Of a stretch of DNA of 64,000 nucleotides, positions 1 to 64,000 are shown one piece after another. The stretch spans positions 9,858,001 through 9,922,000 of the forward strand of contig NC_092002.1 of NCBI RefSeq assembly GCF_044704955.1, read 5' to 3'. Position 1 is the first letter of the stretch, and each line of letters opens with the position of its first letter. A program made the position numbers and the translations under genes. Source of the stretch: Pristiophorus japonicus (Eukaryota). The notes under the pieces were generated by a model. The model made no database searches. It was not told the origin of the DNA and saw only the letters and a program-made list of their open reading frames with translations.

Positions 1-980
1 CTCCCTGATAAAGTGCAACATCCCCACCGACACCTGGGAGTCCCTGGCCAAAGACCAGTCCGCCCTAAGTGGAGGAAGTGCATCCGGGAGGGCGCTGAGC
101 GCCTCGAGTCTCGTCGCCGAGAGCGCGCGGAAACCAAGCGCAAGCAGCGGAAGGAGCGTGCGGCAAACCACTCCCACCCTCCCCTTCCCTCAACCACTGC
201 CTGTCCCACCTGTGCCAGGGACTGTGTTTCCTGTCATCATCATCATAGGCAGTCCCTCGGAATCGAGGAAGACTTGCTTCCACTCCCAAAGTGAGTTCTT
301 TGATGGCTGAACAGTCCGATATCTAAGGATAAGGGGTAAGCCATTTAGGACTGAGATGAGGAGAAACTTCTTCACCCAGAGAGTGGTGAACCTGTGGAAT
401 TCTCTACCACAGAAAGTTGTTGAGGCCAATTCACTGAATATATTCAAAAAGGAGTTAGATGTAGTCCTTACTACTAGGGGGATCAAGGGGTATGGCGAGA
501 AAGCAGGAATGGGGTACTGAAGTTGCATGATCAGCCATGAACTCATTGAATGGCGGTGCAGGCTAGAAGGGCTGAATGGCCTGCTCCTGCACCTATTTTC
601 TATGTTTCTATGTTTCTAATACGAGAGCCACAGACACGGTTACAGGTGGGACAGACATTCACCGAGGGAAGGGGTGGGTGGGACTGGTTTGCCGCACGCT
701 CCTTCCGCTGTCTGCGCTTGCCCTCTTCAGCTTGAGCTCTTTGCATTGAGACTCGAAGAGCTCAACGCCCTCTCCGCTGCACTTTCTCCACCTCGGGCGG
801 TCTTCGCCCCAGGTGTCAGTGGTGATGTCGCACTTTACCAGGGAGGCTTTGAGGGTGTCCTTGTAACGCTTCTGCTGCCCCACCTTTGGCCCGTATTGGA
901 CTGTTCAGTCACCTAAGAACTCATTTTTAGAATGGAAGCAAGTCTTCTTCGACTCTGAGGGACTGCTTATGATGATGATG
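1..980. mobile_element. Cluster of RTE-clade LINE 3' fragments in both orientations, with a nested CR1 3' end (about 322-617, +)
   Basis: KDTLKASL..CDITTDTW..DRPRWRKC and CPTC..RIGLFSH peptides with (GAT)n tails; CR1 tail ending in (TTTCTATG)n. Confidence 0.85.
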
Positions 981-1393
981 AGGTTGGGCCCATACTCTCT
1001 GCAGTTTGGAAGAATGAGAGGTGATCACATTGAAACATATAAGATTCTGAGGGGGATTGACAGGGTAGCTGCTGAGAGGCTGGTTTGAGAGTCTAGAACC
1101 AGGGGTCACACAGTCTCAGGATAAGGGGTGGGTCATTTGGGACTGAGATGTGGAGGAATTTCTTCACTCAGAGGGTGGTGAATCTTTGGAATTCTCTGCC
1201 CCAGAGGGCTGTGGAGGCTCAGTGGTTGAGTATATTCAAGACAGAGATCGGTAGATTTTTGGATATTAGGGGAATCGAAGGATATGGGGATCGGGCGGGA
1301 AAGTGGAGTTGAGGTCGAAGATCAGCCATGATTTTATTAAATGGCGGAGCAGGCTCGAGGGGCCGAATGGCCGACTCCTGCTCCTAATTCGTA
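981..1393 (+). mobile_element. CR1 LINE 3' fragment
   Basis: LGxYSL..RRMRGD..ETYKILRG-type coding remnant plus tail GAATGGCGGAGCAGGCTCGAGGGGCCGAATGG. Confidence 0.85.
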
Positions 1394-1626
1394 TGAGCCC
1401 ATTGCTGAGAGGATGTGGTAGGAACAGAGCCTGGAGAAACAGAGGGCTCTTTTCACTAGATCACAGAAACATTTGCAGGCTGTGGGAAAAGAGCAAGGGA
1501 GTGGGACTAATTGGATAGCTCTGTAAAGGAGCCAGCATATGGGCACATTGAACTGAATGGCCATCTTCTGCACTGGGCAATTTAATGATTCTTTTGTGTG
1601 TGTGTGTGTGTGTGTGTGTGGTGCGA

Positions 1627-1948
1627 TTGTAGATTCCTCCAGCCCTACAACCCTCCGCATTCTCTCCGCTCCTCTAATTCTGCCCTCTTGAGCATCCCCG
1701 ATTTTAATCGCCCCATCATCGGTGGCCATGCCTGCAGTCGCTTGGGCCCCAAGCTCTGGAACTCCCTCCCTAAACCTCTCCCCCTCTCCCTCCTCCTTAA
1801 AGACGCTCCTTAAAACTGCCCTCTTTGACCATCAGTCCTAATTTCCCCCGACGTGGCTCAGGGTCAAATTTTGCTTGATGATGTACGGTGAAGCACCTTG
1901 GGATGGTTTACTACGTTAAAGGTGCTATATAAATGCAGGTTAATGTTG
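1627..1948 (+). mobile_element. L2-clade LINE 3' fragment
   Basis: LRSSNSALLSIP..IGG.A..LGPKLWNSLP followed by tail ...CTACGTTAAAGGTGCTATATAAATGCA. Confidence 0.8.
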
Positions 1949-2151
1949 CATTTGCGCGTTCTCGCCGAACCTGTCCTCACTCATTGGAGGAGCTGGAACA
2001 GGATTTGAGCTTCTTCCCAAGCCTAATCAACGAGAGGAACTCAAGCAATAAATGGGAGTATGAACACAAGGGGTAGCCGCTCTTCTGCACGCATATGCTA
2101 AACCAGAACTTTTAATAGAATCTTGCAACACAGGTGGCCACGGCTGTGTGT

Positions 2152-2622
2152 GTCAGCCGTGGCTGAGTGGGCAGCACTTTCCGCTCAGAATCAGAAGGTC
2201 GTGAGTTTAAGTTCCGGGGACTTGAGCCCATAATGTAGCCTGGCAGTTCAGTGCAGTGCTGAGGGAGCGCCGCACTGTCGGAGGTGCCGTCTTTCAGATG
2301 AGACGTTAAACCGAGGCCCCGTCTGCTCTCTCAGGTGGACGTAAAAGATCCCACGGGCACTAGTTCGAAGAAGAGCAGGGGGAGTTCTCCCCGGTGTCCT
2401 GGGGCCAATATTTATCCCTCAATCAACATAACAAAAACAGATTATCTGGGTCATTATCACATTGCTGTGTGTGGGAGCTTGCTGTGCGCAAATTGGCTGC
2501 CCCGTTTCCCACATTACAACATGACTACACTCCAAAAAGTACTTCATTGGCTGTAAAGCGCTTTGGGACGTCCGATGGTCGTGAAAGGCGCTATAGAAAT
2601 GCATGTTTCTCCTTTCTTTCTT
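2152..2622 (+). mobile_element. tRNA-headed Deu-domain SINE (SacSINE1-like), near full length
   Basis: A-box GTGGCTGAGTGG and B-box-like head; central GGAGGTGCCGTCTTTCAGATGAGACGTTAAACCGAGG...AAAGATCCC...CCCCGGTGTCCTGG as in AmnSINE1/DeuSINEs; L2-like tail; more than 20 copies in the window. Confidence 0.85.
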
Positions 2623-2677
2623 TACTGGCAAACTCTGGCAATTCCACAAGTGCAGAGACAGGAATACTGAGATAAAG

Positions 2678-3080
2678 AGAGGGGATCTCGCAGAAACATA
2701 TAAAATTCTGACGGGATTGGACAGGTTAGATGCAGGAAGAATGTTCCTGATGTTGGGGAAGTCCAGAACCAGGGGTCACAGCTTAAAGATAAGGGGTAAG
2801 CCATTTAGGACTGAGATGAGGAGAAACTTTTTCACCCAGAGAGTGGTGAACCTGTGGAATTCTCTGCCACAGAAAGTTGTTGAGGCCAGTTCGTTAGATA
2901 TATTCAAAAGGGAGTTAGATGTGGCCCTTACGGCTCAAGGGATCAAGAGGTATGTATGGAGAGAAAGCAGGAATGGGGTACTGAAGTTGCATGAGCAGCC
3001 ATGATCACATTGAATGGTGGTGCAGGCTCGAAGGGCCGAATGGCCTGCTCCTGCACCTATTTTCTATGTTTCTATGTTTA
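2678..3080 (+). mobile_element. CR1 LINE 3' fragment
   Basis: RGDLAETYKILTGLDRLDAGRMF...SRTRGHSLKIRG...FFTQRVVNLWNSLP. Confidence 0.9.
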
Positions 3081-3081
3081 A

Positions 3082-4670
3082 TACATTCACAGCAAGGAGC
3101 CTCCCCCCCGTATCTTGAAAAAGCTGCTGCACTCTCTCGCTGAACGCAGCAACTGGGCGAACGTTAGTCCCAGGAATTTCCTTTCCAGGAAATTGCACCA
3201 AATGAACATTGATAAGGATGGAACTGGGTGAGTGCAGTCCCACCCAGCTGGATGACGGATGAGAGTCGTTGGAGGAGGATGGACTGGTCAACTGCAGACA
3301 GGTTGAAAAGGTTGAGGAGGGGATAATTTGCAAGCACAGTTGGGGTCAAGGGTTGTTTTTTTTGAGGAGAGGGGTGATGACGGCAGATTTGAAAGGGAGG
3401 GGCACAATACCTGAGGAGAGAGAACCGTTAACAATATCAGCTAACATGGGGGCCAGGAAGCGATGTTAGGGGGTCAGCAGTTTAGTGGGAATAGAGTTGA
3501 GGAAGCAGGAAGTGGGTTTCATGGACAAGATGAGCACAGAGAGCTCATGAGGAGAGATCGGAGAAAAACCAGAGAAACTAGAGGGTTCAGGGCTAAGGCA
3601 GTGGAGAACCTCAGTGGAAGTTAGGCCCGGTGGGCTAGGGTTAGTGAGGAAAGTGGCAGAGGCAACTGAATGGTCTCAATCTTTGTGACAAAGAAGTCCA
3701 TGGGCTCCTCGCACTTATTGTTGGAGGTGAGGGTGAAGGAGGCGGGGGAGAGGGGTTTACGAAGATGGTTTGTAATGAAAAAGAGATGCTGGAGGTTATC
3801 TTTGAATACCAGATGATCCTGGAAGAGTGATCAGTTTTGGCAGAAGGAGAGCAGGACGAGAGCAAGTCCACCTGGATCTTGCGGTGAATGGCTGAACCAG
3901 TTGTCTGCCTAAATGTTGTGTTTTGCGTCCTTTGGACTTAAGGGAGTGGGAGATGAGGGCCGTACCGGGGGAACAGTCAGGGTGCGAGAGAGAGAAATGG
4001 TTTTACTGGGGATGGGGCATCAATGAAGGGGGTGAGGGGGTGACTGAGCAGGTCAGTAACTGCAGAAATGAAGTGGCGAAAACAAGGTAAGTACCTCGGA
4101 GGAGAGTATTTCCTGGGGGTGGACACGGAAGGCCCTGGGGTTTGGGTGAGGAAAGGGGAATGTGAGTGGAGAGGGATACAAGGAAGTGATACAGGATGGC
4201 CTTATAGGTGATGCTTTCTGAACGAAAGGGAAATTGGGAAATTGCACTCCGCTTCCATTGAGGGGGGGGGGGGGGGGTAAGGCCAATTCTGCGGCAGGAG
4301 CAGGACTTCCACGCTGGGGGCTAAAATTCCCGGCCCCAGAAGGTTACCGCCCCCATGATGGGAGCCAGTGCGGGGAGGCAGAGGGAAGTTGAGGGGAGAC
4401 GGGGGCGGGGGATGGAGGGGAGAGTCGTGGAGGTGGGGGGGGGGGGGTGGTGGGGGTGGAGAAACCCAGGGCGGGGGACAGGAGGGGCCACATTGCAATG
4501 GAGGTCTGGGGGGGGGGGGGGGGGCGAAGTGTGATGGACGGGCGGGCCTGGGGGCTCTGTGCCTCGGTGCGGGGAGTGAGGGTGGACGGATTGACTGCGC
4601 AGATGGTGGATGTGGTGTGGTTGGCGTCGCCAGGGGCGTGGCTCCGGGGGTTCAACTTCCGGGGGTGTTC
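3082..4670 (-). mobile_element. Degenerate L2-clade LINE ORF2 fragment (endonuclease-to-RT region)
   Basis: PTVLANY(R)P, HSSRII, SPSPPTISARS-like remnants on the minus strand; many stops; right part G-distorted. Confidence 0.6.
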
Positions 4671-4674
4671 GACA

Positions 4675-5058
4675 TTTGGGAAGGATTCTGACGGGACGGG
4701 GCGGGGCGGGTGCGGGGGGAGTGTTCCTGGTGTTGGGTGGGTCCGGAGCCGGTGGGGGGCAAGCTCTTGGGATAGGGGGGGGTGGGCTGTTTGGCGCTGG
4801 GATGGGGAAAGACTTCTTCACTCGGGGAGTTGTTGGCCTGTGGGGTTCCCTGCCGCGGAGAGTTGTTGATGCCAGTTCATTGGGTGTGCTCGGGAGGGAG
4901 TTGGATGTGGTCCTTGCGGCTGGAGGGGTCTGGGTGTGTGGAGGGGGCGTGGGGGGGGGTTGCTGGGGTGAGTGATCAGCCATGATCTTGTTGAATGGCG
5001 GTGCAGGCTCGAAGGGCCGAATGGCCTACTCCTGCACCTATTTTCTATGTTTCTATGA
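4675..5058 (+). mobile_element. CR1 3' fragment with heavy A>G distortion
   Basis: Colinear with CR1 copies at 2700-3070 and 28520-28878; normal tail resumes from about 4972. Confidence 0.8.
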
Positions 5059-5446
5059 ACATACCTGTGACCGCAACTCTCCGAGACCATCAGCTCATCT
5101 TTAAAAAAAAAACTGAAAAAACAGCATGGCGTGCAAACAGACGGGACAGGCGAAACAGCGTCGTTTTTGTTTTCTTCCAAAATGCAGAAATAGTGTTTAT
5201 TTTTTTGTATTTTTGTCTCAATCACACAGCAATCGCCGAGACCAACTGCTTATGAAGCAGTGCTCCCACCCACAACCGCGGAACAAGGAAGCGTCTCCCG
5301 AATGATTAGAATCCCAGCACACAGACAAGAGTTATTCATTTTGTGGAGGTAGCCCTGCATTGGACTGGCCCAAGACAGTCGCTCTGTATCTTTGACGCAA
5401 CTTTCGCACCGCTGAACCATCACTGTCCTGTTTATTTATTTTACAG

Positions 5447-5494
<48 letters not shown>

Positions 5495-5749
5495 CTCTAT
5501 ATATTCAGCAATGTAAGCTTCTGCAAAAAAGAAGCAACTTATATTTCACACATTCCCAGTTGAATGAGACCAGAAACATTTTTAAACCTTTCTTTTTTTA
5601 AAAAAAAAAACTTCCCCCTAACTTTCTCCTGTTTGCACTGGGAGAATTTAAACTATTATTGGTATCGCAGGCTAATTCGGATTTTTAGCTCTCTTCCTGC
5701 ACCCCCACCCCCGCTTCACAATCAAAAATAGCAGGTCGCCTCACAACCC

Positions 5750-6362
5750 CGGGCAGCACACTCGCCTCTGAGTCAGAAGGTCGTGGGTTCAAGTCCCACT
5801 CCCGAGGCTTGAGCACAAAAATCCAGGCCGACACACCCAGTGCAGTGCTGAGGGAGCGCCGCGCTGTCGGAGGGGCAGAGCTGAGGGAGTGCCGCGCTGT
5901 CGGAGGGGCAGAGCTGAGGGAGCGCCGCGCTGTCGGAGGGGCAGTGCTGAGGGAGTGCCGCATTGTCGGAGGGGCAGTGCTGAGGGAGCGCCGCGCTGTC
6001 GGAGGGGCAGTGCTGAGGGAGTGCCGCACTGTCGGAGGGGCCGTCTTTCGGATGAGACGTTAAACCGAGGCCCCGTCTGCTCTCTCAGGTGGACGTAAAA
6101 GATCCCACGGCCACTATTATTCGAAGAAGAGCAGAGAGAGTTCTCCCCCATGTCCTGGGGCCAATATTTATCCCTCAATCATCGTAACAAAAACACGTGA
6201 TTATCCGGTCATTATTATGTCGTTTTTTTTCTGTGCGCAAATTGGCATCTGCCTTTCCTACATTACAGCAGTGACTACACTTCAAAAAAATTAATTCATT
6301 GGCTGGAAAGCGCTTTGAGACGCCCAGCGGTCGTGAAAGGCGCTATAGAAATGCAAGTCTTT
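5750..6362 (+). mobile_element. DeuSINE copy with internal 33-bp unit expanded about 6x (5842-6040)
   Basis: SINE head and tail intact; unit GCAGTGCTGAGGGAGCGCCGCRCTGTCGGAGGG. Confidence 0.9.
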
Positions 6363-7270
6363 AATGCAACGGGTTGAATCTGCCCTGTGTAGGCCAGTTA
6401 ATGGTTCCCCTGGCCTCCCACTTCAGAATACCATGGTGATGGGGGGGCAGGGGCTGAGCATTGCAGAAACGGCCCGATTTGATAGCAACGAGACAAGACA
6501 CACTGTACAGACTGGAATTGGCTGCGTCGTATTATTTAAAAAAAAGGCCAAAGGTCAGCAGAGGCAAACTGCGGAATAATCGTGGGAAATTAATAAAGGC
6601 ACGTCAACGGGGTGGGTGGGGGCAGTGTGGTATCTCGCAGCCAAAGATAGTGCCCCTGAAGACACCATTGTCTTTTCAAACAATTTAATTTAGGCTGCTT
6701 TGTAGGCCTCATCCAATTATTTATTAGCTCGCAGTCACAGTTGCCGTTGGTTACGGTAGGACTGGTTTCTCCTCACCTGTGTGTTCCAGTCATTAAATGT
6801 CAAGTTATCCGAGGTGATTTGATGTTCCAGCTTCATTACAGTGAGGTTATCAACTTGCTGGGGGAGGGGCGAGAGTGGTGCTCAGCATAAAGATTGTGGC
6901 CAGGGCCTCCTGTCTCGAACGATTACAAGTGGGGACATTTCTCCCCCGCCCCCCCCCGCCCCTGTCTGAGGCCAGTAAAGTCACAGTTACATGGGTTGCC
7001 TGGAAACCCAATTCAGCCACGACATTACAAAATTTGGCTCGCGAGGATCGCATCAGGCTTGCGAGGGCCTCAAGGCAACTCTCAAGGCCTGTCCTCTAGG
7101 CCGATTCACAGAGGGTCTGCGGGGCAAGGGGGGGGGGGGGCGGGAAATGGGCCTATTTTTCACGAGCCTGTCAGACAAAGCCTGAGGCGAATGTAAACGA
7201 TGCCAAAACCAGTCACACACACACGCGCGCGCGCGCGCGCGGAGCGGCCATTTCGAGAGGGCACGCGGCC

Positions 7271-7285
7271 GTTGCCAGGGGTAAC
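7271..7285. promoter_or_regulatory. RFX X-box motif
   Basis: GTTGCC-AGG-GGTAAC fits GTNRCC(N0-3)RGYAAC; similar sites at 6740-6754 and 6995-7007. Confidence 0.45.
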
Positions 7286-8552
7286 GGTGCAGCCAGCAGA
7301 CTGCCCATTCGCATCAAGATAGAGTTGAAAGCCTCTTGTTTGCCAGTATGCTAACGACGGTCTGCGTCTGCGAGGGACAAAAGGACTTAGTGTTGCTACA
7401 TTCAACGAGCGATTTAAGAACAATTGAGGCACCGACAATGGAATCAGATTGTCAAAAGAATTTCGGGCGGTTTTCCAAAAAAAAAAATACATATAAATAC
7501 TCCCAATGGCTTCACTGAGGATTAGCGTTCATGTGGCTCCCAGCATTTGCAACAGCAGTTAAACTCAGCTGGATTTAAAGGAACCCACAGCCACTATTTC
7601 GAGGAAGAGCAAGGGGGTGGGTGGGGGGTGGGAATGGGGAGGGGTGGTTATTCCTCCCCCCCCCCCCCCCAGGTGTCCTGGGACCACTATTTGTCCCTCC
7701 ACCATCATCATTAAAAACTAGCTGATCTGGTCATTGTGGGAGCTTGCTGTGCGTAAGCTTTGGCTGCTGTGTTTCCCCACATGACAACAGTGATACACTT
7801 TGGAAAAAGTACTTCATTGGCTGTAAAGCACTTTGGGACGCCCGGAGGCGCTATAGCTATATATAACTTCCTTTTCTCCTTTCATTAAAATAACATTCAG
7901 GAAGAATGGAGTGTGGGGTGGGGGGGGGAAGCGCGAATTATAAAAGATTTCAGAGAAGTTCGGTCGCGATCATCCTATCTTCTCCTCCCCGCTCCACAAA
8001 CTTTTTCTTGAAGGCATTGATTTAAGTTTTGGGGGGGGGGGGTGGGGGGGCAAGGAGAATGGGTGTTTCCCTCCATTGCCTCACCCACTTGCCAAATCTT
8101 TATCCGAGCGTGGTGGGCAATTCAACAGTGGAAGGCATCACCTCCAAACTCGCTCCCCACCCCATAGTCGCACGCGCGATGTCTGGTTTCCCGAGGGGCG
8201 GCTGGACAGTGGTCAGGAGTGGGAAACCCTAGCTGATATCCCACTCCACTTCCCTTCCCTTCCCTTCCCCTCCCACCCCCACCCCCGCTCAACCCCTCAC
8301 CCTAGCCCAAGCGATACCGAGGCCAATTAAAGGCACCCCCCACCCCCCCCAACCACATATTCGAGCCTTCCTTTCAAAACTCGGCGACAGAGACTCTAAC
8401 CATTGGTCAACAACAACAAAAAATAACGTGGGTATCATCATCATCATCATCAAATCACTACTAGGCCGGAACGTGAGACATTCCTCGTGTTCCAACTGGG
8501 GTGTCCCCGGCTCCTGAGGTCCATGCAAGTCCGTGATTGCGCCCTCCTCCCC

Positions 8553-9011
8553 TCATACAATGCAGACGTACTTCTTCCACCAGGACTTTGACAGGGTCCT
8601 CATTTTGTTGGCCGTCAACATCTTCATCCGGCGCTCGCTGCCCGCCCGGCTGTCGGAGTAGCGCAGGCCGCACAAGATGGCCATGTCGAAGACGTCCTTC
8701 AGGTTCTTCTGGGTCAGCGAGGAGCACTCCACGTAGGCCACCGCGTCGGCCTTCTCGGCCAGGGCCCGGGCCGCCCCGGGGGCCACCGGCTTCTCCTTGC
8801 ACTTGGCCAGCTCGATCAGCACCTTGACGTCCTCGCGCAGGTCACACTGGGTACCCACCAGGACCACGGGGGCGGCGGGGCAGTGCTGCCGGATCTCTGC
8901 CATCCACTTCTCCGTCACGTTCTGGAAGGACGAGGGGCTGACCACGCTGAAGCACAGCAGGAACACGTCGGTCTTGTGGTAGCAGAAGTGCCGGAGCTTG
9001 TCGAACTCGTC
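8553..9011 (-). CDS. RHOU: RhoU-like GTPase, coding exon 3 (to stop)
   Basis: Acceptor CTCCCTCCCCAG|GAC; [11 protein letters not shown]...[11 protein letters not shown]...[15 protein letters not shown]...[13 protein letters not shown], closely matching the RhoU C-terminal half. Spliced product is 242 aa. Confidence 0.95.
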
Positions 9012-9194
9012 CTGGGGAGGGAGGGAGGAGGAGACGGAGAGAAGGTTTAAACACAAGGGCAGGAGAAACAGGAGCAGGAGGAGGCCATTCGGCCCCTCGA
9101 GCCTGCTCCGCCATTCAACGAGATCATGGCCGATCTGATCATGGACTCAGCTCCACTTCCCTGCCCGCTCCCCACAACCCTTTACTGCCTTATC

Positions 9195-9885
9195 CTGAGA
9201 TGAAGGGGTTGACTTATGAAGAAAGGTTGGGCCTATAATCATTGGAGTTTAGAAGAATGAGAGGTGATCTGATTGAAATGTATAAGATTTGGATAATCCT
9301 GCTACAACTGTACAGGGCGTTGGTAAGACCACACCTGGAGTACTGCGTACAATTTTGGTCTCCTTATTTAAGGAAGGATATACTTGCATTGGAGGCAGTT
9401 CAGAGAAGGTTCACTGGGTTGATTCCTGAGATGAGGGGGTTGACTTATGAAGAAAGGTTGAGCAGGTTGGGCCTGTACTCATTGGAATGAGAGGCGATTT
9501 TATTGAAACGTACAAGATACTGAGGGGGCTCGACAGGGTGGATGCAGAGAGGATGTTTCCACTCGTGGGGGAATCTAGAACTAGGGGCCATAGTTTCAGA
9601 ATAAGGGTTCAGAATAAGAACTGAGATGAGGAGAAATTTCTTCTCTCGGAGGGTCGTGAATCTGTGGAATTCTCTGCCCCAGAGGGCTGTGGGGGCTGGG
9701 TCACTGAATATATTTAAGGTGGAGATAGACAGATTTTTGAACGATAAGGGAGTGAAGGGTTATGGGGAGCGGGTGGGGAAATGGAGCTGAGCCCAAGATC
9801 AGATCAGCCGTGATCTTATTGAATGGCGGAGCAGGCTCGAGGGGCCGAATGGCAGACTCCTGCTCCTATGCCTTTTGTTCACATG
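9195..9885 (+). mobile_element. CR1 LINE 3' fragment in intron 2, flanked by short minus-strand CR1 tail pieces
   Basis: LLQLYRALVRPHLEYCVQFWSPYLRKDILALEAVQRRFT; inverted tail fragments near 9062-9195 and 9890-9975. Confidence 0.9.
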
Positions 9886-10039
9886 TTCTGATCTGATCTG
9901 ATCTTGGGCTCAGTTCCACTTCCCCGCCCGCTCCCATTAACCCTTCACTCCATTATCTCTCAAAAATCTGTCTAGCGCCACGAGCGAGCGAAACGAGGGT
10001 GAGAGAGGCGAGAGAGGGGGGAGAACGAGCGAGAGAGCG

Positions 10040-11415
10040 AGCCTTAGAGTCAGAAGGTTGTGGGTTCAAGTCCCACTCCAGGGACTTGAGCACAAAAAAA
10101 AAATCTATGGCTGACGCTCCCAGTGCAGTGCTGAGGGAGTGCCGCACTGTCGGAGGGGCAGTGCTGAGGGAGCGCCGCACTGTCGGAGGGGCAGCGCTGA
10201 GGGAGCGCCGCACTGTCGGAGGGGCAGTGCTGAGGGAGCGCCGCACTGTCGGAGGGGCAGTGCTGAGGGAGCGCCGCACTGTCGGAGGGGCAGTGCTGAG
10301 GGAGCGCCGCACTGTCGGAGGGGCAGTACTGAGTGAGTGCCGCACTGTCGGAGGGGCAGTGCTGAGGGAGCGCCGCACTGTCGGAGGGGCAGCGCTGAGG
10401 GAGTGACGCACTGTCGGAGGGGCAGTGCTGAGGGAGCGCCGCACTGTCGGAGGGGCAGCGCTGAGGGAGCGCCGCACTGTCGGAGGGGCAGTGCTGAGGG
10501 AGCGCCGCACTGTCGGAGGGGCAGTGCTGAGGGAGCGCCGCACTGTCGGAGGGGCAGTGCTGAGGGAGCGCCGCACTGTCGGAGGGGCAGTACTGAGTGA
10601 GTGCCGCACTGTCGGAGGGGCAGCGCTGAGGGAGCGCCGCACTGTCGGAGGGGCAGTGCTGAGGGAGCGCCGCACTGTCGGAGGGGCAGTGCTGAGGGAG
10701 CGCCGCACTGTCGGAGGGGCAGTGCTGAGTGAGTGCCGCACTGTCGGAGGGGCAGCGCTGAGGGAGCGCCGCACTGTCGGAGGGGCAGCGCTGAGGGAGC
10801 GCCGCACTGTCGGAGGGGCAGCGCTGAGGGAGCGCCGCACTGTCGGAGGGGCAGCGCTGAGGGAGCGCCGCACTGTCGGAGGGGCAGCGCTGAGGGAGCG
10901 CCGCACTGTCGGAGGGGCAGCGCTGAGGGAGCGCCGCACTGTCGGAGGGGCAGTGCTGAGGGAGCGCCGCACTGTCGGAGGGGCGGTGCTGAGGGAGCGC
11001 CGCACTGTCGGAGGGGCAGTGCTGAGGGAGTGCCGCACTGTCGGAGGGGCGGTGCTGAGGGAGCGCCGCACTGTCGGAGGGGCAGCGCTGAGGGAGCGCC
11101 GCACTGTCGGAGGGGCAGTGCTGAGGGAGTGCCGCACTGTCGGAGGTGCCGTTAAACCGAGGCCCCGTCTGTTCTCTTGGGCGGATGCAAAAGATCCCAC
11201 TGCATTATTTTGAAGAGGAGAAGCAGGGGAGTTCTCCCCGTTGTCCTGGGCCCAATATTTATCCCCCAGCCATCACTGAAATACATGATCTAATCTCTGC
11301 AAATCGCTGCTTGTGGGAGCTCGTTGCAGTTAAGCTGCTTGACGCACTTGCGTACATCAACAGTGATAGCATTTCAACGGCAATGCATTGGCTGTAAAGT
11401 GCTGTGGGATGTCCT
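10040..11415 (+). mobile_element. DeuSINE copy hosting a 1-kb internal minisatellite
   Basis: SINE head 10040-10125, array, then the SINE body resumes at GGAGGTGCCGTTAAACCGAGG. Confidence 0.88.
10125..11147. repeat. 33-bp GC-rich minisatellite, about 31 copies
   Basis: Unit GCAGYGCTGAGGGAGCGCCGCACTGTCGGAGGG; explains the 11-aa periodic ORFs. Confidence 0.97.
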
Positions 11416-11477
11416 GACGACCGGGGGGGGGGGGCGGGGGTGGGAAGGCGAGAGCTCGGTATAAGCAAATTACTCAC

Positions 11478-11536
11478 TTGTCCGGCAGTGTCACACAGCT
11501 GTAGTCTGATCGGGGTCCCGTCAACCTGGACGACAG
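11478..11536 (-). CDS. RHOU: RhoU-like GTPase, coding exon 2 (59 nt)
   Basis: Acceptor TTGTGTTGTAG|, encodes (A)VVQVDGTPIRLQLCDTAGQ (G3 box DTAGQ), donor |GTGAGT. Phase matches exon 1 (phase 1) and exon 3 (phase 0). Confidence 0.95.
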
Positions 11537-12239
11537 CTACAACACAAAAAACACCCAACTTGGGTTAGATTAAGGACGCAGTTATTTGCACGGTCAAAAT
11601 GGCAGCATTGTCTCTAATTGGCTCTCTATTGTCACATGACCCGATTGCTGATTGGTCCCCTTGGAGGAAAAGCCACACCAGATTAATCCGCAGGGGTCTC
11701 GGAGCCATACAGGGGGGCGGGTACCACCACTGATCTGGAGACCATGAGCTCGGTGCCAGGTTTGAGATCCTGCTCTTCAAACACTCTCTTCCTCAGGCGC
11801 ACTGAAGGCGGTGTTGGATTCAGTCAGCGACTTCTGTCCTCGCTGTTTATATTCCAAGTACAAACAGCGGAAGGAGCACACGACAACCCAAGCACCCCCT
11901 CCCACCCACTCCGTCCCTCCAACCACCGTCTGCCCCACCTGTGACAGAGACTGTGGGTCCCGCATTGGACTCAGTCGCCTTAGGACTCTCACTGGCGTGG
12001 AAGCAAGTCTCCCTCAACTCCGGGGGGGGGGGCGCGGGGGGAACTGCCTCAGAAGTAGAATCCTCACGGGAGCCGAGCGTTCCTGCCTCTTGGAGCAGAT
12101 GAACTCAGTGCCGATGGAATAGATTTCAGACATGTGACCCGAGTAGTCACTGGGCTTCTGCTAGTCTCCAGAAGGGGGAACCCACTCAACCCAACACAAT
12201 TGCCGTGCCACCCGCCAGTCGTGTCTCATGTGGGTAGCA

Positions 12240-12638
12240 CATAAAAGAAATAGGAGCAGGAATCGGCCATTCGGCCCCTCGAGCCTGCTCCGCCATTCAA
12301 TATCACGGCTGATCTTCGACCTCAACTCCACTTTTCCACCCAATCCCCATATCCCTTAATATCCAAAAATCTATCAATCTCTGTCTTGAATATACTCAAC
12401 GACTGAGCTCTCGAGGGTAGAGAATCCCAAAGATTCACCACCCTCTGAGTGAAGAAGTTTCTCCTCATCTCAGTCCTAAATGGCCGACCCCTTATTCTGA
12501 GACTGTGTGACCCCTGGTTCTAGACTCCCCAGCCCGGGGGAAACATCCTCCCTGTCAAGCCCTGTAAGAATTCTGTATGTTGCAATGAGATCATCTCTCA
12601 TTCTTCTAAACTCTAAGAGATTATCTAGTCTACTCAGC
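12240..12638 (-). mobile_element. CR1 LINE 3' fragment
   Basis: Reverse complement of the CR1 tail and SRTRGH/FFTQRVV region. Confidence 0.85.
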
Positions 12639-12639
12639 C

Positions 12640-13075
12640 TAGCACTCTCGCCTCAGAGTCGAAAGGTCATGGGTTGAAGTCCCACTCCAGGGACCTGAGC
12701 ACATAAATCTAAGCTGACACCCAGTGCAGTGCTGAGGGAGTGCTGCACTGTCGGAGGTGCCTCTTTCAGATGAGACGGTAAACCGAGGCCCTTCTGCTCT
12801 CTCAGGTGGATGTAAAAGATCCCATGGCACTATATCGAAGAGCAGGGGAGTTCTTCCCAGTGTCCTGGGGCCAATATTTATCCCTCAATCAACATAAAAC
12901 AGATTATCTGGGTCATTATTACATTGCTGATTGTGGGAGCTTGCTGTGCGCAAATTGGCTGCCGCATTTCCCACATTACAACAGTGACTACACTCCAAAA
13001 TAAAAATACTTTAATATTCGCTAAAACGCTTTGGGACGTCCCGAGGACGTGAAAGGCGCTATCGAAATGCAAGTT
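12640..13075 (+). mobile_element. DeuSINE copy
   Basis: Colinear with 2152-2622. Confidence 0.88.
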
Positions 13076-13114
13076 TATTCTTTTCTTCGCTGGAGACTTC
13101 AATGCTGGTGGGGT

Positions 13115-13782
13115 GTTACCTCTAGATTTGATCACTCCAGCGCACTCCTGGCTGGCCTCCCACATTCTACCCTACGTAAACTGGAGGTGATCCAAAACTC
13201 GGCTGCCTGTGTCCTAACTCGCACCGAGTCCCGCTCACCCATCACCCACTGTGCTTGCCGACCCCGTGTCCTAACTCGCACCGAGTCCCGCTCACCCATC
13301 ACCCACTGTGCTTGCCGACCCCGTGTCCTAACTCGCACCGAGTCCCGCTCACCCATCACCCACTGTGCTTGCTGACCTATCTTGGCTCCCGGTTAAGCAA
13401 CGCTTCGATTTCAAAATTCTCATCCTTGCTTACAAATCCCTCCATGGCCTCGCTCCCCTCCCGCCCCACAACCCCCCCCCACAACCCACACTCCCCCCCC
13501 CTCCCCCCGAGATGTCTGCGCTCCTCTAATTCTGCTCTCCTGGGCATCCCTGATTATAATCGTCCCACCATCTCACGGGCTGTTGCCTGGGCCCCAAGCT
13601 CTGGATCTACCTCTCTTACCTCTCTTACCTCTCGCTCATTGAAACCTACCTCCTTGACCAACCTGCCCTAATTTCTACTTATGCACCCCGGTGTCAAACT
13701 TGTGTCTTATAACACTCCTGCAAAGCGCCTTGGGACGTTTCACTACGTTAAAGGCGCTATATAGATACAAGTTGTTGTTGTT
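13115..13782 (+). mobile_element. L2 LINE 3' fragment with internal 57-bp triplication (about 13207-13377)
   Basis: SRFDHSSALLAGLPHSTLRKLEVIQNSAA; RVLTRTESRSPITHCAC x3; (TTG)n tail. Confidence 0.88.
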
Positions 13783-14044
13783 GAAACCTCATGACCTCCA
13801 CCTGAACCTGGGAGGGCTTTGAGTGGAGACGTTGGACCAGTGATGACGACCCCTCACCACCCACCCTTCCCCCATCAGAAGCCTCCGACAAACAGCGCCT
13901 TGACACAACCCAATGAAAATGGGCGCTCGGCCATGAGTAACAGCGTGACACCCAAGGGTGGAGTCAACGGCCTTGAGCGTTGTGGGTGGGAGGGCGTTAG
14001 GGTGGCGGTAACGAGCACTGAAACCCGATAGGAAAAGAACTGAG

Positions 14045-14182
14045 NNNNNNNNNNNNNNNNNNNNNNNNNNNNNNNNNNNNNNNNNNNNNNNNNNNNNNNN
14101 NNNNNNNNNNNNNNNNNNNNNNNNNNNNNNNNNNNNNNNNNNNNNNNNNNNNNNNNNNNNNNNNNNNNNNNNNNNNNNNNNN
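14045..14182. other. Assembly gap (138 N) within intron 1 of the RhoU-like gene
   Basis: Run of n characters. Confidence 1.
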
Positions 14183-14681
14183 TTTTAAAACCTACTCTGG
14201 GAAATCCAGGTGCAATCAAAGACTTTTAGACTCTGTATCGGAAGGACAATGTTCGGCAAGAGATTTCAGTCAGCGCCCTGTGCAAACACGCCTCGCGGGA
14301 CATCAAAGGGAACAGGCTTCACAGCACAGCAGCGGTGAAAAAAAAATAAACAGAGAATGTCAAGGTCCACCAAGTCTTGTGATGGGGCCTCGCGGCAGGA
14401 TTGAGGGGAGGGAGCGTAAACACGTCGTGCAGATTGAGATCAGCTGGTGACATTCTCCATCTCCCCCCCACCCCCCCCTCCCTTCCGCCTCTTTGCCTCT
14501 CGATAGGTATGGGAAAATATCAGTGACTCACGAGAACAAATACAGCTTTTGATGTACCAGCGTGGGGAAGTTCCGAGCTTGACCTTGTCGAGTTCGTTGA
14601 TGACCAGTAATCTTAGACTCGTAGGCAGGGTGGGAGGGGGAAGGAATATCTCACCCAGAGCCTTCACCTCTCAATGGCAAT

Positions 14682-15452
14682 TGTTAATGTATTTGCTTCA
14701 TGGGCCCTTTGCTTAAGAATTCATAGCAACACATTGCTATTAAGAACTAGTTGGTTTATTAGCAAAAGGTTTAACAATCACACGACACATTACCAGTTCA
14801 TCCACCAGGCTCACAACCACCTGCCTCATCCCCCGAACCCAATTGGCCGGGGTTTTATTGAGTCTTGTGAACATCACGTGACTGGCTGAGCCCCTCCCAA
14901 TTCAACAGCTCTACAACTATTTTAATTAAACTATAAAGCCGAGCGCCTCCTTATTAAAAGGAGCACTGGAACTGACAAATTAAACTTTGTTAAACGGCCA
15001 AATTAAAATTTGGTTGCCGGGGGTGATGACGCACTCCAATCCCTCCGCCACCTCTCGCGGAAGGCCGCGAGCGTACCGGTGGACACCGCGTGCTCCATCT
15101 CCAAGGACACCCTGGCTCGGATGTAACCGCGGAAGAGAGGCAGGCAGTCGGGCTGAACGACCTACTCGACCGCCCGCTGCCTGGACCGGCTGATGGCACC
15201 CTTGGCCGTGCCCAGGAACAGTCCTACGAGGAAGCCCTCGGACCTACCCGCTCCCCTCCGCATAGGGTGCCCAAAGATCAGGAGCATGGGACTGGAGTGC
15301 AACCAGAATTTGAGGAGCAGCCCCTTCAAATATTGGAATAGGGGCTGCAACCTCACACATTCCATAAAAACGTGGAACACTGACTCCTCTAGACCGCAGA
15401 AGTTCAACAGCTCTACAAACCCGTGAGCATACGCACAGGTGCAGACATTACA
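14682..15452 (-). mobile_element. Solo LTR (TG...CA) with 5-bp TSD GCAAT, interrupted by a Tx1/L1-type fragment
   Basis: GCAAT at 14677-14681 and 15453-15457; TGTAA...TTAACA termini on the minus strand; AATAAA signals; homologous to 30240-30507. Confidence 0.85.
14917..15402 (-). mobile_element. 5'-truncated Tx1/L1-clade LINE fragment with 16-bp TSD
   Basis: FCGLEESVFHVFMECVRL zinc-knuckle remnant; TTCAACAGCTCTACAA duplicated at 14901-14916 and 15403-15418. Confidence 0.8.
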
Positions 15453-15759
15453 GCAATGCTCACTGGCTCGCCGGTGATGCCACCCTCCCCAGTTGAATAG
15501 CCTGCCGCAACGCTCAGTCTGGGCTCAGCAAAATTTGACACCGAGCCACACGAGGAGATAATAGGACAGGTGACCAAAGGCTCCATCAAAGAGGCAGGTT
15601 TTTAAAGGTGCGTCTTAAAACAGGAGAGAAAGAGGCGGAGAGGTTTAGCGAGGGAGTTCCAGAGCTTGGGGCCCAGTCCGCAGAAGGCACGGCCGACAAT
15701 GGTGAAGCGATGGAAATCGGGGATGGGCAAGAGGAAAGAATTGGATACCACCACTCTTA

Positions 15760-16523
15760 CAAGGTACAATAATGCACGGACAGGATACAGGGAGCCAGCG
15801 GGCCAGGACCCTGCTTAGCACCAGTTTTCTTCCTGGGCTCCAGCAGCTCACAAGTGCTCATTGCTCGTGAGCAAATATGGCAACCGTGCTGCTCTCCATT
15901 CTCACCTATCCGTTCCCCGAACCAGATTAACCTTCCAGGGAGCCCAGTTCCAGTGATCCAATGAATGGGCGTCATCAGGACCCAAGTCGCCCTTGGGAGC
16001 GTGGGCAGGAGCATTGGCGGATCCCTGGTACAGCAGAGCAGTGGGAAGGTCCTGGCGGAATTGCGACGAGTGAGTGATCGGGGCAGAGCAGCGATGAGGG
16101 ATCGCGGCTGAGATTTGGTGGGCGATTGTGGCGGAGGTGCGGCGAATGTTTGGTGCGGAGGAGCGGTGAGGGATCGTGGCGGAAGTGCAGTGAATGAGGG
16201 TACGGGACCCAGAGTCGTCGAGGGCCCAGGGGGCAGCACGGGCCCAGCCCACACTGTGCGATATGTGCGTGCACTAGGTCCGTGCAGCAGAGCTGGTCTC
16301 CGGTCGACCTGGTTAACCCTTGCCACTGGACCAAGCTCTGTCAAGCCCCGTGTGGTGGCTGGTGTGCAACGGCCACCCCACGTTAAAAAAATCCACACAC
16401 AGGCATCCTCCACCCCCTCAATTGGAGTTCAGGACTGGAACATTGGGTCCTTCATTGAAACATTTGTGGACTCATGTGGAAGCAAGTCATCCTCGTTCGA
16501 GGGACCGCCGATGATGATGATGA
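15760..16523 (+). mobile_element. Non-autonomous element ending in the RTE 3' tail (RTE-dependent SINE or internally deleted RTE)
   Basis: Non-coding GC-rich body; terminal GTGGAAGCAAGTCATCCTCG...(GAT)n matches the RTE tails at 51950-51996 and 930-980. Confidence 0.6.
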
Positions 16524-17140
16524 AGTGCCTTGGGAGGTTAGACTACGTTAGAAGTGCTGTATAAATGCAAGTTGTAATTAAAGGTAAAGCTATGGACAGT
16601 ACTGGCATTCTACCATTAGATGTCACTAGTTTACGCTTCTCATCAGTACATTATGTCCGTGTTGTGCAAGGCCTCTCAAATGCGTCACTCCTCATACGGA
16701 GGCTACAAAAACCTTGAAAAAAAAGTCCATGGCCTCTCCCACTCATAATCCGGTCAGCGTGGTACTGATTATTGCTGAACTTTTGATTCCAACATTGGGA
16801 CTGCAGAAAGCTGGAGGGACGCCCTCATTTCAGGATCCCACATTCACACTGCAGGCAGCAAATGGAGGTGTCTCGGCTCCCCAAGGGAAGCAAACGTGTC
16901 CTGGCCCATCTGTGGGCATCGGTTCAGGATCACATCGGTCTGAGTACCGATCTATACCTGCCCCTCCCCAACTCCCCCGCCACTGCTGTGCCCTGTACAA
17001 ACTGGCCTCCCAGCCTTCAGCGAGACGCAAGAACGCGCGCAGTTACTAGCTCTCGTTAAACAAATCATTGCACTCAATCGGTCAGCGGTTTCGATATTAT
17101 GGTTGAAGTAACGGGCTGGGCTTAAAACGACCCTGCACCA

Positions 17141-19185
17141 TCACTGTATAACCCTGGGGTACAGTACTGGTGGGTACAGGTCTGTCACTGTATAACCCTG
17201 GGGTACAGTACTGGTGGGTACAGGTCTATCACTGTATAACACTGGGGTACGGTACTGGTGGGTACAGGTCTGTCACTGTATAACACTGGGGTACGGTACT
17301 GGTGGGTACAGGTCTGTCACTGTATAACCCTGGGGTACAGTACTGGTGGGTATAGGTCTGTCACTGTATAACACTGGGGTACAGTACTGGTGGGTACAGG
17401 TCTGTCACTGTATAACCCTGGGGTACAGTACTGGTGGGTACAGGTCTGTCACTGTATAACACTGGGGTACAGTACTGGTGGGTACAGGTTTGTCACTGTA
17501 TAACACTGGGGTACAGTACTGATGGGTACAGGTCTGTCATTGTATAACCCTGGGGTACAGTACTGGTGGGTACAGGTCTGTCACTGTATAACACTGGGGT
17601 ACAGTACTGGTGGGTACAGGTCTGTCACTGTATAACCCTGGGGTACAGTACTGGTGGGTACAGGTCTGTCACTGTATAACACTGGGGTACAGTACTAGTG
17701 GGTACAGGTCTGTCACTGTATAACACTGGGGTACAGTACTGGTGGGTACAGGTCTGTCACTGTATAACCCTGGGGTACAGTACTGGTGGGTACAGGTCTG
17801 TCACTTTATAACACTGAGGTACAGTACTGGTGGGTACAGGTCTGTCACTGTATAACACTGGGGTACAGTACTGGTGGGTACAGGTCTGTCACTGTATAAC
17901 ACTGGGGTGCAGTACTGTTGGGTACAGGTCTGTCACTGTATAACACTGGGGTACAGTACTAGTGGGTACAGGTCTGTCACTGTATAACACTGGGGTGCAG
18001 TACTGTTGGGTACAGGTCTGTCACTGTATAACACTGGGGTACAGTACTGGTGGGTACAGGTCTGTCACTGTATAACCCTGGGGTACAGTACTGGTGGGTA
18101 CAGGTCTATCACTGTATAACACTGGGGTACGGTACTGGTGGGTACAGGTCTGTCACTGTATAACACTGGGGTACGGTACTGGTGGGTACAGGTCTGTCAC
18201 TGTATAACCCTGGGGTACAGTACTGGTGGGTATAGGTCTGTCACTGTATAACACTGGGGTACAGTACTGGTGGGTACAGGTCTGTCACTGTATAACCCTG
18301 GGGTACAGTACTGGTGGGTACAGGTCTGTCACTGTATAACACTGGGGTACAGTACTGGTGGGTACAGGTTTGTCACTGTATAACACTGGGGTACAGTACT
18401 GATGGGTACAGGTCTGTCATTGTATAACCCTGGGGTACAGTACTGGTGGGTACAGGTCTGTCACTGTATAACACTGGGGTACAGTACTGGTGGGTACAGG
18501 TCTGTCACTGTATAACCCTGGGGTACAGTACTGGTGGGTACAGGTCTGTCACTGTATAACACTGGGGTACAGTACTAGTGGGTACAGGTCTGTCACTGTA
18601 TAACACTGGGGTACAGTACTGGTGGGTACAGGTCTGTCACTGTATAACCCTGGGGTACAGTACTGGTGGGTACAGGTCTGTCACTTTATAACACTGAGGT
18701 ACAGTACTGGTGGGTACAGGTCTGTCACTGTATAACACTGGGGTACAGTACTGGTGGGTACAGGTCTGTCACTGTATAACACTGGGGTGCAGTACTGTTG
18801 GGTACAGGTCTGTCACTGTATAACACTGGGGTACAGTACTAGTGGGTACAGGTCTGTCACTGTATAACACTGGGGTGCAGTACTGTTGGGTACAGGTCTG
18901 TCACTGTATAACACTGGGGTACAGTACTGGTGGGTACAGGTCTGTCACTGTATAACACTGGGGTATAGTACTGGTGGGTACAGGTCTGTCACTGTATAAC
19001 ACTGGGGTACAGTACTGGTGGGTACAGATCTGTCACTGTCTAACACTGGGGTACAGTACTGGTGGGTACAGGTCTGTCACTGTATAGCACTGGGGTACAG
19101 TACTGGTGGGTACAGGTCTGTCACTGTATAACACTGGGGTACAGTACTGGTGGGTACAGGTCTGTCACTGTATAACACTGGGGTA
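17141..19185. repeat. 44-bp minisatellite, about 46 copies, with an 880-bp higher-order duplication
   Basis: Unit TCACTGTATAACMCTGGGGTACAGTACTGGTGGGTACAGGTCTG. Confidence 0.97.
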
Positions 19186-19689
19186 GATTTTATACAAAGC
19201 TCCCGTGAGATTCCATGATCTACTATAGATCCATGAAGATTAAACGAGTGGACAGTATTGTTACAAGTGTATTATTAAGCATTATAGCACTGTTTGCGTC
19301 CGTCACACAACCTTGGCACTAAGGCCGGAAACATACCCGGCGGCCAGATTCCGTTAGAGTTCAGATATTTTTCTAAAATTTCTAATTAGTTTAAAAAAAA
19401 AGGGATCCAGACATTTAAAGACCCCGTTTCCCATCGCTAAACCCGTGGGGGGGGGGGGGCGGGGAGGCAGGATACTGAAGCTGAACAAAGAACAGATGCT
19501 GGCCAACCCCCCCGCCTCCACACACTCACTCAAGGCCACACAGGAAAGCAAAACTTCAACCCGACTCTGTGAGCCCCCCCACCTCCCCGAGGACCCCCGG
19601 TTATACACAGGCAAACCTGTTTTTTCCTCTCCTGAAGCTGCTGACTCCAGACTGAGCTGATTCGTCGCCACTGGTCCATCAGTCAAGCA

Positions 19690-20090
19690 CCCACTCCAGA
19701 GACTGGAGCACAAAAATCCAGGCCGACACTCCCAGTGCAGTGCTGAGGGAGCGCCGCACTGTCGGAGGTGCCGTCTTTCGGATGAGACGTTAAACCGAGG
19801 CCCCGTCTGCTCTCTCAGTTGGACGTAAAAGATCCCAGGGGCACTATTTCGAAGAAGAGCAGGGGGAGTTCTCCCCGGTGTCCTGGGGCCAATATTTATC
19901 CCTCAATCAACATAACAAAAAACAGATTATCTGGGTCATTATCACATTGCTGTTTGCGGGAGCTTGCTGTGCGCAAGTTGGCTGCTGCGTTTCCCACATT
20001 ACAGCAGTGTCTACCATCCAAAAGTATTTAATTGGCTGCAAAGCGCTTTGAGGTGTCCTGAAAGGCGCTATATAAATGCAAGTCTTTCTC
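19690..20090 (+). mobile_element. DeuSINE copy (5'-clipped)
   Basis: Colinear with other copies. Confidence 0.88.
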
Positions 20091-21054
20091 TCGTTCCCCT
20101 CAAGCTCCAAATATCCCACCCCAAACTCTCGTCTTCCTCCTCCCTGTATCTGCTAAAACGTTCTCATCGCACCCTCTCCTAACCCAACTCTTTATAGAAT
20201 TCATGGAATGTTCCAGCACAGCAGGAGGCCATTCGGCCCATCGTGCCTGCTCTGTGAAAGAGCGATCCAATCAGTCTCCTCTGTCCCCATCGACATGCAA
20301 AATTTCTCCTTTTCAAATATTTATCCAATTCCTCTTTTACTCAATTTAGTATTGAATCTGCTTCCAACCCCCTGTCTCAAATCTGTGTCCTCTGGTTACT
20401 GACCCTCCAGCCAGTGGAAACAGTTTCTGCTTATTTACTCTGAAGAACACCTCATCATTTTGAACACCTCTATTAAATCTCCCCTCAACCTTCTGCGCCC
20501 TGAGAATAACCCCAGTTTCTCTGGTCTCACCACGTGACTGAAGTCCCTCATCCCTCGTACCATCCAGGTAAATCTTCTCTGAACCCGCTCAGAGCAGGCT
20601 CGAGGGGCTGTATGGCCTACTCCTGCTCCTATTTCTAATGGTCTCTCCAAGGCCTTGACAACCTTCCTAAAGAATTGGATACATTTACTCCAGGTGGGGC
20701 CTGAGCAATAATTGATAAAGGTTTACCATAACTTCCTTCCTTGTGTATGTTCAAGGCTGAGATCGATAGATTTTTGGATACTGGGGGAATCAAGGGATAT
20801 GGGGATCGGGCGGGAAAGTGGAGTTGAGGTCGAAGATCAGCCGTGATCTCATTGAATGGCGGAGCCGGCTCGAGGGACCGAATGGCCGACCCTTGCTCCT
20901 AATTCTTATGGTCTTATATACTCTGTCTCTATTTTCTTCTCAAAATTATAGGACTCCTCACTTTCCTCAGTCGTTCCTTCATCCTGCAAACTACAAACTT
21001 TTAAACCGCAAGATAATATCACCTCAAAACTAAATTTAGCTCCTCTTCTCCTGC

Positions 21055-22840
21055 TCCAACTGTACAGGGTATTGGTGAGGCCACACCTGGAGTACTGCGT
21101 ACAGTTTTGGTCTCCTTATTTAAGGAAGGATATACTTGCATTGGAGGCAGTTCAGAGAAGGTTCATGTGGTTGATTCCGGAGATGAAGGGGTTGACTTAT
21201 GAAGAAAGGTTGAGTAGGTTGGGCCTGTACTCGTTGGAGTTTAGAAGAATGAGAGGCGATCTTATTGAAATGTACAAGATTCTGAGGGGGCTCGATAAGG
21301 TGGATGCAGAGAGGATGTTTTCCCTCGTGGGGGAATCTAGAACTGGGGGCCTAGTTTCAGAATTAGGGGCCGCCCATTTAGAACTGAGATGAGGAGGAAT
21401 TTCTTCTCTGAGGGTTGTAAATCTGTGGAATTATCCGCCCCATAGAGCTGTGGAGGCTGGGTCATTGAATATATTTAAGGCAGAGATAGACAGATTTTTG
21501 AGCAATAAGGGTTATGGGGAATGGTCAGGGAAGTGGAACTGAGTCCATGATCAGATCAGCCACAATCTTATTGAATGGCGGAGCAGGCTCGAGGGGCCAA
21601 ATGGCTGACTCCTACTCCTATTGCTTTTGAGTTCTTTAAAGATGTAACAAGCAGGGTGGATAAAAGGGAACCAGCGGATGTGGTGTATTTGGATTTCCAG
21701 AAGGCATTTGATAAGGTGCCACATAAAAGGTTACTGCACAAGATAAGAGCTCACGGGGTTGGTGATAATATATTAGCGTGGATAGAGGATTGGCTAACTA
21801 ACAGTAAACAGTGAGTTGGGATAAATGGGTCATTTTCAGGTTGGCAAATTGTAACTAGTGGGGTGCCACAGGGATCAGTGCTGGGGCCTCAACTATTTAC
21901 AATTTATATTAATGACTTGGATGAAGGGACCGAGTGTAATGTAGCCAAATTTGCTGATGATACAAAGATGGGTGGGAAAGCAAGTTGTGAGGAGGATGCA
22001 AATAATCTGCAAAGGGATATAGACAGGCTAAGTGAATGGATAAAAATTTGGTAGATGGAGTATAATGTGGGAAAATGTGAGTTTATCCACTTTGGTAGAA
22101 AAAAATAAAAAAAGCAAATTATTATTTAAATGGGGAGAGATTACAAAGTGCTGCAGTCCAGAGGGACCTGGGGGTCCTTGTGCATGAAACACAAAAAGTA
22201 ATCGTGCCACTACAGCAAGTAATCAGGAAGGCAAATGGAATGTTGGCCTTTATTGCAAGGGGGATAGAGTATAAAAGCAGAGAAGTCCTACTACAACTGT
22301 ACAGGGTATTGGTGAGGCCACACCTGGAGTACTGCGTACAGTTTTGGTCTCCTTATTTAAGGAGGGATCTAATTACATTGGAGGCAGTTCAGAGAAGGTT
22401 CCCGAGGTTGATTCCTGAGATGAAGGGGTTGTCTTATGAAGAAAGGTTGAGCAGGTTGGGCCTGTACTCATTGGGAGTTTAGAAGAATGAGAGGTGATCG
22501 TATTGAAACGTATAAGATTCTGAGGGGGCTGGACAGGGTAGATGCAGAGAGGATGTTTCCCCTTGTGGGGGAATCTAGAACTAGGGGGCACAGTTTCAGA
22601 ATTAGGCGTCGCCTATTTAAAACTGAGATGAGGAGCAATTTCTTCTCTGAGGGTTGTAAATCTGTGGAATTCTCTGCCCCAGAGAGCTGTGGAGGCTGGG
22701 TCATTGAATATATTTAAGGTGGAGATAGACAGATTTTTGAGCGATAAGGGAGTCAAGGGTTATGGGGAGCGGGCGGGGAAGTGGAGCTGAGTCCATGATC
22801 GGATCAGCCATGACCTTATTGAATGGCCGACTCCCACTCC
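21055..22840 (+). mobile_element. Two tandem CR1 fragments; the second (about 21625-22840) includes a disrupted reverse transcriptase domain
   Basis: DVVYLDFQKAFDKVPH, GVPQGSVLGP, KFADDTK, RPHLEYCVQFWSP with in-frame stops and frameshifts. Confidence 0.93.
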
Positions 22841-23126
22841 CTCTCATCTGGGTGCTGTCCTGTACTATTCTTCTGAATTAAACAGCTCATAGGTAGTTAT
22901 GTAATTTAAATCTTATCAGCTCCCATTTCGAGGCCACACGGGTTGCTGTCGTTCACTGCACCAGTCAGAATCGATGGGTCAAGGTGGCACGTGGGCAGGC
23001 AAGCCCAAATACAAGTTGCCGTGTCTGCATGGATCTGGCCCGGATGGTCATAAAGTGGGGCATCTCTGAATGATAGACAAGTGCTCTATGCTTAGGGATA
23101 AGGCAAATGGATGAAGAATATAGTGA

Positions 23127-23928
23127 CAGCTTTACTCTGTATCTAACCCTGTGCTGTACCTCCCCTGGGAGTGTTTGATGGGACAGTGTAGAGGGAGCTT
23201 TACTCTGTATCTAACCCTGTGCTGTACCTCCCCTGGGAGTGTTTGATGGGATAGTGTAGAGGGAGCTTTACTCTGTATCTAACCCTGTGCTGTACCTGCC
23301 CTGGGAGTGTTTGATGGGACAGTGTAGAGGGAGCTTTACTCTGTATCTAACCCCGTGCTGTACCTCCCCTGGGAGTGTTTGATGGGACAGTGTAGAAGGA
23401 GCGTTACTCTGTATCTAACCCTGTGCTGTACCTGCCCTGGGAGTGTTTGATGGGGACAGTGTAGAGGGAGCTTTACTCTGTATCTAACCCCGTGCTGTAC
23501 CTCCCCTGGGAGTGTTTGATGGGACAGTGTAGAAGGAGCGTTACTCTGTATCTAACCCTGTGCTGTACCTGCCCTGGGAGTGTTTGATGGGACAGTGTAG
23601 AGGGAGCTTTACTCTGTATCTAACCCCCTGTACCTCCCCTGGGAGTGTTTGCTGGGACAGTGTAGAGGGAGCTTTACTCTGTATCTAATCCTGTGCTGTA
23701 CCTGCCCTGGGAGTGTTTGATGGGACAGTGTAGAGAGAGCTTTACCCTGTATCTAACCCTGTACTGTACCTGCCCTGGGAGTGTTTGATGGGACAGTGTA
23801 GAGGGAGCTTTACTCTGTATCTAACCTGTGCTGTACCTGCCCTGGGGGTGTTTGATGTGACAGTGTAGAGGGAGCTTTACTCTGTATCTAACCCCGTGGT
23901 GTACTTGCCCCTGGAAGTGTTGATGGGA
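23127..23928. repeat. 68-bp minisatellite, about 12 copies
   Basis: Unit GAGCTTTACTCTGTATCTAACCCYGTGCTGTACCTKCCCTGGGAGTGTTTGATGGGACAGTGTAGAGG; period measured 23131 to 23199. Confidence 0.95.
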
Positions 23929-24484
23929 GTTTCCCTCACAAACACACACACCACAGAACTTTGTTGAAATTTAAAATTCAAACTTTTTACATCAGAAATG
24001 AAGGCATCAAAGAAATATACAAACTGACCACTGTGGGCTCATTTTCTACATTACAACAGTGACTGCTAATGTTTTAAAAAAAAGTACTTCACTGGCTGCA
24101 GATGTCCAAAGGTCACAAAAGTTACTGTAATGATGCAAGTCCTTTATTATTTTTCCCCCTTCACCGACTTTAAGTGGTGAAACTACCCAAAGACATTAAT
24201 GCCAGCCTGCTGCAGGAAGAGCACCGAGCATAGCTCAGTGGGCAGCACTCACTCCTCAGGCCAGGAGGGGTGGGTTCCAGCCCCACTGCAGGGTCTTGGC
24301 ACACACAATCTCTCAGCTGCGGTGCTGAGGGAGTGCTGCACTGTCGCAGGTGCCGTTAATCCGAGGCCCCGACCGTTGCTTTTGGATTACGTTGAAACTC
24401 CGAGTTAAAAAATAACTGGCCGTTTAATGATGTTATTGGGATCTTCATATAGCACGAGTTTGCAACTTTACATTGTAGTAACTG

Positions 24485-24915
24485 TTAAATACGGACAGGA
24501 AGCCCTTCTGCGATATTTTAGGAGAGGTGATATATAAATACATCCATTAAATACATACAGAAAGTCCCTTCGCAATACCGTAGGAGGTGATGTGTGTGTG
24601 TGTGTGTAAAAATACATCCAATATTAAATACTTACATGAAGCCCCATTGCGATTATTTTAGGTGATATTATATAAATTCTTGCAATGTTAAATACATACA
24701 TGGTGTCCCTTTGCAATATTTTAGGAGGTTATATATAAAATACTTGCATTAAATACATACAGGGTGTCCCTTTGCAATATTTTAGGAGGTTATATATAAA
24801 ATACTTGCATTAAATACATACATGGTGTCCCTTTGCAATATTTTAGGAGGTTATATATAAAATACTTGCATTAAATACATACAGGGTGTCCCTTTGCAAT
24901 ATTTTAGGAGACGAT
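24485..24915. repeat. AT-rich 61-bp tandem repeat near the exon 1 donor (about 3.5 near-perfect plus about 3 degenerate copies)
   Basis: TTAAATACATACAKGGTGTCCCTTTGCAATATTTTAGGAGGTTATATATAAAATACTTGCA; period measured 24721 to 24782. Confidence 0.85.
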
Positions 24916-25081
24916 ATATACACATACACACATATATAAAAATGACGAATGTTTGTATTTAATATTGAACGTTATCGTTATATATCACGTTCTTTTATTA
25001 AATACATACATTCATCATTTTTAAAAGCAAATTAAACTCCCAAATTAGCTTTCCATAATATAAATTTATTCAAATACCTAC

Positions 25082-25292
25082 CAGAAAAGTCATCAAAGGC
25101 GGTGGGGACATACTTGGTGGGGTAACCATTGGTGGTGTAGCTGACCACCAGGCTGGTTTTGCCCACTGCCCCATCTCCCAGTAAAACGCATTTGATAAAA
25201 CGTTCATGAGGGCAGCCGTTCCGTTTGGGCTTGTGCGGCGGCACCGGGGGAGCAAACCCTGCTCGGTAGTCCAACAAATCCTGGGGAGGCAT
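25082..25292 (-). CDS. RHOU: RhoU/RhoV-subfamily atypical Rho GTPase (RhoU-like), coding exon 1 of 3
   Basis: ATG at 25292; MPPQ...APPVPPHK proline-rich extension, P-loop GDGAVGKTS, switch [11 protein letters not shown]. 70 codons +1 nt, then donor G|GTAGGT at 25081. Symbol reflects the closest family member; exact orthology uncertain. Confidence 0.93.
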
Positions 25293-25559
25293 AGCTCACT
25301 TCTTCAACAACAAAAATATATATAAAATAATCTTAGAATAAAAACGTGAGCTTAGAAAAAAAAAACTCCGGGCGCTATTCACAAGCTGGAAAAAAGTTTT
25401 GAAAAAGTTTTGACAGAACTTTTTCGCGTCTCGTCAATTCAGTGAAACTGACGCGGTGAAAGGGATCCGGGGCTGGCAGCTGAACCAACTCCTGAAACCC
25501 AATCCTCTCTCTCACTCTCGTTCCCCCACCTTTACCCCAGAGTTCAAACGCTCTCGATC

Positions 25560-25790
25560 GCGTCGCTCCTCTCTGCCTGGTCCCTTTTATAAACCCAAGC
25601 CGCTTGTCTCCACCTCCTGCTCCAGATCTCGACAGGACCCGCGCCTCCCCGTCTCTCCCAACTCCCAACTCTTAAAGGGACAGAGCACGCTTCAATTCTG
25701 CTTTAAAGGGAGGTGGTTTTTTTCAACTTTTCTATGTTTCTAAATATGGGCAGAGTCGCCCCCACCCGCCCCACTCTCTCCCATGGGGAT
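25560..25790 (-). promoter_or_regulatory. Putative core promoter of the RhoU-like gene
   Basis: TATAAAAGGG on the minus strand at 25591-25582, about 300 nt upstream of the ATG; GC/CACCC box CCCCACCCGCCCC near 25760-25772; repeat-free, CpG-containing context. Confidence 0.6.
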
Positions 25791-25856
25791 CCCTATAAAT
25801 ATCGTCAGAATCCTCCCAGTGCAATTATTGTGCATCATGACTGTGCTTTCTCTAAG

Positions 25857-26590
25857 CAATCAACAACCTGTATTTATATAGCGCCTTTAACGTATTGAAA
25901 CATCCCAAGGCCCTTCACAGGAGTGTAATGAGATTTAAAAAATTGACTCCGAGCCGCATAAGTAGAAATTATGGCAGGTGACCAAAAGCTGGGTCAAAGA
26001 GGTCGGTTTTAAGGAGCGTCTTGAAGGAGGAGAGAGAGGCGGAGAGGTTTAGGGAGGGAGTTCCAGAGCTTGGGGCCTAGGCAACAGAAGGCACGGCCAC
26101 CGATGGTGGAGCGATTATAATCAGGGATGCTCAAGAGGGCAGAATTAGAGGAGCGCAGACATCTCGGGAGGTTGTGGGCCTGGAGGGGATTACAGAGATA
26201 GGGAGGGGGCGAGGGCCATGGAGGGATTTGAAATTAAGGATGAGAATTTTGAAATCAAGGCATGGCTTAACTGGGAGCCAATGTAGGTCAGTGAGCACAG
26301 GGGGTGATGGGTGAGCGGGACTCGATGCGAGTTAGGACACGGGGCAGCGAGCACAGTGGGTGATGGGTGAGCGGGACTCGATGCGAGTTAGGACATGGGG
26401 CAGCGAGCACAGGGGGTGATGGGTGAGCGGGACTCGGTGTGGGTTAGGAAACCGGGCAGCGAGCACAGGGGGTGATGGGTGAGCGGGACTCGGTGCGAGT
26501 TAGGACACGGGCAGCGAGCACAGGGGGTGATGGGTGAGCAGGACTCGGTGCGAGTTAGGACACAGGCTGATGAGTTTTGGATCACCTCTA
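25857..26590 (-). mobile_element. L2 LINE 3' fragment with internal 56-57-bp unit repeated about 5x (26290-26565)
   Basis: Reverse complement of the L2 tail; IQNSSACVLTRTESCSPITPCAR units. Confidence 0.88.
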
Positions 26591-26934
26591 ATCAGGATAT
26601 ACAGCACAGAAACAGACCATTCAGCCCAACCAGTCCATGCCGGCGTTTATGCTCCACTCGAGCCTCCTCCCGTCTTTCCTCATCTAACTCTATCAGTATA
26701 ACCCTCTATTCCCTTCTCCCACATTTGCCTGTCTAGCCTCCCCTTACATGCATCTGTGCTATTTGTTTCAACTACTCCCTGTGGTAGCAAGTTCCACATT
26801 CTCACCACTCTCTGGGTAATGGTTCCCATATTTACAACAGTGACTACACTCCAAAAGTGCCTCATTGGTTGTAAAGCGTTTGAGGCATCTGATTGTCGTG
26901 AAAGGCGCTATATAAATGCAAGTCTTCTTTCTCT

Positions 26935-27228
26935 CCCACAGTAACTTCCCCTCTTCCACAGGAACCTCCCCCCTCCCACAGGCACCTCCCCCCTCCCAAA
27001 GTAAACTCCCCCCCACAGTAACCTCCCCCCTCCCAAAGTAAACTCCCCCCCCCACAGTAACCTCCCCCCTCCCAAAGTAAACTCCCCCCTCCCACAGTAA
27101 CCTCCCCCCTCCCAAAGTAACCTCCTCCCCGCAGTAACCTCCCCCCCCACAGTAACCCCCCACAGTAACCCCCCCCCACAGTAACCCCTCCCCCCCCCCA
27201 CAGTAACCTCCCCCCTCCCCACATTAAC
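26935..27228. repeat. C-rich degenerate tandem repeat (about 17-20-bp units) growing from a SINE tail
   Basis: CCCACAGTAACCTCCCCCCT and CCCAAAGTAAACTCCCCCC units. Confidence 0.85.
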
Positions 27229-28059
27229 CTGCTCTATGATGTTACTGCACAATTCAATTCCATGAACTTTTACCTTGGTTTTATTTCATGGTTATAGCCT
27301 ATGTTTCTATTCACTATTTCTACTCTATGACGCTATTCTCTGACCCTATTCTATTGTTGCCGCCCCCCCCCCCCCATTTACCTCCCTTTCGGCCCCCGAT
27401 AAGACCAAGCGACAGAATGTTCCCGTGGGCGAAAGCACAGTTGCAGAGATTGGTGTTACTTGTTTTAGGCCACGCCTCCTGTTGCCGTTCTTTAGATGTC
27501 GGGAATATAGGAATTGCCAGATAAAGATACGGCCCTTCTCCCTCACCTTCCCCTCTCCTGGGATAAAGTCGTATTTCTTTTTAATTCGTTCCATGGGATG
27601 TGGGCCTTGCTGACATGGCCGGCATTTATTGCCCATCCCTAATTGCCCCTTGAGAAGGTGGTGGTGAGCCGCTTTCTTGAATACAACTGCGTGTCTCGCT
27701 GGGCCATTTCAGAGGGCAGTTAAGAGTCAACCACGTTGCTGTGGGTCTGGAGTCACATATCGGCCCAGACCGGGTAAGGGCGGCAGATTTCCTTCCCTGC
27801 AGAACATTAGTGAACCGGATGGGTTTTTATGGAAATCCGATAGTTTCATCGTCACCATTACTGACACGAGATTTTTTATTCCAGACTTATCTGATTAACT
27901 GAATTTAAATCCCACAGCTGCCGTGGGGGGATTTAAACTCGCGTCCCCGATAAAATGATTTCCTTTAATCTCTTTCAATGAGTCTACAACAGATCCAGGC
28001 ATGAGGAGAGGAAACCCCTAATTGTGGAGAGATTTAGGAACGATCGGGAACAGTTTAAG

Positions 28060-29462
28060 TGCTGTTCAGTTTTGCATGGGCAGAAATATTCTCCAATTAA
28101 ATATTGGGAATACTGAAGCCATTGTCTTTGATCTCCGCCACAAGCTCTGTTCCCCAGCCACTGACTCTATCCCTTTCATCTGTCTGAGGCTGAACCACAC
28201 TGTTTGCAACCTTGGTGGCATGTTTGACCCTGAAATGAGCTTCCGGCCACATATCCACAGCATAACTAAGACCTCCTATTTCCACCTCCGTAACATCGCC
28301 CGTCTCCGCCCCTTGCCTCAGCTCATCCGCTGCTGAAACCCTCATCCATGCCTTTGTTGGCCTCCTAATCTGAGGAAGGACATTCTTGCTATTGAGGGAG
28401 TGCAGCGAAGGTTCACCAGACTGATTCCCGGGATGGCCGGACTGCCACATGAGGAGAGACTGGATCGACTCGGCCTTTATCCACTGGCTTTTAGAAGGAT
28501 GAGAGGGGATCTCATGGAAACATACAAGATTCCGACGGGACGGGACAGGTTAGATGCGGGTAGATTGTTCCCGATGTTGGGGAAGTCCAGAACCAGGGGA
28601 CACAGTCTTAGGACAAGGGGTAGGCCATTTAGGACCGAGATGAGGAGAAACTTCTTCACTCTTTGAATTCCCTGCCGCAGAGAGTTGTTGAGGCCAGTTC
28701 ATTGGATATATTCAAGAGGGAGTTAGATATGGCCCTTACGGCTAAAGGGATCAAGGGGTATGGAGAGAAAGCAGGAAAGGGGTACTGAGGGAATGATCAA
28801 CCATGATCTTATCGAATGGTGGTGCAGGCTCGAAGGGCCGAATGGCCTGCTCCTGCACCTATTTTCTATGTTTCTATGTCACCTCGAGACTTGACTATTC
28901 CAACGCACTCCTGGCCGGCCTCCCACATTCTACCCTACGTAAACTAGAGGTGATCCAAAACTCGGCTACCCGTGTCCTAGCTCGCACCGAGTCCCACTCA
29001 CCCATCACCCCCTGTGCTCGCTGACTTACATTGGCTCCCGGTTAAGCAACGCCTCGATTTCAAAATTCTCATCCTTGTTTACAAATCCCTCCATGGCTCT
29101 CGCCCCCTCCCTATCTCTGTAATCTGCTGCAGCCCCACAAACCCCCTCCGAGATGTCTGCGCTCCTCTAATTCTGCCCTCCTGAGCATCCCTGATTATAA
29201 TCGCACCACCATCGGTGGCCGTGCCTTCTGTTGCCTGGGCCCCAAGCTCTGGAACGCCCTCCCTAAACCTCTCCATCTCTCCATCCTCCTTCAAGACACT
29301 CCTTAAAACCTACCTTTTTGACCAAGCTTTTGGTCACCTGCGCTAATTTCTCCTTATGTGGCTCGGTGTCAAATTTTTGAGAGTCTTATAATACTCCTGT
29401 GAATCGCCTTGGGACGTATCACTACGTTAATGACGTAATATAAATAAAAGTTGTTGTTGTTA
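28060..29462 (+). mobile_element. L2 LINE 3' fragment split by a nested CR1 (about 28362-28878)
   Basis: LQLNIGNTEAI...NLGGMFD...YFHLRNIARLRP, then CR1, then SRLDYSNALLAGLP...; (TTG)n tail. Confidence 0.88.
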
Positions 29463-30014
29463 TAGATTTGAGAAAGAAGAAAGACTTGCATTTATATAGC
29501 GCCTTTCACGACCACTGGATATCCCACAGCGCTTTACAGCCAATGAAGTACTTTTGGAGAGCAGTCACTGTTGTAATGTGGGAAACGCTGCAGCCAATTT
29601 GCGCACAGCAAGCTCCCACACACAGCAATGTGATAACCGGTTTTTTTGATTGAGGGATAAATATTGGCCCAGGACACCGGGGAGAACTCTCCTGCTCTTC
29701 TTCGAAATATTACCGCTCCCTCAGTGCTGCACTGGGAGTGTCAGCCTAGATTTTTGTGCTCGAGTCTCTAGAGTGGGACGTGAACCCACGACCTTCTAAC
29801 TGGGGTCAGGGGTTAGGGTTTGGCTGGGGTTAAGGTTGCCGCCTCTGGTTGGGCGAATTCCAGGAGGTGTCCTCCAAATCTCCGACTCCAACCCAATCAA
29901 ACAGCCTTTTTGTTCGCCCATCTCCAATATTTTTGTGACTAATAAAAGGAAAGTGGTGAACACAAATCTAAAGAGCACATCATTTTTTAATGCCCTATGA
30001 ATTTTTAAATGTAG

Positions 30015-30625
30015 CCGTTCCTGGGATGTGGGCGTCGCTGGCAAGGCCGGCATTTATTGCCCATCCCTAACTGCCCCTTGAGAAGGTGGTGGTGAGCCGC
30101 CTTCTTGAACCGCTGCAGTCCCGTGTGGTGAAAGTGCTCCCACAGTGCTGTTAGGGAGGGAGTTCCAGGATTGTGACCCAGCGACAATGAAGGAACGGCC
30201 GATATATTTCCTCGTCAGGATGGTGTGTGACTTGGCGGGTGTAATGTATGCACCTGAAAGTATACTCGCAGAGTATACTTGTAGAGCTGTTGAGTTGGGA
30301 GTGGCTTAGCCAGTCACGTGATGTTCTCAAGACTCAATAAAACCCCGGCCAGTTGGGTTCAGGGGATGAGGTATGCAGTTGTGAGCCTAGTGGATGAACT
30401 GATAATGTGTAGTGTGATTGTTAAACCTTTTGCTAATAAACCAACCGAATAGCAATGTGTTGCTATGAATTCTTAAGCAAAGAACCCATGGAGTGAATAC
30501 GTTAAAAGGGGGAACGTGGAGATGGTGGTGTTCCCAGGCGCCTGCTGCCCTTGTCCTTCTAGGTGCTAGAGGTCGCGGGTTTGGGAGGTGCTGCCGAAGA
30601 AGCCTTGGCGAGTTGCTGCAGTGCG
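30015..30625 (-). mobile_element. 3' end of a second CR1-superclade LINE family (also about 27585-27700, 34680-34765, 55990-56560), interrupted by a solo LTR
   Basis: Shared CCTGGGATGTGGGCGTCGCTGGCAAGGCCGGCATTTATTGCCCATCCCT...; the 56-kb copy translates HSLHHRR..AAVCTVYKMHC. Confidence 0.7.
30240..30507 (+). mobile_element. Solo LTR, same family as 14682-15452
   Basis: Starts TGTAATG, contains two AATAAA, and aligns along its full length with the reverse complement of the 14.7-15.4-kb LTR. Confidence 0.8.
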
Positions 30626-30769
30626 TCTTTTACTTACGACAGTTTCCAGGAGCTTGAGCTTCAACCTCTGGAGACCCCAGGGCAATGCTGGAGGGTTGGT
30701 AACCCTGGCCGGGCCAGCTGGAAATTCTGTATCAGTCCCTGTTCCTGTTTCTGGAATTCAAGCCAGAAC

Positions 30770-30974
30770 AGCAGCGCTGGAGAAGTACCACCAGCGCTGC
30801 CTCCGCAAGATCCTGCCAATCCCCTGGGAGGACAGGCGCACCAACATCAGCATTCTCGCTCAGGCCAACATCCCCAGCATCGAAGCACTGACCACACTTC
30901 TTGATCAGTGACCATGTAAAAGTCAGAAGCTTCGGGGGAACGGGGCAGGGAAGAGAAACTTGGGAAAGAACAAA

Positions 30975-31010
<36 letters not shown>

Positions 31011-31470
31011 TCCTTCGCTTGACCACGTTCGATCAGCTCCGCTGGGCAGGGCCACAATGTCCGCATGCCCCGACACGAGACTCCCAGAGCAAGCGCTCTA
31101 CTCGGAACTCCGACACGGCGAGCGAGCCCCAGGTGGGCAGAGGAAACGTTTCAAGGACAACCCTCAAAGCCTCCCTGATAAAATGCAACATCCCCACCGG
31201 CACCTGGGCGTCCCTGGCCCAAAGACCAGTCCGCCCTAAGTGTGGAGGAAGTGCTCGAGTCTCGTCGCCGGGTTCAAGCGGAGGCCAAGCGCAGGCAGCG
31301 GAAGGAGCGCGGGGCCACCGAGGCTCCCCCACCCACCCTTTCCTTCAACCACCATCTGCCCCACCTGTGACAGAGACCCTAGGCCCCACGTTGGTCTCTT
31401 CAGTCACCTGAGAACTCATGTCAATGTGGAAGCAAGTCATCCTCGACTCCGAGGGGGCGGCCTAAGAAGA
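30770..31470 (+). mobile_element. RTE LINE 3' fragment
   Basis: LEKYHQRCLRKILPIPWEDRRTNISIL...DTRLPEQALYSEL...CPTCDRD. Confidence 0.88.
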
Positions 31471-31486
31471 CATATGTGTGTAAACA

Positions 31487-31500
31487 GCACCACCTAGTGG
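31487..31500 (-). promoter_or_regulatory. CTCF motif (reverse)
   Basis: Minus strand CCACTAGGTGGTGC, one mismatch to the consensus. Confidence 0.5.
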
Positions 31501-31654
31501 AATGTGACATCATCTCACCCTTAGTGTGAATTTCAGGCTGATCAGAGACAGAAACCCTTTGAAAGCGCTCGCTTTACGTTTGATACAGTGAGTGTTTGAT
31601 TTATTTAATGTACATTCCCTCAGTTGAACGCCCAATGGATAAATGTATCATAAA

Positions 31655-32410
31655 GAAAGAAAGACTTCTCATTTATATCGCACCTTTTCACGTCTCAAAG
31701 CGCTTTACAGCCAATGAAGTACTTTTGGAGTGTAGTCACTGTTGTAATGTGGGAAACGCGGCAGCCAATTTGCGCACAGCAAGCTCCCACAAACAGCAAT
31801 GTGATAATGACCCAGATCATCTGTTTTTTGTTACGTTGATTGAGGGATAAATATTGGCCCCAGGACACCGGGAAGAACTCCCCCTGCTCTTCTTCGAAAT
31901 AGTAGCCGTGGGATCTTTTCCATCCACTTCATTGAAACATACAACATTCTTACAGGGCTTGACAGGGTAGATGCAGGGAGGATGTTTCCCCCCCCGGGCT
32001 GGGGAGTCTAGAACCAGGGGTCACACAGTCTCAGAATCAAGGGTCGGCCATTTGGGACTGAGATGAGGAGAAATTTCTTCGCTCAGAGGGTGATGAATCT
32101 TTGGAATTCTCTGCCCCAGAGGGCTGTGGAGGTTCAGTCTTTGAGTATATTCAAGACGGACATCGATACATTTTTGGATATTGAGGGAAGCAAGGGATAT
32201 GGGGAGCGGGCGGGAAAGTGGAGTTGAGGTCGAAGATCAGCCGTGATCTCATTGAATGGCGGAGCAGGCTCGCGGGGCCGAATGGCCTGCTCCTGCTCCT
32301 AATTCTTATGTTCTTATCTGAAAGGCGGCACCTCTGACAGTGCGGCGCTCCCTCAGCACTGCACTGGGAGAGTCTGCCTGGATTATGTGCTCAAGTCCCT
32401 GGAGTGGGGC
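31655..32410 (-). mobile_element. DeuSINE (minus) split by a plus-strand CR1 3' fragment (about 31930-32316)
   Basis: SINE halves are colinear on either side of the CR1. Confidence 0.8.
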
Positions 32411-32548
32411 CCACGCCGGTCTTTGTAAGCGCAACAGATCAATCACTCCAGACTTTACCGACCTCCAGTGACTCCCCACATTCCTCCCACACAGATGCCC
32501 ATCGGCACCTTGGGCTAGAGGAGTTGGAACCTGTACTGTCGCCATCGG

Positions 32549-32563
32549 CCACCAGATGGCAGC
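32549..32563 (+). promoter_or_regulatory. CTCF motif (forward)
   Basis: CCACCAGATGGCAGC matches CCASYAGRKGGCRS; lies in a unique patch between repeats. Confidence 0.6.
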
Positions 32564-32802
32564 ATAGGCGTGCTGCTGGGATGATAATCTTCATCAGAAA
32601 CCTTCGAAGGGCTTAATCACTTGTGGTTAACTAGTTAACGACTTCTGCTCGTACACTGGTTAATGTGTTTGTCTAATACTCTGGTCCATATTATTTTTGT
32701 GCAGTTGGTAACCTATTCACACCACCCCACAGACCAGGTTTGAAGCCCTTCTGTGGTGAGTTAGTCAGTCATAGCCAGGGCAACAGCATTCAGAGAATGA
32801 TA

Positions 32803-33273
32803 AAGAAAGACTTGCATTTATATAGCGCCTTTCACAACCACCAGACATCTCAAAGCGCTTTACAGCCAATGAAATACTTCTGGAGTGTAGTCACTGTTGT
32901 AATGTCGGAAACCCGGCAGCCAATTTGTGCACAGCAAGCTCCCACAAACAGCAATGTGATAATGACCCAGATAATCTATTTTTTGGTTATGATGATTGAG
33001 GGATGAATATTGGCCCCAGGACACCGGGGAGAACTCCCCCCTGCTCTTCTTCGAAATAGTGGCCGTGGGATCTTTTACATCCACCCGAGAGAGCAGGCGG
33101 GGCCTCGGTTTAACGTCTCATCCGAAAGACGGCACCTCCGACAGTGCGGCGCTCCCTCAGCACTGCACTGGGGAGTGTCGGCCTGGATTTTTGTGCTTAA
33201 GTCCCTGGAGTGGGACGTGAACCCACGACCTTCTGACTCGGAGGCGAGGGTGCTGCCCACTGAGCCACGGCTG
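32803..33273 (-). mobile_element. DeuSINE copy, full length
   Basis: Reverse complement of 2152-2622. Confidence 0.9.
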
Positions 33274-33470
33274 AAGGAGGCCGTTTGGCCCGGTTCCAGA
33301 TCACGCTGCTTAAAACAGTGTTTCCTCATGTCGTCTTTGGTTCTTCTGCCAATCACCTTAAGTCTGTGTCCGCTGGTTCTCGACCCTCCTGCCAGTGGCA
33401 ACAGTTTTTCGTTAGTTGCTCTGTCAAAACCCTTCACGATTTTGAACGCCTCTATCATATCTCCTCTTAA

Positions 33471-33570
33471 CCTGACGAAGGGTCATCGACCGGAAACGTT
33501 AACTCTGTTTCTCTCTCCGACAGATGCTGCCTGACCCGCTGAGCATTTGCAGCAGCTTCTGTTTTTTATT
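33471..33570 (+). mobile_element. Penelope-like element terminal fragment with hammerhead core, inserted in a CR1 remnant
   Basis: CTGACGA-A-GGGTC-ATC-GACCG-GAAACGTTAAC followed by TCTGTTTCTCTCTCC..CAGATGCTGCCTGACC; same family as 58720-58975. Confidence 0.7.
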
Positions 33571-33734
33571 TTTCTCCGCAATCTCTGCTAAAATGGAGAA
33601 CAACCCCACCTTCGCCAGGGTCTCTGCATAACTGACGGTCGTCATCCCTGGAACCATTCTGGTAAATCTCCTCTCCAGCCTCTCCAGGAGCCTTGCCATC
33701 CTGTGTAGAGTGGTGTTCAGGGGTTGGACACAAT

Positions 33735-34424
33735 GGGGGGGGGTGGAGGTATTGCGTTGAGCCCCATTTGGGGGCAGTAAGGGCCGTGAGGCGAGAGTTC
33801 CTGCAGTAGCAGGCCCAGAGGTCGCGATATTGGGGGAGGGGGTCCGTCCCCGGGAGCAAGTGGGGCGCAAAATAAAGCGCTCTGTGGGGGTGTGGGTGGA
33901 AGGAGTTGGTGAGGGGCGCAGCGCTGCATACTGGGAGGTGTATCGCTGCTGCGCAGACAGGGCCCTCCCCGTCATTAAAGGGGCCAAGCTGCCGTGGTGT
34001 CAAGCAGAGCTCCAGGCCACCAGATCATCGCAGGGACCCTGCGTTCCCCCCCTTCAACGGGGAAGTCGGCCAACTTTACTTGTAGTGCAAACGCCACCTC
34101 CCCTTTAACTCACGACATCCCCCTCCCCCGCCAGCGCCCCATAGCCCCCCCCCCCCCCTTGGGACACTGCCCCCCCCCCCCCGAGGCCATCGCTGGCATC
34201 GCCCTGTGACAGTCTCACGAGGGGGGGCGCACCCGAACGTTCGCTCTGGGGCGATAGCGGGGCGCTGCGCACAGGGAGCTCCCGGTTACAGCCGGCGCTA
34301 AACACGCGCCGAATTTCCGGGGGGGGGGTCATTAGCGGTGTCACCCCCCTCCCTCCCCGGGCAAAAAGTCATTTGCGCCTCGTTAGCGCCATCGGGAGGT
34401 GCAAAGGACCCTAATTTCTCCTCC
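33735..34424. mobile_element. GC-rich MITE-like DNA element with 3-bp TSD (AAT)
   Basis: Interrupts a CR1 remnant; AAT at 33732-33734 and 34425-34427; imperfect terminal inverted repeats. Confidence 0.6.
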
Positions 34425-34774
34425 AATGTTCCATCTGGGGCCCAACCAGTGATTTTTAAAGGGTTAGTGTAACTTCATTGCATTTGTACTCTAAGCCTCT
34501 ATTAATAAAGCCAAGGATTCCGTGTGCTTTTATTAACAGGGTTTCTATGGCTGCCTGCAGTGCCCCTGGTGGATGGAGGGCAGCAAGTCTTCCAGGGCCG
34601 TGGTGCCTGATCGCCATCTAGTGACCACTGCTAGAAACTGCATGTGAGCGCGCATCAGGCTACAACCTTTGTAAAAAATTAATTCACGGGATGTGGGCGT
34701 CGCTGGCAAAGCCGGCCTTTATTGCCAATCCCTAATTGCCCCTTGAGAAAGTGGCAGTGAGCAGGCACCAGTGT

Positions 34775-35560
34775 CAGGCGTGGCTCGGTGGGCAGCAAAC
34801 TCTCTCGCCTCTGTGTCAGGAGGGCGTGGGTTCATAGTCCCACTCCAGAGACTTGAGCACAAAAATCTCGGCTAACGCTCCCCAATGCAGTGCTGAGGGA
34901 GTGCCGCACTGTCGGAGGTGCCGTCTTTCAGCTGAGACGTTAAACCGAGGCCCTGTCTGCTCTCTCAGGTGGCTGTAAAGAATCCCATGGCACTATTTCG
35001 AAGAAGAGCAGGGGGAGTTATCCCCGGTGCCCTGGGGCCAATATTTATCCCTCAATTAACATAACAAAAACAGATTAACTGAGCTCCCAGGTGTTACATT
35101 GTTAAAGAAAGACTTGCATTTATATAGCGCCTTTCACGACCACTGGACGTCTCAAAGCGCTTTGCAGCCAATGAAGTACTTTTTGGAGTGTAGTCACTGT
35201 TGTAATGTGTGAAACGCAGCAGCCAATTTGCGCACAGCAAGCTCCCACACACAGCAATGTGATAATGACCCAGATCATCTGCTTTTGTGATGTTGATTGA
35301 GGGATAAATATTGGCCCCAGGACACCGGAGATAACTCCCCTGCTCTTCTTCGAAATAGTGGCCGTGGGATCTTTTACATCCACCTGAATGAGCAGACGGG
35401 GCCTCGGTTTAAGGTCTCATCCAAAAGACGGCACCTCCGACAGTGCGGCGCTCCCTCAGCACTGCACTGGGAGTTTATAGGCCCAAATCTCTGGAGCGGG
35501 ACTCGAACCCACGAGCATTCTGACTCAGAGGCCAGTGTTCTGCCCACTGAGCCACGGCTG
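34775..35560. mobile_element. Tail-to-tail inverted DeuSINE pair (34775-35080 +, 35105-35560 -)
   Basis: Two SINE copies on opposite strands about 25 nt apart. Confidence 0.88.
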
Positions 35561-36624
35561 GCACTCTGCGCAGCGAGCGCCGTAACATGACGCGGGGATG
35601 GGATGGGCTGAGCTGGCGATGCCTCACACAGTCAAACAGCTGTGCGTTTTCACTGACTCGGCTGGCACACAGGACGAATGGCCCGCCTGGGTGCGGGCAC
35701 GGGAGGGCCTCGGCATCTGCCCCGCGCTTTCACAAGAGAAAGGGAAAAGAAAGGGGCCGGTTTGGAAAAACAGTCGCTGCCAAAGGCAATGAATAATGAG
35801 AGTTGGAGGAAGTATGTGTCTGTTTAAAAAAATATTTAACCTCTGCTTGGTCCCTTTCAAGTTAAGCTCCGTGACTCCGAACCCAATGTAAATTAAACCA
35901 ACATTGTAACATAACCTGACAGCCAGTCCGACTATGGAAGTATTGGCTGTAGTTTGCCCGGTAATATCTGAAGGGGAGAGCGCAATCTCTAGTTTGAGTT
36001 CACACACGACAGGGGGCCCTTTAAACCCCAACCACCTCCCTGCATTTACCATTCGAGTCCATCAAAACATCCCAACCAATGAGAACGGCTAAAATCGCCC
36101 CACGGCCGCTCAGTGTTAAACAGACTCCGGGCTTTCTCAGACGCATTTTAATCACCTCTGAGCCTGGGCGAGAGTTTTCGGGTCTCAGCGTCTCAGGTTG
36201 GAGAGCCCGTGGGAGCAGCAACCAGGGGCCGCCGGGCAAGAGGGATATTCGGCAACAGGAGGCAGGACGGATATTCGGCAACAGGAGGCAGAGGGACACC
36301 AGGCAGTGCCGGGGACCCCCAGAATCACCTCCAAGGAGGCATTTCTGGCCATCACCGGTAGTCCAGAGGTGGGTGTCTGGTCATAATATTTCAATCGACC
36401 TTGTTAAGAAATCCTGCAAATTCACATCGGAACCAGAATTAAATCGATTTGGTCGGAAAGGGGGGCACTGTTCAGGTTTCGACGGTGTTGACGCTAGAAT
36501 TGAGAGTACTTTTTTTTCGTCAAGCCCCGCCCCCGTTACCGTGCGGGCAGCTGGTTGCTATAGGGAATTACAGAGCAAGATCCAACCGACTGGCTGTCAA
36601 ACTTCGCGGGGTAACGGGCTGGAG

Positions 36625-37015
36625 AGCAGATTTGATCGAGGTGTTCAAAATCATGTGAGGGTTTCTGGACAGAGCAGAGAGAGAGAAACTGTTCCCATTG
36701 GCGGAAGGGTGGAGAACCAGAGGACACGGATTTAAGGCGATTGGCAGAGGAACCAAAGGCGACACGAGGGAAAACGTTTTTACGCGGCGAGTGGTTAGGA
36801 TCTGGAACGCGCTGCCTGAGAGGGCGGGGGAGGCAGACTCAATCGCGGCTTTCAAAAGGTGAGTTGGATAAGTCCCTGAAGGAAAAAAATTAGCAGGGCT
36901 ACGGGGAAAGGGCGGGGGGGGGGAAGTGGGACTGGCTGAGGGGCTCTTGCAGAGAGCCGGCACGGGCTCGATGGGCCGAATGGCCTCCTACTGTGCTGTA
37001 ACCCTTCCCTGATTC
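36625..37015 (+). mobile_element. CR1 LINE 3' fragment (older subfamily)
   Basis: RADLIEVFKIM...RTRGHGFK...FTRRVVRIWNALP. Confidence 0.8.
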
Positions 37016-37629
37016 GATGAGTTGGGGGCGGGGGTGTGGGGGGCAGGAGAAATGACTGCCTTTAGACGAGGGTTCCCTCGTTTAGGAACATAGGGGCAGG
37101 AGGAGGCCATTCAGCCCCTCGAGCCTGTTCCGTCATTCAGTGAGATCGTGGCTGATTTATATCGCAACTTCATCTACCCACCTTGGTTCTGTAATTCTTA
37201 TTACCCGGGCCTAAGAAAAATCTCTGTCTTAAATTTTCAATTGACGCCCACCAAACCCCCCCACCCCCCCCCAGATGCAGCAACTTTTTTTTGCGGGGGG
37301 GCAGGGGAGAGAGTTCCAGATTGCCACGACCTCTTTGTTTGACTGCGTACCACCTCAATAAAGGTCCTCTGTTTAATATCATGGCGGAAAACATATTTTT
37401 ATTAGTATACCGCAATAGAAATAATGTGGCGGCGAGTCAGCGTTTGTAGATTTAATGTTTCCCGGAGACCCCTGCGATTGTCGCACAGACCCCCAGGAAC
37501 CCACCTGCCCCCCACTCTGTGATCTGGGCCACCTGCACTCCCAAACCCCGGCGATCTAAATAAACCACTTCTGCTAAATATTTTCACAGCCCCGGGATCA
37601 GCCCTGTGAACAGCGTATTCTTTAAAAAG

Positions 37630-38100
37630 AAAGACAGACTTGCATTTATATAGCGCCTTTCACAACCACCGGACGTCTCAAAGCGCTTTACAGCCAATGA
37701 AGTACTTTTTGAAGTGCAGTCACTGTTGTAATGTGGGAAACGCGGCAGCCAGTTTGTGCACAGCAAGCTCCCACAAACAGCAATGTGATAATGACCCAGA
37801 TAATCTGTGTTTGTTATGTTGATTGAGGGATAAATATTGGCCCCAGGACACCGGGGAGAACGCCCCCTGCTCTTCTTCGAGATAGTGGGCGCAGGATCTT
37901 TTACATCCACCCGAGAGAGCAGGCGGGGCCTCGGTTTAACATCTCATCCGAAAGGTGGCACCTCCGACAGTGCGGCACTCCCTCAGCACTGCACTGGGAG
38001 TGTCAGCCTGGATTTTTGTGCTCAAGTCCCTGGAGTGGGACTTGAACCCACGACCTTCTGACTCGGAGGCGAGAGTGCTGCCCACTGAGCCACAGCTGAC
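37630..38100 (-). mobile_element. DeuSINE copy, full length
   Basis: Colinear with the SINE consensus seen in the window. Confidence 0.9.
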
Positions 38101-38359
38101 AGTCGGGAAACTTATCAGTCGGGACTTTTAAATCTGTTTCTGCTCACCGACAGGAGATGCCCAGGAGCTTGGCGACAGGTGGGGTGATTCTCCTCGAGTT
38201 TGTGATCATTCCCGCGTGAAAAATACAAACAATGTAATCTTTGATTACAAGAAAATCGCCCTACCACACGACTAAATGAGGGCTCTAAAACCACAACCGA
38301 AATTCTGGGAGGATTTATTTATTTGGTTCTCCTCTCCCCTTTGCTCTTTTTATTCTCTT

Positions 38360-38712
38360 TCTTGACAGGGTAGATTGCAGGGACGGTGTTTCCCCCGGGC
38401 TGGGGAGTCTAGAACCAGGGGTCACACAGTCTCAGGATAAGGGGTCGGCCATTTAGGACTGAGATGAGGAGAAACTTCTTACTCAGAGGGTGGTGAATCT
38501 TTGGAATTCTCTGCCCCAGAGGGCTGAGGAGGCTCAGTCATTGAGTATATTCAAGGCTGAGATCGATAGATTTTTGGATATTAAGGGAATCGAGGGATAT
38601 GGGGATCGGGCGGGAAAGTGGAGTTGAGGTCGAAGATCAGCCGTGATCTCATTGAATGGCGGAGCAGGCTCGAGGGGCCGAATGGCCGACTCCTGCTCCT
38701 AATTCTTATGTA
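38360..38712 (+). mobile_element. CR1 LINE 3' fragment
   Basis: SRTRGH/FFTQRVV region plus tail. Confidence 0.85.
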
Positions 38713-39084
38713 ATACCACCTATCTTTCAGTCATCGGCAAATTTGGACATGTGGCTTTCTATCCCATCATCTCAGTCGTTAATAAACGTGGGGAATAGTT
38801 GAGGCTCCAACACTGGGGCAGTGATCGAAGGCCCGAGCTTTAGTAGGAGGTTATCTGCCGGGATCTGTGGGGAGAGATGGTCAGAGATAATAAGGAGGGA
38901 ACAAAATGGGGGTGGCGGGGAGGTAGAGAGAGTGGGGATACATCAGTGTGCCAGCAACTCATTGTTACTCCATGAGTTTCCGAAGGAAATGCTCTTTATC
39001 AGGGCAAGGGGAAAAAGTTTCAGGACAATGGGGAAAGGGCAGGAGAATGGACCTAACCGGACAGCATTTTCCCATTGACCCATC

Positions 39085-39537
39085 CCCCCCTGTGCTCGCT
39101 GACCAACATTGGCTCCCGGTCCGGCAACGCACAATTTGAAAAAATTCCCATCCTTATTTTCAAATCCCTCCACGGCCTCGCCCCTCCCCCGTCTCTGTAA
39201 CCTCCTCCAGCCCCACAACCCCACCCCCGCCCCCCGAGATATCTCCGCTCCTCCAATTATCCCCGAGTATCCCCGATTTCCATCGCTCAGCCACTGGTGG
39301 CCGTGCCTTCAGCTGCCTGGGCCCCAAGCTCTGGAACTCCCTGCCTAAACCTCTCCGCCTCTCTCTCCTCCTTTAAGACGTTCCTTAGAGCCTACCTCTT
39401 TGACCCAGCTTATGGTCACCTGCCCCAATATCTCCCTCTGCGGCTTGGCGTCAAATTGTGCCAGGTAACGCGTCTGTGAAATGCCTGGGGACGTTTTACG
39501 ACGTTAAAGGCGCTGTATAAATGCAAGTTGTTGTTGT
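39085..39537 (+). mobile_element. L2 LINE 3' fragment ending about 100 nt upstream of GPCR copy A
   Basis: LADQHWLPV...GPKLWNSLP; (TTG)n tail. Confidence 0.85.
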
Positions 39538-39596
39538 CTCACGATGGGCCAAATGGCCTCCTTCAGTGCTGTCTCATTCTGCGATTCAATGATTGT

Positions 39597-39619
39597 AAAG
39601 TGTTGTGCTTTATTTAAAG
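39597..39619 (+). promoter_or_regulatory. Probable 3' splice acceptor upstream of GPCR copy A (5'UTR intron)
   Basis: AAAGTGTTGTGCTTTATTTAAAG| is homologous to GAAGTGCTGTGTTTTATCCCAAAG| upstream of copy B (about 61783-61760, minus), although the flanks are unrelated repeats. Confidence 0.5.
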
Positions 39620-39637
39620 GGTGAAGCTCAGGAAACG

Positions 39638-40714
39638 ATGGAAACGGAGACCGTCGGGAACAGCAGCAGCTTCTTCAACGGCAGTTCCCCGGTGAGCTTC
39701 CCCGACACTGACCTGCTCCAGCAGTACAAGTGCTTCTTCATCCTGCTCTACTGCGCCCTGGTGGCCGTGGCCTGCGTGGGCAACGTCTTCCTGATCGGCT
39801 GCATCGCGGCCGACAAGAAGCTCCACAACGCCACCAACTTCTTCATCGGCAACCTGTCGCTCGCCGACCTGCTCATGTGCCTGACCTGCGTCCCCCCGAC
39901 CCTGTCCTACGCCTTCGAGCCGCGGGGCTGGCTCTTCGGGCGGCTCATGTGCCACTTTGTCTCGCTCATGCAGTCCGCCACGGTCTACGTCTCGGTGCTG
40001 TCGCTGGCCGCCATCGCGGTGGACCGCTACGTGGTGGTGGCCTACCCCATCCACCAGCGGATCACCCGCCACTGGTTCGGCCTCATCATCGGCGCCATAT
40101 GGATGGTCTCCCTTGCCCTGGCCAGCCCCGCCAGCGTTCACACCTGGTACCTGGAGTTCAGCGCGGTTGACTTCAACGCCTGCGGGGAGTCGTGGCCGAG
40201 CTTGGAGCAACAGAGGCTGGCCTATTCCTGCGTGGTTCTTCTCCTCTCCTACATGGTGCCGCTCGCTGCCGTCACCATCTCCTACTGTGCCATCACCGTC
40301 CATCTCAGGAGGAGGAATGACCTGAGGGAGGCAGGGAGGGACCACGTCAGATGGAGCCGAGGCAAAAGAAAGACCTTCCTCCTCTTAGTCATCTCCGTCC
40401 TGGTCTTTGGCGTCTGCTGGCTTCCGCTGCAAATCCTGAACCTGATCATCGACGCAGACGTCAACCTGACGGTCCTCAACTACAAGTACGTGAAGGTCCT
40501 CCACCTGTCCTGCCACTGGTTGGCCATGAGCTCCTCGTGTTACAACCCCTTCATCTACGCCTCGCTCCACCAGAAGTTCAGGCTGCACCTCAGGGGCTAC
40601 GCCCAACAGCGCAAGAGGAACAGCAGCTTCATGTCCAGCATCTCCTCCCCCTCGCACGCCGCGGCAGCTGACCTTCTCAAACTGGAGATGGCCAACCGGT
40701 CCGGCAGCCGCTGA
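39638..40714 (+). CDS. Prolactin-releasing peptide receptor-like class A GPCR, copy A (358 aa)
   Basis: First ATG of ORF 39605-40714. Motifs GN (TM1), KKLHNATNFFIGNLSLADL, AFEPRGWLFG, AVDRY, CWLP and SCHWLAMSSSCYNPFIYASLH match the PRLHR/NPY-receptor family. Intact and GC3-rich. Subtype (PRLHR1/2/3) not assignable by eye. Confidence 0.92.
   Translation: METETVGNSSSFFNGSSPVSFPDTDLLQQYKCFFILLYCALVAVACVGNVFLIGCIAADKKLHNATNFFIGNLSLADLLMCLTCVPPTLSYAFEPRGWLFGRLMCHFVSLMQSATVYVSVLSLAAIAVDRYVVVAYPIHQRITRHWFGLIIGAIWMVSLALASPASVHTWYLEFSAVDFNACGESWPSLEQQRLAYSCVVLLLSYMVPLAAVTISYCAITVHLRRRNDLREAGRDHVRWSRGKRKTFLLLVISVLVFGVCWLPLQILNLIIDADVNLTVLNYKYVKVLHLSCHWLAMSSSCYNPFIYASLHQKFRLHLRGYAQQRKRNSSFMSSISSPSHAAAADLLKLEMANRSGSR
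39707..40063 (+). repeat. Arm 1 of long-range inverted repeat shared by the two GPCR genes (partner 61300-61656)
   Basis: 39707-40040 is identical to the reverse complement of 61323-61656; one C/T mismatch at 40041, then identical to 40063. Confidence 0.95.
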
Positions 40715-40744
40715 AGCCCCCAGCCCGCGAGGGGTTACCGCGCG

Positions 40745-41180
40745 TTGAGTTTTGGGCACGATATTTGGCGTCGGGCCGTCAATGGCGGCACGGCAAGCGA
40801 GCCTCAGGAGGGCAGAGGAAACGCCGCAAAGGGACACCCTCGAAGCCTGCTTGGGAAAAAAGAAAGTGCAACGTCCCCACCGGCACCCGGGGAATCCCTG
40901 GCCCGAGACCACCCAAAGTGGAGGGGGAGCGTCTGGGAAGGCGCCGAACGCCTCGAGGATCTTCGCCGGGAGCACGCGGAAGCCAAGCGCAAACAGCGGA
41001 AGGAGCGCACCGACAAACCCAGGCCCCCACCCCCCCCACCCACCCAACGTCCCCCCAACCATCGTCTGCCCCACCATGACAGAGACTGTAGGTCCCGCCT
41101 TGGTCTCAGTCACCTTAGAACTCATATTGGCGTGGAAGCAAGTCAACCTCAACTCCGAGGGACTGCCTAAGAGAGAGAAG
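40745..41180 (+). mobile_element. RTE LINE 3' fragment starting about 30 nt after the copy A stop codon
   Basis: HGKRASGGQRKR...DHPKWR...KRKQRKER...RLGLSHLRTH. Confidence 0.8.
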
Positions 41181-42815
41181 AATCATTAATTGCTACACTC
41201 TACAACATGGGGTCAACACATGGCTCCCATCGTACTGAGCCACACTAACCATAAGATCCCAGAATTGATCCCTGCTGATCTCCGCTGGGAGAGAGATGAG
41301 AATGATCCTGGGATGGAGACAGAATCAGTCAGCGTTCGCGCTCCCGATCGCTGTCTCGTTTTCTGCGGGGAGCACCGTTCGATTTGTACCGTCACCGGGA
41401 GCTCGATTTAACACCAAGTTTGATGATCCTGTGAGACGATATCAGTTGTGATCGAATAGCTCAGGCTCACGTAACAGGGTAAGGCCGTGAGAAGGCTGGT
41501 ACCATCCATCGCGCGCTTGTGGAGCTCCCAATCAGACCCTGGAGCACAGCATCGAGCGATACCCTCAGGGGGAATTCACAGGCCGCCTCCAAGATATCCA
41601 CGCTGTTACACCGGAAGCTTTGGCCTGGATAGCCCACTTAGATATTAACGTTTGATTTGCTTTACCGTATGAATGAAGAAGAAGCTGTCCAATGGCTCTT
41701 ACCGGGAAGGGCACGTGTGCGTATATTGAGGAGAAAACCGGATCGAATTTGGCGGCAATGCACACCATGGTGGAAGAGCCGGCCAACGCTCATCACCCGG
41801 ACTCGCGCGTAAAGGGTGAGGTAACGGAGAACGGCTTGAGGAACTGTACCAACCATGACTCAGCCCCTTCAGGGGAGAAATTGGGAAAGTTGGATAAGGG
41901 GACACAAGCTCAAACTAGTGAAATGATATCGGGGACTGAGACTGGGACTGATCGGAGAGTGGTCAACGCTTGGAATGGACTGGGCCGGTGCCAGAGGCAG
42001 AAACCCTGGACTCATTTGAGAAATAACTAGATACAACAGTGGGGGACATTCAGTGCTGTTATAGATTGATAATTAAAATGGACCAAATGACTTTCCTCAT
42101 CCGTTACTCTCTTGTAATCTTGTGAACTGACCCTAGGCTGCATTATGTTCAATGCTGGCTGTTAAACAGAGTTCCCATTGGCTGTTGCGGGCAACAAAAT
42201 TCATGGTTTGTGCTGTCTAAGGTAGTCTGCTTGTAGGGTCTATCCTCAAGATGGTCCTACAAGGTCTGCCATTGAGATGGTCCTACAAGGTCTAACATTG
42301 AGATGGTACAATATATAAGAACATAAGAAATAGGAGTAGGCCATTCGGCCCCTCGAGCCTGCTCCGCCATTCAATGAGATCATGGCTGATCTTTGACCAC
42401 TTTCCTGACCGCTTCCCCATATCCCTTGATTCCCTCAATATCCAAAAATGTATTGATGTCCGTCTTGAATACACTCAACGACTGAGCCTCCACAGCCCTC
42501 TGGGGTAGAGAATTCCAAAGAATTACCACCCTCTGAGTGAAGAAGTTTCTCCTCATCTCAGTCCTAAATAGTTGACCTCTTATTCTGAGACTGTGATCCC
42601 TGGTTCTCGACTCTTCAGCCAGGGGGAAACATGCTCCCTGCATCCACCCTGGAAGAATTTTGTAAGCTTCAATGAGATGCTAAACCGAGGCCCCATCTGC
42701 CCCCTCAGGTGGATGTAAAAGATCCCACGGTACTATTTCAAAGAAGAGCAGGGGAGTTATCCCCGGTGTTCTGGCCAACATCTACCCTGACAAGCCCTGT
42801 AAGAATTTTGCATGT

Positions 42816-43460
42816 TTGAGATGATCCTATAAGGTCTATCCTTGAGATGGTCCTATAAGGTCTATCCTTGAGATGGTCCTATAAGGTCTATCCTTGAGAT
42901 GGTCCTATAAGGTCTACCCTTGAGATGGTCCTATAAGGTCTATTGTAATAGTTCTATAAGGTCTATCCTTGAGATGGTTCTATAAGGTCTATCCTTGAGA
43001 TGATCCTATAAGGTCTATCCTTGAGATGATCCTATAAGGTCTATCCTTGAGATGGTCCTATAAGGTCTACCCTTGAGATGGTCCTATAAGGTCTACCCTT
43101 GAGATGGTCCTATAAGGTCTATTGTAATAGTTCTATAAGGTCTATCCTTGAGATGGTCCTATAAGGTCTATCCTTGAGATGATCCTATAAGGTCTATCCT
43201 TGAGATGATCCTATAAGGTCTATCCTTGAGATGGTCCTATAAGGTCTACCCTTGAGATGGTTCTATAAGGTCTACCCTTGAGATGGTCCTATAAGGTCTA
43301 TTGTAATAGTTCTATAAGGTCTATCCTTGAGATGGTCCTATAAGGTCTATCCTTGAGATGGTCCTATAAGGTCTACCCTTGAGATGGTCCTATAAGGTCT
43401 ATTGTAATAGTTCTATAAGGTCTATCCTTGAGATGGTCCTATAAGGTCTACCCTTGAGAT
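42816..43460. repeat. 26-bp minisatellite, about 25 units with recurrent variant units
   Basis: TTGAGATGGTCCTATAAGGTCTAYCC; related degenerate units at 42235-42310, on the other side of a CR1/SINE insertion (42318-42815). Confidence 0.93.
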
Positions 43461-44092
43461 GAGAGAGCTCTCGGAAGCTTTGCTGATAGTTCACGTCAGA
43501 CTTGCCGGTTCGGCTGCACAGTTACAAGTGTGAAGCTTTCCCCTCCTTTAGCCATTGGGCAATGAGGCCAACCATTGTGCCTCAGCCGAGATCAGCTGAC
43601 TCGATGCAGCCCAGAGAGGTCTTTCATGGTCCCTGCCTTTCCCATTGGGCAAGGGACTCACTGAACCACTGCCGAAGTTTCTGGACATTATTTCGGTCGG
43701 AATGATACAGGATTTTCTTCCGAGCTCTCGTCTACATCGCTCTTTGCACCCTTGCCCTCCTCCCCTCTGTGGGCCGGTCCCTCCTCTTGGCCGATGGGAC
43801 CATCTCACCATAAGGACGCTGTCAGCTTCTCGTTGACATGTCCAAGAGAGCCCCTTGAGTGCTGTCAGCCAGAAGGGCGTCTGACTGAATGAATCGTTTC
43901 TGATAGTTTATGAAATAGATAACACTGGTATTAATGAAAGATAAACACGAGGTTTAAAACTAACAAGAAATACCTTGTATCAAATAAGCGATATTATAGA
44001 TCGACTGGGTGACGGAAGAAACCTTCAGCACAAAGGGATGACTTGTGCCTTGATAGAGTGAGAGTGACCCTCCTTTGCCAGCTTGTGCTGTG

Positions 44093-44558
44093 AAAGAAAG
44101 ACTTGCATTTATATAGCACCTTTCACAATCCACCAGCAGACTCAAAGCGCTTTACAGCCAATGAAGTACTTTTTGGAGCGTAGTCACTGCTGTAATGTGG
44201 GAAACACGGCAGCCAATTTGCGCACAGCAAGCTCCCGCAAACGGCAATGTGATAATGACCCAGATCATCTGTTTTTGTTATGTTGGTTGAGGGATAAATA
44301 TTGGCCCCAGGACACCGGGGAGAACTCCCCTGCTCTTCTTCGAAATAGTGGCCGTGGGATCTTTTATGTCCACCTGAGAGAGCAGACTGGGCCTCGGTTT
44401 AACGTCTCATCCGAAAGACGGCCCCTCCGACAGTGCGGCGCTCCCTCAGCACTGCACTGGGAGTGTCAGCCTGGATTTTTGTGCTCAAGTCCCTGGAGTG
44501 GGTTAAACCCACGATCTTCTGACTCAGAGGCAAGTGTGCTGCCCACTGAGCCACGACT
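44093..44558 (-). mobile_element. DeuSINE copy, full length
   Basis: Colinear with the consensus. Confidence 0.9.
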
Positions 44559-45437
44559 GACTTACTTCCTTTTTTTCTTTCCTTCTTAGCCTGAGGGCTG
44601 AGGACAGAAGAAGGAAAAGGTTGCCCCTCCCTCAAGCATCACTTGAAGGCGATGTTTGGAGGAAGTGCGTTTGATGCAAATTCTTCCCCCACTCAACAGT
44701 TGCAAAAATGACGGGATTATAAAAATATTAGCAGATCTCCCGTGCCATTGCTCATGGTGAGAGGATATGCTAAAGTGTGGCAGGAAGTGAGTGTGACAAT
44801 GTAAAGTGTGACAGGAAGTGAGCGTGACAGTGTAAATTGTGACAGGAAGTGGGTGTGACGCTTACGGGTAGTGCATGCTACATCCAAGACTTTTGGCATA
44901 TCGTAGACTTGTTGCTGTTTTTTCTTGACAAAAACACTGAATATCCTGGACCCATGGATGCCAGCCATTCTGGGTCTGATTTGCTCCAGACAACTCCGGT
45001 GGGTTTGCAACTTTGAACTGGCACGAGAAACCGATCCAGAGCTGGTAGAAAGTTTCCCAGGCATGTCTAGAGATGCAGCCATTGTTGCAGGTTCTTCATG
45101 GCTCAGGCGGTAACTTCTGATCATGGCATCACTGGAGGAACCTTGAGAAGGGCTGCCCAGAAATGGCAGATTTCCACATCTAGGAACATAGGAACAGGAC
45201 GAGGCCTTCATTCAATGAGATCTTGGCTGATCTGGATCTCAACTCCATTGATCTGCCTTGGTTCCTTGCCTAACAAAAATCTATCGATCTTAGTCTTGAT
45301 AGCTCCAATTGTTCCCCAGTATCCACAACCTTTTCGGGGAAGAGAGTTCCAGCTTCCCACCACCCTTTGTGTGAAGAAGTGCTTCCTGACATCACCCCTG
45401 GACGGTTTGGAGAGAAATAGTTTCTCTCTGTCTGGTA

Positions 45438-46262
45438 GATGCAGTATAATGTAGATAAATGTGAGGTTGTCCACTTTGGTGGCAAAAACAGGAAGGCAGA
45501 ATATTATCTGAATGGTGACAGATTAGGAAAAGGGGAGGTGCAACGAGACCTGGGTGTCATGGTACATCAGTCATTGAAAGTTGGCATGCAGGTACAGCAG
45601 GCCGTGAAGAAGGCAAATGACATGTTGGCCTTCTTAGCGAGAGCATTTGAATATAGGAGCAGGGGGTTTTATTGCAGTTGTACAGGGCCTTGGTGAGACC
45701 ACACCTTGAATATTGTGTGCAGTTTTGGTCTCCTAATCTGAGGAAGGACATTCTTGCTATTGAGGGAGTGCAGCGAAGGTTCACCAGACTGATTCCCGGG
45801 ATGGCAGGACTGACATATGAAGAAAGACTGGATCGACTAGGCTTATATTCACTGGAATTTAGAAAAATAAGAGGGGATCTCATAGAAACATATAAAATTC
45901 TGACGGGATTGGACAGGTTAGATGCAGGAAGAATGTTCCCGATGTTGGGGAAGTCCAGAACCAGGGGTCACAGTCTAAGGATAAGCCATTTAAGACTGAG
46001 ATGAGGAGAAACTTCTTCACTCAGAGAATTGTGAACCTGTGGAATTCTCTACCACAGAAAGTTGTTGAGGCCAGTTCGTTAGATATATTCAAAAGGGAGT
46101 TAGATGTGGCCCTTATGGTTTAAGGGATCAAGGGGTATGGAGAGAAAGCAGGAATGGGGTACTGAAGTTGCAAAAATGATCAGCCATAATCATATTGAAT
46201 GGTGGTGCAGCCTCAATGTGCCGAATGGCCTACTCCTGCATCTAATTTCTATGTTTCTATGT
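45438..46262 (+). mobile_element. CR1 LINE 3' fragment
   Basis: MQYNVDKCEVVHFG...QRDLGV...RPHLEYCVQFWSP...; (TTTCTATG)n tail. Confidence 0.93.
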
Positions 46263-46964
46263 TACCCTATCTAATCTTTCAAGCATCTTAAACACCTCAA
46301 TTAGATTACCCCTTTGTCTTCTATACTCAAGGGAATACAAAGCCAGTCTGTGCAACCTGGCCTCATAATATAACCCTTACCTCCCCCGTACCATTCTGAA
46401 TATATTTTTTAACACAGATCTCAGAGGCGAACTTTCGATAAAAAAAGCACTTCAGCCTGGACTTTCCGAATGTTTTAGGCAAATGGGGAGGGAAGGGCAG
46501 AGCCCAGGGATGAGATGTACACAGTTGGTTTTGCAGTAACCTTCTGACCAAGGAGTTAGGGCAAGAAGCCAACCTCGGAGGGGGACAGAGAGAAAATAGA
46601 GATAGCGGGGAGAAGATAAATGGATTCTTCAATCATCACCATGAGCTCCGTATGCCTTGCCAAGGAAGGATAATGAGCCAAGAAATGCACAATTTGTTTG
46701 CCAAGTTGTGATATATCTAGATCAAAATTTGTCTTGGAGCAACAATTTTGTAGAAATGACAAATAAACCAGCCATTTATAAATTTCCGCCGCCTTAAATC
46801 AGTCACTTAGTAACCTTTAGAAAGCTTTTACATTTAATCTCTGTTTTTTCTTTGCTTTATCTAAAGGCGCAACTCCTTGTTGGGTTCCAATCTCACAGAC
46901 ATTGCCAGCCTTTCTGTGTCTCACCAAACGGCCATACACATTGGACGTTCTCCTGGACGTATTG

Positions 46965-47434
46965 TATACAGGTCTCCTTACCCAAGGAAGGATATACTTG
47001 CCATAGAGGGAGTGCAACGAAGGTTCACCAGACTGATTCCTGGGATGGGGGGATTGTCCTATGAGGAGAGATTGAGTAGACTAGGCCGATATTCTCTAGA
47101 GTTTAGAAGAATGAGAGGTGATCTCATTGAAACATACAACATTGTTACAGGGCTTGACAGGGTAGATGCCGAGAGGATGTTTCCCCCCCGGGCTGGGGAG
47201 TCTGGAACCAGGGGTCACACAGTCTCAGGATAAGGGGTCGGCCATTTAGGACTGAGATGAGGAGAAATTTCTTCACTCAGAGGGTGATGAATCTTTGGAA
47301 TTCTCTGCCCCAGAGATCTGTGGAGGCTCAGTCATTGAGTATATTCAAGACAGAGATCGATAGGTTTTTGGATATTAAGGGAATCAAGGGATATAGGGAT
47401 CGGGCGGGAAAGTGGAGTTGAGGTCGAAGATCAG
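46965..47434 (+). mobile_element. CR1 LINE 3' fragment whose tail continues after the RTE at about 48150-48255
   Basis: SPYPRKDILAIEGVQRRFTRLIPG; GGAAAGTGGAGTTGAG..CGAAGA occurs on both sides of the RTE. Confidence 0.85.
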
Positions 47435-48150
47435 TCATCATCATCATCATCATAGGCAGTTCCTCGGTATCGAGGAAGACTTGCTTCCACTTATGAAGTG
47501 AGTTCTTTGGTGGCTGAACAGTCCAATACGAGAACCACAGTCTCTGTCACAGGTGGGACAGACAGTGGTTGAGGGAAGGGGAGGGCGGGACTGGTTTGCC
47601 GCACGCTCCGTCCGCTGCCTGCGTTTGATTTCTGCACGCTCTCGGCGACGAGACTCGAGGTGCTCAGCGCCCTCCCGGATGCACTTCCTCCACTTAGGGC
47701 GGTCTTTGGCCAGGGACTCCCAGGTGTCGGTGGGGATGCCGCACTTTATCAGGGAGGTTTTGAGGGTGTCCTTGTAATGTTTCTTCTGCCCACCTTTAGC
47801 TCGTTTGCCGTGAAGGAGTTCCGAGTCGAGCGCTTGCTTTGGGAGTCTCGTGTCTGGCATGCGGACAATGTGGCCCTGCCCAGCGGAGCTGGTCGAGTGT
47901 GGTCAGTGCTTCAATGCTGGGGATGTTGGCCTGGTCGAGGACACTGATGTTGGTGCGTCTGTCCTCCCAGGGGATTTGTAGGATTTGCAGAGACACCATT
48001 GGTGGTATTTCTCCAGCAACTTGAGGTGTCTGCTGTACATGTCTCTGAGCCATACAGGAGGGTGGGGATTACTACAGCCCTGTAGACCATGAGCTTGGTG
48101 GCAGTATTGAGGGCCGGGTCTTCAAACACTCTTTTGCTCAGGCGGCCGAA
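47435..48150 (-). mobile_element. RTE LINE 3' fragment
   Basis: VFEDPALNTATKLMVYRAVVIPTLLYGSET...MPDTRLPKQ...CPTCDRDCGSRIGLFSHQRTH; (GAT)n tail. Confidence 0.92.
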
Positions 48151-48837
48151 GGAAAGTGGAGTTGAGATCGAAGAGCAGCCATGATCTTATTGAATGGCGG
48201 AGCAGGCTTGAGGGGCTAAATGGCCTCCTCCTGCTCCTAGTTCTTACGTTCTTATGCATCTGACCCAAGTGACCACGGCTATTGGTTCTTCTCCTGTATC
48301 TCACCCAAGTGACCATGGGCATTGGACGTTTGCTCGGATCTCAGCCAAGGTGACCATTCTCCACGTGGGAGACTAGACAATGAGTGTCGCCAAGGTCTTT
48401 GACCATGGTGGGGGCATCACAATCGAGGCAGATCCTACCCCACATCCAGACACACACTCGCACCTCCTAGCAGGGGGTCACTAGACAGGACAGGGCAGGG
48501 GGAACTGTAAGGAAATCTCTTAATTCAATTAAATGATTCCTCCTGATTCAGGCTCGAGCGAATTGTCCAAATGCAAGTTTAGTACTCAGACACCAATAGT
48601 GTAATAAGTATTACGGTTATACAATAGACTCAGGCAACTTGGTTTGTTGCAGACCCAAGGTGATCAAGCTCGGCCTCTATGGGTGATCTCCGACCGTCCC
48701 CTGAGCCCTCTCTTCACAGGAAGATCGCGACCTGTACTTTTGTCACATGTTCAACAGCCTTCCAGCCATCCTTAAAGCACCCTCCCCCTTAATGTGAGTC
48801 ACATCACATGAGGCCCAGAATGTATCCTAGCCCATAG

Positions 48838-49490
48838 TGTCAGCTGTGGCTCAGTGGGCAGCACACTCACCTCTGGGTCAGGAGGTTGTGGGTTCATAGT
48901 CCCACTCCAGGGACTTGAGCACATAAATCCAGGCTGACATTCCCAGTGCAGTGCTGAGGGAGTGCTGCACTGTCAGAGGTGTCGTCTTTCAGATGAGACA
49001 TTAAACTGAGGCCCTGTCTGCTCTCTCAGGTGGATTAAAAGATCCCATGGCACTAATTTGAAGAAGAGCAGGGGAGTTTTCCCTGGTTTCCTGGGCCCAA
49101 TATTTATCCCTCAATCAACGTCACTAAAAGAACAGATGAACTGGTCATTATCACGTTGCTGTGTGTGGGAGCTTGCTGTGCGCAAATTGGCTGCCGCGTT
49201 TCCCACAGTACAACAGTGACGACATTCCAAAAGTGGCTATAAAGTACTTCGTTGGCTGTAAAGCACTTCGGATAATTCCCCTGCTATTCTTTTACATCCA
49301 CCTGAGAGGGCAGACGGGACCTCAGTTTAACGTCTCATCCGAAAGGCAACACCTCCGACAGTGCGGCACTCCCTCAGCATTGCACTGGCAGCGTCAGTTT
49401 AGATTTATGTGCTCAAGTCCCTGGAGTGGGACTCGAACCTACTACCTTCTGACCCAGAGGCAAGTATGCTGCCCACTGAGCCATCACTGA
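48838..49490. mobile_element. Inverted DeuSINE pair (48838-49270 +, 49275-49490 -)
   Basis: Directly abutting opposite-strand copies. Confidence 0.85.
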
Positions 49491-50419
49491 CACAAGGAGC
49501 ATCTCAAAGGAGGAGAGAGAGTTGGAGAAGTTTAGGGAGGGAATTCCAGAGCTGGACAACTGAAGGACGGCCACCGATGGTGCAACAAAGAAAAATCAGG
49601 GACGCGCAAGAGGCCCGAATTGGAGGAGGGCAGAGATCTTGGGGGGTTGTGGGGCTGGAGGAGGTGACAGAGATAGGGAGGTGGGGTGGGGGAGCGGCCA
49701 GGCCATGGAGGGATTTGAACACAAGGGTGAGAATTTTAAAATTGAGATGTTACCCGAACGGGAGCCAATGTGGGGCTGCGAGCACAGGGGAGGGGCGCGT
49801 GGGACGGGTGGGAGATGGGTGAATGGGACAGCGGCTCCGTAGGGGATAAAATCGACAAATCGTTTCTGTTGTAACCACACTCGCAGTCAAAGATCCATTT
49901 GGTTTAGGTGTCCTCCCACACACGCACACACGATTTATGGAATATTTACAAAGGGATATTGCAAATATTTACATTGTTTCTGAAGAGGCATAATTTCCAG
50001 TGAGTGCACAGTTATTCATGGGGGAGTGGGGGATGATGGGAAATGCATTGTGTGCTTGACATTAATTTTAAAAAATTGCACGGATAAAATAAGCGAGACA
50101 TTTTTCTTCCAATGCCAATTCATCTCCTTGCTTGGCTACGACGGCAAGAGTGGCGTCAGCCTCTGTTATCGCACTTGACTGGCTGTGGGTGAGTGGAAGC
50201 GAGCACTGGCAGACTATTCAACCACGGGGAGCATCGCCGTTGAGCCTGACTCTGCCCTCACCTCGGCATTCCAAGCAGGGGTCACTGGCATAGTGATCAG
50301 GAGCAGGAACCCTGACTGATTCACCCCCCCTCCACCTCGATACTCCAAAGGGTATTGAAGCCTCCTCGACGGTGCCCCCCGCCGCGCCCCAGATCAGATA
50401 AGTTGCCACACGAACCTCC

Positions 50420-50878
50420 CCTGGCTCAGTGGGCAGCACTCTCACCTCTGACCTCGAAGCTTGTGGGTTTGAGTCCCACTCCAGAGACTTTGAGCACAAA
50501 ATCCAGGCTGACACTCCCAGGGCAGTGCCGAGGGAGCGCCGCACTGTCGGAGGTGCCGTCTTTCGGATGAGACGTTAAACTGAGGCCCCATCTGCCCTCT
50601 CAGGTGGATGTAACAGATCCCACGGCACTATTTCGAAGAAGAGCAGGCGAGTTATCCCGATGTCCCGGGGCCAATATTTATCCCTCAATCAACGTCACTA
50701 AAAGAACAGATGAACTGGTCATTATCACGTTGCTGTGTGTGGGAGCTTGCTGTGCGCAAATTGGCTGCTGCGTTTCCCACAGTACAACAGTGACTACACT
50801 CCAAAAGTATTTCATTGGTTGCAAAGCACTTTGGGACGTCCTGAGGCTGTGAAAGGCGCTATATAAATGCAAGTTTTT
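50420..50878 (+). mobile_element. DeuSINE copy
   Basis: TGGCTCAGTGG head through GGCGCTATATAAATGCAAGT tail. Confidence 0.9.
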
Positions 50879-51109
50879 CTTTCTATTTTCAACACCCACT
50901 TGGAGTTGGTCTATTGCCACATTGGTTAGCTGAGCAGGGATGGAGACTGGGAGCTTTCTGGTCTGTATAGCTCAAAAATAGGCTGGGTGGCACCTTTCCC
51001 CCAAGAAGCCAGCGGGTTGCCTGCCTCTAACTGTCCGCCAGTGGTGTTTTGGCACAGTGCGTGAGATGCCAGATAGCGGCTCTTGCTATCCCTCCATCGT
51101 AGGTCCTAA

Positions 51110-52155
51110 ATTGACTATTCCAACGCACTCCTGGCTGGCCTCCCACAGTCTACCCTTCGTAAACTTGAGGTGATCCAAAACTCGGCTGCCCGTGTCTTAA
51201 CTCGCACCAAGTCCTGTTCACCCATCGCCCCCTGTGCTCGCTGACCTGCATTGGCTTCCGGTTAAGCAATGCCTCGATTTCAAAATTCTCATCCTTTTTT
51301 CAAATCCCTCCATGGCCCTCGCCCCTCCCTATCTCTGTAATCTCCTCCAGCCCCACAACCCCCCGAGATCTCTGCGCTCCTCTAATTCTGACCTCTTGAG
51401 CATCCCTGATTATAATCGCTCCACCATCGGTGGCCGTGCCTTCTGTTGCCTGGGCCCCAAGCTCTGGAACTCCCTGCCTAAACCTCTCTGCCTCTCTCTC
51501 CTCCTTCAAGACGCTCCTTAAAACCTAGAGGCACTGACCACACTCGATCAGCTCCGCTGGGCGGGCCACATAGTCCGCATGCCTGACACGAGACTCCCAA
51601 AGCAAGCGCATTACTCGGAACTCCTTCACGGCAAACGATCCAAAGGTGGGCAGAGGAAACGTTACAAGGACACCCTGAAAGCCTCCCTGATAAAGTGCAA
51701 CATCCCCACCGACACCTGGGAGTCCCTGGCCAAAGACCGCCCTAAGTGGAGGAAGTGCATCCGGGAGGGCGCTGAGCACCTCGAGTCTCGTCGCCAAGAG
51801 CGTGCAGAAACCAAGCGCAGGCAGCGGAAGGAGCGTGCGGCAAACCAGTCCCACCCTCCCTTTCCCTCAACCACTGTCTGTCCCACCTGTGACAGGGACT
51901 GTGGTTCTCGTATTGGACTGTTCAGCCACCTAAGGACTCATTTTTAGAGTGGAAGCAAGTCTTCCTCGATTCCGAGGGACTGCCTGTGATGATGATACCT
52001 CCCTCTTTGACCAAGCTTTTGGTCACCTGTCCTAATTTCCCCTCTGGTGTCTCAGTGTCAAATTTCTATCCCATAACACTCCTGTGAAGCACCATGGGAC
52101 GTTGCACCACGTTAAAGGCGCTATATAAATACAAGTTGTTTTTGTTGTTGTTGTT
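51110..52155 (+). mobile_element. L2 LINE 3' fragment split by a nested RTE 3' fragment (about 51527-51996)
   Basis: LADLHWLPVKQ...GPKLWNSLP; RTE ORF 51579-51947 intact to RIGLFSHLRTHF; the L2 3'UTR resumes at ACCTCCCTCTTTGACC. Confidence 0.9.
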
Positions 52156-52286
52156 AAATGGAAAATGCAGGCGATCGGTTGCGGACCAGGTTTCCGAACC
52201 CTTGTGGAGGTCGCTTTAACTGCCCCCTCGACCTGTCGACGGTTGCAGCCCTCCAACATGTCCCTGGGATGGGAACAACATGCACT

Positions 52287-52300
52287 GTTACCCTGGCAAC
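52287..52300. promoter_or_regulatory. RFX X-box motif
   Basis: GTTACC-CT-GGCAAC, a perfect match, in a repeat-free patch between the two GPCR genes. Confidence 0.45.
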
Positions 52301-52829
52301 CGAAGCAAAAATCCAATTATTTACCCAGGAGTAAAACAAATCACTCACTGAAAGTTTCCAGCGCAAGTATTGTTTTTCTTTTAAAATAAAGAGCGCAGAA
52401 TTTATTTTAAATTATTTGGAGGGGACTGATTCAGCGGGATTAAAAGGGTCGCATTTGAAACCCGTTAGAATCATGCAGTACAGAAAGAGGCCATTCGGCC
52501 CATCGTGCCTGTGCTGGCTCTTTGAAAGAGCGACCCGATTAGTCCCACTGCCCCCCGCTCTTTCACCATAGCCCTGGACAAATTTCCTTTTTAAGCATTT
52601 ATCCAACCCCCTTTTGAAGGTTACTATTGAATCTGCTCCCACCGCCCCTTCAGGCAGCGCAGTGCGTTCCAGATCACAGCAACTCACTGCGTAAATAAAA
52701 TTCTCCCCCTCAACACCCGCTGGTTCTTTTGCCAGTTATCTTAAATCTGTGCCCTTTGGTTACCAGCCAGTGGAAACAGCTTCTGCCTATTTACTCCAGC
52801 AATACCCTTCATAATTTTGATCGCAAGAA

Positions 52830-53240
52830 TTGCGTTTATATAATGATTGTCATGACCACCAGGTATCCCAAAGCACTTTACAGCCAAAAAAATAAATTTT
52901 GAAGTGTAGTCACTGTTGTAATGTAGGAAACGCGGCCGCCAATTTGCGCACAGCAAGCTCCCACACACAGCGACGGTGACAATGACCCAGATTAATTTGC
53001 GACACCAGGAATAACTCCGCTGCTCTTTTTGAAATAGTGCCGCAGAATCTTTCACGTCCACCCGAGGCCTCGGTTTAACGTCTCGACCGAAAGACGGCAC
53101 CTCCGACAGTGCGCCGCTCCCTAAGTACAGGCACTGGGAGCGTCAGCCTAGATTTTTGTGATCGGGTCTCTGGAGTGGGGTCTTGAACCCACGACCTTCT
53201 GAGTCAGAGGCGAGGGTGCTGACCACTGGGCCACGGCTGG
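52830..53240 (-). mobile_element. DeuSINE copy
   Basis: Reverse complement of the consensus with small deletions. Confidence 0.85.
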
Positions 53241-53835
53241 GGAATAACGACGCGTCGGGACTTGGATATGATGCCCACACAGTCGAATATCCCGCCCCTC
53301 CGGTTCCATGCCTGTTCTCACGGGCGAAGAACGGTCACGCGGGTGAGATGTCAAGGGGGGAGGGGGGGGGAGCGGAATGGATAAAAAGGAGGGGGAGCAT
53401 GGGGATAAATGAGCCACAATGCTCACTGGGAGACTGCTAGCAATCTCAAGGTTTGGGATCTGGGAAAGCAAATGAGAAACAGCCACTCGTGGGACCACAG
53501 CTGAATGGTTCTGCTGGCTTCAAGCGCTTCTCCTGGCAGATTCTCCGGAAGCCCCCTGGGTGACCCTTCGACAACTTTTTAATGTTGTTCTTTTAAATAG
53601 TTTGATGATAAAACTGAGTAAGTTTGGCTGAAAGGCGCAATGCTTTCATGGATAGATAGGAAGGCTTGCGTCTGACTTTTGGGTGATCATGTGCTGTGGG
53701 CTTGTGTTTGAAGCGAAGCCATAAGTGTCCGACAATTATTTAATTTCGCTATCCACAGTTGGTGGAAAGGTCAGGGGGCGAGGGGTGGGGGGCTGCGAAG
53801 ATTCGATCCAAAGTGTCGTTTTTTGCTATTTTAAG

Positions 53836-54297
53836 TGTCAGCCATGGCTCAGTGGGCAGCACACTCGCCTCTGAGTCAGGGTTCAAGTCCCACTCCAGGG
53901 AGTTGAGCACAAAAATCTAGGCCGACACTCCCAGTGCAGTGCTGAGGGAGCGCCGCACTGTCGGAGGTGCCGTCTTTCAGATGAGACGTTAAACCGAGGC
54001 CCCGACTGCTCTCTCGGGTGGACGCAAAAGATCCCGCGGCACTATTTCGAAGGAGAGCAGGGGGAGTTCTCCCCGGTGTCCTGGGGCCAATATTTATCCC
54101 TCAGCCAACATAACAGAAACAGATTATCAGGTCATTATCACATTGCTGTGTGTGGGAGCTTGCTGTGCGCAAATTGCCTGCCGCGTTTCCCACATTACAA
54201 CAGTGACTACGTTCCAAAAGTACTTCATTGGCTGTAAAGCGCTTTGAGGCGTCCGGTGCTCGTGGAAGGCGCTATATAAATGCAAGTCTTTCTTTCT
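53836..54297 (+). mobile_element. DeuSINE copy, full length
   Basis: Colinear with the consensus. Confidence 0.9.
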
Positions 54298-54818
54298 AAT
54301 AGTTAAAACCTCTCAGTTCTGGTATCATTCTAGCAAATCTTTGTTGCCTTTTTGAGCGCAGTGCATGCGGCCTAACCAACCTCCACCAGAGAGGCAGTCT
54401 GCATCCCACACACTTTCCACAGACAAGTGTTGAGGACATCATTTCTCGTTTTTTGCTTCTCCGCCCTAGCTGTTCGAGCTGAAGCCGCCTTCTGTTCTCC
54501 GTGGCTGCTTCCCCGTGTGGGACGCCCTAACTCCCCCTCGGCGACCTCGCTGGGGTTGCGGGCCCCCCCCCCCCAGGGTTGCTGGCCGAACCCCCAGTAC
54601 CCTCACCCCCGGTGGTCACACACACCACGTGCGAGCCCAGACGGCGAGCGGCTGCGGGCTATTCGGCCAGGCGATGCGTCATGGCCGGGCCCGCGATTCC
54701 TGCTCTCAGCTGATGTCCACGAGCAAGGATGGCAGGGGATGGGCGGGGGGGGGGGGGAGGGGGTGGTGGGGTGCAGTGTGCGAGGGGGCATGTCATTGGA
54801 TAACCGTCAGGACCTGAC

Positions 54819-55334
54819 GGAGCCGAAATTGCCCCTTTTAGCAAGAGCCGTTATGAGTGTCCTCTCCGACGATCGGGACGTTGCACTCCTGATTTTTTTT
54901 TGAGGCGCAGAACCTGACCGAACCCCTCCTGTGCAATCGCTGACAGCGACATCACGATAACGCGCACCTCCTGGTTCCCGCCCCGGAAGCGACACTGCCC
55001 TCAAAAAAAAAACAAATCGCTTGACCGATTGTCGGTGCCTCCAACAGCTTTGCTCGGCCGGAAGCAGCCAGTGGCTGGGTGGCGGTCTGCCCTTAAAGGC
55101 CGTCAAGTATCGCCCTCTCCTTTAAGTGAAGGGGAGCGACGTAGCTAAGCATCAGTGCAACACCGAAGACACCGCCCGCCTTCCGCCCCGCTCCCGACTC
55201 GCCTCTGTCCGCTCCGCAGCCCCAAGCGCCGTCCCGATCATTTTTCTCAAGAAAAGAGGGCGATTTCACTCTATTCCCCGTCCCAACGATTGGGGCGGTA
55301 ATGCACCAAACGGGGCGCAGGACAATTTTTCCCC
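54819..55334. mobile_element. GC-rich MITE-like element
   Basis: Termini GGAGCCGAAATTG ... CAATTTTTCCCC; internal CCCTCTCCTTTAAG motif shared with 33735-34424 and 59940-60327. Confidence 0.55.
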
Positions 55335-55631
55335 TGGCGCTTTTTATTCTTCCCTCTCTCCTCCCCCCACCCCCAAGTTGAAGGGCGCCGAGGCCAACTG
55401 TAGCACCCCCTCCCCCCCCCCCCCAATCCCGCCCTCTGCTCTGGGCGGAGATCAGACAACTCAACACGGGCTAACGATGGGGCCTGGTCACCCAACCTAG
55501 CCAGTCTGACCCTTGACCCCCAGCGGCTCGCACCCTCTCTGCGGGCGGTGGCAATTGGAACAGCCCTGGCGGGTCGGCGGGGCCTCAGGGAGGGGCCGCG
55601 TGGCGCGGCAGGGTGAAATAACCGCAATATA

Positions 55632-55645
55632 GCGCCACCTAGTGG
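55632..55645 (-). promoter_or_regulatory. CTCF motif (reverse)
   Basis: Minus strand CCACTAGGTGGCGC, a perfect core. Confidence 0.6.
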
Positions 55646-56805
55646 GCCACTGCTCCACCCGGTGGACTACTGTGGTAATGCAACTGATGTCAATCCAATA
55701 AAAGCATCACGTGACAAGGTCACCTGACAAGTTCCTGTTGGAGACATCTTGTGTGTGTTGTGATGTTGTAAAGAATTTATCACAATAACAGATTGGAGAA
55801 CACGTCCCATCTTCAAAGTCTTTATTGAAACAGTGAACCCTGAAGGCAACATGATACGGGAGCCCGACATACCAAAGACGCATTCAATAGTCACAAGAAC
55901 TAAAGCACCAGTGCGATACACAACACACTGAAATAAATACAGAGAGCCTCACATATGATCCAGGAGGAGGGAGGTTTTTGCTTGGTATTCATTCCTGGGA
56001 TGAGGACAAAGCTGGCATTTATTGCCCATCCCTAATTGCCCCTTGAGAAGGTAGTGAGCCGTCTTCTTGAACCGCTGCAGTCCGTGTGGTGAAGGTGCTC
56101 CCACACAGTGCTGTTAGGGAGAGAGTTCCAGGATTGTGACCCAGCGACGATGAAGGAACGGCCGATATATTTCCAAGTCGGGATGGTGTGTGACTGGGAG
56201 GGGAACGTGGAGGTGGTGGTGTTCCCATGCGCCTGCTGCCCTTGTCCTTCTAGGCGGTAGAGGTCGCGGGTTTGGGAGGTGCTGCCGAAGAAGCCTTGGC
56301 GAGTTGCCGCAGTGCATCTTGTAGACGGTGCACACTGCAGCCAGGGGGCGCCGGTGGTGGAGGGAGTGAGTGTTGAAGGTGGTGGGTAGCGTGCCGATCA
56401 AGCGGCTGCTTTGTCCTGGATGGTGTCGAGCTTCTCGAGTGTTCCACCACACTCCCGACTTGTGCCTTGTGGATGGTGCAAAGGCTTTGGGGAGTCAGGA
56501 CGTGAGACACTCACGACTGAGTACCCAGCCTCTGACCTGCTCGTGCAGCCATGGCATTTATGGTATTGATACGCACTTTACTATCAAGAACGAGACAAGC
56601 TCAGACCAGTCCACGTCATTGTACAGCCTCAAACTGTGTAAGCACACCCCGGATCTTTATTTCTTTTCTCTGCTCGCCCCCTGACTCTTTCTAGTAGCAA
56701 GAGTTGCCCCACCACCCCCGTGCTTTCATGTGCCAGCCTCGGCAGTCAGCCTCTAGGGGCTATTTGGCTGTGGGAGGCATCGCGGCCGAGCCTTGGAGCT
56801 GCTGC

Positions 56806-57214
56806 TGGGCATTGCCAACTCTGGCTGGCGGTACTCCCGGAGGCTGCGTCACATGACGACACCCCCATGGCCCCGCTCCCCCCCCCGCTCTCCCGTCATT
56901 GGTCGCCCGTGATGTCCATCCCCGCGGAGCCCTGCCTTCCACCGCCAATTGCAGAACAGAGTCTCCGCTGCCCAAACTGGCTGTGGACTGTCAGAAAAAC
57001 AATCTTTATTTTCACGCCCCGCCACAACGCCAATATTTAAAAAAATAAAATAACAAACAAAAGCATTCGAAAGAAAATAGAATTAAAAATACACAATTCT
57101 TGTTTGACACCCCCTCAGATTATATTTCCTGTGGTGTTGCTCGGGGCAGCGTACTGCCGATTAATCTACGATTCCTGGAGGATCCAGGACAATCCTGGAG
57201 GGAGTTGGCAACAC
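56806..57214. mobile_element. Old hAT-like non-autonomous DNA element
   Basis: Termini TTGCCAACTC ... GAGTTGGCAA resembling TAGGGTTGCCAAC-type TIRs; related pieces near 29830-30000 and 30675-30706. Confidence 0.5.
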
Positions 57215-58719
57215 TTGGTTTTCAGGGCAGAGGGCTAGTCTTCGATGGATGTTTTCTCCCTTGAGGTGGCACTCCCGAATCTCTCCTACCATCATCCGAA
57301 AGGCTCTGGTTGTGGCTGTGATTGATGGCAGCAGTGAAGAACAGCAAGACGTTTGAGTTACACCGCTCCCCTGCTCTACACAATATTTGGCATCAGACCG
57401 ATTAAACATTCAGACACATGTTACACAATAAATATTTGCTCCGTGAAGCAATTCGCTTCATGGAAAAATGTAAGAATAAATTATTCAGAACTCGTTACCA
57501 GAAGTTTTGAATCAACCAGCACAATGCTTTTGTTCTCTCCTTGCTTACGATGCCTCCCCCCCACCCATACCGGTTTGGGGCACGGTTCCACAGGCCTCAA
57601 CCGCTGTCTTGTAACACACGGCGGGCTCTTCGACCTTGGTGTGCAGCACCGCCGAGTCCGATCTTGTTCGGACTCAGTGTCCGCCTGCAATCTCTTTTCA
57701 ACGGGGGGGGGTCAGGGATGGGTGGGGGGGGGGGGGGGGAAAAGAGTTCCCGGACAGTGAGCAGGAGCAGGAACCCATGGAAATCAATGCTGGGACCATC
57801 TGCAATCGAGATCCCTGGCTGGAGGTCTTACCCAGTAACCCAATAGGCCCTGGAGCAATTGGAGGGCTTTGGAAATCAGAATTAAATTTTTTTGCCCACT
57901 TGATTCCCTTACAATCATTGCAGTTCCAGGAGAGAAGGCGGCCTTTCGGCCCATCGAATCTGTGCCTGTGCTAGCTCCAATCCCATTTTCCTGTCCTTTC
58001 CTCCCCTCCCCTGTATCCTTTGTCCTTTTCAAACACCCAAGAGTTGGAGCTCATAATCCAAGATGACACTTCAGCCCAGCACTGAGTGAGTGCTGCAGTT
58101 TCCGAAGTCAGGTGGGACATCAAACCGACGTCCCATTTGTTTGATTAGTCGGACAGCAAAGATCCCAAGGCACCGTTCAAATGAGAAGATTCCCCCAGGA
58201 GACCATAATCTCTCCCTTTCCTCCCCTTCTTGTTACAACCCCACCCCCCCCCACCCCGTTTATTTTTTCTCTTTTTCCCATGGCAGCTGGTGATGATTCC
58301 GCCATTCACACCCCACGTAGCTCTGATTCTCCAGCTAGCTTCAACACTACATCAAGAAGTATGGTGAAAGGTCAGAGCTTCAGAATCCAAATCCTTTAAT
58401 AATGTAGCGTTGAGGCTAGCTGGAGAATCAGAGCTACGCTCGCATTACGCTACGCTCTGACAGAAACCGGTAATCACTGTACTTCTGGGAAGGTTTGATA
58501 CAACAAGAGATTCGTTTCTAATCACTAAAAGTTACAGACAGTCTGAGCTAAAATGGATGCTTTCACCCTGCTTGCTGGCTGGTTTACTCTTTGGTTTTTG
58601 TTTCTCGTTGTTCTTTTCTGTCCAATCGGGAAAACGCCACCCTGTGGCTGGAGTACTTCATGACAGCTACTGTGTCCAGAATTAAACTGGCTCCAACCAA
58701 TACACCCCATCTAGACTAA

Positions 58720-58975
58720 TCTTTTGTTCCCTAACTTGTGCCATTACCATCTCATTTTTTCCCATCATCCCTTTTGTCTCTCTAATCTCTCCTGCCTTCC
58801 ACCCTATCACAGACCTTCCCCTTTTGTGCTTTCCTCCCTTCCCCCCTTTCAGTGCCCCTGCACTTCCTTAAGAATCTGTTACATCTCAAACTTTTCCAGT
58901 TCTGATGAAGGGTCACCGACCCGAAATGTTAACTCTGTTTCTCTCTCCACAGATGCTGCCTGACCCGCTGTTCTT
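58720..58975 (+). mobile_element. Penelope-like element terminal-repeat fragment containing a minimal hammerhead motif
   Basis: Pyrimidine-rich leader, then AGTT-CTGATGA-A-GGGTC-ACC-GACCC-GAAA-TGTT-AACT. Confidence 0.7.
58898..58934 (+). ncRNA. Putative minimal type I hammerhead ribozyme motif
   Basis: Core CUGAUGA (58902-58908) and GAAA (58923-58926), 5-bp stem II GGGUC/GACCC, 4-bp stem I AGUU/AACU, loopless stem III. Confidence 0.55.
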
Positions 58976-59447
58976 ATTTCAGACTTGCCCTGGTGCCTTG
59001 GCCAACAATCCTCTCAGCTCCACTATTTGAGAAGCCTGCTCCTTATCTTCTGGCCTCACTTCAGCCCGACGCCCCTGATATTTGGCAGGGCGGATAAGTC
59101 AGTGGACCTTCTCTTGGGCGGGAAGACTTGAGGCCTTCTGCGACCAGTGGACACCGCAGAATGTCGAGTGTCTTGTCGACACTGATCTAGTTTAGTTGGT
59201 GGTTTTGCGGCCTTATTTTTAAGCACCCTTTGGTTTAATTGGACCACTTGCTTGGTTATTGTGCTAGTGGTGCTCTTAAAGGGCCACTCGTAGTGTTGAT
59301 TCCTGTCAGGCGACACTGGAGCGACTCCGCTTTGGGCCACCAAAATAGGCCCAACCTCAATCACAGGGGTTGCTCTAAGGTAACCTGATTTCAGCTGAGG
59401 CAGTAGTTAGATGGTACTGCCCAGGGATGCTTAGTGCCCCTGGGCTA

Positions 59448-59865
59448 TGAACATGAGAAATAGAAGCAGGAGTAAGCCATTCGGCCCCTCGAGCCTGCTC
59501 GGCCATTCAATATCATGGCTGATCTTCTACCTCAACTCCACTTTCCCGCCCTATCCCCTTGTCCCTTGATTCCCTTGAAAATACCCAATGCCTGAGCCTC
59601 CACAGCCCTCTGGGGCAGAGAATTCCAAAGATTCACCACCCTCTGAGTGAAGAAATTCTTCCTCGTCTCAGTCCTAAATGGTTGACCCCTTATCCTGGGA
59701 CTATGTGACCCCCGGTTCTAGACTCTCCAGCCCGGGAGAAATAGCCTCTCAGCATCTACCCCTTTCAAGCTCCTTAAGAATTTCATATGTCCCAATGAGA
59801 TCACCTCTCATTCGTCTATATTCCAGAAAATATAGACCCAATCTACTAAATCTCTCCTCGCAGGT
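59448..59865 (-). mobile_element. CR1 LINE 3' fragment
   Basis: Reverse complement of the CR1 tail and coding end. Confidence 0.85.
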
Positions 59866-59939
59866 TAAACCGTCTGGATTCCCATTCATGCTCACTCTTT
59901 GAGTGACTCCCAGGTGGAAATCACACGTCTCGAGACTGG

Positions 59940-60327
59940 GAGGATGAAAATGCCCTCTCTTTCATTTTTTTCAATGGGTTGGGGCAGCGTTTTGGGCGGA
60001 GGTGGGTCGGGAGCGGGGCGGAAGGCGGGCAGTGTCATCAGCGCCGCGCTAATGCCCCTTCCCTTCAGTTAAAGGGGAGGGCCACTGTACATGCAGCAGT
60101 CCACTTCAGCAGTGCCCACCTGGGGAGGGGGGGGGGGGGGGTGGGCTGTGGCCATACCCGTGGCCGCCGCTGTTGGGCCGACCTCAGAGTCGGACGGCAA
60201 TTAAAAACAAAATGGCCGGCGCAGTGCCCTCCCCTTTAAGAGCAGACGCTCAGCCACTGGCAGCTTACTCCTAAGGGGCGGTAATGGACCTTAAGGAGGT
60301 GGGGGGGGGGGGTTCAATTTCGGCCCC
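59940..60327. mobile_element. GC-rich MITE-like element with 3-bp TSD (TGG)
   Basis: GAGGATGAAAATG ... CAATTTCGGCCCC; TGG at 59937-59939 and 60328-60330. Confidence 0.6.
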
Positions 60328-60624
60328 TGGGTCTAGGGTTGGGATTGGGGGTCACTTCCGATGCTTGCCGTGGTCGAATAGCCTGCCGTCATTCATTGTC
60401 CAGATTCGCAGCGAAGGAGGGTCCACCTTGGGTTGAGGTAGCGGGCGGCTGCTGGGGGCTCCAGAGGGGTCGTCGTTGACAACAGGGATGGTGGGGGGGT
60501 TTTGGGTGGGGTGGGTGGGGGGGGGAGAAAGTGGAAACGGGCGATAAGAACAAATATGAACAACCGTGAGAAGCCACGATGGCGCCCATCAGGGAGGGCG
60601 TGCGGAAACACGGTGGACGCCGGC

Positions 60625-61728
60625 TCAGAGCGTGTTGAGGACGTAGGAGCCGTTGTCCGTGCCGGCCTTGGGCGCCTTGGACACCAGGCTGACGCTGGTG
60701 TGGAACGGCGAGAGGCGGGCGGACGGGAAGCTTCCCGGCCTCCGCCAGCGGCCCAAGTAGCCGCGGAGCCGGAGGCGGAACTTGCGGTGGAGCGAGGCGT
60801 AGATGAAGGGGTTGTAGCACGAGGAGCTCATGGCCACCCAGTGGCAGGAGAGCTGGCTGACGTTGAGATAGCGCACGTCGATGAGGGCAAAGTCCACGTC
60901 CAGGTCCCGGATCAGGTTGAGGATCTGCAGGGGCATCCAGCAGAGGGCGAAGGTCACCACCGAGACCACCAGGAGGGAGAAGGTCTTGCTCTTCCGCCTG
61001 TTCCACCGGGCCTGGTTCCGCTGCACCGCCCCCGGCACGTTCCTCCTCCGGAGGTGGACGGTGATGGCGCAGTAGGAGACGGTGACAGCCGCGAGCGGGA
61101 TCATGTAGGACACGAGGATGACCACGCACGAGTAGGCCAGCCTCTCCTTCTCCAGGCCCCGCCAGAACTCCTCGCAGATGTTCACGTCGCTGCCGGTCTC
61201 CTGGAGTTCCACGTAGCGCACGTAGACGGCGGCAGGGGTGGCCAGGGCCAGAGCCAGCACCCAGATGGCCCCCACAACGAGGCCGCAGCAGCCCAGCGCG
61301 ATCCGCTGGTGGATGGGGTAGACCACCACCACGTAGCGGTCCACCGCGATGGCGGCCAGCGACAGCACCGAGACGTAGACCGTGGCGGACTGCATGAGCG
61401 AGACAAAGTGGCACATGAGCCGCCCGAAGAGCCAGCCCCGCGGCTCGAAGGCGTAGGACAGGGTCGGGGGGACGCAGGTCAGGCACATGAGCAGGTCGGC
61501 GAGCGACAGGTTGCCGATGAAGAAGTTGGTGGCGTTGTGGAGCTTCTTGTCGGCCGCGATGCAGCCGATCAGGAAGACGTTGCCCACGCAGGCCACGGCC
61601 ACCAGGGCGCAGTAGAGCAGGATGAAGAAGCACTTGTACTGCTGGAGCAGGTCAGTTCCCGCAAACCTCACCGGGGAACTGCCGTTGAAGAAGCTGCTGC
61701 TGTTCTTCCTGCTCTCCTCCGTTTCCAT
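60625..61728 (-). CDS. Prolactin-releasing peptide receptor-like class A GPCR, copy B (367 aa)
   Basis: ATG at 61728 (METEES...); the ORF track upstream of it runs into a SINE. Canonical PRLHR motifs CEEFW, RLAYS, LIRDLD, QLSCHWVAMSSSCYNPFIYA; ends ...VLNTL*. Confidence 0.94.
   Translation of the reverse strand: METEESRKNSSSFFNGSSPVRFAGTDLLQQYKCFFILLYCALVAVACVGNVFLIGCIAADKKLHNATNFFIGNLSLADLLMCLTCVPPTLSYAFEPRGWLFGRLMCHFVSLMQSATVYVSVLSLAAIAVDRYVVVVYPIHQRIALGCCGLVVGAIWVLALALATPAAVYVRYVELQETGSDVNICEEFWRGLEKERLAYSCVVILVSYMIPLAAVTVSYCAITVHLRRRNVPGAVQRNQARWNRRKSKTFSLLVVSVVTFALCWMPLQILNLIRDLDVDFALIDVRYLNVSQLSCHWVAMSSSCYNPFIYASLHRKFRLRLRGYLGRWRRPGSFPSARLSPFHTSVSLVSKAPKAGTDNGSYVLNTL
61300..61656 (-). 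repeat. Arm 2 of long-range inverted repeat shared by the two GPCR genes
   Basis: Direct base-by-base comparison; the shadow-frame ORFs 39730+ and 61633- are also identical over this tract. Confidence 0.95.
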
Positions 61729-61799
61729 ACTTCCCTCCTCATGAGCGTTCGGGATTGGCCTTTGGGATAAAACACAGCACTTCATACAGGAACTTGCGA

Positions 61800-62120
61800 T
61801 AAAGAAAGAAAGACTTGCATTTCTATAGCGCCTTTCACGACCACCGGAGGCCTCAAAGCCCTTTACAGCCAATGAAGTACATTTGGAGTGTAGTCACTGT
61901 TGTAATGTGGGAAACACGGCAGCCAATTTGTGCACAGCAAGCTCCCACAAACAGCAATGTGATAATGGCCCAGATAATCTGTTTTTTGTGATGTTGATTG
62001 AGGGATAAATATTGGCCCCAGGACACCGGGGATAACTCCCCTGCTCTTCTTCGAAATAATGCCATGGGATCTTTTACGTCCGCCTGAGAGAGCAGATGGG
62101 ACCTCAGTTTAACGTCTATT
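61800..62120 (-). mobile_element. DeuSINE 3' part immediately upstream of GPCR copy B
   Basis: SINE tail ends about 70 nt upstream of the ATG. Confidence 0.88.
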
Positions 62121-62384
62121 CCAAATGAAGAAAAGAGGAGCTTCTTAATCTCCTTTTCGAACAATAAGGGAGTCAAGGGTGATGGGGAGTGGGCGGGGAA
62201 GTGGAGTTGAGATCAGGATCAGATCAGCCATGATCCCATTGAATGGCGGAGCAGGCTCGAGGGGCCGAATGGCCGACTCCTGCTTCTATTTCTCATGTTC
62301 TTACTAGGCAAAGCTCACACTCACGCCCCAAAGGGTTGTTTTGCCCAGTACCACGCTGGGTGGAGCAACGCACCCACTGAGCTA

Positions 62385-63475
62385 GAAAGAAAGGAAAGAA
62401 CTTGCATTTATATAGCACCTTTCACGGGACCTCAGGGCGTCCCGAGGTGCTTTATAGCCGGTGAAGTACTTTTTGAATAGTCGCTGTTGTAATGTGGGAA
62501 ACGCGGAAGGCAATTTGCGCACAGCAAGCTCCCACAGACAGCGATGAGATGAATGAGCCGTTAGTTGCAAATATTGAGAGGCACATTGGCCAAGACACCA
62601 GGGGAAAATCTCTCCCTGGAACAGTGCCTTGGGACCTTGAACCTCTGACTGAACAGGTACAAACAGCAACGTGATAATGTTCAGAATTCTTTTTTTTAAA
62701 ATGATGACTGAGGGTTAAATATTGGCCCAGGCTCCTCTTCAAAATAGTGCCCTGGGATCTTTTCAGTCGCCTGAGAGGGCAGACCGGGCCTCAGTTTATC
62801 GTCTCGTCCAAAAGACGGCACCTCCGACACTGCAGCGCTCCCTCAGCACTGCACTGGGAGGGTCAGCCTGGATTTTGTGCTCAAGTCTCTGGAGTGGGAC
62901 TTGAACCCACAACCTTCTGACTGACCGGATCGGGGAGACGGGGAACTAACGGTTCAGATCTTAAGAAGGTGGACATCCAACGATTAGGCCTTCGTACCTA
63001 GCCCAGCTGCTCAGTGGGCAGCACCCTCGCCCCGGAGTCAGAAGGTTGTGGGTTCAAGTCCCACTCCAGAGACTTGAGCACAAAATCTAGGCTGACACTC
63101 CCAGTGCAGTGCTGACGGAGCGCCGCACTGTCGGAGGTGCCGACTTTTGGACGAGACGTTAAACCGAGGCCCCGTCTGCTCTCTCAGGTGGATGTTAAAG
63201 ATCCCATGGCACTACGTGAAAGATCCCTCGGGCATTATTTTGAAGAAGAACAGGGGAGTTCTCCCCGGTGTCCTGGGGCCAATATTTATCCCTCAGCCAA
63301 CATCGCTAAAAAACAGATTATCTGGTCATTATCAAGTTGCTGTTTGTGGGAACTTGCTGTGCACAAACTGGCTGCCGCGTTTCTTAAATTTTAACAGTGA
63401 CTACACTCCAAAAGTACTTCATTGGCTGAAAAGCGCTTTGAGGTTGTGAAAGGCGCTATATAAATGCACATCTTT
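62385..63475. mobile_element. Head-to-head DeuSINE pair (62385-62925 -, 63005-63475 +)
   Basis: Opposite-strand copies about 80 nt apart. Confidence 0.85.
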
Positions 63476-63769
63476 CTATTGCATTGAAACGCTGCAGGTT
63501 GAGAATGCCATGAAAGTACAACCACATTACTGATGGCCATTCTTAGTTCTAGGGTTTGGAGAACTGCACACACATCTCTTCAATCATGCATTAAAATGCC
63601 CCTTATGCAAGTGTAGGAGTTGCTGTGACCTCCATTATTTTCATCAACAGAACTACGTACTGAAATGATTGGATCGGTGGCTACAGCGATTGCTCCTTCT
63701 AACCCGCTTTTCTCCTCTCCTGAAGTCGCTAACTCACACAGAGCGAATGTTTCAAGGAGGTGATCCAAG

Positions 63770-63952
63770 TGGCTATTGTTCAGTGTGTGAGCTGTCAACG
63801 GCTCTTTAACCATGGAAGGCATCACAGTTGAGCCGAATCCTGACCTCACTCAATGTCCACACCGCCGCGCTCTCCAGCCAGGGGCAGGTCACTGGATCGT
63901 GAACAGGAGCAGGAACACTGGCTGATGTTACCCTCCCTAGCCCAGGGAGGGG
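63770..63952 (-). mobile_element. Ancient tRNA-SINE remnant (AmnSINE2-like); further copies near 41230-41490, 48300-48506, 50190-50345, 53245-53355, 59380-60470
   Basis: Recurrent GGCATCACAG..GAGCC..ATCCTG.CCTCAC...GGTCACTGGAT.GTGA.CAGGAGC.GGAAC.CTGGCTGA. Family name is from memory of the consensus. Confidence 0.5.
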
Positions 63953-64000
63953 AGCGGCCCTATGGTTTGAGGGAGGGTGAGGAGGGGGTCCAAAGTCTGT

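What the first reader, a model, noticed from the sequence alone, without database searches (positions are those of the whole stretch)
40063..61300. A 21-kb segment bounded by in-frame inverted repeats: inversion would swap receptor halves between promoters
Seen: the identical tracts are inverted and occupy the same codon positions in both genes. Geometry: a crossover within them flips the intervening 21 kb and yields two in-frame full-length receptors, promoter/N-terminus A with TM4-C-tail B and the reciprocal. No gene is broken. Inference (speculative): the locus could be a recurrent inversion polymorphism acting as an expression switch for receptor specificity, and recurrent pairing would also explain the homogenization. 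No recombinase or dedicated recombination site is visible.
Basis: inference. Interest (0 to 1): 0.7.

Follow-up and report, generated by a model that had tools for sequence, protein, structure and literature searches.

The report
Shark receptor twins share front half
Two old, tail-to-tail copies of a shark neuropeptide-receptor gene have an identical front half, likely kept so by repeated copying between the genes, while their back halves differ at predicted ligand-contact sites; the DNA between them could flip, but related sharks show no sign that it did.

Summary
The geometry is confirmed; the switch is not supported. Two intact prolactin-releasing-peptide-receptor (PRLHR-family) genes converge tail to tail (A 39638-40714 +, B 61728-60625 -). 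They share a 334-bp identical inverted tract at matching codons, confirmed in short-read contigs. An in-silico crossover gives two open receptors.

The pair predates the shark-ray split. In 7 of 10 elasmobranch species pairs TM1-TM3 is homogenised or mixed between paralogues; the back half always sorts A versus B. This is likely recurrent gene conversion, in opposite directions in two sharks. A-type has fixed changes at predicted peptide-contact sites, all outside the tract.

Against a flipping switch: a marker upstream of the tract stays with the A back half in 7 of 7 sharks. The tract is far shorter than the repeats of known recurrent inversions, and the two putative promoter/first-exon regions are 84% alike. 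Rare inverted alleles remain possible, most of all in rays, where no marker survives. No long reads were available. A new case of a known kind.

The parts
35928..36419 (+). Putative promoter / 5' exon region of gene A. Inverted paralogue of the region upstream of gene B, which lies just beyond the window (L016:2578-2228 and 1680-1545, minus strand). Splice donor GT at 36369.
   Evidence: 84% over 369 bp and 70% over 147 columns; only 2 matches in G000; homologous donors; database model P0001 has exons at 35598-35786 and 36195-36368. The promoter role is inferred.
39620..40714 (+). Gene A coding exon (ATG 39638, 358 aa), PRLHR-family GPCR, elasmobranch A-type with an altered upper peptide pocket
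   Evidence: ORF; Pfam 7tm_1 2e-56; best PDB match human PrRP receptor 1.6e-86; contact-site map
39658..39696 (+). 39-bp identical piece, left arm (pairs with 61705-61667)
39697..39706 (+). Unconverted patch holding the A-specific N-terminal marker (codons 20-23; D23 in A, G in B)
39707..40063 (+). Homogenised tract, left arm: 334 bp identical, 1 mismatch, 22 bp identical (codons 24-142, TM1 to ICL2)
   Evidence: read contigs
40064..61299 (.). Intervening 21.2 kb: both divergent 3' halves plus about 20 kb of repeat-rich DNA with no recognisable gene or recombinase
   Evidence: 51% of 40715-60624 covered by local repeats; 1 of 107 ORFs with a sub-threshold Pfam hit
40541..40571 (+). 31-bp identical piece in TM7 (NPxxY region; pairs with 60816-60786)
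   Evidence: collapsed 31-mer at depth 14 in X1
60625..61759 (-). Gene B coding exon (ATG 61728, 367 aa), PRLHR-family GPCR that keeps the bony-vertebrate-like pocket
   Evidence: ORF; Pfam 7tm_1 7e-57; start and acceptor inferred from sequence; tree; contact map
61300..61656 (-). Homogenised tract, right arm
61667..61705 (-). 39-bp identical piece, right arm

Best explanation
Two intact PRLHR-family receptor genes face each other tail to tail and share an identical TM1-TM3 coding tract, likely because the old duplicates repeatedly pair and copy that part by non-crossover gene conversion, while selection probably keeps the back halves different. Shown: identity including synonymous sites; discordant trees for the two halves; an A/B split older than the shark-ray split; a boundary at intracellular loop 2 in most species; A-specific changes at positions that contact the peptide in the human receptor. 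Inferred: an inverted duplication of the whole gene with its 5' exon in the elasmobranch stem; fold-back or ectopic pairing as the route; conversion tracts that run into ECL2-TM7 being purged because they would erase A's altered pocket (the alternative is that 25% divergence simply blocks conversion there); and A having a changed ligand preference. Crossovers would invert the 21 kb and may occur rarely, but none appears fixed in the sharks that can be scored.
For: Nucleotide level: 1 of 357 nt and 0 of 67 four-fold sites differ in codons 24-142, versus 119 of 450 and 12 of 41 in codons 171-320. Paralogue identity within species over residues 24-142, for all 10 pairs, out of 119: 118 (window), 112, 106, 102, 100, 111, 118, 116, 117, 119. 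Over 171-320 it averages 0.59, against 0.75-0.76 between orthologues. Topology test on 26 rows: the N-half rejects an all-A clade (p-AU 6e-6) and accepts five species-pair clades; the C-half does the reverse (p-AU 4e-55). Direction differs: at residues 53/55/57 both window genes carry the state of galeomorph A, both Heptranchias genes the state of galeomorph B. Tract end: residue 139-142 in most, extended to 174 in Hypanus. Human contact sites (PMC11369081 section 6, mapped through the alignment): E45.51 is G, R6.58 is I, Q7.35 is H and ECL2 V208 is F in 11 of 11 A rows. B keeps E (22 of 22) and Q (22 of 22), and has R/Q/S at 6.58. The RF-amide core (C2.57, T2.61, Q3.32, E45.52, Y5.38, D6.59, H7.39) is kept in all rows. 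The 334-bp tract exceeds the roughly 200-bp minimal segment for efficient conversion (PMC3924818 passages). All 9 other species pairs share one contig length, so are probably linked.
Against: 3 of 10 pairs (S. torazame, Cetorhinus, Carcharodon) do not group by species in the N-half tree and differ at 13-19 of 119 residues, so conversion is episodic, not universal. For species other than the window's, only proteins were available; synonymous identity and gene orientation were not seen. TM1-TM3 is also the more conserved half between orthologues (0.83-0.87), which inflates similarity. Selection on the back half is inferred from fixed differences, not tested. The AU test ran 5000 replicates and warned that 10000 are wanted. 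Conversion between inverted repeats is sometimes resolved as a crossover (about 4% in yeast, as cited in PMC9731477 Discussion), so some inversion is expected.
Confidence: 0.8

Rival explanations
1. Recurrent germline inversion polymorphism (flip/flop): pairing of the arms is often resolved as a crossover, so both orientations segregate and re-arise, as in the Saccharomyces chromosome XIV region or the mammalian FLNA-EMD region.
For: Arms are inverted and a crossover leaves both frames open. The tract differs no more than apparent alleles do (1 of 357 versus 2 differences in a 1279-bp X3 contig), so pairing is very recent. In 4 of 4 ray pairs G is present at residue 23 in both copies, so rays cannot be scored. 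Each species is one assembly.
Against: D23 stays with the A back half in 7 of 7 sharks and never appears in 22 B rows. Random orientation gives 0.008 for 7 lineages, but only 0.125 if just the 3 sharks with currently homogenised tracts count. A second 5' marker, an acidic leader before the ATG, is seen with B in 4 sharks (window B by translation, S. torazame, Carcharodon, Mustelus); the A leader is known only from the window. Known cases have far longer repeats: 1.6-32 kb in the 22 human candidates of PMC3961182 Table 1 and 4.2 kb in yeast. G000 holds one A and one B, with no alternative haplotig.
Confidence: 0.12
2. A regulated or somatic DNA inversion switch that changes which promoter drives which receptor.
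For: Only the geometry.
Against: No recombinase-like domain in 107 ORFs between the genes or 50 of 549 flanking ORFs scanned (a retroelement integrase about 57 kb beyond the window is the only such hit). No short dedicated sites were seen. The two putative promoter/first-exon regions are 84% alike. The front halves of the proteins are the same, so the only change would be regulatory.
Confidence: 0.02
3. No conversion: strong purifying selection on TM1-TM3, or a recent partial duplication, explains the identity.
For: TM1-TM3 is conserved between orthologues; GC3 is 0.98 in the tract, which limits synonymous freedom.
Against: 0 synonymous differences in 118 codons, whereas the back half has 30 in 97 although GC3 there is 0.87-0.97. 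Lineage-specific residues are shared by both paralogues. The duplication is old.
Confidence: 0.04
4. Assembly or polishing artefact that copied one paralogue onto the other.
For: X1-X4 may be the sample behind the assembly (tool's warning).
Against: Contigs built from the reads collapse the tract at about the summed depth, with no other letters against A. The same pattern appears in independent species.
Confidence: 0.02

Closest known systems
Gene conversion between neighbouring GPCR paralogues (CCR2/CCR5, CXCR1/CXCR2)
   Same: Linked class A receptor duplicates homogenised by conversion (PMC3568907 passages; the primary papers Shields 2000 and Vazquez-Salat 2007 seen only as references).
   Different: Here the genes are inverted and convergent. 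The pair is an elasmobranch neuropeptide receptor duplicate with a boundary at ICL2 repeated across sharks and rays, and the unconverted half carries fixed pocket changes.
Saccharomyces chromosome XIV flip/flop region; eutherian FLNA-EMD recurrent inversion
   Same: A segment of about 20-45 kb between inverted repeats that are homogenised within species by conversion (PMC9731477 abstract and Discussion; the FLNA-EMD paper by Caceres et al. seen only as cited there).
   Different: Those repeats are 4.2 kb and about 11 kb (row HsInv0389, matched to FLNA-EMD from recall) and both orientations are observed. Here the identical stretch is 0.33-0.4 kb inside a coding exon and only one 5'-3' pairing is seen.
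Vertebrate PRLHR (GPR10 / PrRP receptor) family
   Same: Single coding exon 7TM receptor with a conserved RF-amide pocket; several subtypes in non-mammals (PMC3296468, PMC5207463, PMC6504862 passages).
   Different: A and B are a lineage-specific duplicate of one non-mammalian subtype, sister to the clade named prlh2r. This is not the PRLHR1/PRLHR3 tandem described for anole. The subtype number could not be fixed because the three papers number differently.
Site-specific invertible switches (Hin, Fim, shufflons; recalled)
   Same: Inversion would re-pair a 5' part with a different 3' part.
   Different: No recombinase or short dedicated sites found; a vertebrate locus; no second orientation seen.

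Membership tests
PRLHR / PrRP receptor family | Class A 7TM receptor whose closest characterised relative is the PrRP receptor | tested here: met
   Pfam 7tm_1; human PrRPR 1.6e-86 versus NPY2R 1.7e-49; tree
PRLHR / PrRP receptor family | RF-amide core pocket C2.57, T2.61, Q3.32, E45.52, Y5.38, D6.59, H7.39 | tested here: met
   7 of 7 kept in A and B and in all 41 rows
PRLHR / PrRP receptor family | Upper pocket E45.51, R6.58, Q7.35 | tested here: inconclusive
   Met in window B (E, R, Q); not met in A (G, I, H in 11 of 11 A rows)
PRLHR / PrRP receptor family | Activation by PrRP or C-RFa peptides | not testable with these tools
   Two PrRP-family precursor matches exist in G000; no assay
Partial gene conversion between paralogues | Identity at synonymous sites in a bounded tract | tested here: met
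   0 of 67 four-fold sites versus 12 of 41; window species only
Partial gene conversion between paralogues | Trees of converted and unconverted parts disagree | tested here: met
   3 of 10 pairs do not group by species
Recurrent inversion between homogenised inverted repeats (flip/flop, FLNA-EMD type) | Inverted, homogenised arms around the segment | tested here: met
   (window species)
Recurrent inversion between homogenised inverted repeats (flip/flop, FLNA-EMD type) | Near-identical repeats of kilobase size | tested here: not met
   334 bp exact, about 400 bp near-exact, versus 1.6-32 kb and 4.2 kb
Recurrent inversion between homogenised inverted repeats (flip/flop, FLNA-EMD type) | Different orientations fixed in different species | tested here: not met
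   5' marker concordant in 7 of 7 sharks; rays unscorable; indirect protein marker, one assembly each
Recurrent inversion between homogenised inverted repeats (flip/flop, FLNA-EMD type) | Both orientations within a species | not testable with these tools
   Only unphased short-read contigs
Recurrent inversion between homogenised inverted repeats (flip/flop, FLNA-EMD type) | Inverted arrangement conserved across species | not testable with these tools
   No relative genomes held; shared contig lengths show linkage only
Site-specific invertible switch | Linked recombinase and short dedicated sites | tested here: not met
   No such domain in 107 intervening ORFs; flanks scanned only in part, 50 of 549 ORFs

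The most novel reading that the evidence does not exclude
Because the two receptors share their front half and lie inverted, crossovers inside the coding tract keep re-creating a flip/flop allele that puts the standard receptor and the altered-pocket receptor under each other's promoter without breaking either gene. It segregates in populations, most plausibly in rays, where homogenisation reaches the start of the protein and, in Hypanus, through TM4.
Probability: 0.1. Interest if true: 0.72.

Novelty: new member of a known kind. Interest (0 to 1): 0.38.

Why it matters
It gives a natural domain-swap experiment repeated across sharks and rays. The converted part marks what two neuropeptide receptors can share, and the boundary marks what likely defines the new receptor's specificity (ECL2, TM6, TM7). 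It points to an elasmobranch PRLHR duplicate with fixed changes at peptide-contact sites, a candidate for a changed ligand that my searches did not find described. It also warns that whole-protein trees and short-read mapping misassign these genes. If both orientations were found, it would be a rare case of an inversion that rewires promoter and receptor without breaking a gene.

Tried and rejected
Read phase: the look-up of sequencing runs listed 7 runs, all short-read-type contigs, no RNA holder listed. One X3 contig joins A 5' flank, tract and A 3' half, but a graph contig cannot phase a 334-bp repeat and gene B was absent from that run's laid contigs, so I give it no weight. A 153-bp X5 contig matches A; its library type is not on record, so it is no evidence of expression.

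Search for shorter homologues: 57 hits, none above 65% identity, so no further shark A/B fragments.

Callorhinchus P0147 was used as an outgroup but belongs to the prlh2r clade. No holocephalan orthologue was found, so the duplication is bounded only as older than the shark-ray split.

GC3 as a sign of biased conversion is inconclusive: the tract is 0.98, but B's back half is 0.97 and the unlinked paralogue L004 0.97-0.98.

The subtype number (PRLHR2-5) could not be assigned. A-type was not found for carpet sharks, skates, Narcine, Hemitrygon or S. canicula, nor B for Heterodontus; this may be loss or missing annotation.

Earlier scan findings: nothing. No fold or complex prediction was run; a heterodimer explanation like that proposed for CCR2/CCR5 was not tested. 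No supplements were read; the synteny figure of PMC3296468 may bear on subtype naming.
Full report
WHAT IS THERE. The window is G000:C28:9858001-9922000 of a 5.9-Gb genome. A protein 100% identical to gene A is labelled Pristiophorus japonicus, a sawshark, by UniRef. Two long ORFs converge: A, 39638-40714 (+, 358 aa), and B, ending at 60625 (-), most likely starting at ATG 61728 (367 aa), since the ORF-finder start at 61785 lies upstream of a splice acceptor homologous to A's. Both are 7tm_1 receptors, and the best solved relative of A is the human prolactin-releasing peptide receptor (1.6e-86; next NPY2R 1.7e-49). G000 has one A, one B and two further intact family members on C4 and C3.

The arms share 334 identical bases (39707-40040 / 61656-61323, codons 24-135), one mismatch, then 22 more, ending at 40063 and 61300. 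Codons 24-142 differ at 1 of 357 nt with no synonymous difference in 118 codons; codons 171-320 differ at 119 of 450 nt. It is the longest exact inverted match in 264 kb. Short-read contigs of run X1 collapse the tract at depth 13.6 and branch into A (8.6) and B (6.0), so the identity is in the reads; this run may be the assembly's own sample. A simulated crossover at three positions gave open frames of 366 and 359 aa with swapped ends. The duplicated unit is larger than the coding exon. Sequence upstream of A (35928-36419) matches sequence upstream of B just beyond the window at 84% and 70%, occurs only twice in G000, and ends in homologous splice donors; a database model uses the A copy as an exon. 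Between the genes lie about 20 kb, half of it local repeats, with 1 sub-threshold Pfam hit in 107 ORFs.

THE PAIR IS OLD AND ITS FRONT HALF IS REPEATEDLY HOMOGENISED. Homologue searches gave both paralogues for nine more elasmobranchs, each pair with one shared contig length. A and B form one elasmobranch clade (FastTree support 0.996 and 0.945), sister to a single bony-vertebrate orthologue, and each type includes sharks and rays. The duplication therefore predates their split. In the back half all 11 A rows form one clade (100/100). In the front half the window pair (98/91), Heptranchias (98/90) and Mustelus (95/93) group by species, and ray A and B rows mix inside a ray clade (97/93). S. 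torazame, Cetorhinus and Carcharodon do not group by species. A constrained test on 26 of the 41 rows rejects an all-A clade for the front half (p-AU 6e-6) and species pairs for the back half (p-AU 4e-55), with a warning on replicate number. At residues 53, 55 and 57 both window genes carry the galeomorph A state and both Heptranchias genes the B state, so separate events ran in opposite directions. The tract ends near residue 139-142 in most species but reaches 174 in Hypanus. Outside the window species this rests on proteins only.

THE BACK HALVES DIFFER WHERE THE PEPTIDE BINDS. I mapped the contacts listed in section 6 of PMC11369081 through the alignment. The RF-amide core is invariant in all 41 rows. 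E45.51 to G, R6.58 to I, Q7.35 to H and ECL2 V208 to F are fixed in 11 of 11 A rows, while B keeps E and Q in 22 of 22. That paper reports that mutating Q7.35 most reduced potency and that E45.51 stabilises the extracellular region. All four sites lie beyond the tract, even in Hypanus. I infer that A has an altered ligand preference and that selection removes conversion tracts that cross into this region; plain divergence blocking conversion is an untested alternative.

THE INVERSION IDEA. A crossover in the tract would move the unconverted N-terminal patch onto the other back half. Residue 23 is D in 7 of 7 shark A proteins and G in 22 of 22 B rows and in the bony outgroups, so no such swap is fixed in these lineages. 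The chance figure is 0.008 for seven independent lineages but 0.125 for the three with currently homogenised tracts, so this is moderate evidence. An acidic leader before the ATG goes with B in four sharks. The four ray pairs have G in both copies and cannot be scored. Known recurrent inversions use much longer repeats: 1.6-32 kb in Table 1 of PMC3961182 and 4.2 kb in yeast, where about 4% of conversions are said to end in crossover (PMC9731477 Discussion). The tract does exceed the roughly 200-bp minimal segment for conversion (PMC3924818 passages). It differs no more than apparent alleles do, so pairing is recent and rare inverted alleles are plausible. Nothing supports a regulated switch, and with 84%-alike 5' regions a swap might change little. 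Orientation within the species could not be tested.

COMPARISON AND NOVELTY. It works like conversion between neighbouring chemokine receptor genes (PMC3568907 passages) and has the layout, but not the repeat size or the second orientation, of flip/flop inversions. PRLHR subtypes are described in PMC3296468, PMC5207463 and PMC6504862 (passages); none of those passages mentions this duplicate. A search for the receptor name with 'shark' returned 0 papers. A five-term GPCR conversion search returned 2 unrelated papers, and none of the 15 listed of 420 papers contains 'PRLHR'. The library lacks most subscription journals.

VERDICT. Real feature; recurrent half-gene conversion between old inverted receptor duplicates (0.8); inversion polymorphism 0.12; regulated switch 0.02. 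New member of a known kind; interest 0.38.

Noticed in passing
L036:3982-4260 and beyond (G000:C3 near 254.93 Mb): A PRLHR-like pseudogene with an in-frame stop lies about 52 kb from the intact family member L004, on the same strand. It recalls the PRLHR1/PRLHR3 tandem reported for anole.
   Followed up: partly
window 8556-9146 (-): Last exon of a Rho-family GTPase (Pfam Ras 4e-23), RhoU/RhoV-like by recall; a usable synteny anchor on A's side.
   Followed up: partly
P0014 (Hypanus sabinus): Mosaic receptor: identical to its B paralogue through TM4 (to residue 174), A-type afterwards, with a gap in TM6 that may be a defect or a model error.
   Followed up: partly
P0015, P0127-P0129, P0023, P0022, P0130, P0021: Only B-type proteins were found for carpet sharks, skates and Narcine, suggesting repeated loss of A or missing annotation.
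   Followed up: no
L016:1668-2289: A 25-bp minisatellite of about 22 copies interrupts the putative first exon region of gene B; A has only a short related motif repeat.
   Followed up: no
window 61742-61668 (-): An out-of-frame ATG 14 nt upstream of B's start opens a short overlapping frame; absent in A (read from the sequence).
   Followed up: no
L037 (G000:C5) and L038 (G000:C3): Two PrRP-family precursor matches above the Pfam cut-off, the likely ligands.
   Followed up: no
P0108: A protein labelled Lampetra planeri nests inside teleost sequences; probably contamination.
   Followed up: no
window 17140-19185, 10125-11152, 23128-23928: Minisatellite arrays with periods of about 88, 33 and 68 bp (self-BLAST offsets).
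   Followed up: no
L021:7156-8424 (-): 423-aa open frame with retroelement integrase domains, about 57 kb beyond the window.
   Followed up: no
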